A stretch of DNA of 64,000 nucleotides from Candidatus Staskawiczbacteria bacterium (GTDB lineage: Bacteria; Patescibacteriota; Minisyncoccia; Minisyncoccales; Staskawiczbacteraceae), in the NCBI GenBank assembly GCA_903928565.1, contig CAIYRH010000010.1:41614-105613 (forward strand), in the 5' to 3' direction. Both the position numbers and the translations under genes were made by a program. The notes beneath the pieces were generated by a model. That model ran no database searches and had not been told where the DNA came from. It saw nothing but the letters and a program-made list of their open reading frames with translations. How positions within the stretch are numbered: position 1 is the first letter of the stretch; every line of letters starts with the position of its first letter. Below, in pieces: positions 1-64,000 of this stretch.

Positions 1-849
1 TTGCAGGTGCCAAAAAACAGAGATTGTTATGATGCTTCAGCTTGGGGTGAGAACATGGAAATGCATTACGAAACCTGTCTTAGTGGTGGAAACACTTTTA
101 ACTTAAAATTTTCTACTGATTGCTGGCCTAATTGTAAAAATTTAGAATATTGTATAAGTATGTTCAGCTCCACAGATTGTTTTGCTTGCGTTGGAATGAA
201 AAAAGCACAATATTGTATTTTAAACAAACAATACACCAAAGACGATTATTTTGCCCTTGTCGAAAAAATAAAAAAACAAATGGATGAAATGCCTTATGTT
301 GATAAAAAGGGAAGGGTGTATAAGTATGGTGAATTCTTCCCAATAGAACTTTCATGTTTTGGCTACAATAATACAACTACATTTCAATATTTTCCAATGA
401 CAAAAGAAAAAGCGGAAGAAAATGGCTACCCTTGGGTTGAAATACCTCGTGGAAAATATAATATTACTAAAAACACTTCTGACCTACCAGATGCCATTAG
501 TGATGTTGATGAAAGCATTGTTGGCGAGGTTATTGAGTGCGAAAATTGCAAAAACCCATATAAGATTTTAAACGATGAATTTAATTTTTATAAAAAGGAA
601 AAAATTCCATTGCCAACTTTGTGCGACGAATGTCGTTTTGTAAGACGCATAAGCGACAGGTTAAAATTTGAATTGTATGAAAGAGCTTGTATGTGCGCTG
701 GGGAAAAAGATGAAACCGGCAAATATAAAAATAATATAAAACATACTCATAATGACCAACATTGTGGCGAGAAGTTTAAAACTGGCTATAGCCCAGAAAG
801 AGGAGAAATAATTTATTGCGAGCAGTGTTACCAACAAGAGGTATATTAA
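1..849 (+). CDS. Cys-rich multi-zinc-ribbon protein, paralog A (5' end lies outside the window)
   Basis: The frame is open from base 1. It aligns with the C-terminal halves of the next two ORFs (FACVGMKKAQYCILNKQYTKDDY box, CxxC pairs, tail EIIYCEQCYQQEVY). Confidence 0.75.
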   Translation: MQVPKNRDCYDASAWGENMEMHYETCLSGGNTFNLKFSTDCWPNCKNLEYCISMFSSTDCFACVGMKKAQYCILNKQYTKDDYFALVEKIKKQMDEMPYVDKKGRVYKYGEFFPIELSCFGYNNTTTFQYFPMTKEKAEENGYPWVEIPRGKYNITKNTSDLPDAISDVDESIVGEVIECENCKNPYKILNDEFNFYKKEKIPLPTLCDECRFVRRISDRLKFELYERACMCAGEKDETGKYKNNIKHTHNDQHCGEKFKTGYSPERGEIIYCEQCYQQEVY

Positions 850-853
850 ATTT

Positions 854-2590
854 ATGGAACAAGAAACAAAAACACATTCGACAGGCTCAGTGCGGGCTTG
901 TCAAAATTGTAAACAAGACTTTAACATAGAGCCCGATGATTTTGCATTTTACGAAAAAATGAAGGTGCCGGCACCAACTTGGTGCCCAGAATGTCGGCTT
1001 ATCAAGCGCCTGCAGTGGAGAAACGAAAGGAGCCTTTTCAAAAGAAAGTGTAATTTGTGTGGTCAAGATAAAATTTTAATCTATTCTCCTGATTCTCCAT
1101 ATACAGTTTATTGTTATTCATGCTGGTGGTCCGATAAATGGGATGCCGTGTCTTATGAAAAAAATTATAATTTTTCTAAACCATTTTTTGAGCAATTTAA
1201 AGAGTTATTTTTGAAAGTTCCTCGGCTTGGGATCATCCAACAAGGTAAGAATTTAGACAGCGATTATACGAATAGAGCCAGCGACAATAAAAATTGTTAT
1301 CTTATATTCGCAGCTAATGACAACGAAAATTGTTCTTATGGAAATGTAATTTGGACATCAAAAGATAGCTTAGATAATTATAGTCTCCATTCTTCGGAAT
1401 TATGTTTTGAATGCATTAATTGTGTTGAATGTAACCGTCTGATGTACTCTCAAGAATGCAATAGTTGTACAAACTCTACATTTTTGCTTAACTGTAAAAA
1501 TTGTTCCGACTGCTTTGGGTGTGTTAATTTGCGTAATAAAAATTATTGTATTTTTAATGAACAGCTTACAAAAGAAGATTATAAAAATCGTTTAGCTGAA
1601 TTTAAATTAAACAGCAGGGATGGTGTTGAAAAAATACAACAGAAATTTGATGAGTTTAAGAAGAAGTTTATAGTTCCGGCTATTATTGAAAATCACAGCA
1701 CTGATGTTTCTGGAAATTGGATTGAAGAGTGCAAAAATGTAAAAGATAGTTTTAATTGCGGGAATGTCGAAGATGGCAAGTATTTGTTTGGAGTGTACGA
1801 GGCGAAAGATGTTATGGATTATACATATTGGGGTAGTGCGTCAGAATTAATTTATGAATGCTCTAGCATTGGTCGACAATGCTCACAAGTGCTTTTTTCT
1901 AACGAATCGTGGGATCAATTAATCCGCGCTCAATACTGCTCAAATTGTCATAGCTCTTCTGATCTATTCGGTTGTGTAGGTTTGCGTAAAAAACAGTATT
2001 GCATTTTAAATAAACAATACAGCAAAGAGGAATATAAGGAGCTTTTGCCAAAGGTTATAGAACACATGAACCAGATGCCATATAAAGATTCTTTGGGAGA
2101 GGAATGGCGTTATGGTTCGGCATTTCCGGTTGATATTCATGCTTTTGCGTATAATGAGACCGCTGCTCAAGAATATTTTCCGACTACAAAAGAGGAAGCG
2201 ATTAAAAAAGGATATAAATGGGTAGATTTTGCGGCCAAAAATTATAAAATTACTTTAAAATCAGAAGATGTGCCGAGCTCAATTGATGAAGTTGATGAAA
2301 AGATTTTGAATGAAGTTGTGGGTTGTGCTCACGAAGGGAAATGCAATCACCAATGCACCGAAGCTTTTAAAATTACCTCTAGTGATTTAAATTTTTATAA
2401 ACGTATGAATATTCCAGTTCCACAATTATGCCCAAACTGTCGTCATTTTGCCAGGCTCGCGCAACGTACTCCTATTAAACTTTTTGATCGAACTTGTGCT
2501 AAATGTGGAACAGAGATCCAAACCTCTTATGCCCCCGACAGGCTAGAGATAGTTTATTGCAAACAGTGTTATAATTTAGAGGTAGCATAA
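854..2590 (+). CDS. Cys-rich multi-zinc-ribbon protein, paralog B (family not recognised)
   Basis: 578-aa ORF. It has an N-terminal ribbon CQNCKQDFNIEPDDFAFYEKMKVPAPTWCPECR, a central ladder of NC..C/C..C units, and a C-terminal double ribbon ending CKQCYNLEVA. Confidence 0.8.
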   Translation: MEQETKTHSTGSVRACQNCKQDFNIEPDDFAFYEKMKVPAPTWCPECRLIKRLQWRNERSLFKRKCNLCGQDKILIYSPDSPYTVYCYSCWWSDKWDAVSYEKNYNFSKPFFEQFKELFLKVPRLGIIQQGKNLDSDYTNRASDNKNCYLIFAANDNENCSYGNVIWTSKDSLDNYSLHSSELCFECINCVECNRLMYSQECNSCTNSTFLLNCKNCSDCFGCVNLRNKNYCIFNEQLTKEDYKNRLAEFKLNSRDGVEKIQQKFDEFKKKFIVPAIIENHSTDVSGNWIEECKNVKDSFNCGNVEDGKYLFGVYEAKDVMDYTYWGSASELIYECSSIGRQCSQVLFSNESWDQLIRAQYCSNCHSSSDLFGCVGLRKKQYCILNKQYSKEEYKELLPKVIEHMNQMPYKDSLGEEWRYGSAFPVDIHAFAYNETAAQEYFPTTKEEAIKKGYKWVDFAAKNYKITLKSEDVPSSIDEVDEKILNEVVGCAHEGKCNHQCTEAFKITSSDLNFYKRMNIPVPQLCPNCRHFARLAQRTPIKLFDRTCAKCGTEIQTSYAPDRLEIVYCKQCYNLEVA

Positions 2591-2647
2591 ATAATTAATT
2601 AGGTTAACATATGTTAACCTGACAATACACGTGACAGTACAAATAAC

Positions 2648-4342
2648 ATGGAAAATTTAAGCGAAACAAAAGTTTGTCAAAATTGTAAAAAAGACTTTGT
2701 GATTGAGCCTGATGATTTTGCATTTTACGAAAAAATGAAGGTGCCAGCACCTACCTTTTGCCCAGATTGCAGAATGATGCGACGTTTTTTGTGGGCAAGT
2801 AATAGAATTTTATATCGTCAAAAATTTGATTCTGGCGGAGAGGGAATAACGTTTTATCCTCCTGGTAATTTGCATAAAATATATTCGCAAGAAAAATGGT
2901 GGTCTGACGAATGGGACCCCAAATCTTTTGGTAGAGAATATGATTTTTCAAAATCATTTTTTGAGCAGTGGCTCGAGCTTTTCCGAGAAGTCCCACACCC
3001 AACACTTTATACCGCACAATCAACCATGTCCGAAAGTCCTTATTGTAACGGAGCCTCGGAGTTAAAAAATTGCTATCTTTGTTTTAGAAGTGATTTTAGT
3101 GAAAATTGTGCCTATACAAATACAATGTCGAGGAACAAAGATTGTTTTGATGTTGCATTTACGAACGATAGTGAGCTTAGTTACGAGTTAATAAATTCAA
3201 ACAAGTGCTACCGCGCTTTTTGGTCCCAAGATTGTGATGAGTCACATGATATTTGGTTTTCAAAAGATCTTACGGGGTGCTCTAATTGCATTGGCTGTAT
3301 TAATTTAAGGAATCAACAATATCACATACTAAATCAACCGTATACAAAAGAGGAATACATGGAAAAAATTAAAGAATTAAATTTTGGGTCTTTAGAAAAT
3401 ATAAATAATTTTAGAAAAAAAGTACAAGAATTATTTCTTACACAACCTCGCAAGCAATTTCACGGGCGAAAAAATTCGAATGTATCTGGTGATTATATTT
3501 TTAATTCAAAGAATGTGCATAATTCATATATGGGCGGTAATCTGGAAGATGTTAGATATAGCCAATTGCTAAAATCGGGTCCATCGAAAGATGCATATGA
3601 CTATACAATGTTTGGGCTTACTGCCGAGTTGATATATGAATCTGTTTGGGTTGGTCTTACTGCACGAGACGTTAAGTTTAGTTTTTGGAATTATGGCGTG
3701 CATGATTTAGAATATTGCTTTGGTTGTCATGGTTCGGGAAACCTATTTGGTTGCGTTGGGTTAAGAAACTCGGAATATTGTATTTTAAACAAACAATATA
3801 CAAAAGAAGAATATGTAGGGTTGGTTGAGAAAATAAAGAAGCAAATGGCAGAAGTTTCTTATGTTGATTCTAAAAATAATAAATATAATTACGGAGAGTT
3901 TTTTCCAGCTGAATTTTCCCCTTGGGCGTACAACGAAACAAGTGCTTTCGAATTTTTTCCAATTTCTAAAAAAGAGGCAACTGAAAAAGGTTATGCATGG
4001 CGCAACGATAATGAAAAAGATTATAAAGAAGCAACAATTTTGATTGCGGATGATATCAAAAATATTAAAAACGACATTCTTGATGGCATATTAAAATGTG
4101 ACGATTGCGGGAAGAATTATAAATTAATAAAACTTGAGCTTGATTTTTATCGTTTGGTGGGTCTTCCTATACCGAGACAATGCCCTCTTTGTCGCGATAG
4201 GGCCCGTATAAAACAATTAAATCCAATTAAAATTTTTGAGAGCAAATGTGCTAAATGCGAAAAAGATATTGAAACTTCTTATGCACTGGAGCGGCCGGAG
4301 ATTGTCTATTGCGAGAGCTGTTACAACAACGAAGTAGCATAA
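2648..4342 (+). CDS. Cys-rich multi-zinc-ribbon protein, paralog C
   Basis: 564-aa ORF with the same N-terminal ribbon (CQNCKKDFVIEPDDFAFYEKMKVPAPTFCPDCR), the same FGCVGLRNSEYCILNKQYTKEEY box, and the tail CESCYNNEVA. Confidence 0.8.
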   Translation: MENLSETKVCQNCKKDFVIEPDDFAFYEKMKVPAPTFCPDCRMMRRFLWASNRILYRQKFDSGGEGITFYPPGNLHKIYSQEKWWSDEWDPKSFGREYDFSKSFFEQWLELFREVPHPTLYTAQSTMSESPYCNGASELKNCYLCFRSDFSENCAYTNTMSRNKDCFDVAFTNDSELSYELINSNKCYRAFWSQDCDESHDIWFSKDLTGCSNCIGCINLRNQQYHILNQPYTKEEYMEKIKELNFGSLENINNFRKKVQELFLTQPRKQFHGRKNSNVSGDYIFNSKNVHNSYMGGNLEDVRYSQLLKSGPSKDAYDYTMFGLTAELIYESVWVGLTARDVKFSFWNYGVHDLEYCFGCHGSGNLFGCVGLRNSEYCILNKQYTKEEYVGLVEKIKKQMAEVSYVDSKNNKYNYGEFFPAEFSPWAYNETSAFEFFPISKKEATEKGYAWRNDNEKDYKEATILIADDIKNIKNDILDGILKCDDCGKNYKLIKLELDFYRLVGLPIPRQCPLCRDRARIKQLNPIKIFESKCAKCEKDIETSYALERPEIVYCESCYNNEVA

Positions 4343-4363
4343 ATAATAAAAATATTTAATAAA

Positions 4364-5419
4364 ATGCTTAAAACAGTTAAAGAATTAAGTTTAATTAATA
4401 AGCGCATTTTGGTAAGGTGTGATTTTAATGTCCCCCTAGATGAAACTGGAGAAATTATTGATGACTTTAGAATTAAACAAACCATTCCAACTATTAAATA
4501 TTTAATAGAACAAAATTCAAAAATAATTTTAATGAGTCATTTGGGCGAGCCAAATGGTAAAATTATTCCAGAATTAAAGTTAGATAAAGTTGCCGAAAAA
4601 CTTGCGGAATATCTTAGCGTAGAAATTGCTAAAGAAGACGAAAGCGTGGGAGCCGAGGTCGAGGGGCAGAGTAATAATTTAAAGCCTGGAAAAATTTTAT
4701 TATTAGAAAATGTGCGTTTTCACCCAGAAGAAACCGAATTAGTTGACGGAGCTTGCAACATAGAATTTGCAAAAAAACTTTCTTATTTGGGCGACATTTA
4801 TGTAAATGACGCTTTTGGAGTTTGTCATAGAAACAATGCCTCTGTTGCCGGAGTGCCAGAATTTTTACCTCATTGCCAAGGCTTATTATTAGAAAAAGAA
4901 ATTACTGCATTAGATAAAATTATAAAATATCCCCAGAAACCTTTAATTGCAATTGTTGGTGGGAAAAAAGTGGAAACAAAAGTAAAATTTATAAATAACA
5001 TTTCAAAATTTGCCGACTATGTTTTAGTGAGTGGGCTTATTGCAAAAGAAATTACAGACCAAAATATTAAATTTGATTTCCCAGAAAAAATAATAATACC
5101 ATTGGGCGACTTAGACGCTCCAGACATTGATGAGGAATCAACTAAATTGTTTGAAAATAAGATATTGCAGGCGGCCACGGTTGTGTGGAATGGACCTTTT
5201 GGAAAATTCGAAGATTGCAAACATACTAAGGGCACTATTGCTATTGCCACCGCAATAATAAAAAGTAAGGCATTTTCTGTAGTTGGGGGAGGAGAAACTG
5301 TTGAATTTTTAAATAAACAGGGTATTATAAATGAGTTTGGGTGGGTTTCAACCGGTGGCGGGGCAATGCTTAGCTATTTAGCCGGAGAAAAATTGCCAGG
5401 ACTAGAGGCGTTGGAGTAA
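4364..5419 (+). CDS. pgk: phosphoglycerate kinase
   Basis: PGK motifs RCDFNVPLD, LLLENVRFH and a C-terminal STGGGAML. At 351 aa it is somewhat short for the family. Confidence 0.93.
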   Translation: MLKTVKELSLINKRILVRCDFNVPLDETGEIIDDFRIKQTIPTIKYLIEQNSKIILMSHLGEPNGKIIPELKLDKVAEKLAEYLSVEIAKEDESVGAEVEGQSNNLKPGKILLLENVRFHPEETELVDGACNIEFAKKLSYLGDIYVNDAFGVCHRNNASVAGVPEFLPHCQGLLLEKEITALDKIIKYPQKPLIAIVGGKKVETKVKFINNISKFADYVLVSGLIAKEITDQNIKFDFPEKIIIPLGDLDAPDIDEESTKLFENKILQAATVVWNGPFGKFEDCKHTKGTIAIATAIIKSKAFSVVGGGETVEFLNKQGIINEFGWVSTGGGAMLSYLAGEKLPGLEALE

Positions 5420-5427
5420 TTCGCTCG

Positions 5428-5453
5428 GCCCGCCCTGGGCGGGCTTTGCTTTA
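5428..5453 (+). terminator. rho-independent terminator after pgk
   Basis: 7-bp GC stem GCCCGCC/GGCGGGC with loop CTG, followed by TTTGCTTT. It is preceded by the ATTCGCTCGGC box, which also occurs at 21828-21838. Confidence 0.7.
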
Positions 5454-5462
5454 AATTATAAT

Positions 5463-6617
5463 ATGAAAAAAATAAAAAATTTAGAAAAAGCCGCAGAAAG
5501 GATTAAAAAAGCCGTTAATAACAAAGAACGGATTATTTTGTATGGCGACTCTGACATGGACGGCATAACCTCTGTGGTGATTGTGGAAGAAGCCATAAAA
5601 AATTTAGGGGGCCACGTTGATTATTGTTTTTTCCCAGACAGAGAAACCGATGGCTACGGCATTAATTTAAAGGCGTTAGAAATGTTAAAAGATAAAACGC
5701 CCGCTCTTTTAGTAACTCTGGACTTGGGAATAGGAAATTTAGAAGAAGTTGATATTGCAAATAAAATGGGTTTTGAAGTTATAATTGTTGACCACCACGA
5801 AACGCTATTTGGATTGCCTAAGGCCTCAATTATTGTAGACCCAAAACAAAAAGAAGATGCTTACCCATTTAAGGGTCTAGCAAATGTTGGCATTGCATAT
5901 AACCTTTGCATAGAGTTAGTTGGTGAAAATATTTCTGAAAATTTAAAAAATAGCTTTTTAGAATTAGCTGCGCTGGGAACAATTGCCGATATGGTCCCTC
6001 AAATTGAGCAAAACCAAAAAATTATTGAAGAAGGTTTAAGGTCTTTAAAAAATACTTTTCGCCCGGCTTTGAGAGTTTTCCTTGATATTTTGGGAGATGC
6101 CGCTGTTTTTTCCGATTCGTTGCCAAAAATAATTTCAGCATTAAACTCGGCTGAGTCAATAAATTTTGAAAATGAATCTTATAAATTGTTAGTTTGTTCT
6201 GACAAAAAAAAGTGCAAAGAAATGGCCGAAGAGCTTTTGAGTAGAAACCAATTTAAACAAGTTCAAATTAAAAATATTGTTAAGGAAATTGAAAGAAGAA
6301 TTGCCAGTAAACCCGATAAGCCCATAGTTTTTGAAGGCGATCCTTCGTGGAAATTAACACTGGCGGGCTCAGCGGCATCAATAATTTGCAATAAATACGA
6401 CAAACCGGCCTTTATTTTTAAAAAAATGGACAAGGAGTCTTGCGGTTCTGTTAGAAATCCGCACGTTGTAAGCTCTGTAGATGCTATGAAGTCGTGCAAT
6501 GATTTATTAATAACTTATGGTGGGCACTCTATGGCTTCTGGATTTAGAGTTAAAAACGAAAATTTAAAAGAATTTGAAAATTGCCTTAATGATTATTTTA
6601 AAACTCACAGGAATTAA
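5463..6617 (+). CDS. DHH-family phosphoesterase, RecJ-like
   Basis: GDSDMDGITS and IIVDHHE motifs in the RecJ N-terminal arrangement. At 384 aa it is much shorter than full RecJ. Confidence 0.8.
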   Translation: MKKIKNLEKAAERIKKAVNNKERIILYGDSDMDGITSVVIVEEAIKNLGGHVDYCFFPDRETDGYGINLKALEMLKDKTPALLVTLDLGIGNLEEVDIANKMGFEVIIVDHHETLFGLPKASIIVDPKQKEDAYPFKGLANVGIAYNLCIELVGENISENLKNSFLELAALGTIADMVPQIEQNQKIIEEGLRSLKNTFRPALRVFLDILGDAAVFSDSLPKIISALNSAESINFENESYKLLVCSDKKKCKEMAEELLSRNQFKQVQIKNIVKEIERRIASKPDKPIVFEGDPSWKLTLAGSAASIICNKYDKPAFIFKKMDKESCGSVRNPHVVSSVDAMKSCNDLLITYGGHSMASGFRVKNENLKEFENCLNDYFKTHRN

Positions 6618-6619
6618 AA

Positions 6620-7534
6620 ATGGCTAATCAAAAGGAAATAGAGGCAATGTACGATTGGGTGGACTATTTTCACGTTTTGAGGCTAGGAGACTACGCTGAT
6701 TTTACGTGTGCCTTATTTGATGGAGATTTTAGTAAAACATTAAATCAAGCTCAAAAAGATAAACACGAGTATGTGCTTGGCGGTTTGCATTTTAAAGCAG
6801 GCGACAGAATTTTAGATATTGGGTGCGGGTGGGGGCCAATGTTAAATTATATTAGAGAACGCGGTGGAAAAGGCGTGGGCTTTACGCTTTCAAGTGCACA
6901 AAATAAATATAATGTAAGTAAGGGTCTAGACTCTCGTTTGCAAGACTACAAAACAGTGAAGCCACAAGATGTTGGTCAATTTGACGGGGTGGTTTCAATT
7001 GGTGCGCTTGAACATTTTTGCTCTATAGAAGATTTTAAAGCAGGTAAGCAAGAAGAGATTTATAAAAACTTTTTTAAATTTTGTAGCGACGTTTTACCCA
7101 AGGGTGGGAGACTGTATTTGCACATGATGATTTGGGGTAAAAAAGTGCCAAACCCAGATAGTTTTAGTTTAAATGCTCCAGAAGGATCTGAAGAGAAAAT
7201 TATGGCACGTACTATAAAATTTTATCCTGGTTCGTGGTTGCCCGCTAGTAAAGAACAATTAATTAAATGTGCCGAGCCTTATTTCAATTTTATTTCAACA
7301 AAAAATGGACGTTTAGATTATATTGAAACGTTAAAAAGATGGGGCGACTGGTCTTCTATTTGGGGTTCGCCCATTAAAACATTTAAGGCACTTTGGGGTT
7401 ATATAAAATTGTTACCAAAACTTTTTGACCCAAATTTTAGGACGCAGTTGGCCTTCTTGCGCCATAGCGACCAGTCTGCAATTTTTAAAAAGGAAATTTT
7501 TACTCACGAAAGAATGTTTTTTGAAAAAAAATAA
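6620..7534 (+). CDS. class I SAM-dependent methyltransferase, cyclopropane-fatty-acyl-phospholipid-synthase-like
   Basis: SAM motif I ILDIGCGWGPM, and an overall CFA-synthase-like layout. Confidence 0.75.
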   Translation: MANQKEIEAMYDWVDYFHVLRLGDYADFTCALFDGDFSKTLNQAQKDKHEYVLGGLHFKAGDRILDIGCGWGPMLNYIRERGGKGVGFTLSSAQNKYNVSKGLDSRLQDYKTVKPQDVGQFDGVVSIGALEHFCSIEDFKAGKQEEIYKNFFKFCSDVLPKGGRLYLHMMIWGKKVPNPDSFSLNAPEGSEEKIMARTIKFYPGSWLPASKEQLIKCAEPYFNFISTKNGRLDYIETLKRWGDWSSIWGSPIKTFKALWGYIKLLPKLFDPNFRTQLAFLRHSDQSAIFKKEIFTHERMFFEKK

Positions 7535-7538
7535 TATT

Positions 7539-7778
7539 ATGGATGGAACTTTAAGGCAAAATATTAAAATTGGCGGGGAAGTGGACATTGTATTAAAAAA
7601 AGATCAACCAACAGGTAAAATAACTCACGGAAAAGTTAAAGACATTTTAACTGGCGATAGTCAGCACCACCGCGGAATTAAAGTAAGATTAGAAGATGGA
7701 CAAGTGGGCCGTGTGCAAAAAATTTATCCAAAATTTCCAGAAATAAACGGAGTTGAATACCAAGAAGGTTTAACATAA
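7539..7778 (+). CDS. YwbE-family small protein
   Basis: The internal ATG at 7539 gives MDGTLRQNIKIGGEVDIVLKKDQPTGKITHGKVKDILT...HHRGIKVRLEDGQVGRVQKI, typical of YwbE/DUF2196. The longer ORF from 7425 overlaps the upstream gene. Confidence 0.8.
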   Translation: MDGTLRQNIKIGGEVDIVLKKDQPTGKITHGKVKDILTGDSQHHRGIKVRLEDGQVGRVQKIYPKFPEINGVEYQEGLT

Positions 7779-7785
7779 TGAACGA

Positions 7786-8229
7786 ATGAAAAAAATAATT
7801 GTTTATACAGATGGCGGAAGCAGGGGCAACCCCGGCAAGGCAGCAATTGGAGTTGTCTTTTGCAACGAAAACAACTTAGCAATAAAGAAATTTAACGAAT
7901 ATTTAGGAGATAATTTAACAAATAATGACGCGGAATATAAGGCAATTATTTTTGCACTAAAAAAATTCAAGGCGGTTTTTGGAAAAGCTTTGGCCCAAGA
8001 TACAGATTTGGAAGTAAGGGCAGACTCGGAATTAGTGGTGAAACAACTAAACGGAGACTATAGATTAACCGACCCAAAGATTCAGCAATTTTTTATTGAA
8101 ATATGGAATTTGAAATTTGATTTTAAGTCGGTTAAATTTAAACATATTTCTCGTGAAAGAAATAAAGAAGCCGACAAGATGGTAAATGAGGCGCTTGACC
8201 AAGAAGCCAGTGCTAAACCATTACTTTAG
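7786..8229 (+). CDS. rnhA: ribonuclease HI
   Basis: YTDGGSRGNPG, NNDAEYKAIIFAL and RERNKEADKMVNEAL match the RNase H catalytic DEDD layout. Confidence 0.85.
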   Translation: MKKIIVYTDGGSRGNPGKAAIGVVFCNENNLAIKKFNEYLGDNLTNNDAEYKAIIFALKKFKAVFGKALAQDTDLEVRADSELVVKQLNGDYRLTDPKIQQFFIEIWNLKFDFKSVKFKHISRERNKEADKMVNEALDQEASAKPLL

Positions 8230-8246
8230 GTTAATGAATAATTTTC

Positions 8247-8275
8247 TTGACAAAAGCGCGTATTTTAGTATTATA
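8247..8275 (+). promoter_or_regulatory. sigma70-type promoter of rnpB
   Basis: TTGACA (8247-8252), 16-17 nt spacer, TATTAT/ATTATA (8269-8275). The P1 helix of RNase P RNA starts 4-6 nt downstream. Confidence 0.75.
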
Positions 8276-8278
8276 AAG

Positions 8279-8640
8279 GTGTCTTAGCAAGATGAGTGAT
8301 TGCTCTAAACGCAAGTTTGGAGAGGAAAGTCCGAACACCAACGTCCCTCACGGGAGTTAAAATAATAGCGGCTAACGGCCGTCCGCAGTAATGCGCGAGG
8401 TGCGAACAGAAACGCCGAGCTCGAAAGAGTGAGGCGCCCGGTCGTATGACCGGGCGATTCCAATTGCAAGATTGGACTGAAACGGCTAAATCCTTATTGG
8501 GCGCAAGAACAAAGCAGAAAATTGGGTTAAATACATCTCGAGATTCTGTTAAAAGTAGTTCGCTTGATTCCGGCAGTAATGTCGTGAACAGACAGATAAT
8601 CACATAATACAAAATTCGGCTTATAGTCTTGCTAAGACAC
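8279..8640 (+). ncRNA. rnpB: RNase P RNA (bacterial type A-like)
   Basis: Universal P4 strands GAGGAAAGTCCGAAC and ACAAAATTCGGCTTATAG. The P1 helix is formed by 5' GTGTCTTAGCAAGA and 3' TCTTGCTAAGACAC. The block is G+C-rich in an AT-rich context, and the 127-aa minus-strand ORF over it is a shadow. Confidence 0.9.
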
Positions 8641-8668
8641 AAAAAAATCGACAATCGTCGGTTTTTTT
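8641..8668 (+). terminator. terminator after rnpB (weak stem)
   Basis: A7-TCGAC-AATC-GTCGG-T7: a short stem flanked by complementary A and T runs. Confidence 0.5.
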
Positions 8669-8701
8669 GTTAATATAAATCATTATTTAACTCATCAAGT
8701 T

Positions 8702-9376
8702 ATGAATGCAATTAAAGAGGTTAATGGTCTAACTTTTGAACGCAGAGCGGTAAAAACTCGCTTGTTAAATTTTGGTGATGATTTATTACAAGCTATACAA
8801 GAATATGTTTTGCCACTAAAACAAGAGGGCGATTGGTTGGCAATATCGGAGAAGGTTGTTTCGGTTTGTCAAAATAATGTGCGGCACATTAACACTGTAA
8901 AAGCGGGTTGGCTAGCTACTACAATTGTTAAATATGTTAAAAAGTATCCAAAAGATATTGGCTATTCACGTGCAGAAAAAATGCAAGTTGCGGTGGAAAT
9001 GGCCGGGCGCCCTAGAATGGTTTTAGCAATAATTTTAGGAGTGTTGGGTAAAGCAGTGGGCATTAAGGGTGTTTTTTGGATGGTGGCAGGCAATAGGGTC
9101 TCCGAAATTGACGGCTTTAACCCCGATGCAATGTGGCCTTATACAGAATATGCAATTTTGCCTCCAAAAAATCCCCAACAACTTTGTAACAACATAGAAC
9201 AAAAATTGAAAATTCCAACGGTTATTATTGATGGCAATAACATAAACGTAAAAATTATTTCAATGAGCAGGGGAGTGCCAGTAAATAAAAAAATGGCCAG
9301 ATTGTCTTTGCTAGACAACCCAATGGGACAAGACGATGAAATGACGCCATTTATTTTAGTCCATAAAAATGTTTAA
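8702..9376 (+). CDS. F420-0:gamma-glutamyl-ligase-like (CofE-like) domain protein, putative
   Basis: 224-aa ORF. The segment EGDWLAISEKVVSVCQNN resembles the CofE-family core. This is a weak by-eye assignment. Confidence 0.4.
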   Translation: MNAIKEVNGLTFERRAVKTRLLNFGDDLLQAIQEYVLPLKQEGDWLAISEKVVSVCQNNVRHINTVKAGWLATTIVKYVKKYPKDIGYSRAEKMQVAVEMAGRPRMVLAIILGVLGKAVGIKGVFWMVAGNRVSEIDGFNPDAMWPYTEYAILPPKNPQQLCNNIEQKLKIPTVIIDGNNINVKIISMSRGVPVNKKMARLSLLDNPMGQDDEMTPFILVHKNV

Positions 9377-11027
9377 AAAAATTTTACACTCACAATCTAA
9401 AAGCATAAGTTCTGCTTCTTTAATTTTGGCGGTGTCTTCTTTGGCGTCTGCTATTTTGGGTCTGCTTAGAGACCGTTTGCTGGCAGGAACATTCGGCGCT
9501 GGGGATAAACTAGATGTTTATTATTCTGCTTTTACTGTTCCAGATTTTATTGCTTTAATTTTAATTTTTGGTGCAATTTCGGCCGCCGTAATACCTATGT
9601 TTAGCGGGTACTTAATAAAATCAAAAGACGAGGCTTGGAAATATTTTTCAACTTTGTTAAATGTTTTCTTAGGTTTTTTGATTGTAGTTTCTTTAATTTT
9701 AATAATTTTTGCCCCCTCAATTATTTCTTTAACAGCTCCAGGATTTTCTGGACAAAAGAAAGAAATGGCAATTTTGTTAATGCGTATTATGTTTTTAAGT
9801 CCAATTATTTTGGGGGCTTCAAATATGATAAGCGGAGTGTTGCAAATTTTTCACAGGTTTTTGGTAACAGCTATGGCGCCGTTATTATACAACCTTGGCA
9901 TTATAATAGGAATTGTATTTTTTGTGCCGGCGTTTGGTTTGCAGGGGTTGGCTTGGGGTGTAGTGTTGGGTGGAGTAATGCACCTGCTAATTCAAATTCC
10001 TTCATTATTTTTTTCGGGGTTTAAATATAAAGCTAGTTTTAATTATAAAGACCCCGGTGTAGTAAAAACAATTAAGCTAATGGCGCCCAGATCGCTTGGG
10101 TTGGGGGCGGGCCAGTTAAGCACAATTGCAACCACGGCCATTGCCTCAACGCTTTTGGCGGGATCAATTGCGGTTTTTAATTTGGCAAACAACTTGTCTT
10201 TAATTTTAGTTAATGCCATTGCAGCTTCGGTTTCAACAGCGTCTTTCCCGTCAATGTCTATGGCTTTTTTGAAAGACGAAAAGAGCGAATTTTTAAGAAA
10301 ATTTTCTAGCATTTTACGCCAGATGATATTTTTAGTGGTTCCGTTAAGTTTGCTTCTTTTGTTGTTGAGGGCGCAAATTGTTAGGGCGGTTTTGGGAGTT
10401 GGAAAATTTGGCTGGGCCGATACAAAGTTAACAACCGCCTGTCTTGGCATATTGGCAATTAATTTAATTGCTCAGGCGTTAATTCTATTTTTATCGAAAA
10501 CTTTTTATGCAGCTCATAATACAAAAATTCCAGCAATTATAAGTGGAGTCACCGTGGCCATTAACATAGCCCTTAGTTTAATTTTAGTTTGGTTAATAAA
10601 ATTCTTACCCGGAGTTAATTTATTTTTAGTAGATTTTTTAAGATTAGGTGGCGTTAAAGATATTGGTGTTATTGGCTTGGTTATGGCTTATTCTATCAGC
10701 AGTGTATTGCAACTCTATTTTCTGTTGCGCATGTTTTATAGAAAATTTATGAAACTTCAACCGGCAGGAAAAACAAAAGATATTTTTAATTCATTGTATA
10801 AAGTTTTAATTGCAAGCGTCATAATGTTTATTGTAACTTTTACTGTAAGGCAATTTTTGGGATCTGTGTTAAGTTTGCAAACTTTTTGGGGAATATTTTT
10901 TCAGTTGGCGGTTTCTGGTACGGTTGGCGTAGTAACTTATGCAATTGCCACACACTTGCTAAAGTCGCCCGAGAACAAGGCAATTATGGATTCTTTTTTA
11001 AAAAAGTTTTTATACCCCAATAGATAA
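9369..11027 (+). CDS. murJ: lipid II flippase MurJ
   Basis: 552-aa polytopic membrane protein. N-terminus SASLILAVSSLASAILGLLRDRLLAGTFGAG and PSMS motifs are typical of MurJ/MviN. Confidence 0.88.
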   Translation: MFKKILHSQSKSISSASLILAVSSLASAILGLLRDRLLAGTFGAGDKLDVYYSAFTVPDFIALILIFGAISAAVIPMFSGYLIKSKDEAWKYFSTLLNVFLGFLIVVSLILIIFAPSIISLTAPGFSGQKKEMAILLMRIMFLSPIILGASNMISGVLQIFHRFLVTAMAPLLYNLGIIIGIVFFVPAFGLQGLAWGVVLGGVMHLLIQIPSLFFSGFKYKASFNYKDPGVVKTIKLMAPRSLGLGAGQLSTIATTAIASTLLAGSIAVFNLANNLSLILVNAIAASVSTASFPSMSMAFLKDEKSEFLRKFSSILRQMIFLVVPLSLLLLLLRAQIVRAVLGVGKFGWADTKLTTACLGILAINLIAQALILFLSKTFYAAHNTKIPAIISGVTVAINIALSLILVWLIKFLPGVNLFLVDFLRLGGVKDIGVIGLVMAYSISSVLQLYFLLRMFYRKFMKLQPAGKTKDIFNSLYKVLIASVIMFIVTFTVRQFLGSVLSLQTFWGIFFQLAVSGTVGVVTYAIATHLLKSPENKAIMDSFLKKFLYPNR

Positions 11028-11028
11028 A

Positions 11029-12831
11029 ATGCAAGAAAACGTTAGAAATTTTAGCATAATAGCCCACATTGACCATGGAAAGTCGACACTTGCCGATAGG
11101 CTTTTGGAGTTAACAAATACTATAGACAAGAAAAAAATGATGCCGCAATTTTTAGATTCGATGGATTTAGAAAGAGAAAAGGGCATTACCATAAAACTTA
11201 AAGCCATTAGAATGAACTACAATTTTGAGGGCAAAGACTACATTTTAAATTTGGTCGATACTCCTGGCCACGTTGATTTTTCTTATGAAGTTTCAAGGTC
11301 TATGGAGGCCGTTGAAGGCGCTGTTTTGTTGGTTGATGCAACGCAAGGAATTCAAGCGCAAACATTGGCTAATTTGGAATTGGCAAAAAAGCAAAATTTA
11401 AAAATTATTCCAGTTGTAAATAAAATTGATAGCCCAATTGCCAACGTTGAAGAAACTTTAGAAGAACTTTCTAATTTGTTGCAGGTTATGCCCGAAGACA
11501 TTATAAAAATTTCGGCAAAAGATGGAACAAACGTTCTGCAAGTTTTAGAAACAATTATAAAAGAAGTCCCTCCGCCAAAAGAGTCAGTTAAGCAAGATTT
11601 TAGGGCTTTAATTTTTGATTCTGAATACGACTCTTTTAAAGGAGTTATTGCTTATGTTAGGGTTATTGATGGCGAAATTTCTAATGGAGAAAAAATAGAA
11701 TTAATGGCAACCAAGGCCCCCGCCGAAGTGAAAGAATTGGGTTATTTAAACCCAACATTTTCTGCAAAAGATAAAATTAAGGCAGGTGACATTGGATACA
11801 TTGCCACAGGAATTAAAGAGCCCGGAAAAGTTACCGCCGGAGACACAATTATAAAGTTACAAACAGTTGCCACAAAGGGTACGGTGCAGGCTTTGCCCGG
11901 CTACCAAGAACCAAAGCCAATGGTTTTTGCCAGTTTGTACCCTGAAAACCCCGACGACTTTGACATGTTAAAAGTTGCTTTGGGAAAATTGAAATTAAGC
12001 GACCCAGCACTGGTTTTTGAACAAGAAATGAAAGAGGCGTTGGGCCGTGGTTTCAATTGTGGATTTTTGGGCACTTTGCACATTGAAATTATTTCGGAAA
12101 GGTTGCAAAGGGAATTTGGACTAGATTTAGTAATTTCTGTGCCTTCGGTTGTTTATAGAATTTATGATCAAAAAGGAAAAGAAATTGTTATTCATTCGGC
12201 TTCCGATTGGCCAGAAAACCCTTCAACTATTAAAAATACAGAAGAGCCCTGGGTTTCTTTAGAAGTTATTGCTCCTTCAAGCCAAATGGGGAAATTAATG
12301 GAAATTCTAAAAAGTTTAAAAGGGAATTACGTTACAACAAACTATTTAAGCGCCGAAAGAGTTATTATAGTTTTTGAAACTCCTTTGCGTGGAATTATTG
12401 CTAACCTTTACGACAAGATAAAAACAGCTAGCCAAGGCTATGCTTCAATGAGTTATAACCTTTTAGGGTACAAGCCGGGTAAATTAGTTAAAATGGAAAT
12501 TTGGGTGGCAGGGCACAAAGAAGAAGCATTTTCACGAATTGTTGCCGAAGACGAAGCTTATGCTGAAGGCAAAAGAATGGTTGAAAAATTAAAAGACGTT
12601 TTACCACCAGAACAATTTTCTGTGGCGTTGCAGGCAGTTATTTATGGAAAAGTTATTGCCAGAGAAACTATTAAAGCATACATGAAAGATGTGGCAGGTT
12701 ATTTATATGGGGGAGATGTTACCAGAAAAAATAAACTGCGCGATAAACAGAAAAAAGGTAAAAAACTAATGAAACAAAAGGGGAAAGTTAATGTGCCCAC
12801 AAAAGCCTTTTTAGAAGTGTTTAGGGCTTAA
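11029..12831 (+). CDS. lepA: elongation factor 4 (LepA)
   Basis: RNFSIIAHIDHGKSTLADRLL, DTPGHVDF and NKID GTPase motifs, plus the LepA C-terminal domain. Confidence 0.96.
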   Translation: MQENVRNFSIIAHIDHGKSTLADRLLELTNTIDKKKMMPQFLDSMDLEREKGITIKLKAIRMNYNFEGKDYILNLVDTPGHVDFSYEVSRSMEAVEGAVLLVDATQGIQAQTLANLELAKKQNLKIIPVVNKIDSPIANVEETLEELSNLLQVMPEDIIKISAKDGTNVLQVLETIIKEVPPPKESVKQDFRALIFDSEYDSFKGVIAYVRVIDGEISNGEKIELMATKAPAEVKELGYLNPTFSAKDKIKAGDIGYIATGIKEPGKVTAGDTIIKLQTVATKGTVQALPGYQEPKPMVFASLYPENPDDFDMLKVALGKLKLSDPALVFEQEMKEALGRGFNCGFLGTLHIEIISERLQREFGLDLVISVPSVVYRIYDQKGKEIVIHSASDWPENPSTIKNTEEPWVSLEVIAPSSQMGKLMEILKSLKGNYVTTNYLSAERVIIVFETPLRGIIANLYDKIKTASQGYASMSYNLLGYKPGKLVKMEIWVAGHKEEAFSRIVAEDEAYAEGKRMVEKLKDVLPPEQFSVALQAVIYGKVIARETIKAYMKDVAGYLYGGDVTRKNKLRDKQKKGKKLMKQKGKVNVPTKAFLEVFRA

Positions 12832-12879
12832 CTTATATATTAGATAGAGTATAATTATATAATATATAAATATAACAAT

Positions 12880-13677
12880 ATGAACAAAAAAATATTTGTA
12901 ATTACGATATTATTAATTATCTCTTTTTGTGTGGCTCCGGTTGTGCTTGCAGAAGTAATGACAACTCAACAGCGCGAGGCTAAAATGGCACAACTTAGGT
13001 TGCAAATAGCCCAGCTTCAGCTACGAATTGCGCAACTAACAGGTTCTGCCGCCCCAAAGTGTACTTCTAATTGGCAAATTGGTTCGTGGAGTATTTGCAC
13101 GGGCAACAAGCAAACACGTATTACCACGGACTTAAATAATTGCTCTACACCAACAAGCAGGCCAGTTGTCACGCAAAGTTGTTCAACAAAACCAATTGAC
13201 ATTAGTGCCAATGGTTCGGACGGTCCGTTGAATATTTTTTTAACAGTGGGAAATGGAGCAACACCAAATGGTGCGGGTGTTAATTTAACTTCAAATGTAA
13301 ATTTGCAGTGGGCTGGAACAAATGTATCTTCATGTGTGGCCTCAGACACTGCAAAGCCAACAGTATTTTCTGGGCACAAAGCATTTTCTGGCAACCAAAC
13401 AGTAACTTTGTCTGGGACAATTCCGGCCACAGCAAGCACAAACAAAATTTCAGCAAATTTTAAAATGAGTTGCGTTTCAACTATTAGCGGTTCGCAAGTA
13501 AGCGACAACATTACCGTAAATCTTTTTTATACAGTTGACGGTTATTGCAACACTAATTGGCAATGCCAGGCATGGAGTGCTTGCGTTTCGGGAAGGCAGA
13601 CTAGAACATGCACAGATTACAGCGGTTGCGGTTCTTTAACCAATAAACCGGCAATAACCCAAGTTTGCACTCAATAG
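12880..13677 (+). CDS. secreted protein with two thrombospondin-type-1-like Cys/Trp modules
   Basis: Signal/TM segment and a QLRLQIAQLQLRIAQL coiled stretch. The modules CTSNWQIGSWSICTGNKQTRITTDLNNC and CNTNWQCQAWSACVSGRQTRTCTDYSGC flank a Ser/Thr-rich middle. Confidence 0.65.
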   Translation: MNKKIFVITILLIISFCVAPVVLAEVMTTQQREAKMAQLRLQIAQLQLRIAQLTGSAAPKCTSNWQIGSWSICTGNKQTRITTDLNNCSTPTSRPVVTQSCSTKPIDISANGSDGPLNIFLTVGNGATPNGAGVNLTSNVNLQWAGTNVSSCVASDTAKPTVFSGHKAFSGNQTVTLSGTIPATASTNKISANFKMSCVSTISGSQVSDNITVNLFYTVDGYCNTNWQCQAWSACVSGRQTRTCTDYSGCGSLTNKPAITQVCTQ

Positions 13678-13686
13678 GGGAAACAC

Positions 13687-13715
13687 TTGACAAGAAATTA
13701 AAACAGACGTATAAT
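13687..13715 (+). promoter_or_regulatory. perfect-consensus sigma70 promoter facing G+C-rich island 1
   Basis: TTGACA (13687-13692), exactly 17 nt spacer, TATAAT (13710-13715). Confidence 0.8.
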
Positions 13716-13748
13716 TGACGCATATTTTAGTTACAGCACATTAACAAA

Positions 13749-13809
13749 GATAGATCATGGCTTAAAGGAAATTTGCCTAAAAGCGGTTTTTTTTGAGCCG
13801 TGATCTATC
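13749..13809 (+). promoter_or_regulatory. long leader hairpin between the promoter and the island-1 ORF
   Basis: 14-bp stem GATAGATCATGGCT / AGCCGTGATCTATC (one G-U pair) enclosing a 33-nt loop that contains a T8 run. Confidence 0.6.
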
Positions 13810-13870
13810 CTAAACCCAAATTGTTCGGATAGAAGTCTCGGTAATGGAAAAAGATCGAAGATAAAAAACC

Positions 13871-14326
13871 ATGAAGAAGGAAATTCCACCCTGGGTAGAC
13901 GAAGAAAAACACCTGACTCGGCCGTTGAGTAACGGCAAAAAACCCCCGGGGTCGAGGATCTACTGCGTTCGTTCCGGTAAGCCGCTGAAAGACGTGGCGC
14001 ATGGGTCCGATCGCTGTCACAAACGGTACGAGATCCACACCATTCTCAGGAACATCGATGAGTTCCGCGAAGGTGATGGAGTATATTCTGTGACGTTCAG
14101 CAGCCAACCCTCTCCGCCGACGGAGGAGGAACTGCGTCATCAACGCCGGCAGTCGCCGCTGTATAAGTGCATCGAAGGTAAGAAATGCAACGTCACCGTG
14201 ACGTCTAATGGCGTTTCTCTCTGGGGCGGGAAGCAACAGAAGGCCCGCCGGCGCCACGGTAGCAAGCGCTGCCGCAAAAACAGCGTTCGCGAACAAGTGT
14301 TCGCGCTCCAACCCCAACCCTGCTAA
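13871..14326 (+). CDS. hypothetical protein encoded in G+C-rich island 1
   Basis: 151-aa ORF. About two thirds of its codons end in G/C (counted by hand: 101 of 151), versus A/T-ending codons in neighbouring genes. No family recognised. It ends ...LQPQPC, inside the CCAACCCCAACCC motif. Confidence 0.5.
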   Translation: MKKEIPPWVDEEKHLTRPLSNGKKPPGSRIYCVRSGKPLKDVAHGSDRCHKRYEIHTILRNIDEFREGDGVYSVTFSSQPSPPTEEELRHQRRQSPLYKCIEGKKCNVTVTSNGVSLWGGKQQKARRRHGSKRCRKNSVREQVFALQPQPC

Positions 14327-14441
14327 CCCTCGCCCCCCAGCACCCACACCCCAGCAAAAAACTTTCCCCGAACAGCCACCCCCTATGGCGGGTATCACTA
14401 AGCAAGCGAAAGCGAGCAAACGTGGTACCCGTCCTATTTTT

Positions 14442-15848
14442 TTATACTTCAAAAGATTGCCCCATTGTTGGAATTTCAACAGGCAATAATGGATAAGATT
14501 TTTCCATTAATTCTTTAAAAACAGTAGCTTGAGGAAGCTCTGTGTGAACTAAAAATAATCTTTGTAAATTTTTAACATGCGCAATGTAAGAAGACAAATC
14601 GTTTTGGTCTGCGTGAGCTGAAAATTCGTGAAGAGTTTTTACTTGTGCCCTAATTTTATATTCTTTTCCATAAATTTTAACTGGACTAATTCCATCCTGA
14701 ATTTTTCTGCCCAAAGTGTCTTCCGCTTGATAACCTGTAATTAAAATTATATTTTGTGGGTTTTCTATATTGTTTTTTAAATGGTGTAAAACCCTGCCAC
14801 CTTCGCACATTCCCGAGGCGCAAATTATCATCATGGGGCCTGGTTTATTGTTTAAAGATTTTGACTCTTCAATTGTGCGCACGTAAGTTAAATTATTTAT
14901 TGAAAATGCCGATTGCCCGCGCGAGCCAAAATCCCTCTGAAAGTTTCCGTTAAAATCTTTTATATATTTTGGAAAAATTTCTGTAATGTTTTTTGCCAAC
15001 GGGCTGTCTATGTAAATTGGAATTGCAGGAATTAATTTTTGGTCTAAAAGTTTGTGTAAAATGTAAATAATGTCTTGTGTTCGGCCCAATGAAAAAGCGG
15101 GCACAATTATTTTACCTTTATTTTTTATTACAGTTGCAATTGCCCCTTTAAAACTTCCGGTGGCGTCGGTAATGGGGCTGTGGTTTTTGTCGCCATAGGT
15201 GCATTCTGTAATAAGCGTTTGCACATCTTCTTGAATGTATTCTGGACGGGGTAAAATAGGGGAATACTCTCTGCCTAAGTCGCCGGTGAAGGCAAGGGTT
15301 TTAACTGTCTCGCCCTCTTTTATTTCCAAGAAAATTATGGCCGAACCCAAAATATGGCCGGCATCGTAAAACTTAAACCGAATGTTTTCATTTAAAGCTG
15401 TCCATTGCCCAGTGTGCTTAAAATAATCTATTGTTTCAAAATGTTCAACAACTTTTAAAACGTCTTGCTCGGTGTAAATGGGAGAAATTTGGTCTGCGGG
15501 ATTTTCTGTGTGCTTGTTAAAATACAGGGCGTCTTGCTTTTGAATTTCGGCGGCATCTAGCATAATATATTTTGCAATTTCGGCGGTGGCTGGTGTGCAG
15601 TAAATTTTCCCCTCAAAGCCGTCTTTAACTAAAATAGGCAGAGTGCCACAGTGGTCTAGGTGAGCATGAGAAAGTATAACAGCATTAATTTCTTTTGGCT
15701 CAAAGGGTAGAGTGCGGTTTAGCCGGTTAGACTCGTCTCTTCTGCCTTGGTAAAACCCGCAATCTAAAAGCAAGTTGTAGCCGTTTGTTTGAATTAAGTG
15801 TTTTGAGCCGGTAACATTTTGGTCGGCTCCTAAAAAGTTTATTTTCAT
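14442..15848 (-). CDS. MBL-fold beta-CASP RNA-metabolising hydrolase (RNase J/CPSF-like)
   Basis: HAHLDHCG metallo-beta-lactamase motif and a beta-CASP layout (FSAHADQNDL near the C-terminus). 468 aa. Confidence 0.85.
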   Translation of the reverse strand: MKINFLGADQNVTGSKHLIQTNGYNLLLDCGFYQGRRDESNRLNRTLPFEPKEINAVILSHAHLDHCGTLPILVKDGFEGKIYCTPATAEIAKYIMLDAAEIQKQDALYFNKHTENPADQISPIYTEQDVLKVVEHFETIDYFKHTGQWTALNENIRFKFYDAGHILGSAIIFLEIKEGETVKTLAFTGDLGREYSPILPRPEYIQEDVQTLITECTYGDKNHSPITDATGSFKGAIATVIKNKGKIIVPAFSLGRTQDIIYILHKLLDQKLIPAIPIYIDSPLAKNITEIFPKYIKDFNGNFQRDFGSRGQSAFSINNLTYVRTIEESKSLNNKPGPMMIICASGMCEGGRVLHHLKNNIENPQNIILITGYQAEDTLGRKIQDGISPVKIYGKEYKIRAQVKTLHEFSAHADQNDLSSYIAHVKNLQRLFLVHTELPQATVFKELMEKSYPLLPVEIPTMGQSFEV

Positions 15849-15956
15849 ATTATGTCATTTTATCATAGTAGCCAAAATATTAGAAACCAAATGCAACTTG
15901 ATTGGATTAGATTTTTGTGTTAAAGTAACACTATTACAAAATTATTTTGTAATTCG

Positions 15957-16027
15957 TGGGCCGTGGAGGAGTAGTACCTCGGCAGTCTCATAAGCTGCAG
16001 GCCCCCGTGCAATTCGGGGCGGCCCAA
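15957..16027 (+). tRNA. tRNA-like gene, anticodon CAU, with non-canonical D and T loops
   Basis: A 71-nt cloverleaf can be drawn: acceptor TGGGCCG/CGGCCCA, D arm GAGG-AGTAGTA-CCTC, anticodon arm GCAGT-CTCATAA-GCTGC, T arm CCCCG-TGCAATT-CGGGG. It lacks the D-loop GG and the T-loop TTC. Confidence 0.45.
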
Positions 16028-16049
16028 CAAAATTAGATATTGAATTGAC

Positions 16050-16304
16050 ATGTGGTTTGTTTATATAATCAAATGTGTTGATGGTTCTTTATACACCGGT
16101 TTTACCAATAACTTGGAAAAAAGGTTTGAAAAACATAAAAGTGGTACGGCTAGTAAATATACAAGATCGCATAAACCGGAAAAAATTGTATTTTTTAAAA
16201 AATTCACCAGTAAAATTGCGGCTCTTAAAAAAGAAAGAGAAATTAAAAAATTGACGAGAAAAGAAAAATTAAGCTTTTTGCAAAGTCATAAAATGCCGGG
16301 GTAG
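16050..16304 (+). CDS. GIY-YIG nuclease-family protein (UPF0213-like)
   Basis: FVYIIKCVDGSLYTGFTNNLEKRFEKHKSG is a GIY-YIG core. The last 10 nt, including the stop codon, lie inside the next tRNA gene. Confidence 0.85.
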   Translation: MWFVYIIKCVDGSLYTGFTNNLEKRFEKHKSGTASKYTRSHKPEKIVFFKKFTSKIAALKKEREIKKLTRKEKLSFLQSHKMPG

Positions 16305-16368
16305 CTCAGTTGGTAAGAGCGCAACACTCATAACGTTGAGGTCGTGGGTTCGACTCCCACCCTCGGCA
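16295..16368 (+). tRNA. tRNA with CAU anticodon (elongator Met or Ile2; not initiator-like)
   Basis: Canonical cloverleaf: acceptor GCCGGGG/CCTCGGC, D loop AGTTGGTAA, anticodon loop CTCATAA, T arm GTGGG-TTCGACT-CCCAC. The 1-72 position is paired, and the anticodon stem has no GGG/CCC. Confidence 0.9.
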
Positions 16369-16375
16369 CAAACAT

Positions 16376-16451
16376 GCGGGCATAGTCCAGCCTGGTTTAA
16401 GACGCCTCCCTGTCACGGAGGAGATCGGGGGTTCAAATCCCCCTGCCCGCG
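16376..16451 (+). tRNA. tRNA-Asp (GUC)
   Basis: Acceptor GCGGGCA/TGCCCGC, anticodon arm CCTCC-CTGTCAC-GGAGG, T arm GGGGG-TTCAAAT-CCCCC. Confidence 0.92.
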
Positions 16452-16460
16452 CTTTTTTAA

Positions 16461-16488
16461 AGCCACCTTTCAATTGAGGTGGCTTTTG
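16461..16488 (+). terminator. terminator after the tRNA pair
   Basis: 8-bp stem AGCCACCT/AGGTGGCT followed by TTTTGG. Confidence 0.7.
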
Positions 16489-16526
16489 GTATATAATAAG
16501 TTTAATTAAATTTACATTATATAACT

Positions 16527-17432
16527 ATGCCAGTTAACGTGCCCGATAAATTACCAGCAATAGAAACTCTTAAAAAAGAGGATATTTTTGTCATGAAAAG
16601 GACAGACGCTCTTCATCAGGATATTCATCCGCAAAAGATAATTCTGTTAAATATAATGCCGACTAAAATAGCAACTGAAACACAAATTTTACGTTTATTG
16701 TCTAATTCTCCTTTGCAAATTGAATTATATCTTCTTCATCCTAAAAGTCACAAGCCAAAAAATACTTCTATAAAACACATGAAGATGTTTTATAAGACTT
16801 TTGACGAATTGAAAAAAAATAAATACGATGGTTTAATAATCACGGGAGCCCCAGTTGAAAGTATTCCTTTTGAAGAAGTTGATTATTGGGAAGAGTTAAA
16901 AGAAATTATGGATTGGAGTAAAAAAAATGTGACTTCCACTTTTTTTATTTGCTGGGCGGCTCAAGCTGGACTTTACCATTTTTACGGCATAGAAAAGCAT
17001 AAATTGCCAAAAAAAATGTTTGGCGTTTTTCCTCACAAAGTCCTTAATAAAAATGTACCATTGGTGAGAGGGTTTGACGACATTTTTTTTGCGCCACACT
17101 CACATTACACGGAAGTTAGAACAAAAGATATTAAAAAAATAAAAAAACTATCACTTATATCTGAATCTGACGAGGCTGGAGTTTATATTGTAGCCTCAAA
17201 AGATAAAAAGCAGATATTTGTGATGGGGCATTCGGAATATGACCCGCTGACTTTAAAAGAAGAATTAGACAGAGATTTAGAAAAAGGTTTGAATACAAGC
17301 GTGCCTAAAAATTATTTTGTGAAGGACAATCCAAAAAATAAACCTGTTGTAAATTGGAGAAGTCACTCAAGTTTATTGTTTATTAATTGGTTAAATTATT
17401 ATGTTTACCAAAAAAACGGGAACGATATTTAA
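16527..17432 (+). CDS. metA: homoserine O-acyltransferase MetA
   Basis: [15 protein letters not shown] start, [20 protein letters not shown] and [10 protein letters not shown] are typical of MetA (HTS/HTA). Confidence 0.9.
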
Positions 17433-17455
17433 TTAATTATTTATTTCAACTACTA

Positions 17456-17506
17456 GCCACCTTTCTTGTCCTGAGCATAGGCGAAGGATAATTAGGGTGG
17501 TTTTTT
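17456..17506 (+). terminator. metA terminator of the GCCACC...GGTGG type, carrying a 25-nt G+C-rich insert in its loop
   Basis: Outer stem CCACC(T)/(G)GGTGG followed by T6. Compared with the uninterrupted copy at 17788-17816, the loop contains an extra CTTGTCCTGAGCATAGGCGAAGGAT. Confidence 0.6.
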
Positions 17507-17547
17507 GGTTGTAAGGAAATGCCTGGCCTGCAGTCATATATGTATAG

Positions 17548-17614
17548 CCCTTAAATTACGAAATGATTTTGAGCCAATTAATTTAAATCAAAAATTTCAT
17601 TTCGTAATTTAGGG
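17548..17614. repeat. 18/19-bp inverted repeat with a 30-nt spacer
   Basis: The arms CCCTTAAATTACGAAATGA (17548-17566) and TCATTTCGTAATTTAGGG (17597-17614) are complementary except for one extra T. Confidence 0.8.
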
Positions 17615-17636
17615 ATAAAAATTAAAGAATAAATAT

Positions 17637-17780
17637 ATGTTTTTAGAAATTGGAATTGTTTTACTAATATTATGGATGCTGGGTTTTGCCTTTTATCCTC
17701 TTGGCGGGCTTATACATATTTTGCTAGTTGTGGCCCTTATTGCCATTGTTTGGCATTTTGTAACAGGAAAGCAGATATAG
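17637..17780 (+). CDS. lmo0937-family small membrane protein (47 aa)
   Basis: MFLEIGIVLLILWMLGFAFYPLGGLIHILLVVALIAIVWHFVTGKQI matches the lmo0937-type two-helix mini-protein pattern. It falls below the ORF-track length cutoff. Confidence 0.65.
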   Translation: MFLEIGIVLLILWMLGFAFYPLGGLIHILLVVALIAIVWHFVTGKQI

Positions 17781-17787
17781 TAACACC

Positions 17788-17816
17788 GGCCACCTTTTAA
17801 TTAGGGTGGCTTTTTG
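17788..17816 (+). terminator. terminator (GCCACC-loop-GGTGGC-T5)
   Basis: 6-bp stem GCCACC/GGTGGC, loop TTTTAATTAG, then TTTTT. Confidence 0.7.
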
Positions 17817-17853
17817 GTAAGGTAAGGTAAAGTAAATTAATTATTCAAATTTT

Positions 17854-18264
17854 ATGGATTATTTAAAACATAAAACTTCGCGATATTGGCTTCACATATT
17901 TTCAATGCCTTTTATTTGGTTGCCTTTGCCATTTCTAATGGCGTGCGACTTAGTTTGTGCATTTTATCAACTGATTTGCTTTCCTATTTATAGAATAAAA
18001 TGGGTAAAAAGATCGGAATATATTTTAATTTTTGACCGCAATAAATTGCCTTATTTAGACGGAATGCAAAAACTTGGTTGCATGTATTGCGGATATGCAA
18101 ACGGAATTTTGCGATATATGAAAGAAGTTGCTGGCAGAACTGAAAAATATTGGTGTGGAATTATGCACGAAGGTAAAACAGGGTTTAAAACTCAAGAAGA
18201 CCAAGTAAGCCAAAATTTTGCACACTTTGAAGATGAAAAAGATTTTAAAAATAAATACAAATAA
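17854..18264 (+). CDS. hypothetical membrane protein with a CxxC pair
   Basis: 136-aa ORF with an N-terminal hydrophobic hairpin and CMYCGYANG. No family recognised. Confidence 0.55.
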   Translation: MDYLKHKTSRYWLHIFSMPFIWLPLPFLMACDLVCAFYQLICFPIYRIKWVKRSEYILIFDRNKLPYLDGMQKLGCMYCGYANGILRYMKEVAGRTEKYWCGIMHEGKTGFKTQEDQVSQNFAHFEDEKDFKNKYK

Positions 18265-18267
18265 ATT

Positions 18268-18480
18268 ATGAAATTATGGAATTGGTTTCTATATATAACT
18301 AATAATGAAGAAACTTCCAGACACGAGCAACAATTTGACGTTGCATTCTTTATTATTAATTCAGTGGCGTTAGTTGTTGGCATTTATATGTTTATTGCAT
18401 ATAACGCGCCAGAGTGGATTCCGGTTTTGATTATTGAATATACCTGGGCGTTTGATAATCTTCGTAACAACAGGAATTGA
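18268..18480 (+). CDS. small membrane protein, paralog 1 (MKLWNW family)
   Basis: 70 aa. Very similar along its whole length to the ORF at 20389-20604. Confidence 0.65.
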   Translation: MKLWNWFLYITNNEETSRHEQQFDVAFFIINSVALVVGIYMFIAYNAPEWIPVLIIEYTWAFDNLRNNRN

Positions 18481-18499
18481 ACATGTTTAACGTGGTAAG

Positions 18500-18525
18500 A
18501 ACCATCTTGCTAAGGTGGTTTTTTA
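18500..18525 (+). terminator. terminator
   Basis: 8-bp stem ACCATCTT/AAGGTGGT (one G-U pair), 3-nt loop, T-run. Confidence 0.65.
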
Positions 18526-18579
18526 TTTAACGCAAATTTAATAACATAATATTAAAATGGAAACTAGAAATATGGGGTA

Positions 18580-18608
18580 TTGACGATTTAACATGGCGGG
18601 AGTATTAT
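18580..18608 (+). promoter_or_regulatory. sigma70-type promoter of the MATE gene
   Basis: TTGACG (18580-18585), 17 nt spacer, TATTAT (18603-18608). Confidence 0.65.
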
Positions 18609-18616
18609 TTAAATAG

Positions 18617-18631
18617 TAATGATTATCATTA
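18617..18631. promoter_or_regulatory. Fur-family-box-like 7-1-7 palindrome
   Basis: TAATGAT-T-ATCATTA is a perfect palindrome. The surrounding 19-mer matches GATAATGATAATCATTATC at 15 of 19 positions. It lies between the -10 element and the MATE start codon. Confidence 0.45.
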
Positions 18632-18644
18632 ACTTTGTATAAAT

Positions 18645-19985
18645 ATGGATTCTGGAAATTTAAAGTTAACTTCTGCCCCAATAAAAGAACTTATTCAAAC
18701 CATGGCGGTGCCCGCCATTATTGGTTTCTTTTTTAATACGCTATTTAATGTAGTTGATACAATTTATTCAGGGTTAATTTCAACACAGGCCATAGCAGCC
18801 CTGTCTTTGTCTTTTCCTATCTTTTTCATTTTAATTTCCATTGGCACGGGCTTGTCGACGGGAGCCACTGCAATAATTTCTAATCATTTAGGCAGAGAAG
18901 ACCACACAGAGGGCAAAATTTATGCTTTGCAAACCATATCATTTGGAATTTTAATTTCTATTCCGCTCACAATTATTGGTTTGGCAGTTTCGCCATATTT
19001 GTTTACGTTGCTGGGGGCAACTGGCGAATATTTGGCTTTATCTTTGGCATTTATGAATATGATTTTTTACGGAACCGTATTTTTTATTATGGTTTACGTT
19101 TTTAATGCCATATTAAACGCCATTGGCGACACTAAAACATTCAGAAATTTTTTAGTTTCTGGTTTGTTTGTTAATATTATCTTAGACCCCTTGTTTATGT
19201 TTGGTTGGCTAGGGTTGCCCAAAATGGGAGTTGCGGGAGTTGCTTTAGCAACCGTTCTGGTGCAGGCAGGAGGAACTGTTTATATGGGGTGGAAGGCGTC
19301 TAAGACATTTTTATTTGAACAGCCCACTTTTAAAAAATTGGTTCCACAGAAAGGGCCATTTTGGGGAATAATAAAACAAGGACTTCCTTCGGCGTTAAAC
19401 ACTGCCAGCGTTGGCGTTGGAATATTTGTAATAACTTATTTTATATCCATTTTTGGTAAAGAATCTGTTGCAGCTTATGGCATAGCAACTCGAGTTGAGC
19501 AGTTGTTTCTTTTGCCCTTGGTTGGGTTAAGTGTTGCCACCTTAACTTTGGTGGGACAGAACAACGGAGCAAGAAAGTTTGACAGGGTAAGAGAAACTCT
19601 CAAAATAACAACAAAGTATGGCGTATACCTCATGACATTTGGGGCTTTATGTATATTTTGCTTTTCGTCATATTTTATGAGAATTTTTACTGCCGATGCA
19701 AGCGTTATAAGCATTGGCTCGCATTACTTAAAATATGCCGCATTTTTAACGTGGGCTTATTTGTTTATATTTTTAAATATTTCAGCTTTACAGGGATTAA
19801 AAAAACCAATGTATGCTTTATATATTGGTTTAGCAAGACAAATAATTTTTCCGCTAGTTATGTTTGTATGGCTGTCTTCCTATTTTGGAATAGATGGAAT
19901 TTGGATTTCAGTTTTTTTTATAAATTGGACGGCTGCAATTATAACAGTATTTTATGTAAAAAAACAAATTGCCAAACTAACTTAA
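18645..19985 (+). CDS. MATE-family efflux transporter
   Basis: 446-aa, 12-TM-like protein with N-terminus PAIIGFFFNTLFNVVDTIYSG, typical of MATE/NorM. Confidence 0.88.
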   Translation: MDSGNLKLTSAPIKELIQTMAVPAIIGFFFNTLFNVVDTIYSGLISTQAIAALSLSFPIFFILISIGTGLSTGATAIISNHLGREDHTEGKIYALQTISFGILISIPLTIIGLAVSPYLFTLLGATGEYLALSLAFMNMIFYGTVFFIMVYVFNAILNAIGDTKTFRNFLVSGLFVNIILDPLFMFGWLGLPKMGVAGVALATVLVQAGGTVYMGWKASKTFLFEQPTFKKLVPQKGPFWGIIKQGLPSALNTASVGVGIFVITYFISIFGKESVAAYGIATRVEQLFLLPLVGLSVATLTLVGQNNGARKFDRVRETLKITTKYGVYLMTFGALCIFCFSSYFMRIFTADASVISIGSHYLKYAAFLTWAYLFIFLNISALQGLKKPMYALYIGLARQIIFPLVMFVWLSSYFGIDGIWISVFFINWTAAIITVFYVKKQIAKLT

Positions 19986-19989
19986 ACAC

Positions 19990-20307
19990 ATGATTAAAAA
20001 AAGTTTAGTTAAAAAATTTAAATATAATAATGGCAAATATGTAGGAAGCTCAGTAGACGCACTATATGGTAATGTTAAGGTTCAAATAATTATAAAGCAA
20101 GGGAAATTAAAAGAAATAGAAGTTATAGATTATCCCAAGGAAGATTTTTATTCTGAGGAAGTGAATGGCAGGGCACTTCCTGTCTTAAAAAAAGAAGCAA
20201 TATTAAAACAAACCAGCAATATTGATACGGTTTCAGGAGCTACAGAAACAAGTGAGGGTTTTATTAAGTCTTTAAAGTCTGCGCTTTTTAAGGCAAGCAA
20301 AATATAA
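19990..20307 (+). CDS. FMN-binding domain protein
   Basis: C-terminal IDTVSGATETSEGFIKSLKSAL (the flavinylation-type S/T-G-A-T motif). Paralogous to 35761-36225. Confidence 0.7.
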   Translation: MIKKSLVKKFKYNNGKYVGSSVDALYGNVKVQIIIKQGKLKEIEVIDYPKEDFYSEEVNGRALPVLKKEAILKQTSNIDTVSGATETSEGFIKSLKSALFKASKI

Positions 20308-20388
20308 TAAATGTCTATTTGTAATTTACCTTTTAATTAAGGTGTTTTTTTGGTAAAGTAAAATAATTATTAATTAAACTTAAAAATT

Positions 20389-20604
20389 ATGAAATTATGG
20401 AATTGGCTTATATACATAACTAATAATGAAGAAAATTCTAGGCATGAGCAACAATTTGATGTGGCGTTTTTTATTATTAACACGGTTGCGCTAGCTGTAG
20501 GTGTTTATATGTTTATTAAATATGGTGCGCCAGAATGGATTCCAGTGCTTATTATTGAATACACTTGGGCGCTTGATAATTTGCGTAATAATAGAAACTA
20601 TTAA
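20389..20604 (+). CDS. small membrane protein, paralog 2 (MKLWNW family)
   Basis: 71 aa, collinear with 18268-18480. The upstream terminator/spacer module is duplicated as well. Confidence 0.65.
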   Translation: MKLWNWLIYITNNEENSRHEQQFDVAFFIINTVALAVGVYMFIKYGAPEWIPVLIIEYTWALDNLRNNRNY

Positions 20605-20793
20605 AATAAAAAAACTGCCTATTAAAGCAGAAAGGGTGGGTGGTGGCTCAGTCACACATAGCAACTGAGCCACCCTGATTATCTTCGACCCGAGGGGGCC
20701 GAGATCGTGTGCTCCGAAGGCGGAGCAGATTTGGCCTTATGGCCGATTGTGGCGCTTCGCAAAGCGCGTATTCGGCCGGATTCGTTCTTGGCT

Positions 20794-20988
20794 CTACGCG
20801 TTGTCGAGGGGCGCCAAGCCGGCGTGAATGCCGTTCTTAGCAGCGTGGATGTTGATGCCGGCCATGCGGATGGTGGTCGTCGCGTTATTGATTGCGACGG
20901 GGGATTGGTTGGCGATTGCCAGTAGCTGTCGGCCTTCTTGACGTTGAGCATTGGCGATCACGACGTTGTTTTGGCATTTTCGGGCCAT
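20794..20988 (-). CDS. hypothetical 64-aa protein in G+C-rich island 2 (the start could instead be at 21075, giving 93 aa)
   Basis: MARKCQNNVVIANAQRQEGRQLLAIANQSPVAINNATTTIRMAGINIHAAKNGIHAGLAPLDNA. 46 of 64 codons end in G/C, with a strong C bias and an RNY-like pattern. The overlapping ORFs in other frames look like shadows. Confidence 0.5.
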   Translation of the reverse strand: MARKCQNNVVIANAQRQEGRQLLAIANQSPVAINNATTTIRMAGINIHAAKNGIHAGLAPLDNA

Positions 20989-20995
20989 AACGGTA

Positions 20996-21017
20996 TTGGG
21001 GTTGGGGTTGGGGTTGG
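20996..21017. repeat. (TTGGGG)3TTGG tandem repeat, which reads (CCCCAA)n on the coding minus strand
   Basis: Read directly: TTGGGGTTGGGGTTGGGGTTGG. It ends 8 nt upstream of the minus-strand ATG at 20988. Confidence 0.95.
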
Positions 21018-21152
21018 ATTGAATCCAGAATCTCCTTTTGGGAGAATTGCGGCCTACATCCGTAGCCACAACCATAAAGCTCCATTTAGAACCTTGTGGC
21101 TGTGGCTACAATAGAGATTGTTGTTAATGAACTATTGGAAAACATTATATTA

Positions 21153-21181
21153 AGTCTATAAAAAAGCAAATATTGTGTCAA
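21153..21181 (-). promoter_or_regulatory. candidate minus-strand promoter for the island-2 transcript
   Basis: On the minus strand: TTGACA (21181-21176), 17 nt spacer, TAGACT (21158-21153). Confidence 0.5.
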
Positions 21182-21221
21182 GGGGGTTGATGCATAAAAT
21201 ATTTTTTGGTAAAATAAAAAC

Positions 21222-21827
21222 ATGAAAAAAGAAATTTCAATAACATTAATTTTAATTATCGTGGTCTGCGTAATTATTAGCGGGTTTTATTTGATGAAAC
21301 CAAAACAAACGTCAACAACTAATTTAATTAATTCAACTATAAAAAATATGCAACACACAATAAAAATAAAAACAAGCATGGGTGACATAAGTTTTGTAAC
21401 TTATGATGGTGATGCTCCAAACACAGTTAAAAACTTTATAACATTGGCCGAGAAAGGGTTTTACGATGGTGTGATTTTTCACAGAGTAATTCCTGGCTTT
21501 ATGGTTCAAGGTGGCGATCCAACGGGAACCGGCACTGGTGGCCCTGGTTATAAATTTGCCGATGAATTAAACCCACAAACAGATTCTTACAAAGAAGGTT
21601 ACAAAAAAGGCGTGGTGGCTATGGCAAATGCTGGCCCAAACACCAATGGCAGCCAATTTTTTATAATGGTGGCCGATTACCCTTTGCCAAATAATTACAC
21701 AATTTTTGGAAAAGTTGTTTCGGGGCAAGATGTTGCCGATGCCATTTCTAATGTAAAAACTAACGCAAGCGATAAGCCCGTTACAGCTGTAACAATGGAA
21801 AAAGTTACAGTAGCCGAAAATAAATAA
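21222..21827 (+). CDS. membrane-anchored cyclophilin-type peptidyl-prolyl isomerase
   Basis: N-terminal TM segment, then FHRVIPGFMVQGGDPTGTGTGGPGY and GSQFFI cyclophilin motifs. Confidence 0.92.
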   Translation: MKKEISITLILIIVVCVIISGFYLMKPKQTSTTNLINSTIKNMQHTIKIKTSMGDISFVTYDGDAPNTVKNFITLAEKGFYDGVIFHRVIPGFMVQGGDPTGTGTGGPGYKFADELNPQTDSYKEGYKKGVVAMANAGPNTNGSQFFIMVADYPLPNNYTIFGKVVSGQDVADAISNVKTNASDKPVTAVTMEKVTVAENK

Positions 21828-21853
21828 AATTCGCTCGGCAATCAAATTTTAAG

Positions 21854-21876
21854 GCCGCCCTTTGGGGCGGTTTTTG
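21854..21876 (+). terminator. terminator after the PPIase gene
   Basis: Stem CCGCCC/GGGCGG followed by T5. It is preceded by the same ATTCGCTCGGC box found after pgk. Confidence 0.7.
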
Positions 21877-21969
21877 GATTGACAAGAAGTCGGTTTAGAT
21901 GTATTTTAGATATAATTGCAATAAGGGGTTGCAAGAGCAGACGGTTCTTTGAAAACGAGGGACTAACAA

Positions 21970-22110
21970 ATGAAAAGCCTAATTGAATTTTTTTCAAGTT
22001 GCACAGCAGAGCAGTTGGCAGTAGCCAGCATGGTGGGTCTTTGGGCAGTAATAATTGCGGGAGCCATTATTTTCGCCATTTACTATAATGGCGGAGTGAA
22101 AGACGAATAA
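21970..22110 (+). CDS. possible 46-aa membrane peptide
   Basis: ATG..TAA ORF MKSLIEFFSSCTAEQLAVASMVGLWAVIIAGAIIFAIYYNGGVKDE, downstream of TTGACA-17-TATTTT (21879-21907). It is below the ORF-track cutoff. Confidence 0.35.
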   Translation: MKSLIEFFSSCTAEQLAVASMVGLWAVIIAGAIIFAIYYNGGVKDE

Positions 22111-22132
22111 GAACCATAGAAAAAAACAAAAA

Positions 22133-22624
22133 ATGAAACTTCCAACTGTTAAAGACTTCCTTAGTGAAGAAGAAAGGGCCCGTGCAGTTTTTTTGAAGCC
22201 TGCAATTGGCAAAGAGCTTGCAATTGTTTATGGACTTGGACGATATTACTTTCGGGAAGCTACTGATATAGCAGTGCGGTTAATGACGCTTCAACCCGAT
22301 TCAGTGGTTCCTTTTCATATGCACCCAGGCAAGGGAGACAAGCTGAAAGACAAGCTCTATTTTTTTCTGGGAGCTAGTCAGTTTAAGGTTGTAATACAAT
22401 CAGAGAGCCAGATGACTAACCAAGTTTTTACGATGGATTCTGTGGATTCTAGGAACAAACTTGTCATTCCGGCTGGGCATCCACATTGTTTGATATATTT
22501 CCCAAGGCACCAAAGAGTGCAATGTACAGTTCTTGTGGTGGCATCTTCTCCAAATGCCGATATTATTTGGGAAGACGACGCAGAAAAGCTCGTTCTCAAC
22601 GAGCATCTTAAGTCAGCTGATTAG
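22133..22624 (+). CDS. cupin-domain protein
   Basis: FHMHPGKGDKLKDKLYFFLG and PAGHPHCL resemble the two cupin motifs. G+C content is moderately elevated. Confidence 0.55.
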   Translation: MKLPTVKDFLSEEERARAVFLKPAIGKELAIVYGLGRYYFREATDIAVRLMTLQPDSVVPFHMHPGKGDKLKDKLYFFLGASQFKVVIQSESQMTNQVFTMDSVDSRNKLVIPAGHPHCLIYFPRHQRVQCTVLVVASSPNADIIWEDDAEKLVLNEHLKSAD

Positions 22625-22695
22625 GCCATACCCCGCGGTTAATACTAAGGGGATTTTTTTTGCTACTTAAGGGAAAAAATGATATAGTAACTGAT

Positions 22696-23610
22696 ATGAA
22701 AATGAAAAAAATACCTATTGGCTCGCTACTTATAATAACCGCAGCCTTGCTTTGGGCAGTAGATGGCGTAATTCGTAGAAATTTATATACATTACCGCCA
22801 ATTACTATAATTTTCTTTGAGCATTTAATAGGTTTAATTATTCTAACGCCTTTTGTTTTTAAATACGTAATTAAGGCCAAACTTAGCGGGCGCGAATGGT
22901 GGCTGGTTATTTTAATTGCAGTATTGAGCGGACTTTTGGGCACATTGTGGTTTACAACGGCTTTGCTTAAAGTTTCTTTTATTTCTTTTTCGGTAGTATT
23001 TTTGTTGCAAAAACTTCAACCAATTTTTGCAATAACTACGGCTTCAATATTTTTAAAAGAAAAATTTGATAAACGTTACATTGTATGGGCAGTTTTGGCA
23101 ATTATTTCTGCATATTTTGTTACCTTTCCAAATGGTTATGTAAACTTAGCCACGGGGGCGGGCACAATAATAGCCGCGCTTTATGCATTGGGAGCCGCCT
23201 TTGCTTGGGGCACTTCAACAACTTTTTCAAAAATGCTTTTAGGAAAAGTGCGCGCCGAGGTAAGCACTTTTTACAGATTTCTCTTTACAGTTATAATTTC
23301 CTTGCCAATAATAATTTTCTTTGGCTACCGCGCAAGTTTATTTGCAGTGCTGCCATATCAACTTGGGTTGTTTATTCTTATAGCCGTTTCAACGGGAATG
23401 GTGGCAGTGGTAATTTATTATAAGGGGTTGGCAAGCACGCCAGTGCATATTTCAACCATTCTAGAGCTGACGTTTCCTTTTGTGGCAATTTTAATAGATA
23501 TGATTTTGTACCACAATTTTTTAACCGTTTCACAGTGGGTTTTCGCATGTTTGTTGGTATTCAGCATTTACCGCATTGCGCAACTTCGCGAACCCACAAC
23601 AATTAATTAA
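22696..23610 (+). CDS. EamA/DMT-family transporter
   Basis: 10-TM-like protein with duplicated EamA-type halves. The ATG at 22696 (MKMKKIPIG...) is preferred over the TTG at 22660. Confidence 0.8.
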   Translation: MKMKKIPIGSLLIITAALLWAVDGVIRRNLYTLPPITIIFFEHLIGLIILTPFVFKYVIKAKLSGREWWLVILIAVLSGLLGTLWFTTALLKVSFISFSVVFLLQKLQPIFAITTASIFLKEKFDKRYIVWAVLAIISAYFVTFPNGYVNLATGAGTIIAALYALGAAFAWGTSTTFSKMLLGKVRAEVSTFYRFLFTVIISLPIIIFFGYRASLFAVLPYQLGLFILIAVSTGMVAVVIYYKGLASTPVHISTILELTFPFVAILIDMILYHNFLTVSQWVFACLLVFSIYRIAQLREPTTIN

Positions 23611-23611
23611 A

Positions 23612-23947
23612 ATGGAAAACATAACTGGTAAAGTTGTAAAAGGCATACAAAAAGGAAGAACTTTGGGCTTTCCTACAGCTAACATTAAAACAAACAGCAA
23701 TATTGAAGCCGGCATATACGCCGGTTATGTTATAGCAGATAACAAAAAATATTCTGCGGCACTTTATTTCCCGGGAAACAAAATTGCAGAGGCCTACATT
23801 TTTGATTTTGAGGGCAATTTGTATGGCAAAGAAGTAAACGTTGAAATAATAAAAAAAATTAGAGATAAAAAAATATTTAAAAATGACAAAGAAGCCAAAG
23901 ACCAAATTGCAAAAGATGTAATAGAAATAAAAAAATGGACGAAGTAA
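23612..23947 (+). CDS. riboflavin kinase domain protein
   Basis: MENITGKVVKGIQKGRTLGFPTANI...YGKEVNVEIIKKIRDKKIF matches the RibF C-terminal kinase domain. The start is taken at the ATG just after the upstream stop codon. Confidence 0.82.
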   Translation: MENITGKVVKGIQKGRTLGFPTANIKTNSNIEAGIYAGYVIADNKKYSAALYFPGNKIAEAYIFDFEGNLYGKEVNVEIIKKIRDKKIFKNDKEAKDQIAKDVIEIKKWTK

Positions 23948-25386
23948 TATTAAAATTTAGCAATGTTTCTTTTGAATGGGCTACCAATAAACCAATATTA
24001 AACGAGGCCAGTTTTTCGGTGCGCCGAGGTTCAAAAATTACCCTAATGGGGCAAAATGGGGCTGGAAAAAGCACAATTTTTCAATTAATAACCGGTGAAT
24101 CAAAACCCGAGGGTGGCGCAATTAATATAAACAATAATTTAACAACCGCCACCGCAAAACAGGTAATTCCCAGAGAAGATTTAGATTTAACTGTTAAAGA
24201 ATTTTTCGAAAAGTGTTTTAGGGAAAAAGTTTATGATATTGATAAAAAAATTGATGACATTTTAGAAGTAGTTAATTTTACAACGCCTCACGATAGGCCA
24301 GTTAAAAATCTTTCGGGCGGGCAACAGGCCAGAATTCTTTTGGCAGGGGCGTTAATTCAAAACCCCGATTTGCTTTTGTTAGACGAGCCCACAAACAATT
24401 TAGATAAAGCTGGCATTGAACATTTAACAAAATTTATTCTTGAATACCCAAAAACATGTATTGTTATTTCGCACGATGCCGATTTTTTAAATACTTTTAC
24501 AGAGGGTGTTTTATATTTAGATATTTTTTCTAAAAAAATTGAACAATACACGGGTGATTATTTTACAGTGGTTGAAGAAATTAGGTTGCGCCTAGAAAGA
24601 GAGCGTATGAAAAACGCCAGATTAGAAAAAGACATTTCGCACAGAAAAGAACAGGCAAACTTTTTTGCTCAAAAAGGCGGTCATTTAAGAGATGTGTCGT
24701 CAAAAATGAGAAAGAAAATAGAAGAACTTGAAAGTGATATTGTAGACCTAAGAAGAGAAGACAAAACCATAAAAAACTTTTCTATTCCTGCCCAAAAAGA
24801 TATTGGAGGCGTAATTTTACAATTAGATTCTGTTGCTGTTTCTAAAAATCATAAATTTGTAAATAAAAAAGTTAATATAACTTTAAACAAAAAAGAAAGA
24901 CTGCTTTTAACTGGTCCAAATGGAATTGGCAAAACAACTCTTTTAGAAAAGTTGGCATCGGGGCATATGAAGGGCGAACACATTAAGGCTGGCGTGAAAA
25001 TTGGCTATTACAGGCAAGATTTTTCAACTTTAGATTTCAATGTAACCGTTTACCAAACGCTTTCAAATGCCATGGATGAAGATGGCACCGAACAAGGGTT
25101 AAGGGCTCATGCGGCCGGTTTTTTATTAGACGCGGAAATTTTAAAAGTAAAAATTGGTTCGCTTTCTGAAGGGCAAAAAGGGTTAGTTGCTTTTGCCACT
25201 ATTGCGCTAGAAAAACCGGGTTTGCTAATTTTAGACGAGCCAACCAACCATATTAATTTTAGACACATTCCTGTGATTGCAAAAGCTATAAATAATTTTG
25301 ACGGTGCAATGATTTTGGTTAGTCACGTTAAAGATTTTGTGGAAAAAATTAAAGTTGATTTTACATTAGATCTTGGATCTTTATGA
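23935..25386 (+). CDS. ABC-F family ATPase (two ABC domains, no TM domain)
   Basis: Two Walker A sites (GQNGAGKST, GPNGIGKTT) and two signature motifs (LSGGQQ, LSEGQK). Confidence 0.9.
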   Translation: MDEVILKFSNVSFEWATNKPILNEASFSVRRGSKITLMGQNGAGKSTIFQLITGESKPEGGAININNNLTTATAKQVIPREDLDLTVKEFFEKCFREKVYDIDKKIDDILEVVNFTTPHDRPVKNLSGGQQARILLAGALIQNPDLLLLDEPTNNLDKAGIEHLTKFILEYPKTCIVISHDADFLNTFTEGVLYLDIFSKKIEQYTGDYFTVVEEIRLRLERERMKNARLEKDISHRKEQANFFAQKGGHLRDVSSKMRKKIEELESDIVDLRREDKTIKNFSIPAQKDIGGVILQLDSVAVSKNHKFVNKKVNITLNKKERLLLTGPNGIGKTTLLEKLASGHMKGEHIKAGVKIGYYRQDFSTLDFNVTVYQTLSNAMDEDGTEQGLRAHAAGFLLDAEILKVKIGSLSEGQKGLVAFATIALEKPGLLILDEPTNHINFRHIPVIAKAINNFDGAMILVSHVKDFVEKIKVDFTLDLGSL

Positions 25387-26207
25387 AAAAAAATAATTTA
25401 TTGTTTTGGATAGTTATAATAATTGTAATATTGTCTGCAATTGGTTATGTGCGGTTGTATTTTTTATATGCCGAAGGTATTGTTACAACGCCCAATTTGC
25501 CGGCAGTAGCGCACGTAGTGTTGCCCGTAAAAGTTGAGAATAAAGTTTTTGGTTATTCTGTGCAGAACAAACCAATTGAAGGTTATGAAATAGGAAACGG
25601 GCAAGATGTCATTTTATTAATTGGCGCCATACACGGCAACGAAGTTGGCACCGCTGAATTGCTTAATCAACTAGTTGCAGAAATAAAACTTAATCCTAAA
25701 ATAATTCCTAATAATAAAAAAATAATAATTATACCCGTAACCAACCCCGACGGTTTTACCATTTCACAAAAATTTAATGCCAATGGAGTTAATTTAAATT
25801 TAAATTTTGATACTCCTGGCTGGAAAAATTATGGTCCACAAGGCACTTATGCTGGCACCAAACCATTTTCCGAACCCGAGAGTTTGACCATAAAACAGGT
25901 AATTGAAAAATATAAACCGCAAATGATGATTTCATTTCATTCACAAGGAGCCATTGTTAACCCTGAAGAAGATGCTCAGTCTGATGCATTGGGGGAATGG
26001 TATGCCCAAAAAACAGGCTACACTTATTCCGATTCTGCCGATCTTGGTTGGGACTTTTTTGGAACGGCAACCGGTTGGTTTGCCCAAAACTATAATAAAC
26101 CAGCTATTACAGTTGAAATTACCAGTCATACAGAAAGCGATTGGGACATAAATAAACCAGCACTAATTGAACTTGTGTCTTCAAATAATTTGACCGCAAC
26201 TCAATAA
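25383..26207 (+). CDS. M14-family zinc carboxypeptidase-like protein, membrane-anchored
   Basis: AIHGNEVGT and PVTNPDG motifs. N-terminal TM segment. Confidence 0.8.
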   Translation: MKKNNLLFWIVIIIVILSAIGYVRLYFLYAEGIVTTPNLPAVAHVVLPVKVENKVFGYSVQNKPIEGYEIGNGQDVILLIGAIHGNEVGTAELLNQLVAEIKLNPKIIPNNKKIIIIPVTNPDGFTISQKFNANGVNLNLNFDTPGWKNYGPQGTYAGTKPFSEPESLTIKQVIEKYKPQMMISFHSQGAIVNPEEDAQSDALGEWYAQKTGYTYSDSADLGWDFFGTATGWFAQNYNKPAITVEITSHTESDWDINKPALIELVSSNNLTATQ

Positions 26208-26254
26208 GTTTATATACTATAGTTGAGGCATTAAAATAATTTATAATAAAAAAT

Positions 26255-26503
26255 ATGTCTATATTAGAAACTTCTCAAATTATTTTTAATTTAATTATTT
26301 CCTTAGCGGTAATTTTAATTACTACCCTGGTTGTAGTTATAGCTTACGATATAATAAAAATTAGTAAATCATTTAAGAATTTAATAGAAAGCATTAGCAA
26401 GGGTTCTTCAGAAATTTACGAAAAAATAAATCAATTTCTGGAAAATATTTTTAAATTATCATTTTTGTCAAAATTCTTTAATAAAAAGAAAAAAGGTCGT
26501 TAG
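26255..26503 (+). CDS. hypothetical small membrane protein
   Basis: 82-aa ORF with one TM segment and a basic tail. Confidence 0.5.
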   Translation: MSILETSQIIFNLIISLAVILITTLVVVIAYDIIKISKSFKNLIESISKGSSEIYEKINQFLENIFKLSFLSKFFNKKKKGR

Positions 26504-26524
26504 AAATAAATAACAAAAAAAATT

Positions 26525-26851
26525 ATGGCTACATCAAAAAAAGGAAGTGGAACGAAAATTTTAGAAGGTACAATTGCAGGTTTGGCTCTTGGAGTCGCCG
26601 CTACATTGTTTATGTCTTCTAAAAAGGGCAAAGAACTAAGAAACAATATTGCAGATGTTTCAGCTGATTTTTATAAATACATTTCACCAAAATTGAAAAA
26701 AGCTCAAAAAATGGGTGAGAAACAATACAAGGAATTTATGAAAAATTCAGTGGCACAATATGCTAAAGCAAAGAAGCTTACCGAATCAATGACAAAAGAA
26801 TTGGTAAAAGAAGCCCAGCAAACTTGGAAACATATTTCTAAGCATATTTAG
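26525..26851 (+). CDS. YtxH-domain protein
   Basis: GTIAGLALGVAATLFMSSKKGKELR followed by a Lys-rich helical tail, typical of YtxH. Confidence 0.7.
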   Translation: MATSKKGSGTKILEGTIAGLALGVAATLFMSSKKGKELRNNIADVSADFYKYISPKLKKAQKMGEKQYKEFMKNSVAQYAKAKKLTESMTKELVKEAQQTWKHISKHI

Positions 26852-26870
26852 TGCATATCTAGGCAGCATC

Positions 26871-26906
26871 AAAAACCGTCCCGATGTACATCGGGACGGT
26901 TTTTTG
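26871..26906 (+). terminator. strong rho-independent terminator
   Basis: 9-bp stem CCGTCCCGA/TCGGGACGG flanked by A5 and T6. Confidence 0.85.
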
Positions 26907-26919
26907 GTATATTAATTAA

Positions 26920-27591
26920 ATGGAATATCCAATAAGAATAAACAAATATTTAAGAGACAAGGGGTTGGCTTCCAGGCGTGAAGCCGATAAGCTCGTTGAA
27001 AGCGGGCTTGTTTTTGTTAATGGCAAACGTGTTGATAACGGCGCCATGGTGGCTGAAACTGACAAAGTAATGGTAAAAGAGCAAAAAGGAAAAGATAAAA
27101 AACAATATGTTTATTTGGCTTATTATAAACCCAGAAATTTACCCACTCAAGATTTGCCTGGCCGAAAAAGTGTAATTACCGAGTGGCGAGAAAAGGGGCT
27201 TTACCCTGTTGGCAGGCTCGACAAAAGCTCGGAAGGTTTGTTGCTTTTAACCAATGACGGCCGTTTTGCCAGAGATGTTTTAGATAAAAGTTCTAAATAT
27301 GAAAAAGAATATGTTGTAACGGTTAAAGAGCCCTTAAGAATTGGTGTGGTAAGAATTTTTAAAGAAGGCATGGACACTCAAGCTTTGGGCAAGTTGTTGC
27401 CGGCTCAAGCGCGAATTATAAACAATTCAAAAATTCAGGTTATTTTAAACGAAGGCAAGCGCCACCAAATTAGAGTTATGTTTAACGAATTAAATTATAC
27501 AATTTCTTCGTTAAAGCGTGTTCGCATTGGCGACATTAAGATAGGCATCTTAAAACCCGGCGAAACCCGCTCCATAAAGCCAAACGTATAA
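26920..27591 (+). CDS. pseudouridine synthase, RsuA/RluB family
   Basis: S4 domain (RINKYLRDKGLASRREADKLV) and catalytic GRLDKSSEGLLLLTNDG. Confidence 0.9.
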   Translation: MEYPIRINKYLRDKGLASRREADKLVESGLVFVNGKRVDNGAMVAETDKVMVKEQKGKDKKQYVYLAYYKPRNLPTQDLPGRKSVITEWREKGLYPVGRLDKSSEGLLLLTNDGRFARDVLDKSSKYEKEYVVTVKEPLRIGVVRIFKEGMDTQALGKLLPAQARIINNSKIQVILNEGKRHQIRVMFNELNYTISSLKRVRIGDIKIGILKPGETRSIKPNV

Positions 27592-27597
27592 ATTGAA

Positions 27598-29508
27598 ATG
27601 GATTCTAAAATAGGCAATAAAATAATTGACTACGTAAAAGTTTTATTTTTACCACTATTGCTGGTGGTTTTGTTTGTCATTCAAAACGAAGCTTTTAATT
27701 ATTGGCTTAACATTTACTCAAGAACTTATTTTTACAGGTTGCTGTGGGTAACCTTTGGTTTGGGCGTTGTGTTTTATGGGCCGGCTTTGCTTTTTGGCAC
27801 CAATAACAAAAGATACAAATATTGGTATCTTTTCTTAGTTTCTTTTTTAGTTTCGTTACTTTTTATTGCGCAATTTTTATATTACAGATATTCGCAAAGT
27901 TTTTTACAATTTTCGGCAATAAAATATTTGGATCAGGCTGGAAGTGTTGCTGGCACTATTAAAATTTTACTTACGCCAGAACTTCTGCTTTTTATTAGCA
28001 ATTTAATTGTGGTTATTGTTGCGTACTTTATTACCGGAAAAAAGAAAAGCGAATTTAGTTTGCCAAATTGGGAAAAAGTAATAATTATTTTGGCAATGAT
28101 TTGTGTAGTGTTTTTTGGATATAAATATCTTTTATACACAGAAAAAAAAGAGTGGGGAAGCACCAGCAGATTATACACAGACGTTTACGACTTAAAAGCT
28201 CTTGTGGGCAAAATGGGAATTATGAATTTTTTTCTTGAAGACACTTTAAAATATGCCCTAAGAAGTAATTTAGTAAGCGAAGCCGACAAGGATTTCTTAA
28301 AAATATTTGCACAAAATAGGGCTGTCGCGCCGGTCTCAAAAAATTATTTTGGACTTGATAGAAAAAAGAATCTAATAATTATTCAAGTAGAATCTTTGGA
28401 AAATGCTGTAATTAATAAAAAAATTTACGGACAAGAAATTACTCCTAATTTAAATAAGTTAGCTACAGAAGGTTTGTATTTTAATAATTATTACACGCAA
28501 GTTGGGCCGGGCAACACCGCCGACGCAGAATTTGCTACAATGAATTCTTTGTACCCTTTAGCCGACGACGTAGTTTTTATTAACTATGCCAAAAATACTT
28601 ATAAGGCCTTGCCTCAACTTTTGGTAAAAAATGGATACAAAACGTATGCAATGCATGGCGATGTGCCAACATTTTGGAACCGGTCTAACATTTACCCGGG
28701 GTTAGGTTATCAAAAAGCATATGGTTTAGCAGATTACAAAGTGACAAGGCCTGTTGGGCAAGGTCCCTCAGATTTGGGTGACGAAGATTTATTTTCGCAG
28801 TCGGTGCCACGGCTAGAAAGTTTTAAAGAGCCGTTTATGGCAACCTTAATAACCATGAGTTTGCACACGCCTTTTATTTTACCAAACGATTTACAAACCT
28901 TAGATATTCCAGAAAATATGAATTTGCCCTGGATGCAGACAGCCTATTTGCAAAGCGCTCATTACACCGACAAAGCAATTGGAGAATTTATAGACCAATT
29001 AAAAAATGACGGATTGTATAACAATTCAGTAATTTTTATTTGGGGCGACCATGGAAGCTTTACAGATATTTCTTCTGCGTTGGGGCAAAAAAACATTTTA
29101 CCCGAATTAAAGAACAGCCAAGTACCAATGATTATTTTAAATTCTGGCGTAAAAAGCCAAACAATAAACACTCCGGCCAGCCATTTAGACATTTACCCCA
29201 CAATAACAAATTTATTAGGAATTAATCCGCCCAAATCTATTTTGGGGCAAGATTTATTAAATACGAAAAACCCCGTTGAAACTCATTTTGAGCTCGTTTC
29301 GGGTGGCATAGATGTAATTTTATCTTCAAAATTATCTTATCAGGCTGATGAAAGTGGAGTTTTTGCAAACGGTTTATGCACGTCAGTTTTAGACAAAAAA
29401 ACATTGCCAATTACAGATTGCCAAAATATTTACACCGAGCAATCAAATAATTTAAAAGCCTCAAACATTATAGTCCGCGGAAACCTCTTATCCGCCATTT
29501 CAAAATAA
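27598..29508 (+). CDS. LTA-synthase-family sulfatase (LtaS-like)
   Basis: Five N-terminal TM segments plus an extracellular sulfatase domain (IIIQVESLEN, GNTADAEF, WGDHG). Confidence 0.85.
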   Translation: MDSKIGNKIIDYVKVLFLPLLLVVLFVIQNEAFNYWLNIYSRTYFYRLLWVTFGLGVVFYGPALLFGTNNKRYKYWYLFLVSFLVSLLFIAQFLYYRYSQSFLQFSAIKYLDQAGSVAGTIKILLTPELLLFISNLIVVIVAYFITGKKKSEFSLPNWEKVIIILAMICVVFFGYKYLLYTEKKEWGSTSRLYTDVYDLKALVGKMGIMNFFLEDTLKYALRSNLVSEADKDFLKIFAQNRAVAPVSKNYFGLDRKKNLIIIQVESLENAVINKKIYGQEITPNLNKLATEGLYFNNYYTQVGPGNTADAEFATMNSLYPLADDVVFINYAKNTYKALPQLLVKNGYKTYAMHGDVPTFWNRSNIYPGLGYQKAYGLADYKVTRPVGQGPSDLGDEDLFSQSVPRLESFKEPFMATLITMSLHTPFILPNDLQTLDIPENMNLPWMQTAYLQSAHYTDKAIGEFIDQLKNDGLYNNSVIFIWGDHGSFTDISSALGQKNILPELKNSQVPMIILNSGVKSQTINTPASHLDIYPTITNLLGINPPKSILGQDLLNTKNPVETHFELVSGGIDVILSSKLSYQADESGVFANGLCTSVLDKKTLPITDCQNIYTEQSNNLKASNIIVRGNLLSAISK

Positions 29509-29524
29509 AAAATATCAGCCACAA

Positions 29525-29549
29525 AAGAGGGCATTGCCCCTCTTTTTTA
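29525..29549 (+). terminator. terminator
   Basis: GAGGG-CATTG-CCCTC followed by T6. Confidence 0.7.
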
Positions 29550-29579
29550 TTACATAAGAATTTGTTAAGATAACAAAAT

Positions 29580-32480
29580 ATGGCAATTGATTTAAATAAA
29601 TTAAATAAAGAGCAAAAAGAGGCGGTGCTTCATGGCAAAGGCCCGCTTTTAATTGTGGCTGGAGCGGGAACAGGAAAAACAACCGTTATAACCCAACGGA
29701 TTGTTAATTTAATTGAAACAAAACTAGCAAAACCAGAAGAAATTTTAGCGGTTACTTTTACCGAAAAGGCGGCTTTTGAAATGGAAGAAAGGGTAGATAA
29801 ATTATTAGAATACGGCTATGTTGATTTATGGATTTCAACATTTCACGCTTTTTGCGAAAAAGTTTTAAGAGAAAATGCTTTAGATATTGGCTTGCCTCCT
29901 AATTTTAAAATGCTAGACGGAACTTCTGCATGGCTTTTGGCACGCCAAAATTTAGATAAGTTTAATTTAAAATATTATAAATCTTTAGGAAACCCAACAA
30001 AATTTATTCAAGCTTTAATTTCGCATTTTTCTCATTGTAAAGACCAAGAAGTTTATCCAGAAAATTATTTAGAATATGCTAATTCTTTAAAAACGACAGA
30101 AAGCCCCACCGAAGACCAAGAAATAGAAAGAATAAAAGAAGTTGCCGTAGCCTACCAGGCCTATCAACAAATTTTGTTAGAAAACAGTTCTTTAGATTTT
30201 GGCGACTTAATAAATTACTGTCTAAAGCTTTTTAAAGAGCGTCCATTAATTTTAAAAAAATATCGCCAAAAATTTAAATACATTTTAGTTGATGAATTTC
30301 AAGATACAAATTGGGCGCAATATGAATTAATAAAATTATTAGCGGAGCCAAACAATAACTTAACCGTTTGCGCCGACGACGACCAGGCAATTTATAGATG
30401 GCGTGGAGCTTCATTTTCTAACATTATAAAATTTAAAGAAGATTTTCCGAGCGAAGCGAGAACCCCGTCGAATGACGGGGCCACACTCAAACAGGTTTCT
30501 TTGGTACAAAACTATCGCTCTGGGCAGAATATTTTAGACCAGTCATATAATTTTATTAAACAAAACGACCCCGACAGATTAGAATTTAGAATTAAAATAA
30601 ATAAAAAATTAGTTTCTAATATAAAAGATAATGGCACAATAGAACACATTCACTGTAAAACATTAGACCAAGAGGTTGGGCAAGTAATAAAAAAGATTTT
30701 AGAAATTAAAAAAACCGACAAAAGCGTTTTATTTAACGATTTTGCTATTTTGGTGCGTGCAAACGACTCGGCCGCCCCTTTTGTAAGAGCTTTAGAGCGG
30801 GCACAACTGCCGTATCAATTTTTAGCTTCACGTGGGCTTTATTCTAAAACAATAATTTTAGACATTATTTCATATTTTAAACTTTTAGATAATTACCACG
30901 AAGGCATTGCAACATACAGAATTTTAAGTTTGCCATTTTTAGAAATTGATAATACAGACATCTCAACCATAACGCAATATAGCCACAAAAAAACAAAATC
31001 ACTTTTTGAATCTTTACACGAATTGCCGTTAATTACAGGAGTATCTAAGCATGCACAAGAAAAGGTGGCTTTTATTTTAAGTTTAATTGAAAAACATAGT
31101 CAAGACGCCCGTGACAAAGGAGTCTCAGAAATTTTAATTAATTTCTTAGTTGATTTTGGTTATTTAGATTATATTAAAGAAGACCAAGAAAAAATTGATT
31201 TAGTAAACCAATTTTTAAAAAAGACCAAACAATTTGAAGAGAATAATTTAGAGCCTTCGTTGAAAAATTTTATGGAGCAAATGACGCTTGAAATTGAATC
31301 TGGCGAAGAAGGTAAATTGGAATTTGACCCCGACCAAGGCCCCGACATGATTAAAGTAATGACAATTCATGGCGCCAAAGGTTTAGAATTTAAGTACGTG
31401 TTTTTGGTAAATATGGTTGATAGAAGATTTCCAACAGACCAAAGAAAAGACCCCATAGAATTACCCGAAGCCCTTATTAAAGACATAAAACCAACCGGTG
31501 ACATTCATTTGCAAGAAGAAAGGAGGCTTTGTTATGTGGCAATGACCCGTGCCAAGAAGGGGCTTTATTTTACTTCAGCTGAAGATTACGGTGGCCAAAG
31601 AAGAAAAAAATTATCACGGTTTTTAACAGAAATGGCATATAGTCAGGAAGAGATGCCTGCTCACTCCGTGCAACCTACTCGTCTCGCTTTGCGAGACTCG
31701 CCCATCCCTAACCCTTCCGTTCGCAAGCATATCTTGCCTGCCTCATACTTTCCATCGCATTTTTCTTTTTCTCAACTTTCAATTTTTGAAAAATGTCCTT
31801 TGCAATATAAATTTCAATACATTTTAAAAATACCGCAAAAGGGAAAGGCAGTATTTTCATTTGGAAGCACAATACACAATACTTTTTACGAGTTTTTAAA
31901 TTCTACAGGCAAAAAGAAAACGCTTAAAAATTTAGAAGAAATTTATGGAAGAAACTGGATAGACGAATGGTATGAGAATAAAAAACAAAAAGAAGATTAC
32001 AGAAAAAATGGTGAGCGAATTATAAAAAACTTCTACGAAAATTATTCAAAAAAACAGCCACAACTGTTAGAAATTAACGGAACGTTGGCCCTAGAAACGC
32101 CGTTTAATTTAAAAATTGGAGAAGATACAATTTATGGTAGAATAGACAGAATTGATAACAACAATGGGGAAATTGAAATTATTGATTATAAAACTGGCAA
32201 GCCAAAAGACAAATTGACCCCCGAAGAAAAAGAACAGTTGTTGATTTATCAAATGGCTGCTCAAGAAGTTTTGGGCATAAAACCGCAGAAGCTTACGTAC
32301 CACTATTTAGAAGAGGACAAAAAGGTTTCTTTTTTAGGCACAGACTTAGAAATTGAAAACTTAAGAACCAAAATTAAAGAAATAATTAAAAAAATTAAAA
32401 ACAACGATTTTAGCGCAATCCCTGGGTACCATTGCGAGTACTGCGATTTTAAAGATTTGTGCGATTTCGCTCAAAGATAA
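29580..32480 (+). CDS. UvrD/PcrA-type helicase fused to a C-terminal PD-(D/E)XK, Cas4-like nuclease
   Basis: GAGTGKT, VDEFQDTN, QNYRS and VMTIHGAKGLEF helicase motifs. The C-terminus has GRIDRID...IIDYKTGK and CEYCDFKDLC (Cys cluster). Confidence 0.9.
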   Translation: MAIDLNKLNKEQKEAVLHGKGPLLIVAGAGTGKTTVITQRIVNLIETKLAKPEEILAVTFTEKAAFEMEERVDKLLEYGYVDLWISTFHAFCEKVLRENALDIGLPPNFKMLDGTSAWLLARQNLDKFNLKYYKSLGNPTKFIQALISHFSHCKDQEVYPENYLEYANSLKTTESPTEDQEIERIKEVAVAYQAYQQILLENSSLDFGDLINYCLKLFKERPLILKKYRQKFKYILVDEFQDTNWAQYELIKLLAEPNNNLTVCADDDQAIYRWRGASFSNIIKFKEDFPSEARTPSNDGATLKQVSLVQNYRSGQNILDQSYNFIKQNDPDRLEFRIKINKKLVSNIKDNGTIEHIHCKTLDQEVGQVIKKILEIKKTDKSVLFNDFAILVRANDSAAPFVRALERAQLPYQFLASRGLYSKTIILDIISYFKLLDNYHEGIATYRILSLPFLEIDNTDISTITQYSHKKTKSLFESLHELPLITGVSKHAQEKVAFILSLIEKHSQDARDKGVSEILINFLVDFGYLDYIKEDQEKIDLVNQFLKKTKQFEENNLEPSLKNFMEQMTLEIESGEEGKLEFDPDQGPDMIKVMTIHGAKGLEFKYVFLVNMVDRRFPTDQRKDPIELPEALIKDIKPTGDIHLQEERRLCYVAMTRAKKGLYFTSAEDYGGQRRKKLSRFLTEMAYSQEEMPAHSVQPTRLALRDSPIPNPSVRKHILPASYFPSHFSFSQLSIFEKCPLQYKFQYILKIPQKGKAVFSFGSTIHNTFYEFLNSTGKKKTLKNLEEIYGRNWIDEWYENKKQKEDYRKNGERIIKNFYENYSKKQPQLLEINGTLALETPFNLKIGEDTIYGRIDRIDNNNGEIEIIDYKTGKPKDKLTPEEKEQLLIYQMAAQEVLGIKPQKLTYHYLEEDKKVSFLGTDLEIENLRTKIKEIIKKIKNNDFSAIPGYHCEYCDFKDLCDFAQR

Positions 32481-32482
32481 AA

Positions 32483-33322
32483 ATGATTAGAGATGATAAC
32501 AATTCAGTGTGGGTGTCTCACTCTTCAATGAACGACTATTTGAAATGCCCAAGACTCTATTTTTTACGTAACATATATAGAAATGAACGTGGGAAAAAAA
32601 TAAGCATAGCTGCCGTGCCTCTTTCTTTAGGAAAAGCAGTGCACGACACATTAGAAGGCTTGGCAGAATATAAGGCAGAAGAAAGATTTTCAAAGCCCTT
32701 AATGGAAACATTTGAAGAACACTGGAAAAAAGTTACAGGAAAATTTGGAGGCTTTAAAACTGAAGACGACGAAGCCGTAGCAAAAGAGCGTGGCAGAAAT
32801 ATGATAAACAGGGTTTGTCAAAACCCAGGGCCCTTGTTGAATAAAACGGTAAAGCTTTACGACAAAGATATGGGAAGCCTTTTAAATTTTTATTTATCGC
32901 CAAAAGACAAAATTGTTTTATGTGGCAGAATTGATTGGCTAGAATATGTGCCCGAAGATGACAGTTTGCGAGTTTTAGATTTTAAAACCGGCAAAAACAG
33001 TGAAAAGAAAGATTCTTTGCAATTGCCCATTTACGCCTTGCTGTTAAGGGCATTGCAAAAAAGAAAAGTTACGGGAGCAAGCTATTGGTATGTTGATAAA
33101 GACGACGCTCCCATGGAAGTTGAATTGCCAGACATAAAGTCTTCGGCAATAAAAATATTACAAATAGCTAAAAGAATAAAACATGCCAGAGCAAGCGAAC
33201 AATTTAGTTGCCCGCGGGGTAGGCAAGGATGTTTTGCTTGTAAGCCCTTTGAGAGCATTTTAAACGGCAAAGCAGAGTTCGTTGGCGTGGGTGAATACGA
33301 TCAAGAAATTTATATGCTATAA
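32483..33322 (+). CDS. PD-(D/E)XK nuclease, Cas4/AddB-like, paralog 1
   Basis: CPRLYFLRNIY..., GRIDWLEY...VLDFKTGK, QLPIY, and C-terminal CPRGRQGCFACKPFE. The ATG directly after the helicase stop codon is preferred. Confidence 0.8.
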   Translation: MIRDDNNSVWVSHSSMNDYLKCPRLYFLRNIYRNERGKKISIAAVPLSLGKAVHDTLEGLAEYKAEERFSKPLMETFEEHWKKVTGKFGGFKTEDDEAVAKERGRNMINRVCQNPGPLLNKTVKLYDKDMGSLLNFYLSPKDKIVLCGRIDWLEYVPEDDSLRVLDFKTGKNSEKKDSLQLPIYALLLRALQKRKVTGASYWYVDKDDAPMEVELPDIKSSAIKILQIAKRIKHARASEQFSCPRGRQGCFACKPFESILNGKAEFVGVGEYDQEIYML

Positions 33323-33362
33323 TAAGAATCAATCTTATTAATAACAACGTATTAAATATATT

Positions 33363-34550
33363 ATGAAAATTATAAACGATGAATTTGGTCCTGAATATGT
33401 AATAAACATTTACGACCCTAAACTAAAAATGGAAGGGTTTTTAGTAATTGATAATACCGTGCTTGGGCCGGGTAAAGGCGGAATTAGAATGACCGAAAAC
33501 GTAACCGCAGAAGAAGTTTTCAGATTGGCCCGAACAATGACTTTTAAAAACGCTTTAGCAGATTTGCCTTTTGGTGGAGCAAAAGCTGGAATAGTTTGGC
33601 GCGGTGGAACAGATGAATTAAAAAAGAAATTTATTCAAAGTTTTGCTAAATCTATAAAATTATTAACTCCTAAAAAATATATTGCAGCACCAGATGTTCA
33701 CACCGGCGAGAAGGAAATGCAATGGTTTGTTGAGGCAACGGGTGATTGGCGGTCTGCTACAGGCAAGCCCGCTAATTATTGTATGAAAGCCTTTGGCAAA
33801 AAAGGGGAAAGGTGCGGAATTCCTCATGAATATGGAAGCACTGGTTTTGGAGTTGCAAAAACTGCCCAGGCGGCTGCTGAAATTTTGGGAATAGATATTA
33901 GGGGAGCCAAAGTTGCTATACACGGTTTTGGAAATGTTGGAACTTTTGCCTATAAATTTTTAACAGAAATGGGGGCTAAAGTTGTTGTTTTAGCAGACCA
34001 CGAGGCGGCAATTTATGAAGAAAATGGTTTTGACCATAAATTAATTGCTGAAATAATGAAGGAAAGAAAAACCTTAAAGCATTATTCAAAAGGTCAAAAA
34101 ATTTCTGCTGAAAAATTTTGGGAAATTGAAACAGACATTTTAATTCCAGCTTCAATTACAAATGTAATTAATGACAGTAATAAAAATAAAATAAACACAA
34201 AACTCATTGTTGAGGCGGGCAATATTCCAATGTCTGAAGAAATTGAAGAAGAATTTTTTAAAAAAGGAATTCCCGTTGTGCCAGATTTTATTGCCAATGC
34301 TGGCGGAGTTATTTCTTCTTATGCAGAATACCGCGGCTACAACCCAAAAAGAATGATGGATACAATAGAGAAAAAAATAACCAAAAATGTTAAAATGATA
34401 ATGAAGAAGAGTCTTAAAGAAAAGAAAGATCCACGCATTGTGGGCATAGAAATTGCCGTAAGCAGAATTACAAAAAAATCTGCAAAGGTTCCGCACCAAG
34501 TTAAAATGTTTTCAGATGTAGACGTTAAAGCGGTGGTAGTTAGACAATAA
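33363..34550 (+). CDS. Glu/Leu/Phe/Val-family (glutamate) dehydrogenase
   Basis: GPGKGGIRM and FGGAKAGI motifs, and the Rossmann segment HGFGNVG. Confidence 0.9.
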   Translation: MKIINDEFGPEYVINIYDPKLKMEGFLVIDNTVLGPGKGGIRMTENVTAEEVFRLARTMTFKNALADLPFGGAKAGIVWRGGTDELKKKFIQSFAKSIKLLTPKKYIAAPDVHTGEKEMQWFVEATGDWRSATGKPANYCMKAFGKKGERCGIPHEYGSTGFGVAKTAQAAAEILGIDIRGAKVAIHGFGNVGTFAYKFLTEMGAKVVVLADHEAAIYEENGFDHKLIAEIMKERKTLKHYSKGQKISAEKFWEIETDILIPASITNVINDSNKNKINTKLIVEAGNIPMSEEIEEEFFKKGIPVVPDFIANAGGVISSYAEYRGYNPKRMMDTIEKKITKNVKMIMKKSLKEKKDPRIVGIEIAVSRITKKSAKVPHQVKMFSDVDVKAVVVRQ

Positions 34551-34554
34551 AAAT

Positions 34555-34902
34555 ATGGAAGAAATATCATTTGATGATTTTAAAAAATTAGACATTCGTA
34601 TGGGCAAGATAATTTCGGCCGAGAGGGTTGAGGATTCTGATAAATTGTTAAAGCTTGTAGTGGACTTTGGGGAATTAGGTGCCTCTGATTTGCCTGCCCA
34701 CAGGCAGATTATCGCCGGATTAGCGCAATTTTATGCCCCAGAAGCGCTTGTGGGCAAAGAGTGCCCTTTTGCCTACAACCTAGCCCCACGCGTCCTAGCG
34801 GGCCTAGAGTCGCAAGGCATGGTGCTCTGTCCATCAGATGCTGTTGGGCCAGCTTTATTGCACCCCGATAAAGAAGTCCCCCCAGGAAGTAAAATAAAAT
34901 AG
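34555..34902 (+). CDS. tRNA-binding domain protein (CsaA/Trbp111-like)
   Basis: FKKLDIRMGKIISAERVEDSDKLLKLVVDFGE...IIAGLAQFY is typical of the OB-fold tRNA-binding domain. Confidence 0.82.
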   Translation: MEEISFDDFKKLDIRMGKIISAERVEDSDKLLKLVVDFGELGASDLPAHRQIIAGLAQFYAPEALVGKECPFAYNLAPRVLAGLESQGMVLCPSDAVGPALLHPDKEVPPGSKIK

Positions 34903-34905
34903 TTC

Positions 34906-35745
34906 ATGGCGCAAGATAAATACAAATCAGTTTGGGTTTCACATTCTTCAATTGGTGACTTTTTGAAATGCCCCAGGCTTTATTATTTGCATAATGTTTA
35001 TAAAAACGACCTAGGCAGAAAAATAAACTTAACCAGCCCCGCACTTTCATTAGGAATTGCTGTGCATGAAGTAATTGAAGGGTTAGCAAAATATAAGGTT
35101 GAAGAAAGATTCTTAAAACCGTTAGAAGAAACTTTTGAAGAAGAGTGGAAAAAAGTTACTGGCAAACAAGGTGGTTTTAAAACCGAACAAGAAGAAGCTG
35201 AAGCCAAAGAGCGCGGGAGAAAAATGATTTTAAGAGTTGTAAATAATCCTGGCCCGCTTGCCAATAAAACTGTAAAACTTCCGCCCGCGCACAATAACAT
35301 GCCGCCAAATTTTTTTCTTTCGGAAGAGGAAAATATTATTTTAAATGGGAAAATAGATTGGTTAGAGTATGTTCCAGAAGACGACAGCATTAAAGTTATT
35401 GATTTTAAAACCGGAAAAAATGAAGAAAAGGAAGATTCGCTTCAACTGCCAATTTACGTTTTACTATTAAATAATTTACAGAAAAGAAAAGTTTCTGGAG
35501 CGGCTTATTGGTATTTAGATTCTTCAGACACGCCAATTGCGGTAACCTTGCCAGATGCCCAGAAGGCGCACGCGCAAGTTTTAGAAATTGCTAAAAAAAT
35601 AAAAACTGCCAGAGAAAAACAAGAATTTAATTGCCCCAGGGGCCCTGAAGGATGTTTTGCCTGCAAGCCGTTTGAGAAAATTTTAAAGGGTGAGGCTGAA
35701 TATATTGGCGTGGGCGGGTATGGGCAAGATATGTATATTCTTTAA
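34906..35745 (+). CDS. PD-(D/E)XK nuclease, Cas4/AddB-like, paralog 2
   Basis: Collinear with 32483-33322 (SVWVSHSSxxDxLKCPRLYxLxNxY, DWLEYVPEDDS, DFKTGKN, CPRGxxGCFACKPFE). Confidence 0.8.
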   Translation: MAQDKYKSVWVSHSSIGDFLKCPRLYYLHNVYKNDLGRKINLTSPALSLGIAVHEVIEGLAKYKVEERFLKPLEETFEEEWKKVTGKQGGFKTEQEEAEAKERGRKMILRVVNNPGPLANKTVKLPPAHNNMPPNFFLSEEENIILNGKIDWLEYVPEDDSIKVIDFKTGKNEEKEDSLQLPIYVLLLNNLQKRKVSGAAYWYLDSSDTPIAVTLPDAQKAHAQVLEIAKKIKTAREKQEFNCPRGPEGCFACKPFEKILKGEAEYIGVGGYGQDMYIL

Positions 35746-35760
35746 ATAATAATTACAACT

Positions 35761-36225
35761 ATGGCTGGAAATTTTAAAAAAATATTATTATCTTTAACAT
35801 TCGTGGTTGTTTTTGGGTTATACGTAATTTATCAGAAAAATACTAGCGGGGGCGCCAACCCCGTAGTAGACACTTTGCAAACAAATCCAAGTCAAATAAA
35901 TAATAATCAAGATATCGCAATGGCGCCAATGTCAAAAAAAAATAAATTTAAGAACGGCCAATACACAGGAAATTCAGTAGATGCGTTTTATGGTTTGGTG
36001 CAAGTGCAAGCAATTATTGCTGGTGGAAAATTAACAGACATAAAATTTTTAGATTATCCGCAGGTTGATGACGCTTCTTTAAGCAGGAGCAACCATGCTT
36101 TGCCTATTTTAAAATCAGAGGCAATACAAACGCAAAGCGCAAATGTTAATGCCGTTTCTGGAGCCACTGAAACCAGCAGGGCTTTTGGCGAGTCGTTGTC
36201 TTCTGCGCTTTCTCAAGCCATTTAA
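35761..36225 (+). CDS. membrane-anchored FMN-binding domain protein
   Basis: N-terminal TM segment. C-terminal VNAVSGATETSRAFGESL flavinylation-type motif. Confidence 0.75.
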   Translation: MAGNFKKILLSLTFVVVFGLYVIYQKNTSGGANPVVDTLQTNPSQINNNQDIAMAPMSKKNKFKNGQYTGNSVDAFYGLVQVQAIIAGGKLTDIKFLDYPQVDDASLSRSNHALPILKSEAIQTQSANVNAVSGATETSRAFGESLSSALSQAI

Positions 36226-36226
36226 T

Positions 36227-36973
36227 ATGAAAGAAACCAGATTTTTAATGGGCATGCCGGTTGTAGTAGAAATTGTTGACGCAAATGCTACACAAGAATC
36301 CATAAATAAAATTTTTGATTATTTCAAATATGTTGATGAAAAATTTAGCCCCTTTAAAGAAACCAGTGAAGTTTCAAAAATAAATAACGGTTTAATAAAA
36401 GAAAAAGATTATAGCCAAGATATGCAAGAAATACTAAAACTTGCAAAGCAGACAAAAGAAGAAGCCGGTGGATATTTTGACATTACTGATAATAACGGGA
36501 AAATTAATCCTTCGGGAATAGTAAAGGGGTGGGCTATATTTAATGCATCAAAATTGGTGCAAGAAATAGGTTTTAAAAATTATTATGTTGAGGCCGGAGG
36601 TGATATACAAGTTAGCGGAAAAAATTCAAATGGAGAGCCTTGGAAAATTGGTATAAAAAACCCATTTAATAATAGCGAGATTGTAAAAATTGTTTTACTT
36701 GATAAAAATCAGGGCATTGCTACTTCGGGTACATACGTAAGGGGGCAACATATATATAACCCAAAAAATAGAACTGAAGAAATGACCCAAATTGTGAGCA
36801 TTTCAGTTATTGGCCCAAATGTTTATGAAGCCGACAGGTTTGCAACTGCAGCCTTTGCAATGCAAAAAGAGGGGATTAATTTTATTGAAAAATTGAGTGG
36901 CTTTGAAGGTTACATGATAAATAAAAATGGAATGGCAACCATGACAAGTAATTTTGAAGCTTACACAAAATAG
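36227..36973 (+). CDS. apbE: FAD:protein FMN transferase (ApbE family)
   Basis: MKETRFLMGMPVVVEIVD..., FSPFKETSEVSKIN, GIVKGWA, GIATSGTY. The start is taken at the ATG just after the upstream stop codon. Confidence 0.85.
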   Translation: MKETRFLMGMPVVVEIVDANATQESINKIFDYFKYVDEKFSPFKETSEVSKINNGLIKEKDYSQDMQEILKLAKQTKEEAGGYFDITDNNGKINPSGIVKGWAIFNASKLVQEIGFKNYYVEAGGDIQVSGKNSNGEPWKIGIKNPFNNSEIVKIVLLDKNQGIATSGTYVRGQHIYNPKNRTEEMTQIVSISVIGPNVYEADRFATAAFAMQKEGINFIEKLSGFEGYMINKNGMATMTSNFEAYTK

Positions 36974-36975
36974 AA

Positions 36976-38496
36976 ATGCTTAAACTTATTGACGACTTCT
37001 TAAATAAGACCACAATGTATAGGCTGCTAATTTATTGCCTGTCGTTTTTGGTTTTGACGGCATTAATTTTCAGTGCTTTGGGAGTAATGTCTTTTAAGCC
37101 GGCGAACTTCATTTTTTCAACAATTTTTTTGATTTTCTTCTGCCTTTTTACAAACTGGGTTTTTGCCAAAGTTTTTGAAGCGCCTTCAAACATTGAATCT
37201 GTTTACATAACCGCCCTTATTTTAACTCTTATAATAGACCCAATTCAGTCGTTAAACCAAGTTTTGTTTTTGTTTTTTGTGAGCGGTTTGGCAATGGCTT
37301 CAAAATATATTTTGGCCATAATTAAAAAGCATATTTTTAATCCAGTGGCAGTGGCGGTTGTTATTACTGCTTTAGCTATGGGGCAATCAGCAAGTTGGTG
37401 GGTGGGGAATTTGTATATGGCGCCGTTTGTTATAATTGCCGGAATATTAATTACCAGAAAAATTAGAAGGGCAGACATGGTCGTCACTTTTTTTGTAGTG
37501 GCGTCTGCAGTTACCATAATTAATAGTATTTTAACTGGAACCGATGTAATTAAAGCTATAGAGTTTATACTGGTTTACTCTTTTTTGCCTTTCCTGGGTT
37601 TTGTAATGTTAACAGAACCCATGACAACTCCGCCCTCTAAAAAATTGCGAATAGTTTATGGGGCATTTGTTGGATTCTTATGCGTGCCTTCGGTGCATTT
37701 TGGGAGCACATATTTTACGCCCGAAATAGCCCTTTTAATTGGAAACGTATTTTCATATTTTGCCAGTCCAAAACTAAAATTAATTTTAACCTTAAAAGAA
37801 AAAACAAAAATTGCTAACAACACTTTCGACTTTGTTTTTAAGCCCAACAGAAGGTTAAAATTTAAACCTGGTCAATATTTAGAATGGACCTTGGGGCATG
37901 AAAGAATGGATAACAGGGGAATGAGAAGATATTTCACAATTGCATCTTCGCCAACTGAAGACAAATTAACAATGGGCGTGAAATTTTATGATAAGCCCAG
38001 TTCGTATAAGCAGGCGCTAGTTGCTTTAAATTTAGAAGATACGCTTGTAGCTTCTCAATTGGCGGGGGAGTTTGTATTGCCAAAAGATAAAAACAAAAAG
38101 CTGGTTTTTATTGCGGGTGGAATTGGAGTTACGCCCTTTAGAAGTATGATAAAATATTTGATAGATAAAAATGAAAAAAGAGATATTATTATTTTCTATT
38201 CCAACAACACAGTAAATGAAATAGCTTACAAAGACATTTTTGACCAAGCTTATGAAAAACTGGGCATTAGAACTATTTATTGCCTAAGTGATTCAAATTC
38301 CATGTCTACTGGGTGGGAAGGTGAGTGTGGATTTGTTAACAACGAAATGATTACAAAATATGCTCCAGATTTTAAAAACAGAATGTTTTACATTTCTGGT
38401 CCACGGTCAATGATACTTTCTTTTCAAGAAACTTTAAAAAACGCAGGAGTGCCTAAAAACCATATAAAGACAGATTTCTTTCCAGGTTTTGCATAA
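36976..38496 (+). CDS. polytopic membrane protein fused to a ferredoxin-NADP-reductase-type FAD/NAD-binding module
   Basis: About 250 aa of TM helices, then FKPGQYLEW, RRYFTIASSP and FIAGGIGVTPFRSM (FNR-family motifs). Confidence 0.75.
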   Translation: MLKLIDDFLNKTTMYRLLIYCLSFLVLTALIFSALGVMSFKPANFIFSTIFLIFFCLFTNWVFAKVFEAPSNIESVYITALILTLIIDPIQSLNQVLFLFFVSGLAMASKYILAIIKKHIFNPVAVAVVITALAMGQSASWWVGNLYMAPFVIIAGILITRKIRRADMVVTFFVVASAVTIINSILTGTDVIKAIEFILVYSFLPFLGFVMLTEPMTTPPSKKLRIVYGAFVGFLCVPSVHFGSTYFTPEIALLIGNVFSYFASPKLKLILTLKEKTKIANNTFDFVFKPNRRLKFKPGQYLEWTLGHERMDNRGMRRYFTIASSPTEDKLTMGVKFYDKPSSYKQALVALNLEDTLVASQLAGEFVLPKDKNKKLVFIAGGIGVTPFRSMIKYLIDKNEKRDIIIFYSNNTVNEIAYKDIFDQAYEKLGIRTIYCLSDSNSMSTGWEGECGFVNNEMITKYAPDFKNRMFYISGPRSMILSFQETLKNAGVPKNHIKTDFFPGFA

Positions 38497-38560
38497 TATT
38501 GTATTGACATGTTAAATGTGCTATTATTAATTATTAGTAATAATTATTGATAAGAAAATA

Positions 38561-39106
38561 ATGTTTGAAGACGAAGAATTAATAAAACAATACTTAAAGG
38601 GCAATAATCTTGCTTTGGAAGCCCTTATTGGTAAATATTTAAAACCAATATACAATTTTTCCTTTAAAAATGTGGGCAACGAAGCAAATGCTGAAGACAT
38701 AACTCAAGAAGTTTTTATTAAGGTTTGGAAAAATATTAAAAAATTTGACCAAACTAAAAAGTTTAAACCATGGATTTTCCAAATAGCCAAAAATACTTCA
38801 ATTGATTTCTTAAGAAAGAAAAAAACCATTCCATTCTCAAGATTTGAAAATGAAAAAGGGCAAAATGTATTAACGGAAAACATGGCGGCAAAACCCCTTA
38901 ACTTATTAGAACAATTAAGCGACAAAAAAACAGTTTTAGTTGCTATGGGAAATTTGTCGTATAAAGAGCAAAAACTCATTACTCTTAGGCACACTGACGG
39001 GCTGAGTTTTAGGGAAATTGCCGAAGCCTTTCAGGAGTCTGTTAACACAATAAAAAGCAGATATCGCAGAAGTTTGGTGAATTTGAAGAAGAATATACGC
39101 ACCTAA
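38561..39106 (+). CDS. ECF-type sigma-70 family RNA polymerase sigma factor
   Basis: Region 2 (EDITQEVFIKVWKNIKKFD, FKPWIFQIAKNTSIDFLRKKK) and a region 4 HTH (LSFREIAEAFQESVNTIKSRYRRSL). Confidence 0.88.
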   Translation: MFEDEELIKQYLKGNNLALEALIGKYLKPIYNFSFKNVGNEANAEDITQEVFIKVWKNIKKFDQTKKFKPWIFQIAKNTSIDFLRKKKTIPFSRFENEKGQNVLTENMAAKPLNLLEQLSDKKTVLVAMGNLSYKEQKLITLRHTDGLSFREIAEAFQESVNTIKSRYRRSLVNLKKNIRT

Positions 39107-39132
39107 CTCTCTCTGGGTTCCGTATAATTTAT

Positions 39133-39519
39133 ATGGAAACTAGATTTAGCATAAATCCACCTCAGGGATTATTAGAAAAAATAATCAAACGCATCCGCAG
39201 AAAGGAGCGTGTTTTGGTTTTAAGAAAAACCGTTATTTTTTCAGCTACTTTAGTTTTGTCGGTGGTTTGTTTTGTGCCGGCTTTCAAAATACTATTGTCT
39301 AATGCTAGTCAGTCGGGGTTTATTAATTTTTTCTCTTTAATATTCTCTGATTTCTCTTCGGTGGCAACTTATTGGAAAAGTTTTGCAATGACTCTTTTGG
39401 AAACATTACCGGCGGTTAGCTTGGCATTTTTTATGGCGGTTTTACTTACGTTTTTGCAATCAATTAAATCTCTCACAAAAAATATAAAATTAATATATGG
39501 ACACAGACAAACTATTTGA
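39133..39519 (+). CDS. membrane protein, possible anti-sigma factor
   Basis: 128 aa and TM-containing, located directly after the ECF sigma gene. The function is inferred from position only. Confidence 0.45.
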   Translation: METRFSINPPQGLLEKIIKRIRRKERVLVLRKTVIFSATLVLSVVCFVPAFKILLSNASQSGFINFFSLIFSDFSSVATYWKSFAMTLLETLPAVSLAFFMAVLLTFLQSIKSLTKNIKLIYGHRQTI

Positions 39520-39961
39520 ATCAAAATTATTTAAAATAATTGTCTTTAGCATTGCGGGACTAATTGTTTTAGTTTTTGTTTTTGGAATGGGGGTTTATGT
39601 GGGCGCCAAAAAGGCCGAATTTTCCTTTAAATGGGCAAACGAATACCACCGTAATTTTGGTGGCCCTCAAGGCGGTTTTCTAGGTGGCATGATGAGCCAA
39701 GAATTTACCGAAGCCAATGGCGTTTTTGGGCAAATAATAAAAATAGATAATCAATCTGTCACTATAAAGGGCAGGGACAATGTTGAAAAAGTTGTTTTGA
39801 TAAACAGCAAAACGTCTATTGTTTACCAGAGAAAAAACGTAGATTTATCTGGACTTAAAATTGGAGATAGTGCAGTTGTAATTGGAGAACCAAATAATTC
39901 CGGGCAAATAGATGCGGAATTAATTAGGGTTATTCCAGCTCCACCGGTGCTACCTCAATAA
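39497..39961 (+). CDS. membrane-anchored beta-rich protein (similar in pattern to 43658-44089)
   Basis: TM anchor, then G.I..I...S.T.......K.......L..G..V.V.G..N..G...A..I.V.P, a pattern shared with the ORF after the ABC permease. Confidence 0.55.
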   Translation: MDTDKLFESKLFKIIVFSIAGLIVLVFVFGMGVYVGAKKAEFSFKWANEYHRNFGGPQGGFLGGMMSQEFTEANGVFGQIIKIDNQSVTIKGRDNVEKVVLINSKTSIVYQRKNVDLSGLKIGDSAVVIGEPNNSGQIDAELIRVIPAPPVLPQ

Positions 39962-39977
39962 AATTAATTTTTTTAAC

Positions 39978-41690
39978 ATGAATTTTTTTACAAAAATAAA
40001 GGAAATCATTTTCAAATATAAAAAAACAAGCATAGTTGTAATTTTAGTTTTATTAGGCGTGGGGTATTTTTGGTATCAGTCGTCAACCAGCGCAAAAGGG
40101 GTAAGCAAATATGTTTTGGCAGAAGTTGTTAAGGGAACTGTTATTTCTTCTGTTTCTGGTACTGGGCAAGTTTCGGCATTAAATCAAATAGATATTAAAC
40201 CGGAAACTTCTGGGCAACTTGTTTACTTAAACATTTCAAAAAATACACAGGTTAAAGCAGGAACCTTGTTGGCACAAATTCAGTCTAGGGATGCTCAAAA
40301 AGCTGTTCAAAGTGCTAAAAATGATTTGGCAACTGCTGAATTATCTTCTCAAGATATTGGAGGGCCAGCGGGTGACGCTTTAAAAACTTCTTATAGTAAT
40401 GCCTTAGATGCCTTAACCACCACTTTTAATGATTTGGTGGCAATGAAAGCAAATTTAGATGCGATGTTTTTGGAAAGCAGTTACCACGGTAGCGACAGCG
40501 ATATAAATTATTACATTGGTTTTGTGCGATATTACGATACAAATACTACAAATGAATTAAGCTATTGGAATACTGACGCTAAGAAAAAATATACAGACAT
40601 GCAAACCAAATTAGACGCACTTGAAGCAGGAGCTTGGAAATTAAACACTGCTTCGGTACCAGCTCAAATTGAAAGCGCAGTAAACGACAGTTATTCTGCC
40701 ACAAATGATTTTACAGATTTAATTCGTCAAGTATCAAATTTAATTCAAAGATATCAAAAAATTTCTAGCGCAGAAAGCTTAACAACTCCAATATCTTCAA
40801 CAACAACTACCAACCAAACAACTCAACTAAGCGGTGCGCTTTCAACATTAACAAAAGATTCAACAGCGCTTTATACGGCAAAAACCGATATTACTACAAG
40901 AAAACAAGCTTTTGCAAAAGTTGGAGTTGACACTCAAGCTCAAAATTTAAATATTTTGCAATATCAAAATGCTTTAGCAGATGCACAAAATACTTTAGCA
41001 AAATATTTTGTATATGCACCCATAGATGGAATTATTTCTGCTTATGATACTACTGTTAAAGTGGGCGACAATGTTTCAGCAGGTGTAGTTTTGGGTTCGA
41101 TTATAAGCAAACAAGATGTTGTTGAGATTTCTTTAAGTGAAGTTGATGCAGTGAAAGTTAAGAAAGGTCAAAAGACAACAATTACGTTTGATGCTTTGCC
41201 AGATTTAACTGCAACCGGTTCTGTGGAAGACATTGATTCTGTGGGAACAACCACTCAGGGCGTTGTTAGTTATGGTGTAAAAATTGCGTTAGACGTAAAC
41301 GACGCTCAAATAAAACCTGGCATGAGTGCCAGCGTGAATGTTATTACAAACACCAGGCAAAATGTTTTAACTGTTCCAAACAGCGCTGTAAAATCAAAAA
41401 ATGGAGTTGATTATGTTTTAGTTTTAAATCAAAAACAAGATTTAACCAGCGCAACTGCCAGCCAGGGATTTGTTTCAACCGTAGCACCAACTCAAAAAAC
41501 AGTTGAAATAGGTTTAGCCGACGACACAAATACAGAAATAACCAGCGGGTTAGTCGAGGGCGACCAAGTTGTTTCTAGAACAATTACTGCCACAAAAACC
41601 ACGGCAACTGCTACGTCGACTACTACAAGTCGAACAACTAGACAAGCAACCCAAAGTTTGACTGGTGGTGCTCCTCCTGGTGGATTTTAA
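39978..41690 (+). CDS. efflux periplasmic adaptor (HlyD/MacA-like) with a long Thr-rich tail
   Basis: TM anchor, biotinyl-lipoyl-like hairpin (GQVSALNQIDIKPETSGQLVYL...VKAGTLLAQI), coiled coil and beta-barrel regions. Confidence 0.82.
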   Translation: MNFFTKIKEIIFKYKKTSIVVILVLLGVGYFWYQSSTSAKGVSKYVLAEVVKGTVISSVSGTGQVSALNQIDIKPETSGQLVYLNISKNTQVKAGTLLAQIQSRDAQKAVQSAKNDLATAELSSQDIGGPAGDALKTSYSNALDALTTTFNDLVAMKANLDAMFLESSYHGSDSDINYYIGFVRYYDTNTTNELSYWNTDAKKKYTDMQTKLDALEAGAWKLNTASVPAQIESAVNDSYSATNDFTDLIRQVSNLIQRYQKISSAESLTTPISSTTTTNQTTQLSGALSTLTKDSTALYTAKTDITTRKQAFAKVGVDTQAQNLNILQYQNALADAQNTLAKYFVYAPIDGIISAYDTTVKVGDNVSAGVVLGSIISKQDVVEISLSEVDAVKVKKGQKTTITFDALPDLTATGSVEDIDSVGTTTQGVVSYGVKIALDVNDAQIKPGMSASVNVITNTRQNVLTVPNSAVKSKNGVDYVLVLNQKQDLTSATASQGFVSTVAPTQKTVEIGLADDTNTEITSGLVEGDQVVSRTITATKTTATATSTTTSRTTRQATQSLTGGAPPGGF

Positions 41691-41701
41691 TTAAAATTTA
41701 G

Positions 41702-42394
41702 ATGATAGAAATAAAAGATTTAATAAAAATTTATAATTCGGGAAGTGTGGGGTTTCAGGCTCTCTCGGGAGTAAATTTTTCAATTAAAGACGGAGAATTT
41801 GTGGCAATTATGGGGCCTTCTGGGTCGGGCAAATCAACCTTAATGCATATTTTAGGATGCCTAGACACGCCAACTAGCGGTACATATTTTTTAGATGGCA
41901 AAGATGTTTCAACTTTAAATGAAGACGAGTTGGCGGAAATAAGAAAAAATAAAATTGGATTTGTTTTTCAGGCATTCAACCTTTTGCCAAGAACTACTGC
42001 CTTAAGAAATGTTTCGTTGCCTTTAGTTTATGCTGAAGTTGACCCAATTGAGCGCGAGAAAAAAGCAAAAGAGTCATTAAAATCGGCCGGTTTAGATGAA
42101 GAATTTTTTGATCATTTGTCTAACCAATTATCGGGCGGACAAATTCAAAGAGTTGCCATTGCCAGAGCGTTGGTTAACAACCCTAAATTAATTTTAGCCG
42201 ACGAACCAACCGGAAACCTAGATTCTAAAACCGGAGAAATTGTTTTGGAGACTTTTAGAAAATTAAATAAAGAACACGGAAGAACAATTATTTTAATAAC
42301 TCACGAGCACGAAGTTGCCGAACACGCAGACAGAATTATTTCACTAAAAGACGGGCTAATTATTAGCGATTCTGGCGCACATAAAAAAAAGTAA
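41702..42394 (+). CDS. ABC transporter ATP-binding protein (MacB/LolD type)
   Basis: GPSGSGKST, LSGGQIQRVAIARAL and ILADEPTGNLD motifs. Confidence 0.93.
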   Translation: MIEIKDLIKIYNSGSVGFQALSGVNFSIKDGEFVAIMGPSGSGKSTLMHILGCLDTPTSGTYFLDGKDVSTLNEDELAEIRKNKIGFVFQAFNLLPRTTALRNVSLPLVYAEVDPIEREKKAKESLKSAGLDEEFFDHLSNQLSGGQIQRVAIARALVNNPKLILADEPTGNLDSKTGEIVLETFRKLNKEHGRTIILITHEHEVAEHADRIISLKDGLIISDSGAHKKK

Positions 42395-42398
42395 AGTT

Positions 42399-43631
42399 AT
42401 GAAATTAAAAGATACTCTAGAAGAAACATTTTTAGCACTTTTGGCAAACAAAGCCCGCACAGCTTTAACTATTTTGGGTATTGTTATTGGAATAAGTTCG
42501 GTAATTGTTATGGTGTCTGTGGGGCAGGGGGCAACTGGGTCAATCCAGGCCAGCATTGAATCAACCGGCTCTAACCTTTTAATGATAACTCCAGGTGCTG
42601 CAAGAACTTTTGGGGCTGGAGTGCGGTCGGCGGGAGGGACAGCGCAATCACTTACAGTTGACGACGCCAACGCCATTGCCAGCCAAGTTGCTTCTGTGCA
42701 ATACATGACACCGGAAGTTTCGGGAAGATACCAAGTTGTATATAAAGGAAACAATACAAATACTTCAATAATGGGAACCAGCGATAGTTACACGCAAGTT
42801 AGAAATTTAAGCATAGACCAAGGGGTTTTTATTACCACCCAAGATGTTGAAAGCGCGTCAAAGGTTGCTGTTGTTGGGCCAACAGTTGTTACAGATTTGT
42901 TTGGCACAGATGCTGTGGCTTCAGATGCAATTGGCCAAACAATAAAAATAAATAAAATACAGTTTCAAATTGTGGGCGTAACAGTTGCAAAAGGTGGTAG
43001 CGGTTTCCAAAACCAAGACGACAGAATTTATATTCCATACACTGTTTCGCAAAGATATTTTACAGGGAACAAATATTTGTCAGAAATTGATTTACAAATT
43101 GCTAGCCCAGACCAAATGACCACAGCTCAAAATGATGTTACAAGTTTGTTGCTAACGCGTCACAACATTGCAGACCCAACTTCCGCAGATTTTACCGTTC
43201 AAAACCAAGCCGACATTTTGTCTTCTATTTCTAGCGTAAGCCAAACCTTAACAATTTTATTGGGTGCAATTGCCGGAATTTCTTTATTAGTTGGTGGAAT
43301 TGGAATTATGAATATGATGCTAACAACTGTTACCGAAAGAACAAAAGAAATTGGTTTGCGCAAAGCCATTGGAGCAAAAGCCAAAGATATTACTTTTCAA
43401 TTTTTAACAGAAGCAGTTGTGTTAACTTTTTCGGGTGGAGTAATTGGAGTTTTTTTGGGGTGGGTAATTTCGTGGGGTGTTAAATATTTTAATTTGTACC
43501 AAACAAAAGTTTCGTTGTTGTCCATTGTTTTGGCAGTTGTGGTTTCGGGCGCAATTGGAATTGTTTTTGGGTATTATCCGGCCAAGCGTGCAGCAAAATT
43601 AAATCCAATAGAAGCATTAAGATATGAGTAA
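42399..43631 (+). CDS. ABC transporter permease (MacB/FtsX type)
   Basis: MacB_PCD-like periplasmic domain between TM1 and TM2. C-terminal FtsX helices and the tail [19 protein letters not shown]. Confidence 0.9.
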
Positions 43632-43657
43632 AAATTAATATTAAAAAAATAAAAAAT

Positions 43658-44089
43658 ATGAAAAAAAATATTTTGATCGTGAGTATTATTATTTTAATTG
43701 TAGCCGGTGGGGCATTTTATGGTGGAATGCTTTATGGCAAAAGCCAGAATGCGCGCCCAAATTTTGGCAATGGAACTTTCCAAACCAGAATTAATAGGGC
43801 CGGAGCCAATGGGGGTTTTATTTCTGGCACAATACTTTCTAAAGACGCCAGTAGCATTACAGTGCAACTTCAAAATGGAAGCGGTTCAAAAATAATATTT
43901 TATTCAGACACAACATCTGTTGGAAAAATGACTGAAGGTACAGCAAATGATTTGGCGGTTGGAACTTCGGTGAGCGTTATGGGCACAACTAATTCCGATG
44001 GAAGCGTAACTGCTCAAAGTATTCAAATTCGGCCAGCTGGGCAAGGAAAGCCAATGAGCCCATCTTCGGTTGATACAGCTGTTCAATAA
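43658..44089 (+). CDS. membrane-anchored beta-rich protein
   Basis: 143-aa ORF with a TM anchor. Same pattern as 39497-39961. Confidence 0.55.
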
Positions 44090-44102
44090 ATCGTTTTTAA
44101 AA

Positions 44103-44131
44103 GCCCGTGGCTAATTGCCGTGGGTTTTTTC
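44103..44131 (+). terminator. terminator closing the ABC operon
   Basis: 8-bp stem CCCGTGGC/GCCGTGGG (two G-U pairs) followed by T6. Confidence 0.65.
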
Positions 44132-44160
44132 TTGCAATTTTTTTCACTTTGATTTAATCT
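44132..44160 (+). promoter_or_regulatory. candidate promoter of the PurH-like cassette
   Basis: TTGCAA (44132-44137), 17 nt spacer, TAATCT (44155-44160). Confidence 0.5.
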
Positions 44161-44262
44161 AAAAATGATCAACGCGAGGCAGTTCTCGCGCTGACGCATC
44201 TTGATAATCAAGTTCTTTTTTACCAACCCCAACCAAACCAACCCCAATAGGAGGAACACGCC

Positions 44263-45966
44263 ATGAGTACCAACACAGCTACAAAACCCGAGAGGTTTTT
44301 CTTTTTTTCGTTGACCGACAAGGACGGTTCTATTGAATTTGCACGTCGTTTAGTGAATATTGGATGGCATGCATTGAGTGCCGGTGGAACTTGCAAAATG
44401 CTAGCGGAAGCTGGCATTCCCGTACAAGATCTTAAAGACATCGTGAAGGGCGGAGCCATTCTCGGGCACAAAGTTCTCACCTTGTCGCGGGAACTTGCCG
44501 CCAGCCTTCTGGCTGATACACTCGACCCCGAAGAATTGGCTGAATTAGTCAGCATGAATCTACCTTTCGTCGATTTCGTTTATTGCAATTTCTATGACCT
44601 CCAAAAGGCAATCAACGACGCTGCCACGCTCACGCGTGAAGAGGCGATTGCCTTAGTGATCAAGAAATTGGATATTGGTGGCCCGACTATGACGCGTGAG
44701 GCTGCCAAAGGGTTCCGGATTGTTGTTTGTCGCAAACAGGATATGGAGCTCGTGCTCTGTGAACTTGAAAAGACTGGCGACGTTTCAGTTGAAACCCGCC
44801 AAAAACTCCGCGCGCGTGCCGAGTACGAAGTTGCAACGTATGTTGCCAAGTCGGCAGTTTTTCACGGCGACGGACAATTCAATATCATTGCAGGCGAGCG
44901 CGTTTGCACATTCAAGGGCGAAAATGGTCCGCAAAGTCCCGCGGCGCTTTACAGCACTGGTAGCGAGGACCCGTTGGCCCTCGACAAGTTCGAGTTACTT
45001 GCCGGCGCAGATCCCAGCTATAATAATTGGTGCGACGTGACCAGATTGTTGGACACCATGACCCACATTGGTGCTGCATGGAAGTTGAATTTTGGGGAAG
45101 TCCCCACTATTGCCATTGGTGGTAAGCACGGCAACGCGTGCGGTGCGGCGGTAGGAACATTCGTTGCAATTGAAAATGTCGCTCAAAAAATGGTTCGTGG
45201 TGACACCCGTGCCATTTTTGGCGGGCTATGCATGATTAACAAGCCAGTGGACGAGTTTGTGGCGGTGGAAATGGCGAAAGCCATGCCGAGCAAAAAAGCC
45301 ATGTTTGACGGTGTAATTGCTCCGGAATTCGACGCTCGCGCTATTGAAGTGTTGTCGCGGTCCAAAGGCAAATGCCGGTTGATGAAAAATTCCGCATTGT
45401 TCGGATGCTCGGCTATTTTGGACACCGCACCGCGCTTTCGCTATGTGCGGGGCGGTTTCTTGGCCCAGCCCAATTACCGTTTTTTGCTGGATTTCAAAGA
45501 CCCCGATTTGAAGGTTTTCGGAGAACCTCTGGATTTGGAAACGAAAGAAGATTTGTTGCTGGCGTGGGCTATTGGTAGCACGTCTAACAGCAACACCATC
45601 ACTATTGTGAAAGATGGAATGCTCATTGGCAACGGCACAGGTCAGCAAGACCGAGTTGGTGCTGCCGAGCTTGCCATTAAGCGCGCAATTGATGCGGGCC
45701 ACGGCTCGTTTACATGGTGGGGTAAGTTGCTCCGCTTCTTGGGAGTTAACTATACTAAGAACGCACTTAAGGGGGCGGTCGCGTATAGTGATTCATTTTT
45801 CCCATTTGGTGATGGCCCCAAGATGCTACTCAAGGCTGGTGTTGAAACTATCCTTAGTACCAGTGGTAGCGTGAAGGACCAAGAGATTCAAGCCCTTTTC
45901 CTTAAGGCAGGCCGTAGGTTCGTACAGTTGCCCGATAGCAAGGCGCGTGGCTTCTACGGCCATTAA
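44263..45966 (+). CDS. divergent PurH-like protein (MGS-like domain + AICAR transformylase domain) in G+C-rich island 3
   Basis: Collinear with PurH: SLTDKDGSIEFARRL..LSAGGTCKML, LDIGGPTMTREAAKG, GENGPQSPAALY, PSYNNWCD, GKHGNACG, IFGG, GNGTGQQDRV, YSDSFFPFGDG, tail RGFYGH. The cyclohydrolase motifs KTLHP and NLYPF are replaced by LTLSR and NFYDL. AGGAGG lies 8 nt upstream of the ATG. Confidence 0.85.
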   Translation: MSTNTATKPERFFFFSLTDKDGSIEFARRLVNIGWHALSAGGTCKMLAEAGIPVQDLKDIVKGGAILGHKVLTLSRELAASLLADTLDPEELAELVSMNLPFVDFVYCNFYDLQKAINDAATLTREEAIALVIKKLDIGGPTMTREAAKGFRIVVCRKQDMELVLCELEKTGDVSVETRQKLRARAEYEVATYVAKSAVFHGDGQFNIIAGERVCTFKGENGPQSPAALYSTGSEDPLALDKFELLAGADPSYNNWCDVTRLLDTMTHIGAAWKLNFGEVPTIAIGGKHGNACGAAVGTFVAIENVAQKMVRGDTRAIFGGLCMINKPVDEFVAVEMAKAMPSKKAMFDGVIAPEFDARAIEVLSRSKGKCRLMKNSALFGCSAILDTAPRFRYVRGGFLAQPNYRFLLDFKDPDLKVFGEPLDLETKEDLLLAWAIGSTSNSNTITIVKDGMLIGNGTGQQDRVGAAELAIKRAIDAGHGSFTWWGKLLRFLGVNYTKNALKGAVAYSDSFFPFGDGPKMLLKAGVETILSTSGSVKDQEIQALFLKAGRRFVQLPDSKARGFYGH

Positions 45967-45990
45967 GCCAGTTTGGTAAATTTTAAACAG

Positions 45991-46027
45991 GCCTCGTAGC
46001 ACATCACGTGTTGCGGGGCATTTTTTT
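45991..46027 (+). terminator. terminator closing island 3
   Basis: 12-bp stem GCCTCGTAGCAC/GTGTTGCGGGGC (three G-U pairs) followed by A-T7. Confidence 0.75.
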
Positions 46028-46050
46028 GTATAAAAAATACTTGCTAACTA

Positions 46051-46079
46051 TTGACAAGGGGACTTCTATAGAATATAAT
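46051..46079 (+). promoter_or_regulatory. perfect-consensus sigma70 promoter of the marR-efflux operon
   Basis: TTGACA (46051-46056), 17 nt spacer, TATAAT (46074-46079). Confidence 0.8.
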
Positions 46080-46087
46080 AGATAATC

Positions 46088-46112
46088 TAATAGTTAGGTA
46101 ATCAAACTATTA
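46088..46112. promoter_or_regulatory. 8-9-8 perfect inverted repeat, probable MarR operator
   Basis: TAATAGTT-N9-AACTATTA, lying between the -10 element and the marR start codon. Confidence 0.6.
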
Positions 46113-46124
46113 ATTTTCACGCCT

Positions 46125-46544
46125 ATGCAACAAAATGAAAAACTATTATCTGCCATATTTAACGTTGGCAGACTCATAAGAGAAGAAATACATAAAAGCA
46201 ATTGCTTGGCCGATTTTACGCACACAGAAGTGGAAGTTTTGAAATTTTTGCACGGCAAAAAAAGCACAACAATGAAAGCCATTGCCGACTATTTATACAT
46301 AAAGCCATCTTCGGCAACGCCTGTAATTGAAAATTTAGTTGCAAGGGGTAGCCTAAAAAGAATAGAAAATAAAGAAGACAGAAGGGTAGTATATATAGAA
46401 TTAACTCCAAAAGGCAAAAAAACTTTAGAAAATAAATATAAAACTATACGTAAAACCGTAGATAAAATTTTCGGTAAATTAAATGCAAAAGATAAAACAA
46501 TATTAATTAAAATTTTTGAAAAAATTAACGATGAAAATATCTAA
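46125..46544 (+). CDS. MarR-family transcriptional regulator
   Basis: 139-aa winged-helix layout (FTHTEVEVLKFLHGKKSTTMKAIADYLYIKPSSATPVIENLVARGSLKRIENKEDRRVVYIELT). Confidence 0.88.
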   Translation: MQQNEKLLSAIFNVGRLIREEIHKSNCLADFTHTEVEVLKFLHGKKSTTMKAIADYLYIKPSSATPVIENLVARGSLKRIENKEDRRVVYIELTPKGKKTLENKYKTIRKTVDKIFGKLNAKDKTILIKIFEKINDENI

Positions 46545-47976
46545 AAGAACAATTATAATTATTTCGGCCATAGTTTTAATTGGAATTATTGTTTGGTTAT
46601 ATTTTATTTTTGGCACAAAAGCACCAGCAACCTTAACCTCAGTTGAAGTAAAAAGTGCAAACATTACCGAAAGTGTTAATTTAAGCGGCCAAGTTAAAGC
46701 TTCACAAGGGGTAGATTTATCTTTTGAATCTCAAGGGAAAGTTGTAGCAAATTATGTAAAAGTTGGTGACAAAATTTATGCAGGCCAAGCCCTTGTTGCA
46801 ATAGACAGTTCTATTTTAAGGTCGCAGTTAAAACAGGCTCAAGCTCAGCTCGATATTTTAAGCGTTGACACAGTAAAAAGCAAAACCTTTTCTAGTTTGC
46901 AGGTTGCTTATCAAAATAGTTTAAGTGCAGCACAAAAATCTGTTGACAATGCAAAAAGCGTTTTACTAACAATGATTGACCTTCAAAATGACCATTTTAA
47001 AACTCAAACAACTCAAAACATTCCACTTTTTAATACAAAAGCGGTGGCAATTACGGCCTTATTGGGGCAATATTCTGGCGGAAGCATGCCAACTTCTGAA
47101 GATTTGGGCGCATTAAATGGCGGCGCTTTTGGTTTGGTGCAAACGGCAATTCAAAACCCAACACAAACAAACATTGATGTGGCTCTTTCAGGTACAATAA
47201 TTGCGTTACAAGATTTAAGCGACATGCTTGGTGCTGTGCCAATTGTAGATACTTTAAGCCCCGCAGAAAGAATTGTACTAAGCACATCCAAAACCAGCAT
47301 AAATGCTGAAATTGTTACGACAACAACTAACATTCAGGCAATCGCAAATTTAAAAGTAGATAACTCTGCAACAGTTTCAACGGCAAGTGCACAAGTTGAA
47401 GCTGCCCAAGCTAATGTTGACGCCGTTAGAGCACAAATTGCAAAAACAGTAATTGTGGCCTTATTTGACGGGCAGGTTGATAAAGATAATGTGGTTGTTG
47501 GGCAATTAATTTCCTCAAACACGCCGGTTGTTACAATTTCAAATGATAATTTAGAAGTGGACACAGCAGTGTCTGAAATAGATTTGCCAAATGCAAAAGT
47601 TGGCGGAAAAGCTAACGTAACACTAGATGCTTACGGCAATGGTGTAAATTTCCCAGCGGTAATTTTTTCTGTAGATTCGGCACCAACAATTATAAATGGA
47701 GTGCCAACCTACGGAGCAAAATTAAAATTTGATGCACTTGATAGCAGAATTAAACCTGGAATGACCGCCAATATAACAATGATTTCCGAAACTCATGCAA
47801 ACGTTTTAGTAATTCCAAAATCGGCAGTTATACAAAACAATGGACAATATTTTGTGCTGGTTGATTTAGGAAATTCTAAAAAAGAAACGCGCCCAATTGT
47901 AGTGGGCCTTCACGACGACAAAAATATTGAAATAATTTCTGGCTTGCAATTAGGAGAAAAAGTATTTACTTATTAA
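46531..47976 (+). CDS. efflux periplasmic adaptor subunit (HlyD family)
   Basis: TM anchor, lipoyl-like hairpin (GKVVANYVKVGDKIYAGQALVAID), a long coiled coil, and a beta-barrel. The ATG at 46531 is preferred over the TTG at 46516. Confidence 0.8.
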   Translation: MKISKRTIIIISAIVLIGIIVWLYFIFGTKAPATLTSVEVKSANITESVNLSGQVKASQGVDLSFESQGKVVANYVKVGDKIYAGQALVAIDSSILRSQLKQAQAQLDILSVDTVKSKTFSSLQVAYQNSLSAAQKSVDNAKSVLLTMIDLQNDHFKTQTTQNIPLFNTKAVAITALLGQYSGGSMPTSEDLGALNGGAFGLVQTAIQNPTQTNIDVALSGTIIALQDLSDMLGAVPIVDTLSPAERIVLSTSKTSINAEIVTTTTNIQAIANLKVDNSATVSTASAQVEAAQANVDAVRAQIAKTVIVALFDGQVDKDNVVVGQLISSNTPVVTISNDNLEVDTAVSEIDLPNAKVGGKANVTLDAYGNGVNFPAVIFSVDSAPTIINGVPTYGAKLKFDALDSRIKPGMTANITMISETHANVLVIPKSAVIQNNGQYFVLVDLGNSKKETRPIVVGLHDDKNIEIISGLQLGEKVFTY

Positions 47977-47986
47977 TTTAAAAAAC

Positions 47987-48604
47987 ATGGAAAAAAATAA
48001 ACGAAATAAAATAATTGCAGGTGTTGCCGTGGCGGTAATAGTTTTGGGTAGTATTGCGGGATTCATTTATTGGACGATTTCTTCGGGCAGTATCTATGTA
48101 GAAAATTCAATGGTGTCGGCCCCCGTAATTAATTTAGCGCCAGCTTTTGGCGGGACTCTTCAAGAGGTATTTGTAAATGTGGGCGACAAAGTGCAAACTT
48201 CGGCTCCAATAGCTAGAGTTGGTAATGAATTGTTAAAAGCGCAATCTGCTGGGCAAATTTTATCAATTAGCACAGACATAGGGGCTTCTTATGGGCCAGG
48301 TAAAACTGTTGCCACAATGATAAACCCCGAAGATTTAAGGGTTGTTGGGCAAGTACAAGAAGACAAAGGCTTAAAATTCATAAAAGTTGGGCAAGCAGCA
48401 ACGTTTACTGTAGATGCTTTTGGTTCTAAAAAATATTTGGGCATTGTAGACCAAGTATCACCAACTTCAAACGTCGGAGATATTGTTTTTAACATTTCTA
48501 ATTCCAGACAAGAAAATGATTTTGATGTTAAGGTGCGGTTTGATATTACTCAATACCCAGAATTAAAAAATGGAATGTCGGCAAAACTTTGGATTTATAA
48601 ATAA
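47987..48604 (+). CDS. short HlyD/EmrA-like secretion adaptor
   Basis: TM anchor, GGTLQEVFVNVGDKVQTSAPIARV lipoyl-like motif, and a beta-barrel tail. Confidence 0.7.
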   Translation: MEKNKRNKIIAGVAVAVIVLGSIAGFIYWTISSGSIYVENSMVSAPVINLAPAFGGTLQEVFVNVGDKVQTSAPIARVGNELLKAQSAGQILSISTDIGASYGPGKTVATMINPEDLRVVGQVQEDKGLKFIKVGQAATFTVDAFGSKKYLGIVDQVSPTSNVGDIVFNISNSRQENDFDVKVRFDITQYPELKNGMSAKLWIYK

Positions 48605-48613
48605 TTTTATTTA

Positions 48614-50110
48614 ATGGACGAAGACCACAAAAATTTTAAGTGGCTGGTGCTGTTAACCGTTATTATCGGAACATTTTTGGGCAGGTTAGACCAAACAATT
48701 GTAAACTTGGCCTTGCCTAAAATAATTACCGACTTTAGAATTACTGTTACTTCGGCCAGTTGGATTGCAACCGCGTACATTTTAGCTAACGCGGTTTTTG
48801 TTCCTATTTGGGGAAAACTTGGCGACACTATTGGAAGAAAAAAAGTTTATCTTTGGGGTTTTGGAATTTTTATTTTTGGTTCGGCCCTGGCGGGGTTTGC
48901 ATGGAACTTGAGTTCTATGATTGTTTTTAGAATTATACAAGCAATTGCCAGTTCGGCCGACTACCCAACAGCCATGGCAATTTTGGCGGTAACTTTTAAT
49001 CATGGAAAAGAAAGGGCGCAGGCATTGGGGTTGTGGTCGGTGTCATTTGCGGCAGCTTCTGTTTTTGGGCCATTAATTGGCGGTCCAATGATTGATATTT
49101 TTGGTTGGAGAAGCATATTTTTACTAAATATTCCAATTGGAATTATTGGAGTTGTAATGGCGTTAATTTATATAAAAGAATCTGTTTCTGAAAAGAAAAC
49201 TATTTATTTTGATTGGTGGGGGGCAGTTACACTAGGCGCTGCACTTTCAGCTTTGGTTTTGGTATTAGATCAAGGAAGTCTTTGGGGTTGGCTCGATTTA
49301 AGAAGCGTTCTTTGTTATTTGGCCACTGCTATATTCACAGTTATATTTATTTTAATAGAGCTAGATGCAAAAGAACCAATAGTTGATTTAAAATTTTTCC
49401 AAAACAGTGTATTTGTAAATATTCTTGTAAATAATTTCGTTGTTTTTATGGCTTTAATGGGAGCAGTATTTTTAGTTCCTATTTTTTGCCAAACTTATTT
49501 AGGTTATGACGCCACAAAAACGGGATATATATTTATTCCAATGGCTTTTTGCATGGTTGTGGCTTCTGCAATTGGTGGAACGTTTACGGGCAAGGTTGCG
49601 CCCAAATTTATTCTTTTTGCCAGCACATTTATGGCTGCAGTGGGTGTATTTTTGTTCTCATATTTAGATCCAAGATCATCTATTTGGAGTGTTATTGTGC
49701 CCCTTTCGGTTATGGCATTTGGTTTGGGTTTTGGAATGTCGCAACGTACAAATGGAATAACAGTTGTTGTTCCTGTTGAAGAAATGGGAATTGCTTCTTC
49801 GGTTTTAGCGCTTGGCAGAAATATTGCCGGCTCATTTGGAATTGCAATTTTCGGAACAATTTTAACAGACGCCACAAAAACAAACGTTTTAAATACTGCC
49901 TATCACAGCGTAATTAACGTTACAAATTCTACGGTTTACAGCCAGGCGGTGCAATTAATTATTTTAAAAGCCCAAATTGACGCCTATAAGCCGGTTTTTT
50001 GGACGGCCTCTGCTGTTTTATTAATAGGAGCATTTTTATCGTTATTTATAAATATTTCTAAAGAACAAATGACGCACGGACACACGGCCGAAGACTTTGT
50101 GGAAATCTAA
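48614..50110 (+). CDS. MFS transporter, DHA2 (EmrB/QacA-like, 14-TM)
   Basis: LDQTIVNLALPKI, GKLGDTIGRKKV and 14 predicted hydrophobic segments. Confidence 0.88.
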   Translation: MDEDHKNFKWLVLLTVIIGTFLGRLDQTIVNLALPKIITDFRITVTSASWIATAYILANAVFVPIWGKLGDTIGRKKVYLWGFGIFIFGSALAGFAWNLSSMIVFRIIQAIASSADYPTAMAILAVTFNHGKERAQALGLWSVSFAAASVFGPLIGGPMIDIFGWRSIFLLNIPIGIIGVVMALIYIKESVSEKKTIYFDWWGAVTLGAALSALVLVLDQGSLWGWLDLRSVLCYLATAIFTVIFILIELDAKEPIVDLKFFQNSVFVNILVNNFVVFMALMGAVFLVPIFCQTYLGYDATKTGYIFIPMAFCMVVASAIGGTFTGKVAPKFILFASTFMAAVGVFLFSYLDPRSSIWSVIVPLSVMAFGLGFGMSQRTNGITVVVPVEEMGIASSVLALGRNIAGSFGIAIFGTILTDATKTNVLNTAYHSVINVTNSTVYSQAVQLIILKAQIDAYKPVFWTASAVLLIGAFLSLFINISKEQMTHGHTAEDFVEI

Positions 50111-50173
50111 CGCATTTGCAGTTCAATTTAATAGTAGTATAATTAATTCATTATAATTAACAAAACAAAAAAA

Positions 50174-50428
50174 ATGTTTTTTGCAATAATATTCATCGCA
50201 ATAGGAATAGCTTTATTATTAAATGCCACCGGCCTTTTTACGGGCAGTTTTTGGGGAATTTTTTGGGGAATTGTATTCATAGTAATTGGCATTAGATTTA
50301 TTACAAAAAGGGGTTGTTGTCCAATGTGTGCAGGTGCTATGTGGAAAACAAAAATGATGGGAAAAATGGACAACAACGGTTGTGATTGTGGCCACGAACA
50401 CGCTCCAAAAACAAGAAAACAAAAGTAA
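50174..50428 (+). CDS. small membrane protein with a Cys/His-rich tail
   Basis: Two TM segments, then GCCPMCAG...GCDCGHEH. Confidence 0.5.
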   Translation: MFFAIIFIAIGIALLLNATGLFTGSFWGIFWGIVFIVIGIRFITKRGCCPMCAGAMWKTKMMGKMDNNGCDCGHEHAPKTRKQK

Positions 50429-50440
50429 TTTAACCTAAGA

Positions 50441-50476
50441 AAAATCGCCGCCGATAGCATTGGGGCGATTTTTTTG
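50441..50476 (+). terminator. terminator
   Basis: 7-bp stem AATCGCC/GGCGATT, flanked by a short A-run (A4) upstream and T7 downstream. Confidence 0.65.
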
Positions 50477-50506
50477 ATAGAATAATATAATTATTATTAT
50501 TATTTT

Positions 50507-51688
50507 ATGGAAAAAGAAACAAAGGAGAAAAACCGAAATGTATTCTATGTGGGAATGTTGAGTTTTTTTGGCGGTTTAAGCCAAGACATTTTTGCACCCA
50601 TTTTACCAATTTATTTAACTTCAGTATTGGGTTTTGATAAAGCGGTTGTGGGCATTGCAGAAGGAATTGTAACCGCTAGCGTCAACCTATTTAGAATTGT
50701 TGCGGGCTTTTTATCTGATAAATTTAAAAAACAAAAGCCAATAATTTTTTTAGGTTATTTTTTGTCTATGGTGGCGCGGCCATTGTTGGTTTTGTTTACA
50801 TCAATTGGGGCGATTTTAAGTTTAAGGTTGCTAGATGGTGCCGGCAAGGGAATTAAAGATACTCCAAAAGATGTTTTAATTGCCGGTTCATCAGAAAAAA
50901 AAGTTCGTGGTAGGGGATTTGGAATTGCAAGAATGCTTGATACGTTGGGGTCGGTGGTGGGGCCGTTGTTGCTTTTTGCTTTGCTGTACATTTTTAAAGA
51001 TAATAAATATCTATATCATAATATTTTGCTTTTTACTGCAATCCCTTTGGCAATTACGCTCTTGTTGATATTTAAATTAACGGAAATTCCAAAAGCCGAG
51101 TTTAAAAAAGTTGAGGTTTTGGAAGCCAAAGGAAAATTACCGGCAAGTTTTTATATTTTTATTGCAATAGTTATTATTTTTACACTTGGAAATTCTTCAG
51201 ATGCATTTTTAATTCTGCGGGCAAAAAATGTTGGCGTGTCTTTATTGGAAATTCCGCTTATTATTGCGCTGTTTAATTTAATTTATGCAACTTGCGCGGT
51301 TCCGTTTGGCTCGCTATCTGACAAAATAGGAAGAATTCCCACATTGGCAATTGGCTGGGTTGTTTATGCGTTAGTTTATTTGGGATTTGCATTAACTGCT
51401 ACGCCCATATCAGTTTGGATTTTATATTCATTGTACGGAATTTATTATGCCACTAACGAGGGCGTATCGCGAGCAATGTTGGCCGATTTAGTAAACCCCG
51501 ACCACCGGGGCAGAGCATTTGGAATTTATGGCATGGCAATTGGTTTAACAACTCTGCCGGCCAGTTTTTTAGCAGGTTTTTTATGGGATAAATTTGGCGC
51601 GCAGGTGCCATTTTTCTTTGGAGCTACAATGTCTTTAATTGCACTTTTAGCCTTATTGGTCTTTTCTAAAAAATTACGCACAACATAA
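50507..51688 (+). CDS. MFS transporter
   Basis: 393 aa, 12-TM-like, with a GFLSDKF-type loop motif. Confidence 0.82.
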   Translation: MEKETKEKNRNVFYVGMLSFFGGLSQDIFAPILPIYLTSVLGFDKAVVGIAEGIVTASVNLFRIVAGFLSDKFKKQKPIIFLGYFLSMVARPLLVLFTSIGAILSLRLLDGAGKGIKDTPKDVLIAGSSEKKVRGRGFGIARMLDTLGSVVGPLLLFALLYIFKDNKYLYHNILLFTAIPLAITLLLIFKLTEIPKAEFKKVEVLEAKGKLPASFYIFIAIVIIFTLGNSSDAFLILRAKNVGVSLLEIPLIIALFNLIYATCAVPFGSLSDKIGRIPTLAIGWVVYALVYLGFALTATPISVWILYSLYGIYYATNEGVSRAMLADLVNPDHRGRAFGIYGMAIGLTTLPASFLAGFLWDKFGAQVPFFFGATMSLIALLALLVFSKKLRTT

Positions 51689-51715
51689 TTGTCACTCTTG
51701 ACACGGGATTGCTAA
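51689..51715. promoter_or_regulatory. degenerate CIRCE-like operator
   Basis: TTGTCACTC-N9-GATTGCTAA compared with the consensus TTAGCACTC-N9-GAGTGCTAA (7/9 and 8/9 matches). It overlaps the -35 element of the hrcA promoter. Confidence 0.5.
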
Positions 51716-51726
51716 TTTTGTAATAT
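51698..51726 (+). promoter_or_regulatory. hrcA promoter (near-leaderless)
   Basis: TTGACA (51698-51703), 17 nt spacer, TAATAT (51721-51726). The ATG is at 51735, only 8 nt after the -10 element. Confidence 0.65.
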
Positions 51727-51734
51727 GGGTATAT

Positions 51735-52142
51735 ATGATAACCGAGAGGCAAGAAAAACTTTTAGACTTTCTAATTAGAGAGTACATAAGCACGGCCGTA
51801 CCCGTGGGTTCTTTAGCTTTAAAAAAGATTTGTGATTTAGAAGTTTGTGGCGCAACAATTAGAAATGATTTGCAAATATTAACCAAAGAAGGTTATATTG
51901 AGCAACCACACACTTCGGCTGGCAGAGTGCCAACCAAAAAAGCCTATAAACATTTTTCTGAACAACTTGTACAAAAAAGGCAAAAAGAATTTGATGACTT
52001 TATTGTTAGACAGGTTCGGTTTGCGCACGAAGAAATGGCTCGCGAAATGAGGCGAATGGAAGAGTTAATGCAAGTGCTTGAGCAAGATAATTTTTTTGAA
52101 ATATTAACAACAATAGAAATATGGCACAAGAAGAAGATATAA
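51735..52142 (+). CDS. hrcA: HrcA N-terminal winged-helix domain only (135 aa)
   Basis: MITERQEKLLDFLIREYISTAVPVGSLALKK...GATIRNDLQILTKEGYIEQPHTSAGRVPT matches the HrcA DNA-binding domain. The roughly 200-aa C-terminal part of the family is absent. Confidence 0.8.
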   Translation: MITERQEKLLDFLIREYISTAVPVGSLALKKICDLEVCGATIRNDLQILTKEGYIEQPHTSAGRVPTKKAYKHFSEQLVQKRQKEFDDFIVRQVRFAHEEMAREMRRMEELMQVLEQDNFFEILTTIEIWHKKKI

Positions 52143-52657
52143 TAAATGATCCCGCCGCCGCTGGAAGCTTCGGCGAGGCGACGGATGAATTAAAAAAGCA
52201 ATTGGAAGAAGCCAAGGCCAAGTGCGAGGAATATTTAAATGGCTGGAAACGCGAGCGAGCAGATTTTTTGAACTACAAAAAAGATGAAATGGAACGCATT
52301 GGCCAGTTGGTAAAATATTCGAATGAAGAATTAATTTTAAAAATAATTCCAATTTTAGATAATATTTATTTAGCCGAAATCCACGTGCCAGACGAGCTAA
52401 AAGACAACGACTGGATTAAAGGATTTAATGCAATTAAAAATCAACTTTGTGAATTTTTAAAACGCGAGGGAATCGAAGCAATTGAAACCGTGGGAAAACC
52501 GTTTGACGCAACTGTTATGGAGGCTGTTGCCGCCTCGCAAAACGAGGCGAGCCTCGCCCCAGAGGGGCGGGAGGATGTTGTAACTGAGGAAACCCAGCGT
52601 GGTTACACAATGAACGGAAAATTAATTAGAGTAGCGAAAGTTAAACTGTCTAAATAG
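52121..52657 (+). CDS. grpE: nucleotide exchange factor GrpE
   Basis: YLNGWKRERADFLNYKKD and ILDNIYLA, with the C-terminal beta-domain QRGYTMNGKLIRVAKVKL. Confidence 0.9.
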   Translation: MAQEEDIINDPAAAGSFGEATDELKKQLEEAKAKCEEYLNGWKRERADFLNYKKDEMERIGQLVKYSNEELILKIIPILDNIYLAEIHVPDELKDNDWIKGFNAIKNQLCEFLKREGIEAIETVGKPFDATVMEAVAASQNEASLAPEGREDVVTEETQRGYTMNGKLIRVAKVKLSK

Positions 52658-52721
52658 TAATCACATCGCATAACCGACCAATTTAGTCGGTTATGGAAAT
52701 AAATAAAAAAAAATTAGAAAT

Positions 52722-53354
52722 ATGAAGAATTTAGCAGAAACAGGTCGAGATCCATCCGAGCCAGCAGAACCGCAGGTGAGCATTCAATCTTTTACTCCCG
52801 AATGGCAAGATAGTACGATTGATTGCATAGCAGAAGTTAGGAGAGCGCAATATAATGACCCAACCGGCTTTGTAAAACCAATATATAAAGAGGGAATTGC
52901 AAAAAATTTTCAGCGGTTTCCTTACGAAGATTTCTTTATTGCTTTGGACCAAGAGGGGCAACAAGTCGTTGGAAATATTGGGTTAAGATTTGTTAAAGAG
53001 GAAGAAGATAAAACGAGAATTGGCCAATTGAGAAGATTTAATGTTCGGCCAACATTTGAAGGTAAGGGAATTGGTTCGCGCTTACTTAATCGTTCGCTCG
53101 ATTTTGCCAAGGAGAATAATTATAGGGAGATTTACTTGACTACCGAGTGCGATAAAGAGCATGAACGTGCGCGTGGAATGTACGAAGGCCAGGGTTTTAA
53201 AAGAGTTGCATCTGAAGAAATGTCACCAGATGATTTGAATTTGATATTAACCGGTGATGTCGACGATAATTTAAAGAATATTAAAGAAGGTAAAACATTA
53301 ATTTACAAATTAAAATTAGGGGCAGGTGAGCCATTCCACGAAAAAGTGGAATAG
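52722..53354 (+). CDS. GNAT-family N-acetyltransferase
   Basis: Acetyl-CoA motif RRFNVRPTFEGKGIGSRLLNRSLDFA. Confidence 0.85.
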   Translation: MKNLAETGRDPSEPAEPQVSIQSFTPEWQDSTIDCIAEVRRAQYNDPTGFVKPIYKEGIAKNFQRFPYEDFFIALDQEGQQVVGNIGLRFVKEEEDKTRIGQLRRFNVRPTFEGKGIGSRLLNRSLDFAKENNYREIYLTTECDKEHERARGMYEGQGFKRVASEEMSPDDLNLILTGDVDDNLKNIKEGKTLIYKLKLGAGEPFHEKVE

Positions 53355-53389
53355 TAATAGAAAAACATAAAATAATCAAAGAGAAAATT

Positions 53390-53863
53390 ATGGCGGAAGT
53401 TTATACAACAAACAATTTTGTAGTTGAGTCAGCGGAGGCTCCGCATGTGACGCGAACAGATGGCGGGCATATGAGAATATTGCCAAAGGAAAAAGTTGCC
53501 GATAGAACCAAGTTGTCTCCGCAATTGGCAATAGAATTAATGCGCCTAACAATGGTGGCAGGAGAGGCTATGGCAACTGCTATGAATAAAAGAGGTGTTG
53601 ATATTGGAAGAATAAATTATCAAGATAATGGGAATTGGACGGTTTTTTTTCCAGAAGGTCCAGTTTTGCACATTCACCTTTATGGCAGAGCTAAAAGTGC
53701 AAAAATTCATAAATATGGAGAAGCTTGCTATTTCCCAAATAGAGACACAGGATTCTATGATAAGTTTGAGCCACTTGATAAGGATGATGTTTTGGAAATT
53801 CAAAAAGAGATGGAAAAAATATTTAAAGAAGAGAAGTATTCAGATAAAGCCTGGGGAATATAA
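53390..53863 (+). CDS. HIT-like (histidine-triad-like) domain protein, putative
   Basis: VLHIHLYGR resembles a degenerate HxHxH motif. Weak assignment. Confidence 0.4.
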   Translation: MAEVYTTNNFVVESAEAPHVTRTDGGHMRILPKEKVADRTKLSPQLAIELMRLTMVAGEAMATAMNKRGVDIGRINYQDNGNWTVFFPEGPVLHIHLYGRAKSAKIHKYGEACYFPNRDTGFYDKFEPLDKDDVLEIQKEMEKIFKEEKYSDKAWGI

Positions 53864-53946
53864 TATTTAAAAATTAATTAAATAAGAAAATTATCGAAAA
53901 AGAGCAATCACAACAAATTCAAATAAATATAGACCCGAATTCATAT

Positions 53947-54174
53947 ATGATTACAATGATGAACATGGGTTTTGACGAGGAAATGTTTCACTTTATGATA
54001 ACTTCGGCAAATCAGGGCAGACAATTTGTTGCCACGCCAAAGCATGCAAAAAGAATATATTTACTTTTGAAACAACAAATAGAAAATTACGAAAAACAAT
54101 TTGGCGAAATAAAAACGCAACTACCAACAAGCCCAAGCAACACGCAAGAAGAAAACAACAAAACATTCTTTTAA
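53947..54174 (+). CDS. hypothetical small protein
   Basis: 75-aa ORF in a slot not occupied by any other gene. No family recognised. Confidence 0.45.
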   Translation: MITMMNMGFDEEMFHFMITSANQGRQFVATPKHAKRIYLLLKQQIENYEKQFGEIKTQLPTSPSNTQEENNKTFF

Positions 54175-54243
54175 AAAAAATAAATTAAATAAATCCTCCA
54201 AAATTTTGCAAAGCAAAATTTAGGAGGATAAATAAAAAACATT

Positions 54244-56196
54244 ATGTCAAAAATATTAGGAATTGATTTGGGGACAACTAACTCAGCTATGGCCATTGTG
54301 GAAGGTGGCGATGCTAAAATTATTGAAAATAAAGAAGGGGCACGAACAACGCCTTCTATTGTTGCAATATCAAAAAATGGTGAGCGAACAGTTGGAGTTT
54401 TGGCAAAAAGACAGGCCGTTACAAACCCGCAAAATACAATTTTTTCAGTTAAAAGGTTAATTGGAAGAAAATTTTCCGACCCAGAAGTGCAGAAAGATAA
54501 AAAAACTTTGCCTTACGAGATTAAAGAATCGGCTGACGGCGGAGTAGATGTTAAAATGGGTGACAAATGGCTTAATCCGGCAGAAATTTCGGCAATGATT
54601 TTGCAAAAATTAAAAGCCGACGCCGAAGCCAAACTTGGTGAAACAATTACCGACGCCATTATAACTTGCCCAGCATATTTTGATGATTCGCAAAGAAAGG
54701 CTACGAAAATTGCAGGAGAAATTGCCGGCTTTAATGTAAGAAGAGTTATAAACGAGCCAACTGCTGCTGCTTTGGCCTATGGATTAAACAAAAAGAAAGA
54801 CGAAAAAATTGTAGTTTACGACTTTGGTGGTGGAACTTTTGATGTTACTGCAATGGAAATTGTGGCTTCAGAGGGCGAAGATAAAGAGCAACAGGGTAGT
54901 ATTGAAGTTAAATCAACCGGTGGCGACACGCACTTGGGTGGCGACGACTTTGACCAAAAAATTATGCATTGGATTGTTGCCGAATTTAAAAAAGAAAGTG
55001 GAGTTGATCTTTCAAAAGATAATTTGGCTTTGCAACGCATTAAAGAAGCTGCCGAAAAAGCAAAAATTGAATTGTCTAGCAGTTTAGAAACTCAAATTAA
55101 TTTACCATTTATTACTTCGGATCAAAATGGCCCAAAACACTTAGACTTAAAATTAAAGCGCGCCGAATTTGAAAACATGGTGCAAGACGACATAGACAGG
55201 TCTATTAGTTTATTAAAGCAAACTCTAAAAGAATCGGGTTGGGATGTTAAAGATGTAAACGAAATTGTTTTGGTGGGTGGGCAAACAAGAATGCCAAAAA
55301 TTCAAGACGAAATTAGAAAACTTTTTGGCAAAGAACCAAACAAAGAAGTTAACCCCGACGAAGTTGTGGCAATTGGAGCCGCCACTCAAGGTGGAATTAT
55401 GGAAGGAACCGCCGGTAAAGATGTTTTGTTGTTAGATGTTACTCCATTATCTTTGGGAATTGAAACTTTTGGTGGAGTAGACACAATTTTAATTTCAAAA
55501 AATACAACTGTGCCAACTTCAAAAAACCAAACCTTCTCAACTGCCGCAGACAGCCAACCAAGTGTGGAAATTCACGTTTTGCAAGGTGAAAGGCCAATGG
55601 CAACCGACAACAAAACATTGGGCAGGTTTATGCTAGATGGCATTCCGCCCGCACCACGAGGCATTCCGCAAATTGAGGTTTCTTTTGACATTGATGCTAA
55701 TGGAATTTTGAATGTTTCGGCAAAAGACAAGGCAACAGGCAAATCGCAGTCAATTAAAATTGAAGGTTCTTCGGGAATTTCAAAAGATGAAGTTGAAAGA
55801 ATGAAAAAAGATGCCGAAATGCACGCCACCGACGACAAAAAGAAACAAGAAGCCATTGAGGCAAAAAATACTGCCGATGCCTTGGTGTACACTTGCGAAA
55901 AAACACTTAAAGATTCTGCCGACAAAATAAAGCCAGAAGACAAAAAAGAAGTGGAAGACAAGATTGGTGCCTTGAAAGAAGCACAAAAAGGTGATAATAT
56001 AGAAGAAATTCAAGCAAAGACTAAAGATTTATCGGAAAGCATGCAACGCGTTGGGGGAGAGTTATACAAGCAAGAACAGGCTCAAACGAACCCAGACGAA
56101 AAAGATATTCCACCCGCCTCCGGCGAAGGCTCTGGCGAGGCAAAGAAAGATGACGAACCAAAAGCCGAAGAAGGAAAGTTTACTGAAGAAAAATAG
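54244..56196 (+). CDS. dnaK: chaperone DnaK (Hsp70)
   Basis: [27 protein letters not shown] and a C-terminal Glu/Lys-rich lid. Confidence 0.97.
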
Positions 56197-56233
56197 TTTG
56201 TAGTGAGTAGTTTGTAGACTTTTAAAAGTATTT

Positions 56234-56261
56234 CTACCAACTACCAACTACCAACTACCAA
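56234..56261 (+). repeat. (CTACCAA)x4 heptamer tandem repeat
   Basis: Read directly. Four perfect units end 7 nt before the dnaJ ATG. Confidence 0.95.
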
Positions 56262-56267
56262 CTGACG

Positions 56268-57362
56268 ATGGATTATTACGAGCTTCTTGGGGTGCAGAAA
56301 ACTGCTTCCGAGGACGAAATAAAAAAAGCATTTCACAAATTGGCCCACAAATACCACCCAGACAAAGGCGGAGATGAAAAAAAGTTTAAAGAGATAAATG
56401 AAGCTTATCAGGTACTTTCAGATAAACAAAAAAGAGCTCAGTACGACCAATATGGCAGAGTCTTTGACCAAGGTGGCGCCGATGCTGGCCAAGGCTTTAA
56501 CTGGGCTTGGGGAAACGGTGCACAGGGCGATGGTGCTGAATTTGATATGGGCGACATAGGCGATGTTTTTGAAGAATTTTTTGGCGCCGGAGCATTTGGC
56601 GGAGGCAGAAGGTCTACTAAAAAAGATTCAAGAAAAGGAAAAGACATACAAGTTGACGTTGAATTAAATTTAGAAAGAACATTGAAAGAGTCGGTTGAAA
56701 GAATTAATTTATATAAGCAAGTTATTTGTAACAGATGCGCAGGCGTGGGCGCTGAGCCCGGCACAAAAGTAAAGGAATGTTTTTCTTGCAGAGGAACTGG
56801 ACAAGTTCAACAAGTTAAAAAAACAATTTTTGGGTCTTTTACAACTTTGGGCACATGCCCAGAATGTAAAGGTGAAGGTACAATTCCCGAAAAGCCATGT
56901 AATGTTTGTAAGGGTGAAGGCAGAACAAAAGGGCAAGAAACAATTGAAGTTACAATTCCAGCAGGAATTGACACAAACCAGGTTATAAGAATTGATGGCA
57001 AGGGTGAAGCTGGCAGAAAAGGCGCCAAGGCAGGAAATTTATTTGTGAGAATTTTTGTCAAAAAACATTCTGTATTTGAAAGAAGAGGCGACGACCTATT
57101 TTCTTTTGTAGATGTTAGCTTCCCTCAAGCAGCACTGGGCGATGAAATAGAAATAAAATCTTTAGAGGGCACAAACATTTTGTTGGAAGTTCCTGCAGGC
57201 ACAGAAAGTGGAAAAATTTTAAGAATTTCAGGAAAAGGAATTCCTCATTTTGGAGGATATGGCAAGGGCAACCTATATGTTGAATTTAAAGTTAAGACAC
57301 CCAAAAAATTATCTAGAAAGCAAAAAGAATTATTAGAAAAATTGAAAGAAGAGGGGATGTAA
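56268..57362 (+). CDS. dnaJ: co-chaperone DnaJ
   Basis: J-domain with HPD (KYHPDKGG), a G/F region, and four CxxCxG(x)G zinc motifs. Confidence 0.96.
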
Positions 57363-57373
57363 CATCCCCATTT

Positions 57374-57445
57374 GCTCCCGTAGCTCAATGGTAGAGCAGT
57401 AGCCTTTTAAGCTATTGGTTCCGCGTTCGAGTCGCGGCGGGAGCA
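57374..57445 (+). tRNA. tRNA-Lys (UUU)
   Basis: Acceptor GCTCCCG/CGGGAGC, D loop AATGGTA, anticodon loop CTTTTAA, T arm CCGCG-TTCGAGT-CGCGG. Confidence 0.92.
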
Positions 57446-57489
57446 CACTTAGGCCCAGTTTTTGTTTAATTTAGTAGCCCTTAAAATTA

Positions 57490-57556
57490 TGCGTTCGCCC
57501 GGTGATGAACACCGGGCGTCGGGTGTTTATCACCCGACGAGTCGCGGCGGGAGCAC
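57490..57556 (+). repeat. second copy of the last 25 nt of tRNA-Lys, split by a 41-nt double-hairpin insert
   Basis: GCGTTCG [CCCGGTGATGAACACCGGGCGTCGGGTGTTTATCACCCGAC] GAGTCGCGGCGGGAGCACA, compared with GCGTTCGAGTCGCGGCGGGAGCACA at 57423-57447. Confidence 0.85.
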
Positions 57557-57558
57557 AT

Positions 57559-57586
57559 TAAAAAACGCCTTTTTGGGGCGTTTTTT
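57559..57586 (+). terminator. terminator
   Basis: A6-CGCC-loop-GGCG-T6. Confidence 0.65.
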
Positions 57587-57724
57587 GGTAAATGGGGCAA
57601 AAGGGGGTCGGACTATTGACATCTTTTATCTAATATGGTAGGGTTGAGTATTAATTGGTTTTTAATAATAATTAACTAAGATAAACTAGTAAAAATAGTT
57701 TAAAGAAAATAAAAAGAAAATAAT

Positions 57725-60061
57725 ATGAAAACAATAAATAAATTAATTGTTGGATGCATATTCTTAACGGTCGGAATTGTTACATTGTACGGAAACGCTG
57801 CAATTGTTTTCGCGTGTAACGGAAGTAATCATTCTTATTTGGGATGTAGCGGAGGATCGGTATATTGGTTCGATTCCTGCGATTTCAAAACAGATCTTTA
57901 CCAGCAATGTGCCGCCGACCAAATTTGTCAGTCTGCACACTGCATAACGGTAAATATTGACTGTTATACTAACGCAGATTGCGGAACCAGCGGTTTCGTA
58001 GGAAGCCCATTCTGCCAAGGAAACTCGGTTTACAAGAATTACAAAACATTTACTTGTAACCATCCTGGTACGTTAGATAGCATTTGTACTGACGCCACAA
58101 CAGCTCAGCTTCAAAATACTTGTTCTGGCAGTCAAACATGTTCTAATGGTAGCTGTAACACAATAGTATGTAGTAACGACTCTCAATGCGGAACAGACGG
58201 TTTCGTAGGAAGCCCATTCTGCCAAGGAAACTCGGTTTACAAAAACTACAAAACATATACTTGTAACAACCCAGGAACATCTTCCAGCTCTTGTACAAAT
58301 TCAACTGCAGCTCAATTGCAAAATACTTGTACTGGAAATCAAACCTGTAGCAATGGAAGTTGTTCAGCCGTGGTTTGTAGCACAAACTCAGATTGCGGAA
58401 CTAGCGGATTTACAGGAAGCCCATTCTGCCAAAATAATGCAGTTTACAAAAACTACAAAACATATACTTGTAACAACCCTGGAACATCTTCCAGCACTTG
58501 TACCAACTCTACAGAGGCTCAATTGCAAAATACCTGCTCAGGTAGCCAAACTTGTAGCAACGGAAGCTGTAATTCAATTGCATGTAGCTCAAATAGTGAT
58601 TGCGGAACCAATTCTTTAACGGGCAATCCTTTTTGCCAAGGTGGAAACGTTTATCAAAATTTCAAAACCTACACCTGTAACAATCCAGGAACATCTTCCA
58701 GCACTTGTTCAAACTCAACTGCAGCTCAGTTGCAAAATACTTGTGCATCGGGACAGACTTGTAGCAACGGAAGCTGTAATACAGTAGTTTGTAGTGCAAA
58801 CAGTGACTGCGGAACAAATGGAAGCACTGGTGGTTTATTCTGCCAAGGAAACAGTGTATATCAAAATTTTATAACTTATACTTGTCACAATCCCGGTACT
58901 TCAACCAGCACCTGTTCTAATTCAACAGCAGCCCAATTGCAAACAACCTGTACTGGAAATCAAACATGTAGCAACGGAAGTTGTAGCGCAATTGCTTGTA
59001 GTTCCAATTCTCAATGTGGAACAAACGGAAGCACGGGCGGCCTATTTTGCCAAGGAAATAATGTTTATCAAAACTTTATAACTTACACCTGTAACAATCC
59101 AGGAACATCTTCCAGCTCTTGTACAAATTCAACTTCGGCTCAATTGCAAAATACTTGTACTGGAAATCAAACCTGTAGCAACGGAAGTTGTTCAAATTCA
59201 TGTACTGCAAATTATCAGCAAAGATGCGTTGGAACAAGCATGTATTGGTTTGATTCATGCGGTTCGCAAGGTAGCTATGTAGGAACTTGTGGAAATAACT
59301 GCACACAAAATTATCAGCAAAGATGCGTTGGAACAAGCATGTATTGGTTTGACTCTTGCGGTTCGCAAGGCAGTTATGTAGGAACTTGTGGGAATAACAA
59401 TAACAACACCACGCTAACTGTTACAAAAATGGTTAGAGACCTTACAACAAATACAACTTTTGCAAATTCAACATATGCCAATCCTTCAGATATGTTGATG
59501 TTCATGATTACTGTGCAAGCCAATGGAAATCAAGATGCTCAAAACATTTCTTTAAGAGACACACTTCCAGCAAACCTTATTTACAACAATCAATTAGTTG
59601 TAGCAAGGTCAAATAACAACAATTACAACAATTACTCGGGTGACATAATGTCTGGTTTGAATTTAAATACAATTTCAGCCGGTCAAACAGTTACCATAAC
59701 ATACCAAACACAAGTAGCCGGCGCAACAGCCTTTGTATTTGGAACAACAACTTTAAGTAACCTTGTAAATGTTACCAGTTCAAACACTGGCTATGTTCCA
59801 ACTGCCTCAGCTTCTGTAATTGTTACAAGAGCGGGCGTGTTAGGAGCTTCAACAGTTTCAACCGGTATAACCGATAATTTCTGGATGGATTCGTTTATTT
59901 TGCCTTTATTGTTAACATTAATGGGCATTTGGATGTGGAAGTCTGGAGTATTCTTTGGAATTGAAAAATGGTTTGATAACAAAAAGAAAATTAGAAGGGG
60001 ACACCAAGCAGAAAAAGAATTCTTGCATAGAATTGCCAATATCCAGAAATCTGGAAAATAA
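57725..60061 (+). CDS. large Cys-rich repeat surface protein with a C-terminal TM anchor
   Basis: Signal/TM N-terminus, six 68-69-aa Cys-rich repeats, two 33-aa repeats, a DUF11-like beta region (TVTKMVRDL...), a TM helix and a basic tail. Confidence 0.85.
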   Translation: MKTINKLIVGCIFLTVGIVTLYGNAAIVFACNGSNHSYLGCSGGSVYWFDSCDFKTDLYQQCAADQICQSAHCITVNIDCYTNADCGTSGFVGSPFCQGNSVYKNYKTFTCNHPGTLDSICTDATTAQLQNTCSGSQTCSNGSCNTIVCSNDSQCGTDGFVGSPFCQGNSVYKNYKTYTCNNPGTSSSSCTNSTAAQLQNTCTGNQTCSNGSCSAVVCSTNSDCGTSGFTGSPFCQNNAVYKNYKTYTCNNPGTSSSTCTNSTEAQLQNTCSGSQTCSNGSCNSIACSSNSDCGTNSLTGNPFCQGGNVYQNFKTYTCNNPGTSSSTCSNSTAAQLQNTCASGQTCSNGSCNTVVCSANSDCGTNGSTGGLFCQGNSVYQNFITYTCHNPGTSTSTCSNSTAAQLQTTCTGNQTCSNGSCSAIACSSNSQCGTNGSTGGLFCQGNNVYQNFITYTCNNPGTSSSSCTNSTSAQLQNTCTGNQTCSNGSCSNSCTANYQQRCVGTSMYWFDSCGSQGSYVGTCGNNCTQNYQQRCVGTSMYWFDSCGSQGSYVGTCGNNNNNTTLTVTKMVRDLTTNTTFANSTYANPSDMLMFMITVQANGNQDAQNISLRDTLPANLIYNNQLVVARSNNNNYNNYSGDIMSGLNLNTISAGQTVTITYQTQVAGATAFVFGTTTLSNLVNVTSSNTGYVPTASASVIVTRAGVLGASTVSTGITDNFWMDSFILPLLLTLMGIWMWKSGVFFGIEKWFDNKKKIRRGHQAEKEFLHRIANIQKSGK
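57962..59200 (+). repeat. six tandem repeats of about 207 bp inside the surface-protein gene
   Basis: Unit: CSxNSxCGTxGxxGxxFCQGNxVYxNxxTYTCNNPGTSSSxCxNSTAAQLQNTCxGxQTCSNGSC. Confidence 0.9.
59201..59398 (+). repeat. two tandem 99-bp repeats
   Basis: CT(A/Q)NYQQRCVGTSMYWFDSCGSQGSYVGTCGNN occurs twice, nearly identical at the DNA level. Confidence 0.9.
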
Positions 60062-60070
60062 AAAAAACGA

Positions 60071-60442
60071 ATGACCAATGAAGAATTTGAAAAATTGGTT
60101 GGCGAGGGCATAGATGCCATTGGTGAAAAATTTCTGTCTCGGTTGAAAAACGTTGAAGTAATTATTGAAGACGACCCAACTCCCCAGCAAATGGAGAAAC
60201 TTAAATTACACAACACCCTACTTTTTGGTTTGTATGAAGGCGTGCCCTTAACAAAACGACAATCTTATGGGCAAGTTTTACCAGACAAAATAACAATATT
60301 TAAAAATTCTATTGAACGGGTTTATACTCGCCCCGAAGATATTAGACAAGCAGTTAAAAACACTGTTTGGCACGAAATAGCTCATCACTTTGGAATGGAC
60401 GAAGAACAGGTGAGGGCCGCCGAACATAAAAGAGACAGCTAA
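60071..60442 (+). CDS. zincin-like metallopeptidase-family protein (DUF1025-like)
   Basis: C-terminal WHEIAHHFG (HExxH) in a 123-aa protein. Confidence 0.75.
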   Translation: MTNEEFEKLVGEGIDAIGEKFLSRLKNVEVIIEDDPTPQQMEKLKLHNTLLFGLYEGVPLTKRQSYGQVLPDKITIFKNSIERVYTRPEDIRQAVKNTVWHEIAHHFGMDEEQVRAAEHKRDS

Positions 60443-60443
60443 A

Positions 60444-60472
60444 TAAAAAATCCCCCTTTGGGGGATTTTTTA
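60444..60472. terminator. bidirectional terminator at the convergent gene junction
   Basis: A6-TCCCCC-TTT-GGGGGA-T6, a perfect hairpin with runs on both sides. It overlaps the recR stop codon. Confidence 0.8.
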
Positions 60473-61102
60473 TTTTCTTCCTTCAAGTGCCGACTCTAAT
60501 GTTTCTTCGTCGGCGTATTCAAGCTCTCCACCAACGGGAATACCACGCGCCAGATGTGTAATTCTTCGATTTGGCTCAGAACCTTCGGTTTTAGTCGCCT
60601 GCCAAACTTCTCTTATTATTTGTTCGACAAGTACAGAAGTTGTCCTGCCTTCTGGTGTTGAGTTTAGCGCTACAATTATTTCTGAAAAATTACTAATAGA
60701 TATTCTTTTTTTAAGTTGTTCAATTCTTAATTGACTAGTTTCTTCTGGGCGCATTGTTGCAATAGTTCCACCAAGGATAAAATATAACCCGCTGTATTTT
60801 TTAGTATTTTCAAGTGACAGTAAATCTGTTTCTTTTTCTACAACGCAAAGTAAATTTTTGTTTCTGGCAGGATTCTGACATATCAAGCAAAGCTTGCCCT
60901 GCGCGGAGTCGAAGGGTTCAAACGGGTTAAAACAATTTTCGCATAATTTTATTTTATTTTTTACTTCTAAAATTGCACTAATTAATTCGTCTACTCTTGC
61001 TTTTGGTAACTTCATTAAATAGTAAACAAAACGGCCGGCTGTTCGTGAGCCAACCGTGGGAAACTTTTTAAACAAATTTATTAATTTTTCAACTGAATCC
61101 AT
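60470..61102 (-). CDS. recR: recombination protein RecR
   Basis: N-terminal helix-hairpin-helix (LINLFKKFPTVGSRTAGRFVYYL), a C4 zinc finger, and a Toprim domain. Confidence 0.92.
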   Translation of the reverse strand: MDSVEKLINLFKKFPTVGSRTAGRFVYYLMKLPKARVDELISAILEVKNKIKLCENCFNPFEPFDSAQGKLCLICQNPARNKNLLCVVEKETDLLSLENTKKYSGLYFILGGTIATMRPEETSQLRIEQLKKRISISNFSEIIVALNSTPEGRTTSVLVEQIIREVWQATKTEGSEPNRRITHLARGIPVGGELEYADEETLESALEGRK

Positions 61103-61108
61103 AATAAT

Positions 61109-62470
61109 TTAATTGCCCTCGCCGGTTTCTGGAGTATATTGGTTTTTATCTAAATTTCTAAAGCTTACACGTTGTTCGTCAAAGTATAAATCAACATTAC
61201 CAACCGGGCCATTTCTGTGTTTTTCAATCATAACTTTTGCCAAATTTGGGTTTAAGCTTGTTTCGTTGTATTTATCTTCTCTATAAATCATAAGCACAAC
61301 ATCGGCATCTTGCTCAATGGCACCAGATTCTCTTAAATCGGAAAGTTTTGGAATGGAGGGTGTACGTTGTTCAACTGCACGCGATAACTGCGAAAGCACT
61401 AACACCGGCACATTCAATTCTTTTGCCAACATTTTTAAAGCCCTGGAATTTTCTGTTACTTGTTGCACCGGCGAGGCAAACCTGTTCATTGGTTCCATTA
61501 GTTGCAGGTAGTCAATTACAATGAGTGAGAGCCCCTTATTGGCCTGTAATCTGCGCGCCATGGCTCTTATTTGCAGAATGTTAACGGAACCCGCATCGTC
61601 TATATATAGAGGTGAATCGGACAAACTCCCCATGGCATGTTGCAAGCGGGAATAGTCGTCTGAAGTTAACCGGCCGTTTCTCAAATTCCATAAATTAATG
61701 TTTGCCAAACTGGCCAAAAGCCTGTCGGCTAATTGGTCTTTAGACATTTCAAGACTAAACAGTCCCACGGGTTTATTTTCCAAAACAGCTACATTTCTGG
61801 CAATGTCTAAAGCTAGTGACGTTTTTCCCATTGAAGGCCTTGCTGCTAAAATTACTAAGTCTGATTTTTGCAAACCTCCTAAAAATTTATCTAAATCAAC
61901 AAAGCCGGTTGGTACTCCTCGCATTGAACCCGCGGTTTTAGAAAGTTCGTCTAGCCTTTCAAAAGTGTCGGCTAAAATATCTTTAATTGGCAGAAAGGAT
62001 TGCGTTAACGAACGTTGCCCAATGCTAAATACAGTTTTTTCGGCTCTATCAAGCAAAATTTCAACCTCTTCTGATTCACTAAATGCGGACAATCCAATTT
62101 CTTCTGAAGCGGAAATTAAATCTCTCAAAATCTTTTTTTGTCTTACAATTTTCCCATAATTGTAAACATGAGTTGCCGTTGGAACAGAATTTATTAATGA
62201 AGTTAAGTATGTTTGGCCACCAATGTCTTCAAGCCTGTTTCTTTCTTTTAATTTTGCAGAAACCGAAAGTATATCAATGGGCTCGGACCTTTCGTAAAGG
62301 TCAACCATTACTTGGTAAATGTCTTGGTGAATACTTTTGTAAAAATCTTCAGCTTTAATTAAATCAACAACTTTTACAATTGCTTCTTTATCTAGCATTA
62401 AGCAACCAAGCAGTGATTGCTCGGCGTCGTTGTTTTGCGGTGGTAGTTTGTCGGGGAGTTCTTTTGCCAT
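61109..62470 (-). CDS. dnaB: replicative DNA helicase DnaB
   Basis: PPQNNDAEQSLLGCLML, ARPSMGKTS (Walker A), and the RecA-like C-terminal domain. Confidence 0.96.
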   Translation of the reverse strand: MAKELPDKLPPQNNDAEQSLLGCLMLDKEAIVKVVDLIKAEDFYKSIHQDIYQVMVDLYERSEPIDILSVSAKLKERNRLEDIGGQTYLTSLINSVPTATHVYNYGKIVRQKKILRDLISASEEIGLSAFSESEEVEILLDRAEKTVFSIGQRSLTQSFLPIKDILADTFERLDELSKTAGSMRGVPTGFVDLDKFLGGLQKSDLVILAARPSMGKTSLALDIARNVAVLENKPVGLFSLEMSKDQLADRLLASLANINLWNLRNGRLTSDDYSRLQHAMGSLSDSPLYIDDAGSVNILQIRAMARRLQANKGLSLIVIDYLQLMEPMNRFASPVQQVTENSRALKMLAKELNVPVLVLSQLSRAVEQRTPSIPKLSDLRESGAIEQDADVVLMIYREDKYNETSLNPNLAKVMIEKHRNGPVGNVDLYFDEQRVSFRNLDKNQYTPETGEGN

Positions 62471-62520
62471 AATAATATATCTTATACATGCCCCAAATTA
62501 AAAGCAAGAGGATAATCTGT

Positions 62521-63912
62521 TTATAAACTTTTTAGGGTAGAACCGTCTTTTGTGTCTTCTACTGTAAAGCCTTTTTTCTCAATTTGAGCTCTTGCTTCGT
62601 CGGCTTTTTGCCACTCTTTATTTTTGCGGTGGAGCTCTCTTAATTTAGCTAATTTTTTTACTTCGGCTGGAATGGCCTTATTAACTTTTTCAAAATTTAT
62701 AATTCCAAAAATTTTATTTATGTTCTGGAATAATTTATAAATTTCCTGCGCTTCTTTTTTAGAAATTAAATTTTGTTCTAACAAAATGTTTGTTTTGCCA
62801 ATAAATTCAAACATAACGGCAAAAGCCTTGGGAGTATTAAAGTCGTCGGCAAGCTCGGCATAAAAACTTTTTTCAAAAGTTTTTGCAAGTTTTAAATTTT
62901 TTGTTACGGCCTTTGCATTCTTTATTTTTCTTAGGAATTCTTCTATTTTATCAGCGGCACTTTTTACTTCTATCATTGCAGACTCAGAATAATCTACTGG
63001 AGAGCTCCACAAATTTTTGACAATAAAAAATCTTAAAAAGTTTGCAGGGCATCTTTTTAAAAGGTCACCAATAGTAATAAAATTTCCCAAAGATTTGCCC
63101 ATTTTTTGGTTGCTAACAGTTAAAAATCCTGTGTGCATCCAATATTTTGCCATAGGTCTTTTGCCAGAAATTGCTTCCATTAGGCTTATTTCGGCCTCGT
63201 GGTGAGGGAATATCAAATCGCGAGCGCCTCCATGAATATCATATTGCGCGCCAAAGAATTTTTCGGTAATGGCGGTGTCTTCAATGTGCCACCCTGGCCT
63301 TCCAGCTCCAAATGGTGCTGGCCAAGAAGGTTCTGATTCGTCAGATGTTTCATTAAATTTCCAGATGCAGAAGTCGCCTCTATTTTTTTTATCTTTGCTA
63401 TAATCTATTCGTGTTACGGCATCTTCTGCACCTAAAGCAGTTCTACCCGCTAATTTACCATAATTTTTAAACTTTTCAATATTATAATAAATTCCATCAC
63501 CCTCAATTTTATATGCATATCCTTTTTCTTCTAACCTTTGTATTTGGCTGATTATCTGTTTTATATAATTAGTAGCTCTGGCATATTTTGAAATGCTATT
63601 AATCCCTAGGGTTTTCATATCTTTTAAGTATTCTATTTCAAAGGCAATTGCCAAGTCTTTTGGTGTAACGCCCTTTTCTCTGGCGCGAGCAATTATTTTG
63701 TCGTCTATGTCGGTAATGTTTTGCAAATAAAAAACATCATATCCTATTTGCCTTAAATATTTTACAAAAGCATCAAAAATAACATAAGTTCTGGCATGTC
63801 CTATGTGAGAATAATCGTAAACTGTTGGTCCGCAAACAAAAAGGTTTATTTTTTTCCCGTGAATTGGTTTTAGGTCGTCTTTTTTCCCCGACAGGGTATT
63901 ATATATTTTCAT
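62521..63912 (-). CDS. cysS: cysteine--tRNA ligase
   Basis: HIGHARTY and KMGKSLGN class I signatures. CGPTVYD N-terminus. Confidence 0.96.
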   Translation of the reverse strand: MKIYNTLSGKKDDLKPIHGKKINLFVCGPTVYDYSHIGHARTYVIFDAFVKYLRQIGYDVFYLQNITDIDDKIIARAREKGVTPKDLAIAFEIEYLKDMKTLGINSISKYARATNYIKQIISQIQRLEEKGYAYKIEGDGIYYNIEKFKNYGKLAGRTALGAEDAVTRIDYSKDKKNRGDFCIWKFNETSDESEPSWPAPFGAGRPGWHIEDTAITEKFFGAQYDIHGGARDLIFPHHEAEISLMEAISGKRPMAKYWMHTGFLTVSNQKMGKSLGNFITIGDLLKRCPANFLRFFIVKNLWSSPVDYSESAMIEVKSAADKIEEFLRKIKNAKAVTKNLKLAKTFEKSFYAELADDFNTPKAFAVMFEFIGKTNILLEQNLISKKEAQEIYKLFQNINKIFGIINFEKVNKAIPAEVKKLAKLRELHRKNKEWQKADEARAQIEKKGFTVEDTKDGSTLKSL

Positions 63913-64000
63913 CTTGTTTTGTTTTTTTAAATTCTTTAGTTACAATTTTATTTTTAATATAACCTACTTTGCTCAATTCTATTATCTTTGCAAAAATGCT

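Follow-up and report, generated by a model that had tools for sequence, protein, structure and literature searches.

In enterobacteria, mRNAs are translated more efficiently when a CA-rich sequence lies upstream of the ribosome-binding site, and such C/A-rich enhancers (the ACA motifs of gltI, dppA and yifK) are targets of GcvB and do not require a fixed distance from the start codon (PMC3879156). In the same organisms, CA-rich sequences act as standby sites, and (CA)8 tails have been shown to raise initiation strongly on a sequestered ribosome-binding site (PMC5934652). A CCAACC-type repeat present in a 64-kb stretch of Patescibacterial DNA (hereafter the window, with an overall GC content of 36.8%) resembles the enterobacterial enhancers in being a short C/A-rich, G-poor and putatively unstructured 5' UTR sequence that falls inside the ribosome-binding site or shortly before it, and resembles the MS2 coat and tisB standby sites, as well as synthetic (CA)n 5' tails, in what would be a single-stranded tail beside a structure-flanked start region. 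The enterobacterial enhancers are scattered ACA motifs under GcvB control, whereas the elements described here are tandem CCAACC, CCCCAA or CTACCAA repeats with putative enhancer activity and no known regulating sRNA, in a host that is poor in Shine-Dalgarno (SD) sequences. Strong sequestration, as in standby systems, is not predicted for the start regions in this window, so a need for standby is only supposed; the island genes, GC-rich though their coding sequence is, have an accessibility of 0.54-0.73, equal to the native median of 0.56. From the position, composition, predicted single-strandedness and enrichment of the tract, and from its absence at island boundaries, we infer an effect on translation, and we assign a probability of about 45% to the reading that at a few genes it is a C/A-rich leader, specific to the lineage, that enhances translation initiation or provides a ribosome standby site. 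A leader of this type is an already known kind of element. If the reading is true, it would be the first concrete translation-initiation cis-element in an uncultured, largely SD-lacking Patescibacterial lineage.

The CCAACC-type repeat is real and far more frequent than chance allows. On the two strands of the window (128 kb searched) there are seven exact matches to CCAACCCCAA against 0.25 expected, a number reached in none of 100 shuffles, and these lie at 14308 (+), at 20996, 21002 and 21008 (-), at 44223 and 44238 (+) and at 49282-49291 (-). The only long stretches of the window with at least 50% GC are 13849-14484, 20594-21102 and 44339-46028 (islands 1, 2 and 3). All three islands carry the motif where the preliminary description had placed it, and exact occurrences of the 12-mer CCAACCCCAACC within the window are confined to them. 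The same description had not seen the motif in the AT-rich bulk of the window. This needs correction, since the seventh match, at 49282-49291 (-), is antisense to an MFS-like gene in AT-rich coding sequence, where it is taken as chance, and a related repeat that had been missed precedes dnaJ. CCAAC clusters, defined as at least three CCAAC spaced no more than 12 nt apart, occur exactly three times in the 128 kb and in none of 200 shuffles, and are about 30 times denser in the window than in 1.38 Mb of related loci. Each of the three is just upstream of a same-strand ATG, the last CCAAC being 5 nt (dnaJ), 12 nt (island 2 ORF) or 20 nt (PurH-like gene) from it; an estimated 1% or so of strand-positions are equally close upstream of a start. 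It is this consistent distance to the start codon that points to the RNA level.

These counts bear directly on the view that low-complexity or slippage-derived C/A repeats arose independently, with no specific function, and that the shared 10-13-mers are a coincidence. Such an origin would suit the lone 10-mer in AT-rich coding sequence, the island 1 copy, which simply encodes part of a protein whose PQPC end is conserved, and the two perfect tandem repeats (island 2 and dnaJ), which are typical of recent slippage; the repeats are, in addition, not conserved in most orthologues, and viral contigs often contain the (C4A2)n 16-mer, for the most part in sequence encoding TPTP, NPNP or QPQP linkers. 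It is nevertheless unlikely, given that no shuffle attained the observed count, that the three CCAAC clusters, and a cluster in the related locus L013, stand immediately 5' of starts, and that the clusters are so much denser here than in related loci. In keeping with a leader role, (C4A2)n tracts are also found directly before an SD-ATG in about 10 of 120 sampled viral contigs (e.g. L131, L183, L211).

Island 3 is one of the cases behind the enhancer or standby reading. The C/A-only leader tract ACCAACCCCAACCAAACCAACCCCAA (44222-44247, +) comprises a cluster of three CCAAC, lies inside a G-free stretch (44213-44249) and is predicted to be unpaired. It had been described as directly preceding AGGAGG-N8-ATG, and this was confirmed (T-AGGAGG-N8-ATG), with AGGAGG at 44249-44254 followed by an 8-nt spacer and the ATG of a PurH-like gene at 44263 (44249-44265, +). 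Of the window's roughly 57 genes, this is the only one with a full SD sequence; almost everywhere else in the Patescibacterial genome, genes lack an SD sequence and have plain A/T-rich leaders. Upstream are a promoter-like TTGCAA-17-TAATCT (44132-44160, +) and two 5' UTR hairpins (44173-44190, with the loop GCAGUU, and 44200-44212, both +). The gene itself (44263-45966, +; 51% GC, GC3 0.54) is divergent, with MGS and AICARFT_IMPCHas domains. Its orthologue in L013 has TTGCAT-N16-TAATCT, a hairpin with a changed stem and the loop ACAGUU, and the leader CAACCAACCAACACCAACCAACCAAGGAG-N7-ATG, which is the only such cluster in the related loci; C/A character and position are thus retained with a changed sequence. 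No C/A tract was found at the PurH-like orthologues in L011, L012 and L014.

The island 2 leader is a perfect (CCCCAA)x3.7 repeat (20996-21017, -), also G-free and predicted to be unpaired, which ends 7 nt, and not 8 nt as first described, before an ATG at 20988 that has no SD sequence. A promoter-like site, TTGACA-17-TAGACT (21153-21181, -), and a strong 5' UTR hairpin (21062-21109, -; leader fold z = -4.1) precede it. The 64-aa ORF that would start there (20797-20988, -; GC3 0.72, C3 0.55) yielded no homologue, so that its start is only putative, and public assemblies do not annotate it as a gene. It is followed by a hairpin-rich 3' region (20608-20796, -; z = -5.15) that closes with a terminator (20615-20630, -, followed by a U run). 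At dnaJ, a perfect (CTACCAA)x4.3 repeat with four CCAAC (56234-56263, +) ends 4 nt before the ATG at 56268 and is predicted to pair with an upstream GU-rich (TAGTTTG)x3.4 repeat (56194-56217); the (CTACCAA) repeat is absent from the 89%-identical dnaJ of L013.

The CCAACC-type repeat of islands 2 and 3, like its variant at dnaJ, belongs to the transcribed 5' leader, as the consensus-like promoters upstream argue, and an ATG follows each tract at a distance of 4-15 nt; island 1 has no such arrangement. Consisting solely of C and A, the G-free tract is unable to self-pair, and, placed directly before the start codon or the SD sequence, it could serve the 30S subunit as an unstructured landing or standby site and as an initiation enhancer. 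An open segment by the start would be useful because, in the island genes, the 5' UTRs are long and structured and the coding regions GC-rich. Against the reading stand the predicted pairing of the dnaJ repeat and its absence from the L013 dnaJ, the PurH-like orthologues that have no C/A tract and the putative status of the island 2 start. In addition, C-rich tracts could pair with G-rich coding sequence, and a requirement for composition alone would hardly account for the same 12-mer at three sites. In Rfam, the leaders of islands 1, 2 and 3 and of dnaJ scored nowhere near the gathering threshold; known cis-regulatory RNAs, including the ZTP riboswitch (considered for purH) and RNA thermometers, were rejected, there being no covariance-model match.

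The identical 12-mer in three units, together with CCAACCCCAATA, which is common to the island 2 and island 3 leaders, raises the question of a sequence-specific site for a G/U-rich small RNA or a C-rich-RNA-binding protein that co-regulates the genes post-transcriptionally. Such a site could be compatible with enhancer activity. GcvB targets exactly the CA-rich enhancers in enterobacteria (PMC3879156), and CCCCAATA occurs six times, in three cases, lepA among them, with an ATG following at 13-21 nt (start to start). The lepA copy is, however, not conserved in relatives, and the L013 orthologue of the PurH-like gene keeps composition rather than sequence. Moreover, the window contains no complementary UUGGGGUUGG-type element, other than the strands opposite the tracts and one match in MFS coding sequence, and no candidate binding factor was identified. 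Co-regulation through a specific site is accordingly judged rather unlikely.

The preliminary description had also named G-quadruplex or i-motif structures. A role at the DNA level, either through a template-strand G-quadruplex that modulates transcription or through slippage-prone contingency tracts that vary expression, is suggested by the presence of at least four template-strand GG runs per cluster, in the form of (TTGGGG)n or GGTTGG-N3-GGTTGG. The strands opposite the PurH leaders read GGTTGG-TTT-GGTTGG in the window and GGTTGG-TGTT-GGTTGG in L013, and both resemble the thrombin-binding aptamer GGTTGGTGTGGTTGG. The repeats at island 2 and dnaJ are perfect, and the contigs of three independent assemblies break at 21033, only 16 nt away from the island 2 repeat. 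Nevertheless, the sequence pattern in most cases allows only two-tetrad quadruplexes, repeat numbers are low (at most 4.3), and overlapping contigs display no length polymorphism, L001 and L002 being identical across island 3, so that either form of this role appears very unlikely. The island 2 repeat unit is identical to the telomere unit of Tetrahymena, ciliate repeats being of the form (C4A2)n/(T2G4)n. In contrast to ciliate telomeres, the island 2 tract is internal, has 3.7 units and lies in the 5' UTR of a bacterial transcript, after a sigma-70-type promoter and ahead of a start codon; the genes adjoining the tracts are bacterial, and there is no evidence of a relation to telomeres.

The proposal that the motif lies 5' of a start codon in all three islands, as a shared translational leader, holds for islands 2 and 3, where a G-free and predicted single-stranded 5' UTR tract precedes the start, but fails for island 1, whose copy belongs to the coding sequence and comes 3' of the gene body. 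The island 1 copy (14308-14320, +) supplies the Q-P-Q-P codons at the C-terminus of a 151-aa basic protein (13871-14326, +; GC3 0.66) from a small fast-evolving family, in the frame CTC CAA CCC CAA CCC TGC TAA (LQPQPC-stop). The homologue P0122 terminates in LPQPC, the PQPC end being conserved. The ATG at 14385, which had been taken as the downstream start, is at the 5' edge of an intrinsic terminator (14387-14444, +; hairpin 14387-14433 plus U run), within the 5' arm of the hairpin stem, and is very unlikely to be a start. The 13-mer is thus coding sequence and has probably arisen by coincidence where the gene end is rich in C, but the copy is improbable even so, with a first-order Markov expectation of 2.5e-4 to 2e-3, which counts against the enhancer reading. 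The stop codon is separated from the terminator by a C-rich, G-poor 3' UTR (14327-14386, +; 55% C, 8% G), and a G-poor spacer occurs at the same place in orthologues. A rut site takes some 60-80 nt or more of unstructured RNA that is rich in C and poor in G. The island 1 3' UTR, about 60-110 nt long, directly after the stop and predicted to be unstructured, is alone here in having this composition; unlike a rut site, it is followed by an intrinsic terminator, and the 5' tracts of islands 2 and 3, at only 22-37 nt, are short for Rho loading.

The presence of the motif in all three islands had also been taken to argue for a common origin, with the tract as a cassette junction or a recombination site; it might equally be a mark of shared foreign descent. 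Foreign-looking codon usage of the island genes, the SD sequence of island 3 and population-level structural variation near the islands (the breaks at 21033 and the divergence of the L001 tail after 46106) would fit such an origin. The genes of islands 1 and 3 are, however, long resident: they occupy conserved syntenic sites in several related genomes, between neighbours that are 61-89% identical there, and their divergence is similar to or above that of these neighbours. Their orthologues are equally GC-rich and mostly without the motif. Furthermore, the motif does not mark the composition boundaries but follows a promoter and precedes a start, or else falls within coding sequence; the islands have no flanking direct or inverted repeats and otherwise share nothing longer than 12 nt, and no relatives were found in viral contigs. 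A common origin or cassette junction is thus unsupported and extremely improbable. An integron attC-like or similar cassette boundary was likewise rejected, as the motif does not occupy an edge and the island 1 and 3 genes are syntenically conserved. More generally, GC-rich islands that share a motif need not be mobile cassettes, two of the three here being old residents.

Two by-products may outweigh the motif itself, namely the markedly GC-rich, fast-evolving genes at conserved loci and a conserved two-state leader RNA that has no Rfam match. As to the former, it is conceivable, if decidedly unlikely, that the three islands represent a distinct expression class in AT-rich, SD-poor Patescibacteria, with the CCAACC repeat as the recognition element of a lineage-specific factor, which would be a protein, an sRNA or a specialised ribosome interaction. 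The genes of such a class would be long-resident and fast-evolving and, at conserved loci, would exceed the genome in GC by 12-25 points; each would combine its own promoter close to consensus and a long structured leader with an initiation signal (a CCAACC repeat and/or an SD sequence) not found elsewhere in the genome. In island 1, a perfect TTGACA-17-TATAAT promoter (13687-13715, +) precedes the conserved structured 5' UTR of the 151-aa gene (13749-13840, +), which contains a long hairpin, P1 (13749-13809), and a pairing, P2, of UCUAUCC (13804-13810) with GGAUAGA (13827-13833), which overlaps the 3' arm of P1.

The C/A-rich motif of CCAACC type is strongly over-represented in the window, in which CCAACCCCAA has seven matches against 0.25 expected, a count reached by no shuffle. 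Six of these matches lie at the positions given for the motif in the preliminary description, and the seventh (49282-49291, minus strand) is found in AT-rich sequence, antisense to an MFS-like gene. Within the window, the 12-mer CCAACCCCAACC has exact matches only in the three G+C-rich islands, which are the sole long segments of at least 50% GC (13849-14484, 20594-21102 and 44339-46028) against an overall GC content of 36.8%, so motif and islands are genuinely associated. The motif had been placed 5' of a start codon in all three islands; this placement is right for islands 2 and 3, but the island 1 copy is coding sequence. Clusters of CCAAC (at least three copies, spaced by no more than 12 nt) number exactly three when both strands are counted, with none in 200 shuffles, and the last CCAAC ends 5, 12 and 20 nt upstream of the same-strand ATG of dnaJ, island 2 and island 3, respectively. 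As only an estimated 1% or so of strand-positions in the window lie equally close upstream of a start, this placement is not attributable to chance. The 1.38 Mb of related loci contain a single such cluster, located just before the SD-ATG in the PurH leader of locus L013. Three of the six occurrences of CCCCAATA are 13-21 nt upstream of an ATG (start to start); the lepA copy, at a start-to-start distance of 14 nt, is not conserved in the related loci L216 or L091. The sequence there, ACCCCAATAG at 11015-11024, begins 14 nt ahead of the lepA start, within the end of the gene upstream of lepA, and has the same sequence as the end of the island 3 leader.

Island 1 holds a 151-aa ORF (13871-14326, plus strand) with a coding-like GC1/GC2/GC3 pattern. 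An exhaustive HMMER search identified two homologues, P0122 (46% identity, E = 4e-15) and P0124 (34%), both encoded at the equivalent place, convergent with a beta-CASP nuclease gene, with lepA also upstream in L216; in the relative L091, other genes occupy this spot. The orthologues are likewise GC-rich against AT-rich flanks, and identity is 37-42% for the 151-aa protein vs 75-88% for its neighbours, and on sequence comparison the gene is a fast-evolving resident. Its structure model was unusable (pLDDT 45.7). The motif copy reads CTC CAA CCC CAA CCC TGC TAA, and is coding sequence, as the protein ends in ...EQVFALQPQPC and P0122 similarly in ...EQVFSFLPQPC. The stop codon is followed by a tract of 60 nt (55% C, 8% G), beyond which a long hairpin (14387-14433) leads into a U run; the ATG at 14385, previously taken as the downstream start, opens this terminator stem, and the orthologues also have a G-poor spacer ahead of the terminator. 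Under a first-order Markov model the expectation of the 12-mer in island 1 is 2.5e-4 to 2e-3, but the conserved P-Q-P codons already account for most of it, and the island 1 copy is thus probably, though not certainly, a coincidence. The 5' UTR of this family is itself conserved in three genomes (window 13749-13840; L215 1982-2055; L216 about 5876-5960), with no Rfam match. It comprises a long hairpin, P1, with five pairs altered on both sides across the three sequences, and a second hairpin, P2 (UCUAUCC/GGAUAGA, covarying to UCUAUUC/GAAUAGA in L216), which overlaps the 3' arm of P1 and is followed by the invariant AUAGAAGUCU. That P1 and P2 are mutually exclusive suggests a switch or attenuator.

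In island 2, a promoter-like TTGACA-17-TAGACT (21181-21153, minus strand) and then a strong hairpin (21109-21062, minus strand) precede a perfect (CCCCAA)x3.7 repeat, predicted to be unpaired, in the leader. An ATG 7 nt past the repeat opens a 64-aa ORF with a GC3 of 0.72 and no Shine-Dalgarno sequence. This ORF is regarded as putative, as no homologue was found anywhere searched, viral sequences included, and it is missing from public gene calls. The 3' region (20608-20796, minus strand) contains five GC-rich hairpins (z = -5.15), with a terminator at its end, and could on folding predictions be an independent structured RNA; it includes a 14-bp hairpin without a U run and then a weak terminator. 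Three independent metagenome assemblies, including contigs L218 and L219, stop exactly at 21033, 16 nt from the (CCCCAA) repeat, which hints at heterogeneity or an assembly-graph branch, and exact-protein look-ups retrieved neither contig sequence beyond the window nor alternative island 2 alleles. Right beside the island, a 214-nt direct repeat of 82% identity (18263-18476 and 20384-20597), encoding paralogous 70- and 71-aa proteins, flanks MATE efflux and FMN-binding genes.

The island 3 gene (44263-45966, plus strand) encodes a divergent PurH-like protein with MGS and AICARFT_IMPCHas domains, which scores under the NCBIfam equivalog cut-offs and belongs to a family widespread in Patescibacteria. 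Its leader consists, in order, of a promoter-like TTGCAA-17-TAATCT, two small hairpins, a 37-nt G-free stretch with ACCAACCCCAACCAAACCAACCCCAA that is predicted to be unpaired, and AGGAGG-N8-ATG. Predicted transcription starts for the three islands lie near 13722, 21146 and 44167. The L013 orthologue (61% identical) has an identical layout with CAACCAACCAACACCAACCAACCAAGGAG; on this comparison, composition and position are retained and the exact sequence is changed. No C/A tract is present in the leaders of the L011, L012 and L014 orthologues. The strand opposite the PurH leader reads GGTTGG-TTT-GGTTGG in the window (44229-44243) and GGTTGG-TGTT-GGTTGG in L013 (9947-9962), which is the layout of the two-tetrad thrombin-binding aptamer. 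Gene order in L011 is identical (MacB, DUF5666, PurH-like, MarR, RND), with identities of 89, 62, 67 and 61% for the neighbours and 59% for the PurH-like protein; the gene is 12-17 GC points above its flanks in all closest relatives (L011-L014), and its GC3 is 0.54, with both G3 and C3 raised, vs 0.24-0.40 in all native genes. From these data the gene looks like a long-term resident and is not a recent insertion. Its base composition may stem from an ancient transfer that ameliorated slowly, or from selection for GC content. Translational selection was rejected as the source of the high GC3, given the joint rise of G3 and C3 and the native values in dnaK, lepA and all other genes. A contig from another assembly, L001 (2251-2389), is identical to the window through the PurH-like gene, diverges at 46106 just before marR and runs into another ORF, for a small membrane protein. 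Some members of the population thus probably lack the MarR-efflux operon, an arrangement also seen in L013.

The cluster at dnaJ, which surfaced from the 40 nt upstream of every window gene, is a perfect (CTACCAA)x4.3 repeat (CTACCAACTACCAACTACCAACTACCAACTGACG-ATG). It is absent from the L013 dnaJ (89% identical) and is predicted to base-pair with a (TAGTTTG)n repeat lying upstream, and for these reasons may work differently from the island 2 and 3 tracts. The dnaK-dnaJ spacer (56194-56263) carries two complementary 7-nt tandem repeats, (TAGTTTG)x3.4 and (CTACCAA)x4.3, for which a hairpin is predicted just before the dnaJ start, imperfect in that it contains mismatches and G-U pairs, and again not in L013; a role as a thermometer-like or processing element is conceivable. 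No other gene is as structured over its first 60 coding nt as dnaJ (-16.3 kcal/mol).

A cassette junction or common origin of the islands had been the leading idea. The motif lies within transcription units and off the island borders, the islands share nothing else longer than 12 nt, and islands 1 and 3 are old residents. The idea therefore fails, and the motif is very probably not a cassette junction. A single donor from which all three islands came by recent horizontal transfer was rejected for islands 1 and 3 on synteny and orthologue composition; an ancient transfer with incomplete amelioration is conceivable. Searches for viral relatives that would indicate phage origin found none for either the 64-aa or the 151-aa protein. 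Ciliate telomeric or other eukaryotic DNA was rejected in view of the bacterial genes, sigma-70-type promoters, island 3 Shine-Dalgarno sequence and internal tracts. The window includes a bacterial RNase P RNA, four tRNAs, lepA, dnaK/dnaJ and similar genes, and its proteins have their best relatives in Patescibacteria labelled Candidatus Staskawiczbacteria. Rfam and ARAGORN detected no structured ncRNA (tmRNA etc.) in the islands, only RNase P at 8284 and the four tRNAs elsewhere; the fourth tRNA (Met, CAT; 15957-16028) is an ARAGORN call unreported by Rfam at gathering score. Permissive Rfam scans of the leaders gave nothing meaningful, and the PurH-like gene in particular has no ZTP riboswitch upstream.

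The feature that unites the tracts is a G-free C/A repeat directly 5' of a start, as in the known class of C/A-rich translational enhancers (PMC3879156) and ribosome standby tails (PMC5934652). Most likely, the motif represents a lineage-specific version of this known element type, plus one coding look-alike, and the repeat would act as an initiation leader keeping the start open, a mechanism which is given a probability of about 0.45. In predicted accessibility of the start region, the island genes match the native median, which is compatible with a leader holding the start open but falls short of proof. Among 120 sampled viral contigs, roughly 10 carry (C4A2)n tracts directly before an SD-ATG, which fits the leader reading, and most remaining viral matches are coding Thr/Pro/Asn/Gln linkers. 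It is also possible that a sequence-specific partner, sRNA or protein, binds the tract, that G4s form on the template strand, or that the repeats vary by slippage.

More unusual than the motif are genes that stay GC-rich and evolve fast in a genome poor in Shine-Dalgarno sequences, and a conserved, apparently two-state leader RNA. Of approximately 57 window genes, the island 3 gene alone carries a full AGGAGG, the remainder having A/T-rich leaders, and related loci are likewise near-devoid of Shine-Dalgarno sequences (L011-L014, L215, L216); in the L012 and L013 loci, too, the PurH-like gene is the sole one that clearly bears an SD. Two unrelated families (13871-14326; 44263-45966) lie 12-25 GC points above AT-rich genomes at conserved syntenic positions (L011-L014, L215, L216), and outpace their neighbours in change (37-42% and 59-61% identity vs 75-89% for lepA, the beta-CASP gene, macB and dnaJ). 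Related loci contain other GC-rich ORFs that have consensus-like promoters, e.g. L012 368-1078, L014 9567-10352 and L091 6392-7015. Elsewhere in the window, a 778-aa secreted Cys-rich protein has a 207-bp (69-aa) unit repeated in tandem about six times, plus another repeat of 99 bp (57977-59398), and three tandem Cys-rich paralogues of about 565-580 aa, the first cut by the window edge, have CxxC motifs at both ends (1-4342).

Follow-up and report, generated by a model that had tools for sequence, protein, structure and literature searches.

We found that a minus-strand, G+C-rich stretch of about 570 bp inside an A+T-rich Patescibacteria genome is a discrete and self-contained unit with its own promoter, structured untranslated regions (UTRs) and terminator. 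The stretch (island 2) is flanked on one side by the second MKLWNW small membrane gene (20389-20604) and on the other by the PPIase gene (21222-21827) of the window, by which we mean the whole 64,000-nucleotide stretch of DNA that was analysed. Judged by the relatives of its PPIase, the genome belongs to the Patescibacteria/Paceibacteria and is nearest to Staskawiczbacteria-like genomes. Our preferred reading is a monocistronic small-protein gene made of a conserved 5' module, a genome-specific body with a translated 64-residue orphan, and closing hairpins with a terminator, and we judge the chances that this reading is correct to be evenly balanced. All the elements listed in an initial annotation of this DNA were found in their places, with two small corrections that concern the pairs of the long hairpin and the length of the T tail.

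Composition and assembly of the island

The G+C content of the window is about 0.30-0.40, and in 200-nt windows it reaches 0.53-0.60 at 20600-20999 against about 0.24-0.35 in the flanks, which bears out the figure of 60% that had been counted by hand on one line. Such an abrupt jump in composition at each edge would also be produced by an assembly chimera or contaminant, in which G+C-rich reads of another organism were fused into an A+T-rich contig. However, metagenome contigs in ENA, from several samples and two assemblers, are 100% identical to the window and run across both edges: L003 (20242-20806), L093 (20375-20955) and L094 (20382-20955) span the left junction, and L001 and L002 (from 21033 onward) span the right junction. 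The points near 20640 and near 21110, for which the initial annotation had asked for read support, are thus each crossed by independent contigs. Moreover, the part of the unit with the promoter and the hairpin is kept in synteny in L099, a related Paceibacteria genome from the same study whose shared genes have a DNA identity of about 75-80% with those of the window. None of the independent contigs crosses the segment 20956-21032, where the AUG and the C4A2 tract are located, and this would fit a chimera as well; island 1, which is equally G+C-rich, is crossed readily by contigs of the same study. The uncrossed segment may reflect sequencing dropout at the G4T2 run or copy-number variation. 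Since both junctions with the A+T-rich flanks are present on independent contigs, we conclude that the island is not a chimera and consider that explanation very improbable. The independent contigs are all identical across the island, and hence no between-strain substitution pattern can be read from them.

Promoter, leader and terminator

A promoter scan recovered the sigma-70-type promoter TTGACA-17-TAGACT of the initial annotation at 21181-21153 on the minus strand (10/12 matches), and an additional TATAAT is located in the promoter region of the same strand at 21149-21144. The predicted RNA begins with a single-stranded, A/U-rich leader (21146-21111, minus strand, mean unpaired probability 0.70) of about 37 nt ahead of the long hairpin, and this leader holds the 23-nt block AUAGUUCAUUAACAACAAUCUCU at 21135-21113 (minus strand). 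At the other end, a terminator scan found an intrinsic terminator, CUGC-UUUAAUA-GGCAG followed by U7, at 20630-20608 (minus strand), which is the sole terminator-like site in 20300-21400; the terminal stem described earlier is therefore present, and its tail is T7 and not T8. The -35 and -10 elements with their spacer of 17 nt and the hairpin with a U-run are on the same strand, as in an independent transcription unit. The scans placed the promoter and the terminator of the unit on the minus strand only and found no antisense promoter inside it. The minus-strand orientation, which runs as first annotated, is strengthened by the promoter, leader and hairpin kept in L099 and by the greater stability of the hairpin on this strand. 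We infer that a minus-strand RNA is transcribed from the unit.

A conserved hairpin in the 5' region

The long 5' hairpin (21110-21061, minus strand) consists of 14 + 8 pairs with a loop of 4 nt and has a folding energy of -33.1 kcal/mol (z -8.6); the initial annotation had recognised this hairpin and had given it 13 bp instead of 22 pairs. Upstream of the PPIase gene of L099, whose product is 86% identical to that of the window, the promoter, the leader and the long hairpin are present in the same divergent orientation. The -35 element TTGACA is identical in L099, and so are the 26-nt block TTTTTTATAGACTTAATATAATGTTT (21165-21140), which spans the -10 region, and the 23-nt leader block (100%). 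Ten stem positions of the hairpin differ between the two genomes, all of them by transitions, and these make up three compensatory double changes and four one-sided, wobble-type changes that keep the pair, so that 0 of the 20 shared pairs is broken (P=0.018, simulation with 10 random transitions). In both genomes the hairpin is more stable in the minus-strand RNA than in the plus-strand RNA (-33.1 vs -23.3 kcal/mol in the window, -32.4 vs -29.5 kcal/mol in L099). As the covariation comes from two sequences only, it lends modest support to the hairpin as a putative conserved structured RNA element. A U-run after the hairpin is absent in both the window and L099, and because the genome uses U-tailed terminators, the hairpin does not act as one and transcription would continue beyond it.

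The window and L099 cease to be similar precisely where the hairpin closes on its 3' side, and the body downstream has no DNA or protein similarity to L099. Conservation that is limited to the promoter, leader and hairpin would fit a non-coding regulatory RNA, in which the single-stranded seed of about 37 nt and the 22-pair hairpin would be functional, the body would be arbitrary or fast-evolving and the 64-aa ORF would be fortuitous. Indeed, the 23-nt block that is 100% conserved is single-stranded, like seed regions, and the conservation of the 5' module without the ORF is the reverse of the usual mRNA pattern, which counts against the coding reading and in favour of the RNA as the product. 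The caveat of the initial annotation that the function may be partly or wholly non-coding thus stands, and a function of the RNA alone is a serious rival, which we rate as possible yet rather unlikely. Against it, no complementary target of the conserved leader is present within the 64-kb window, and a short sRNA would need processing, since in both genomes the hairpin is without a U-tail. A match to a known family is also lacking: the island has no match in Rfam 15 at the gathering threshold and, at E values up to 10, gives only four matches at chance level (12-15 bits), so that membership in an Rfam 15 family is not borne out. L099 has no Rfam match either, and ARAGORN placed four tRNAs elsewhere in the window and no tRNA or tmRNA in 20600-21200.

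When 28 sources, namely the window and 27 further loci, were scanned with a covariance model of the 5' module, the window and L099 were the only ones to match, and patterns of the hairpin arms and the leader gave only chance matches in IMG/VR, without hairpin or context. The further copies of the bracketing hairpins for which the initial annotation had proposed a search were not found within the 64-kb window, where no island hairpin recurs and only a C4A2-type 10-mer does. A 9-mer, CATTAACAA, which islands 1 and 2 have in common between promoter and hairpin, was rejected as a shared element (5 copies in the window vs 2 expected, not significant).

Structure of the remaining RNA

Downstream of the long hairpin, the short hairpin UCUCC-CAAAA-GGAGA (21045-21031, minus strand) is present in the minimum-free-energy and centroid folds, in agreement with the initial annotation, and is not conserved in L099. 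The 3'UTR carries an array of hairpins (20793-20631, minus strand) whose members are GCGCUU/AAGCGC, GGCC/GGCC, GCUCCG/CGGAGC, a 10-pair stem and a 14-pair stem at 20642-20674, the last with wobble pairs among the 14. The 3' hairpins noted earlier, including the stem at 20642-20674, are all part of the minimum-free-energy fold, and the array is 100% identical on the independent contigs L003, L093 and L094. Compared with shuffled sequences, the 5'UTR had a fold z of -4.95 and the ORF one of -0.93, and the 3'UTR, with a z of -6.43, folded better than every shuffle. The excess structure is therefore confined to the UTRs and absent from the ORF. The dense structure of the 3' part would also be compatible with a non-coding RNA.

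The 64-codon open reading frame

The ORF between the structured regions has 64 codons (MARKCQNN...APLDNA) and extends on the minus strand from the ATG at 20988 to the TAG at 20796-20794 (20988-20794 in all), inside a 93-aa ORF; we regard it as a probable orphan small protein. Its G+C content by codon position is 0.58/0.43/0.72 (permutation p=0.003), and the 3'UTR has no codon-position periodicity. The GC3 of 0.72, against about 0.30 in the host, is consistent with the 46 of 64 codons ending in G or C that had been counted before. The AUG at 20988 is the most accessible of the 8 AUGs when the whole RNA is folded by partition function (0.73, against 0.12-0.58 for the others). The length of the ORF alone is not significant in this T-poor sequence, since an ATG ORF of at least 64 aa occurs in 29% of shuffles of the region, a frequency that a fortuitous ORF in a non-coding RNA would also fit. 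Codon periodicity that is restricted to the ORF, together with the best-exposed AUG directly behind a leader of the type found at real genes, speaks against the non-coding alternative. Moreover, L099 likewise has an A/C-rich stretch before an ATG. The periodicity fits equally a codon-aligned antisense ORF of 72 aa (the GNN-rich frame of the plus strand), which is the only ORF predicted by the gene caller, and this only on short contigs that cut off the minus-strand ORF. Thus the intrinsic signs of coding are the periodicity, which both frames share, and the most accessible AUG. We presume that the 64-codon ORF is probably translated, because the periodicity is limited to it, its AUG is exposed and its leader is of the C/A type that also precedes the PurH-like and DnaJ-like genes.

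The predicted peptide is basic, rich in Ala and Asn, and has no hydrophobic segment; AlphaFold in single-sequence mode gave two amphipathic helices with low confidence (pLDDT 59.5). A type I toxin-antitoxin system was rejected, since the peptide lacks a hydrophobic segment and the scan found no antisense promoter in the unit. No relative of the peptide was found in about 15 billion proteins, and a word-indexed search of 5.8 billion clusters likewise gave none. With phmmer, 1.84 billion representatives were searched exhaustively, which returned two matches (E 5e-6 and 3e-5) to repetitive Ig/cadherin-like adhesins, and these were rejected because the E-value sums 5-8 copies of one match of 27 bits, which is at chance level for a single repeat unit, and because the Pfam models Big_9 and Cadherin miss the peptide. 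The ORFs of 64, 93, 72 and 90 aa had no match in Pfam, PHROGs, NCBIfam, PADLOC, PDB sequences or plasmids (tblastn), and back-translated patterns of the peptide were absent from JGI metagenomes and IMG/VR, as was that of the island 1 ORF from JGI. These results agree with the statement of the initial annotation that the peptide matches no family, and they extend it to clusters and metagenomes. The ORF is accordingly without a homolog that would establish a protein-coding gene, and the ORFs of L099 are unrelated to it, which the non-coding alternative would explain readily. Homology with a 52-aa ORF of L099 was considered and rejected as not significant overall (p 0.2-0.35); the N-terminus M(A)RK(C/Y)Q..(V/L)IA common to the two ORFs (p=0.037, post hoc) is a hint only.

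C/A-repeat leaders before start codons

The start codon is directly preceded by a C/A-rich unpaired leader, CCAA(CCCCAA)3 followed by UACCGUU (21019-20989, minus strand), with exact repeats; the (CCCCAA)3 tract of the initial annotation is exact at 21013-20996 (minus strand), and the mean unpaired probability of the leader is 0.76 in the partition-function fold of the whole RNA. We found that CCAACCCCAA has 7 occurrences at 4 loci of the window, against 0.25 expected. Apart from island 2, these loci include a C/A-repeat leader (44221-44247) directly before the AGGAGG-ATG of a PurH-like gene (44221-44263 with the start) and the 3' end of the island 1 ORF. In addition, the ATG of a DnaJ-like gene is directly preceded by another C/A repeat, (CAACTAC)4, in a leader at 56234-56262. 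The PurH protein is about 60% identical in Staskawiczbacteria and is thus a genuine gene of the lineage, and its ortholog in L090 has the same order of hairpin, (CCAA)n, GGAG and ATG with a different sequence. A Shine-Dalgarno-like motif was present in only 4 of the 58 long ORFs of the window.

The C4A2 tract had been called telomere-like. It comprises three internal copies with unique sequence on both sides and not a telomeric repeat array, and C/A-repeat leaders also stand before the starts of PurH, DnaJ and the L090 PurH. Since such leaders precede the PurH-like and DnaJ-like genes, the simplest and best reading of the tract is a C/A-rich translation leader that is unstructured and has a putative enhancer role, and the resemblance to the ciliate telomere hexamer is coincidental.

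The island body belongs to a variable segment

DNA alignment of the window with L099 gave four stretches, which extend from RNase J to tRNA-Met, from tRNA-Met to tRNA-Asp, from the hairpin to PPIase and from EamA to RibF. Between the second and the third, 4.6 kb of the window (16453-21057) have no counterpart in L099, which has 395 bp instead; the left edge of this segment is the end of tRNA-Asp and its right edge is the hairpin base. The segment contains a MetA-like gene, a 136-aa gene, the two MKLWNW genes, a MATE transporter gene, an FMN-binding gene and the body of island 2. As the segment is absent from L099, it counts as variable, and the G+C-rich body closes it on the right-hand side. 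The cassette of the initial annotation therefore does not hold as one evolutionary unit: the promoter, leader and hairpin go with the PPIase flank, and the body goes with the 4.6-kb segment absent from L099. The promoter kept in L099 reads across some 370 nt to a bidirectional terminator; within this stretch an A/C-rich run precedes the ATG of the 52-aa ORF, and the opposite strand has a 59-aa ORF whose start resembles a signal peptide and whose codon positions are like those of the host. In two other relatives (L004 and L005), PPIase is preceded by unrelated genes of higher G+C content with their own TTGACA promoters.

This replacement of 4.6 kb by 395 bp between the tRNA-Asp end and the hairpin base could mean that the body is captured foreign DNA without a function of its own, that is, a fragment of a G+C-rich donor, possibly a gene remnant on either strand, transcribed only because it lies behind the conserved promoter. 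The composition far from that of the host, the other unrelated, higher-G+C genes before PPIase in L004 and L005 and the periodicity that equally fits the GNN-rich plus-strand frame are in line with such a capture. However, no donor was found in phages, plasmids, JGI metagenomes or protein collections, where the body DNA gave only a chance A+T-rich match of 42 nt to phages and plasmids; a random fragment would hardly combine, in the correct order and on the correct strand, an unpaired C/A leader abutting an accessible AUG, a structure-free ORF, five consecutive stable hairpins and a canonical terminator; and the sequence is 100% identical across samples. We therefore regard a functionless capture as improbable.

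Two more readings, which we take together and consider quite improbable, are a fixed, integron-like expression platform without an integrase, or an undescribed regulatory RNA specific to bacteria of the candidate phyla radiation (CPR), with the conserved 5' domain as its working part. For the platform, the promoter, leader and hairpin at the edge of the tRNA-Asp-linked variable segment could capture and express non-homologous, compositionally foreign cargo, and the hairpin could mark the recombination boundary. The hairpin arms are without attC cores (RYYYAAC / GTTRRRY), and no integrase is present among the neighbouring ORFs.

Proposed function of the unit

On the preferred reading of a small-protein gene, the unit is a minus-strand gene divergent from the PPIase gene, and a promoter shared in the lineage would start an RNA with a length of about 530 nt. 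The single-stranded leader and the 22-pair hairpin, which make up roughly the first 85 nt, are kept together with the PPIase flank in the related Paceibacteria genome and may serve as a stability or processing module; the hairpin would protect the RNA against 5'-end-dependent decay by an RNase J-type enzyme (encoded at 14442-15848) or would be an RNase III site. In the genome-specific, G+C-rich body downstream, the unpaired C/A-repeat tract leads directly into the AUG at 20988 and would recruit ribosomes without a Shine-Dalgarno sequence, a site rarely used by this organism, and the product would be a basic orphan protein of 64 residues. The stable hairpin array and the canonical terminator would close the unit, and both may in addition protect the 3' end and keep the unit separate from the MKLWNW gene that converges on it.

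The unit as such was not found in any database searched. Because the organisms are uncultured, small orphan genes and UTR elements of CPR bacteria are almost unstudied, and the locus adds a 5' hairpin module that has covariation support and is absent from Rfam. None of its items overturns current knowledge, and the protein may prove unimportant. The main draw, we believe, is the recurrence of C/A-repeat leaders in a lineage poor in Shine-Dalgarno sequences, a family which may show how ribosomes choose start codons there, together with the sharp boundary between conserved and exchanged DNA at the hairpin base.

Comparison with known systems

The unit is not a new kind of system and belongs to known kinds, namely an orphan small gene, a 5' stem-loop and a C/A-rich leader. 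Stem-loops at the 5' terminus stabilise mRNAs such as that of E. coli ompA, through its 5'UTR, and those of Bacillus subtilis aprE and ermC, whose leaders block the entry of RNase J or RNase Y. The unit resembles these stabilisers in that a very stable hairpin, kept via compensatory changes, is found close to the 5' end of a putative monocistronic mRNA and that the window also has an RNase J-type gene (14442-15848), and it differs from them in that the hairpin is about 37 nt from the predicted 5' end and, with 22 pairs, is long enough for RNase III. In an integron, a resident promoter reads into exchangeable cassettes that are bounded by hairpin-forming sites, and in the window a conserved outward promoter and a conserved hairpin lie exactly at the boundary of non-homologous downstream cargo in a similar manner; unlike in an integron, the cargo is single and not an array, in a comparison of two genomes.

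With the Tetrahymena telomeric repeat (C4A2/G4T2) the tract shares the identical hexamer, whereas its three copies are internal in a bacterial contig and part of a predicted transcribed leader, and sibling leaders in the lineage use other C/A repeats (CCAA, CAACTAC). A parallel in position is offered by enterobacteria, in which C/A-type (ACA) motifs upstream of start sites were shown experimentally to be translation enhancers whose activity tolerates variable spacing (PMC3879156). As in the GcvB targets dppA, oppA and yifK (PMC3879156), a G-poor, unstructured C/A tract is located directly upstream of the start, and the tract recurs at several genes of one genome. Unlike in those enhancers, the putative enhancer tract repeats one hexamer perfectly and is not followed by a Shine-Dalgarno sequence, a site that the organism mostly lacks, and no GU-rich partner sRNA was found here. 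Finally, the unit departs from the lineage-restricted orphan small proteins of CPR bacteria in its GC3 of 0.72, which is opposite to the codon usage of the host, and in that its conserved part is the 5'UTR, and it agrees with them in its short, homolog-less ORF, its own promoter and terminator, and its setting in a small A+T-rich genome.

A possible hot spot of gene turnover upstream of the PPIase gene

A 4.6-kb segment of the window (16453-21057) is missing from L099, a related genome with 75-80% DNA identity in shared genes, and 395 bp are found there instead (L099 2441-2835). The segment, whose left boundary is the 3' end of tRNA-Asp, carries MetA-like, 136-aa, MATE transporter and FMN-binding genes, two MKLWNW paralogs and the body of island 2, the G+C-rich minus-strand unit next to the PPIase gene, and neither an integrase nor another mobile-element gene was noticed there. 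The MKLWNW small membrane genes (18263-18476 and 20384-20597) form a paralogous pair with 82% DNA identity, and the terminator-plus-promoter stretch ahead of the 136-aa gene (17792) recurs ahead of the second MKLWNW copy (20328). In L099, a plus-strand 59-aa ORF (L099 2589-2768) has its own promoter, a signal-peptide-like N-terminus and a host-like G+C content by codon position (0.55/0.50/0.35). This ORF is antisense to the RNA predicted from the conserved minus-strand promoter upstream of PPIase, and the conserved hairpin is located 75 nt downstream of it, on the strand of the ORF.

Two further related loci have other, unrelated ORFs of higher G+C directly upstream of PPIase: a 152-aa ORF in L004 (3373-3831) and a 537-aa ORF in L005 (2084-3697), each of which possesses its own TTGACA promoter and terminator. 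The presence of unrelated ORFs at this position suggests that the site upstream of PPIase is a hot spot of gene turnover. In L004, the riboflavin-kinase-like gene is also split into two overlapping ORFs (L004 2901-3246). The PPIase promoter region itself (window 21187-21224, plus strand) has a TAAAAT -10 hexamer with TG upstream, and since this hexamer ends only 6 nt ahead of the ATG, the PPIase mRNA is probably leaderless. A TTTTTGGTAAAaTAAAA-type promoter was found before several genes of the window (17811, 20346 and 21202).

Contig coverage of island 2

No independent metagenome contig crosses the 77 nt at window 20956-21032, the part of island 2 where the AUG, its C4A2 tract and the short hairpin lie. 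In at least three samples, contigs stop at 20806 or at 20955, or begin only at 21033. The gap may reflect a dropout in sequencing through the G4T2 run or variation in repeat number.

Island 1 and other features of the window

In island 1, the second G+C-rich cassette (13688-14440, plus strand), the promoter, TTGACA-17-TATAAT, is perfect, and a 5' hairpin with some 29 pairs lies at 13749-13810, a region with a z of -5.3. The cassette also has an orphan 151-aa ORF (13871-14326, plus strand) and, at its 3' end, a C-rich tail with CCAACCCCAACCC and a terminator. The 151-aa ORF is a singleton protein cluster present on 7 contigs, and relatives sought in JGI were not found. Elsewhere on the plus strand, a bacterial class A RNase P RNA (8284-8639) was identified by Rfam with 118 bits, and a tRNA-Met (15957-16028) was called by ARAGORN but is absent from the Rfam matches at the gathering threshold. 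One large gene contains in-frame tandem repeats (57977-59380, plus strand), six of 207 nt and then two of 99 nt, and the 207-nt units include Cys-rich motifs.

C/A-repeat leaders of the PurH-like and dnaJ genes

The leader of the PurH-like gene (44140-44263, plus strand) comprises a small hairpin, two copies of CCAACCCCAA, AGGAGG and the ATG. In the predicted fold, UUCUUUUUU is paired with AGGAGGAAC, so that the C/A repeat becomes the 28-nt loop of a stem, and this stem would make the Shine-Dalgarno site inaccessible. In L090 (900-1003), the ortholog is preceded by a hairpin, (CCAA)n and GGAG, and the arrangement common to both loci could be a conserved regulatory leader of PurH. In the dnaK-dnaJ spacer (56195-56267, plus strand), (CAACTAC)4 abuts the dnaJ ATG and pairs with GTAGTTTGTAG-type repeats immediately upstream to form a long hairpin (z = -3.9), which is a candidate RNA thermometer or processing site.

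Follow-up and report, generated by a model that had tools for sequence, protein, structure and literature searches.

The gene at 44263-45966 of the 64,000-nucleotide stretch of DNA analysed here (the window), from a Candidatus Staskawiczbacteria contig, is compositionally foreign to its surroundings, which is best explained by a lateral origin. The reading we favour, with a probability of roughly 60%, is one old transfer from a GC-rich lineage followed by vertical inheritance and part-way amelioration of a PurH-type gene that is still intact. An ancestor of the Ca. Staskawiczbacteria-like group would have taken the gene from a lineage of much higher G+C content, ahead of the split between the sequenced relatives, and the gene would then have been inherited vertically in one chromosomal slot. 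Its high G+C content, its GC-rich third codon positions and probably its Shine-Dalgarno (SD) sequence would be traits of the donor, by now about half to two-thirds erased by AT-biased host mutation. We infer a single origin for the gene, and compositional disequilibrium is the basis for the proposed direction of the transfer.

The open reading frame has a GC content of 0.507 compared to 0.364 for the rest of the window, with values of 0.556, 0.423 and 0.542 at the three codon positions. The last of these (GC3) compares with 0.317 ± 0.077 in the other window ORFs, and both GC and GC3 lie 2.9 standard deviations above those of the 58 other ORFs. These figures bear out the GC-rich stretch from about 44170 to about 46020 that a first-pass annotation had described; its boundaries are sharp and it corresponds to the transcribed unit. 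Codon bias for expression was rejected as the cause of the high GC because DnaK and other conserved host genes have ordinary GC3, with no elevation in highly expressed genes. The window holds three GC-rich islands, one of which is the PurH-like unit. Homology searches with two small GC-rich ORFs returned only a self-match or nothing, and Rfam scans of both other islands gave nothing above noise.

The features of the unit are collected in Table 1. In the arrangement that we propose, the gene would be transcribed from its own conserved promoter to its own terminator, giving an mRNA in which a conserved 5' stem-loop is followed by a C/A-rich spacer and the SD sequence. The terminator of the upstream operon, which was unlisted by the consensus scan, forms the left boundary and lies outside the unit, and the marR promoter beyond the gene (46051-46079) matches the consensus at 12/12 positions, in agreement with the position originally assigned to the gene between these two elements. 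The claim that it has its own promoter was upheld only in part: the layout (TTGCxx, a T-rich spacer and a TG-n-TGTAATCT-like -10 box) is kept upstream of the orthologs in L003, L005, L008, L010, L012, L013 and L020, but the candidate in the window fell below the threshold of the consensus scan. The 12-bp terminator was recovered by the terminator scan, and relatives have homologous terminators and 3'UTRs.

Table 1. Features of the PurH-like transcription unit and its left boundary (window coordinates).
Feature	Position	Strand	Sequence, energy or evidence
Intrinsic terminator of the upstream MacAB-DUF5666 operon	44100..44131	+	GCCCGUGGC-UAAUU-GCCGUGGGU, then U-run; -15.7 kcal/mol
Candidate promoter	44132..44160	+	TTGCAA (44132-44137), 17-nt spacer, TAATCT (44155-44160)
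5' leader stem-loop (hairpin 1)	44173..44190	+	CGCGAG-GCAGTT-CTCGCG; -9.9 kcal/mol
Conserved block YATYGAnAAY, weak hairpin (hairpin 2) and T-run	44197..44221	+	Block here TCTTGATAATC; hairpin CTTGA-TAA-TCAAG; 8-9 leaders
C/A-rich tract	44222..44247	+	ACCAACCCCAACCAAACCAACCCCAA; directly 5' of the SD
Shine-Dalgarno sequence	44249..44254	+	AGGAGG, 8 nt before the ATG
CDS, predicted 567-aa divergent PurH-like protein	44263..45966	+	Pfam, NCBIfam, PDB match, AF2, Foldseek, family alignments
Gene's own intrinsic terminator	45991..46027	+	12-bp stem (45991-46019), then T-run; terminator scan; -20.8 kcal/mol

Two hairpins, the second of them attenuator-like, had been proposed for the leader; the first is conserved, with covariation. 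Its single simple stem was examined across 8 leaders of clade A, aligned with hand-set anchors: pairing is found in 58 of 64 cells, and 6 of the 8 positions have two or more types of canonical pair. RNAalifold on the 8 leaders gave -11.95, with the hairpin 1 stem within the MFE fold in 7 of them, whereas an automatic MAFFT/RNAalifold run on the leaders predicted no structure because the loop lengths differ. Hairpin 1 could be a 5' stabiliser stem-loop no less plausibly than a sensor. Hairpin 2 (44200-44212 within its block) reaches only -2.3 kcal/mol and is therefore not a credible attenuator. A riboswitch or attenuator leader (purine, ZTP or similar) is not supported, as the leader has no stable terminator hairpin with a U-run and no Rfam family; a scan of 43900-46300 gave no meaningful match at E ≤ 10 to leader or terminator. 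The 12-mer CCAACCCCAACC has 4 copies in the window against 0.22 expected, all confined to the three GC-rich islands, and the leader of L003 has a related CA-rich tract. The SD sequence, already singled out as unlike host start sites, is the sole 6-nt SD match among the 59 window ORFs, 43 of which are without any SD-like element. SD-like motifs are also retained in most GC-rich orthologs and are absent from 70-100% of the genes flanking them.

The upstream neighbours, identified by Pfam, are HlyD/MacA, ABC, MacB-FtsX and DUF5666 genes; downstream are MarR and an HlyD-type MFP, then orthologs of the YknX and MFS genes of L005. Two independent assemblies (L001 and L002) cover both junctions and match the window at 100% identity, over 43857-46106 and 43886-46121, and the same arrangement is found in related genomes. 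These matches refute the idea that the assembly is chimeric or that a contaminant was spliced into a CPR contig; the abrupt change in composition was the only argument for this, and its probability is now negligible.

An empty slot in sister genomes was not found: in related Ca. Staskawiczbacteria genomes the slot is occupied by the gene, which again exceeds its surroundings by 14-17 GC points (gene and flanks at 49.3 and 32.9 in L003, 54.6 and 38.1 in L005). The order in L005 is MacAB, DUF5666, two extra genes, PurH-like, MarR, MFP and MFS; in L008 the same marR promoter lies downstream of the PurH-like gene; and in L003 the gene lies between the same outer neighbours, both efflux operons being absent. 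The neighbourhood is an indel hotspot, as seen from the extra genes of L005, the efflux operons lacking in L003 and a GC-rich ParB-like block that adjoins the PurH-like gene in L012. A neighbour-joining tree, the only type of gene tree made, placed the proteins as (L003,(L008,WIN)) apart from (L005,L011), in agreement with the similarity of the flanking genes.

This synteny contradicts the original description of the unit as a recently inserted, hairpin-bracketed mobile cassette foreign to this genome. Such an insertion would account for the sharp GC boundaries, the separate promoter and terminator, an SD sequence unique within the window and the indel-prone surroundings. However, the slot is shared with L005, L008 and L003 despite nearly saturated fourfold sites, the gene tree agrees with the evidence from the flanks, and the bracketing hairpins are ordinary terminators. 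No credible direct, inverted or att-like repeats flank the unit, no integrase or other mobility gene was found, there is no adjacent tRNA (the nearest are at 16 kb and 57 kb), and a scan of viral contigs gave no homologs of the gene. We therefore consider a recent cassette very unlikely.

Among 65 loci the PurH-like gene was never clearly GC-poorer than its flanks, and the mean GC excess was +13.3 points in clade A compared to +5.2 in clade B (p = 5e-6). Regression in clade A gave gene GC = 0.62 x flank GC + 28.3 (r = 0.86), and the corresponding regression of GC3 pointed to a donor GC3 near 0.93. One donor-like relative, the locus L018, basal to the FKGEN subclade in the neighbour-joining tree (the subclade is described below), has flanks of 0.54-0.56 GC, with a gene GC of 0.63 and a gene GC3 of 0.83. 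A non-stationary F81 model starting from a GC4 of 0.83-0.95, with 30-55% retention per lineage, reproduced both the present GC4 and the fourfold-site identity (|z| < 2), and the flanking genes gave similar retention. The model requires a very GC-rich ancestor, with a GC4 no lower than 0.83 and a best value near 0.95, and a transfer that only just preceded the radiation; its fit is permissive, not decisive.

The same data can be read as a steady state, not a decaying relic, in which selection or GC-biased gene conversion maintains the high G+C, the C-ending codons and the SD sequence. This would fit the steady offset of clade A (+13.2 ± 2.7 points) and the way in which gene GC tracks host GC. 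It would also fit fourfold sites that are close to randomised between orthologs (identity 0.32-0.35) with a GC4 that is nonetheless 0.46-0.60, and a GC-rich stretch that matches the transcript and not the ORF alone. At fourfold sites A is still at 0.16 (host genes, 0.32), whereas T has almost reached the host value, a pattern that simple neutral decay does not predict. In addition, the SD is kept in 6-7 of 8 AT-hosted leaders although the remaining leader sequence has diverged, and this donor-like trait, at least, would thus seem to be under selection. Such selection might favour translation that depends on the SD, or an mRNA that is stable and structured, in a host whose own genes are AT-rich and lack SD sequences. 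However, a GC-rich ancestor followed by neutral decay accounts for the same figures without selection, and a basal relative in a GC-rich host exists. Moreover, the GC3 offsets within clade A vary widely, from +0.04 (L013) to +0.34 (L020), the family members in L029, L054 and L060 are fully blended or GC3-poorer than their hosts, and host genes of the highly expressed DnaK type, as noted above, have no raised GC3. A stationary estimate of retention, under which neutral amelioration would require an ancestral GC above 100%, was overturned by the non-stationary model; since the latter fits, the claim that selection is required was dropped. Maintenance by selection or conversion is an unlikely account of the gene as a whole, and old transfer with amelioration is retained.

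As judged from its sequence and a structural model, the window gene is an intact, monocistronic gene for a predicted divergent PurH-type enzyme with the AICAR transformylase/IMP cyclohydrolase fold. These two activities are the last two steps of IMP synthesis. Pfam found both domains, MGS (PF02142; residues 24-125, 34.9 bits, cutoff 24.1) and AICARFT_IMPCHas (PF01808; residues 147-474, 155.4 bits, cutoff 25), confirming that the protein is collinear with PurH. The AF2 model has a pLDDT of 93.5 and a pTM of 0.90, and the best 21 Foldseek matches are all PurH/ATIC, with Mycobacterium tuberculosis (Mtb) PurH at a TM of 0.74-0.80 and E = 4e-42; by sequence, the PDB match to Mtb PurH scores 167 bits. 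The NCBIfam PurH equivalogs were missed, at 276.1 bits against a cutoff of 402 (NF002049) and 238.4 against 528 (TIGR00355). The gene recurs in relatives with the same GC excess but does not score as an ordinary PurH.

All of the motifs quoted in the first-pass annotation are present, both those of the transformylase (KHGNACG, GTGQQDRV and SDSFFPFGDG) and the altered cyclohydrolase landmarks (LTLSR in place of KTLHP, NFYDL in place of NLYPF). The transformylase catalytic pair is Lys267/His268 in human numbering (PMC9525906), and the cyclohydrolase residues are Lys66, Tyr104, Asp125 and Lys137; the residues that contact AICAR are Arg208/Tyr209 (PMC3261824 for both sets). The catalytic pair corresponds to K288/H289 within KHGNACG and is invariant across 121 family members, as are Tyr104 (Y111), Asp125 (D137) and Lys137 (K149). 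The window protein thus keeps three of the four cyclohydrolase residues, the Lys66 position being Leu72 here and V, L, K and A in 107, 7, 5 and 2 members of the family, respectively. L003 carries Lys at this position. KTLHP to VTLSR and AAKN to AAKG are family-wide changes. A further change, missed in the first reading, is specific to the stand-alone clade: the AICAR-contact motif RYGEN (Arg208-Tyr209) has become FKGEN in the window protein, where the two contacts are F217-K218, and is FKGEN or PKGEN throughout its subclade, whereas clade B retains KYGEN or RYGEN.

The family in question is a large PurH subfamily (more than 120 proteins, mostly from Patescibacteria) that falls below the NCBIfam PurH cutoffs; a scan of a genome collection with the single protein had found two loci only, and no description of this PurH variant in CPR was found in the literature. 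The 104 immediate neighbours of family members include adenylosuccinate lyase/PurB (10), SAICAR synthetase/PurC (4), PurA (2), PurE (2), GuaA (2) and IMPDH (1), and all of the members adjoining purB, purC, purD, purE or purF have the Lys66-to-Val pocket. Since members beside purB, purC and purE share it, the rewritten cyclohydrolase pocket is probably compatible with IMP synthesis. The suggestion that this is no longer a standard PurH therefore holds as far as the equivalog cutoffs go, but the altered landmarks, being a family signature found also in purine operons, are alone no argument for a lost PurH function. We infer that the window enzyme would still convert AICAR and 10-formyl-THF to IMP. 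As had been stated earlier, the window holds no other purine-synthesis gene by motif scan, and because none is nearby the reaction is perhaps a salvage or partial-pathway step.

In the window's clade, however, the AICAR contacts are replaced and the gene is never beside pur genes, so the substrate may differ from AICAR. Taken further, the stand-alone clade would be a neofunctionalised PurH paralog that keeps the fold and the Lys-His pair but acts on another nucleotide or in a non-catalytic role, with no conversion of AICAR to IMP. Consistent with this are the restriction of the Arg208/Tyr209 change to this subclade, the replacement of Lys66, the lack of pur neighbours at 13 clade A loci compared to their presence at 12 of 45 in clade B, and a protein identity of just 59-62% in comparisons of genomes where the conserved flanking proteins reach 84-94%. 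A precedent for a non-enzymatic role is PurH in Methanosarcina, part of a 50S dimerisation factor (PMC12605026). On the other hand, every other catalytic or binding landmark is invariant, FK still supplies the site with one basic and one aromatic residue, small genomes commonly have their pathway genes scattered, the neighbour counts are borderline (Fisher p = 0.05), and other flanking proteins are just as divergent (MacA 44%, MFP 60%). We regard such a change of function as doubtful. A more elaborate version, that the FKGEN/PKGEN clade is a repurposed PurH, privately regulated and translated from an SD in otherwise non-SD genomes, seems quite improbable; it might then act on another nucleotide, such as an imidazole or purine intermediate obtained by salvage, or in ribosome or nucleotide sensing, like the Methanosarcina PurH-aEF2 hibernation factor. 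If it were so, the persistently GC-rich and structured mRNA, together with a C/A-rich leader that two other GC-rich orphan units of the genome also have, would mark a small set of specially translated genes.

On the favoured reading this is a real but fairly ordinary old gene transfer in a variant of a well-known enzyme, and it does not overturn current understanding. It provides a quantified and dated case from the reduced genomes of Patescibacteria, in which a metabolic gene gained by lateral transfer is old enough to be syntenic yet is still compositionally foreign. It also brings out a PurH subfamily left unnamed by the NCBI curated models, in which the 'essential' cyclohydrolase lysine is replaced family-wide and the AICAR contacts are swapped in one clade, which is relevant to the annotation of purine capacity in CPR genomes. 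The lone strong SD in a genome without them is a natural test case for SD pairing by these ribosomes.

Among known systems, PurH/ATIC (TIGR00355, PRK00881; PDB 3zzm, 1g8m, 1pkx) has the same two-domain architecture and fold as the window protein, which shares the Lys-His pair, Tyr104, Asp125, Lys137 and the C-terminal SDxFFPF and GQxxRV motifs, and has relatives in purine operons. The window protein differs in its identity of only about 28-34% to the solved PurH structures, its scores below the equivalog cutoffs, the change of Lys66 to Val/Leu and of Arg208-Tyr209 to Phe-Lys, and a stand-alone gene without pur neighbours. ForH of the formycin pathway (PDB 6nko) matches the N-terminal MGS-like/IMPCH-like domain (50 bits; TM 0.83-0.86 over the domain), but it is a single-domain protein of an antibiotic gene cluster, whereas the window protein has both domains and no biosynthetic-cluster context. 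Lone AICAR-to-IMP enzymes are also known from reduced genomes such as that of Korarchaeum cryptofilum, where, as here, an AICAR-converting enzyme is not accompanied by the other genes of de novo synthesis; for that case it was suggested that AICAR is salvaged, either from the surroundings or from a partner organism (PMC3261824). The enzymes there are, however, of the archaeal PurP type, and 'lone' here refers to 64 kb.

Compositional genomic islands that arise by horizontal transfer and then ameliorate are the concept of Lawrence and Ochman. The PurH-like unit resembles them in its atypical GC and GC3, its foreign-looking translation signal, a gene GC that has partly converged on that of the host, a GC-rich-hosted relative at the base of the clade and the fit of a neutral decay model. 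Unlike typical islands, it is a single gene without mobility genes, att repeats or a tRNA anchor, and it is old enough for its synteny to extend over genomes that are close to saturation at synonymous sites.

The gene under study encodes a 567-aa PurH-like protein and has a G+C content of 50.7%, compared with 36.4% for the remainder of the 64-kb window (0.556, 0.423 and 0.542 at the three codon positions). Both its GC and its third-codon-position GC (GC3) lie 2.9 standard deviations above those of the window's other 58 ORFs; the composition jump described in the first-pass annotation is thus real. The surrounding GC-rich stretch coincides with the transcribed unit, flanked upstream by HlyD/MacA, ABC ATPase, MacB-FtsX and DUF5666 genes and downstream by MarR, MFP, YknX-like and MFS genes, and the names given earlier to these neighbours agreed with domain and ortholog assignments. 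Two contigs from independent ENA assemblies, aligned at 43857-46106 and 43886-46121, agreed with the window at 100% identity across both GC junctions, and an assembly chimera was therefore rejected.

Features of the window discussed in the text (energies in kcal/mol)
Feature	Position	Strand	Property
Segment missing from one assembly (L091), inside ORF 12880-13677	13173-13234		62 bp; indel polymorphism
Second GC-rich island	13680-14460	+	structured leader
Promoter of second island	near 13688-13716	+	consensus
ORF of second island	13871-14326	+	151 aa; GC 0.56, GC3 0.66
Third GC-rich island	20600-21190	-	
Row of hairpins, 3' part of third island	20605-20800	-	-78.7; z = -5.15
Start codon (ATG) of third-island ORF	20984	-	
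(CCCCAA)3 tract of third island	20996-21017	-	
TTGACA promoter of third island	near 21179	-	
Copies of CCAACCCCAACC	14308, 21000, 21006, 44223		exact 12-mer
Terminator closing upstream operon	44100-44131		-15.7
PurH-like ORF	44263-45966	+	567 aa
Own terminator of PurH-like gene	45991-46019		12 bp; -20.8
marR promoter	46051-46079		12/12 match to consensus
Palindromic sequence	46080-46106		ATAGATAATCTAATAGTTAGGTAATC
Cumulative GC skew peak	near 57-58 kb		
tRNA-Lys	57374		
Turn of gene orientation to - strand	from 60470		

The first-pass annotation had taken the gene for a cassette foreign to the surrounding genome and proposed to see whether the slot is empty in sister genomes. The slot proved to be occupied. 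In L005, a Ca. Staskawiczbacteria MAG, the locus reads MacA, ABC, FtsX and DUF5666, then two additional genes, then PurH-like, MarR, MFP, YknX and MFS, and the short contig L008 carries a marR promoter and operator as in the window downstream of its PurH-like gene. In L003, another Staskawiczbacteria genome, both efflux operons are missing beside the gene, which lies between the window's outer neighbours (ferric reductase/cyt-b5 and LiaF/GrpE/DnaK). Flanking orthologs of the window and its relatives are 67-94% identical (FtsX 89.5%, MFS 84%, DnaK 93-94%, DnaJ 88%), the DnaK value placing the window in the Staskawiczbacteria group. Gene and flank GC are 49.3 and 32.9 in L003 and 54.6 and 38.1 in L005, and neither has a strong GC island other than the PurH-like transcription unit within ~21 kb. 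No flanking repeats, integrase or adjacent tRNA were found at the window's gene, and no viral copies of it. Since the closest homologs occupy the same slot in related genomes with the same GC anomaly, a recent insertion was rejected.

Several further observations concern this locus and its relatives. The palindrome ATAGATAATCTAATAGTTAGGTAATC lies directly past the marR -10 box, is conserved in the window, L005 and L008, and is probably a MarR operator. Another assembly of the same organism (L001) is identical until window position 46106, within this operator region, and then fully divergent (L001:2251-2389 against window 46107 onward), so that in a strain variant this marR efflux operon is absent or replaced. 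L008 (CAIYOL010000378.1, 2855 bp) is labelled 'uncultured planctomycete'; it has AT-rich flanks (0.34-0.37), the window's nearest PurH-like relative in the tree and the window-type marR promoter, and is probably misbinned Patescibacteria. At L012:7954-9816, three GC-rich ORFs (GC 0.50-0.58), one with an N-terminus that is ParB-like by eye, lie directly upstream of the PurH-like gene and are missing in the sister locus L010; from this block, the adjoining slot appears to be an insertion hotspot.

Pfam searches matched both the MGS-like and the AICARFT_IMPCHas domains. Both NCBIfam PurH equivalog models aligned end to end, though with scores of 276 and 238 bits they stayed far under the respective cutoffs of 402 and 528. 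A homolog search gave more than 2,000 hits; the best 120 are each at least 47% identical, and those named are mostly Patescibacteria (Staskawiczbacteria, Moranbacteria). The window protein forms a long lone branch, 55-64% identical to every one of these 120. The cyclohydrolase pocket is altered in a conserved fashion family-wide: canonical GRVKTLHP becomes GHRV[V/L]TLSR (GHKVLTLSR in the window protein), NLYPF becomes D[F/L]YPL and AAKN becomes AAKG. The key cyclohydrolase residues, Lys66, Tyr104, Asp125 and Lys137, are conserved even in archaeal PurH2 (PMC3261824). Only the first is replaced in the family (valine in 107 members, leucine in 7, lysine in 5, alanine in 2), the other three being invariant; Lys267 and His268, which form the catalytic pair of the transformylase (PMC9525906), and the motifs GQQDRV and SDSFFPF do not vary either. 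One copy, L026:2715-4318, has an in-frame stop near 3143, the mark of a pseudogene or of a misassembly.

The altered landmarks had been read as a sign that the protein may no longer be a standard PurH. Among 104 immediate neighbours scanned with Pfam at 80 further loci, the domains found most often belonged to adenylosuccinate lyase (Lyase_1 10, ASL_C 5), SAICAR synthetase (4), PurA (2), PurE (2), GMP synthase (2) and IMPDH (1), and all copies adjoining purB, purC, purD, purE or purF have the GHRVVTLSRE pocket. The pocket without Lys66 is thus the normal state of PurH in those clusters and by itself no sign of function loss; moreover L003, the closest syntenic relative, has lysine at this position. 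By its gene context, the family is predicted to be a real purine-pathway enzyme. In a neighbour-joining tree with Mtb PurH as the root, the family divides into clade A (the window, L003, L005, L008, L010-L020, L032 and L036) and clade B, which is frequently inside pur clusters (pur neighbours at 12/45 loci against 0/13 for clade A; Fisher p = 0.05). The mean GC excess over flanks is +13.3 points in clade A and +5.2 in clade B (Mann-Whitney p = 5e-6). Within clade A, FKGEN or PKGEN takes the place of the canonical AICAR-contacting Arg208-Tyr209 (RYGEN), whereas clade B keeps KYGEN or RYGEN. This clade-specific change at the transformylase substrate site, absent from the earlier observations, is the best ground for doubting standard PurH function. 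Separately, at L068:7596-11805 and L071:916-5125 the entire PurH-PurB-PurC cluster is GC-elevated (0.41-0.47, flanks 0.31-0.37), which suggests that multi-gene purine modules were also transferred into AT-rich hosts.

Relatives share a leader module consisting of the upstream-gene terminator, a conserved promoter whose -10 box resembles TAATCT and frequently follows a TG, a stem-loop located 10-14 nt past this box, a conserved YATYGAnAAY block, a spacer and a Shine-Dalgarno (SD) sequence. The stem covaries (CGCGAG/CTCGCG in the window, CCCAAG/CTTGGG in L003, GTCGGAG/CTCCGAC in L010, GCCAAAA/TTTTGGC in L013), is paired in 58/64 cells of a hand-anchored alignment and lies within the MFE fold of 7/8 leaders. 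The second hairpin, previously called attenuator-like, reaches only -2.3 kcal/mol and an Rfam search of the leader matched no family, so that an attenuator or riboswitch is unsupported; read conservatively, the leader would be a 5' stabilising stem-loop plus a conserved site. The AGGAGG noted earlier 8 nt upstream of the ATG is indeed the sole 6-nt SD match among the 59 window ORFs; only three, including two host ORFs, have a match of at least 5 nt, and 43 have no SD-like element upstream. Host genes of the window are essentially SD-less, consistent with a published finding that the 16S anti-SD motif is missing from roughly half of Parcubacteria (PMC9297842), the 16S 3' end lying outside the window.

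Two further GC-rich islands occur in the window. The ORF of the second has no Pfam match, and a homology search returned itself alone; independent assemblies match this region at 98.4-100% identity. The third, laid out like the PurH-like leader with a promoter, a hairpin and a small hairpin before the tract and start codon, gave no homologs for its ORF and no Rfam match. The exact 12-mer CCAACCCCAACC, present in the C-rich 3' tail of the second island, occurs four times in the window against 0.22 expected (reached in 0/100 shuffles). It is confined to the three islands, is the sole sequence common to them and lies directly upstream of the start codon in two of the three; it may represent a leader element, a common-donor mark or an opposite-strand G-quadruplex. 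Elsewhere, the GC skew peak lies close to the tRNA-Lys, and an origin or a terminus of replication may be located at ~57000-60500.

As to the origin of the high G+C, 65 loci had at least 3 kb of flanking sequence; at none of them did the gene fall clearly below its surroundings in GC (lowest difference -0.6 points), and at 21 its excess was above 10 points. In GC3 it ranked top of all ORFs at 10 of the 19 loci compared. Gene GC follows host GC within clade A (slope 0.62, r = 0.86, offset 13.2 +/- 2.7 points). Fourfold sites are near saturation in all genes compared (identity 0.29-0.59 for flanks and 0.32-0.35 for the PurH-like gene; ~0.27 expected at saturation). A non-stationary F81 model with an ancestral fourfold-site GC (GC4) of 0.83-0.95 and 30-55% of ancestral states retained per lineage, a range like that implied by flanking genes, reproduced present GC4 and pairwise identities (|z| < 2). 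As this decay fits without selection, selection was dropped as a requirement for high GC. A GC3 regression independently implied a donor GC3 near 0.93. L018, which branches at the base of the FKGEN subclade, has a gene GC of 63% (GC3 0.83) in flanks of 54-56% and is a donor-like relative; sister pairs of GC-rich-hosted and AT-hosted copies occur elsewhere in the tree (for example L014 with L020 and L061/L081 with L048/L080). The subclade gene tree, (L003,(L008,window)) and (L005,L011), is congruent with the flanks. Taken together, the model fit, L018 and this congruence make a single transfer followed by vertical descent the simplest account: the gene would have passed once from a GC-rich lineage to the ancestor of the window's Staskawiczbacteria group and been inherited vertically, with amelioration about half to two-thirds complete, leaving an old lateral acquisition still compositionally foreign. 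A contribution of selection is kept alive by fourfold A (0.16 against 0.32 in host genes, T being already at host level) and by the SD, which is kept in 6-7/8 AT-hosted leaders of otherwise diverged sequence and lost in the host-matching-GC copies L029, L054 and L060. That the gene is a PurH turned to a new role and expressed in a special, SD-dependent way seems improbable. Of the first-pass annotation, foreign origin and a divergent PurH stand with the old-acquisition account; the timing, the cassette idea and the meaning attached to the cyclohydrolase changes do not.

An AlphaFold model of the window protein was confident (pLDDT 93.5, pTM 0.90), its only soft region being the mobile 61-80 loop that bears the replaced lysine, and all top structural matches were PurH, with 28-34% identity to solved structures. 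The best query-normalised TM-score (0.77) was to M. acetivorans PurH (PDB 9ou7, chain DA), which is found with aEF2 in a 50S-dimerising hibernation complex, a documented case of PurH moonlighting (PMC12605026). The M. acetivorans protein has canonical KTLHP and NLYPF.
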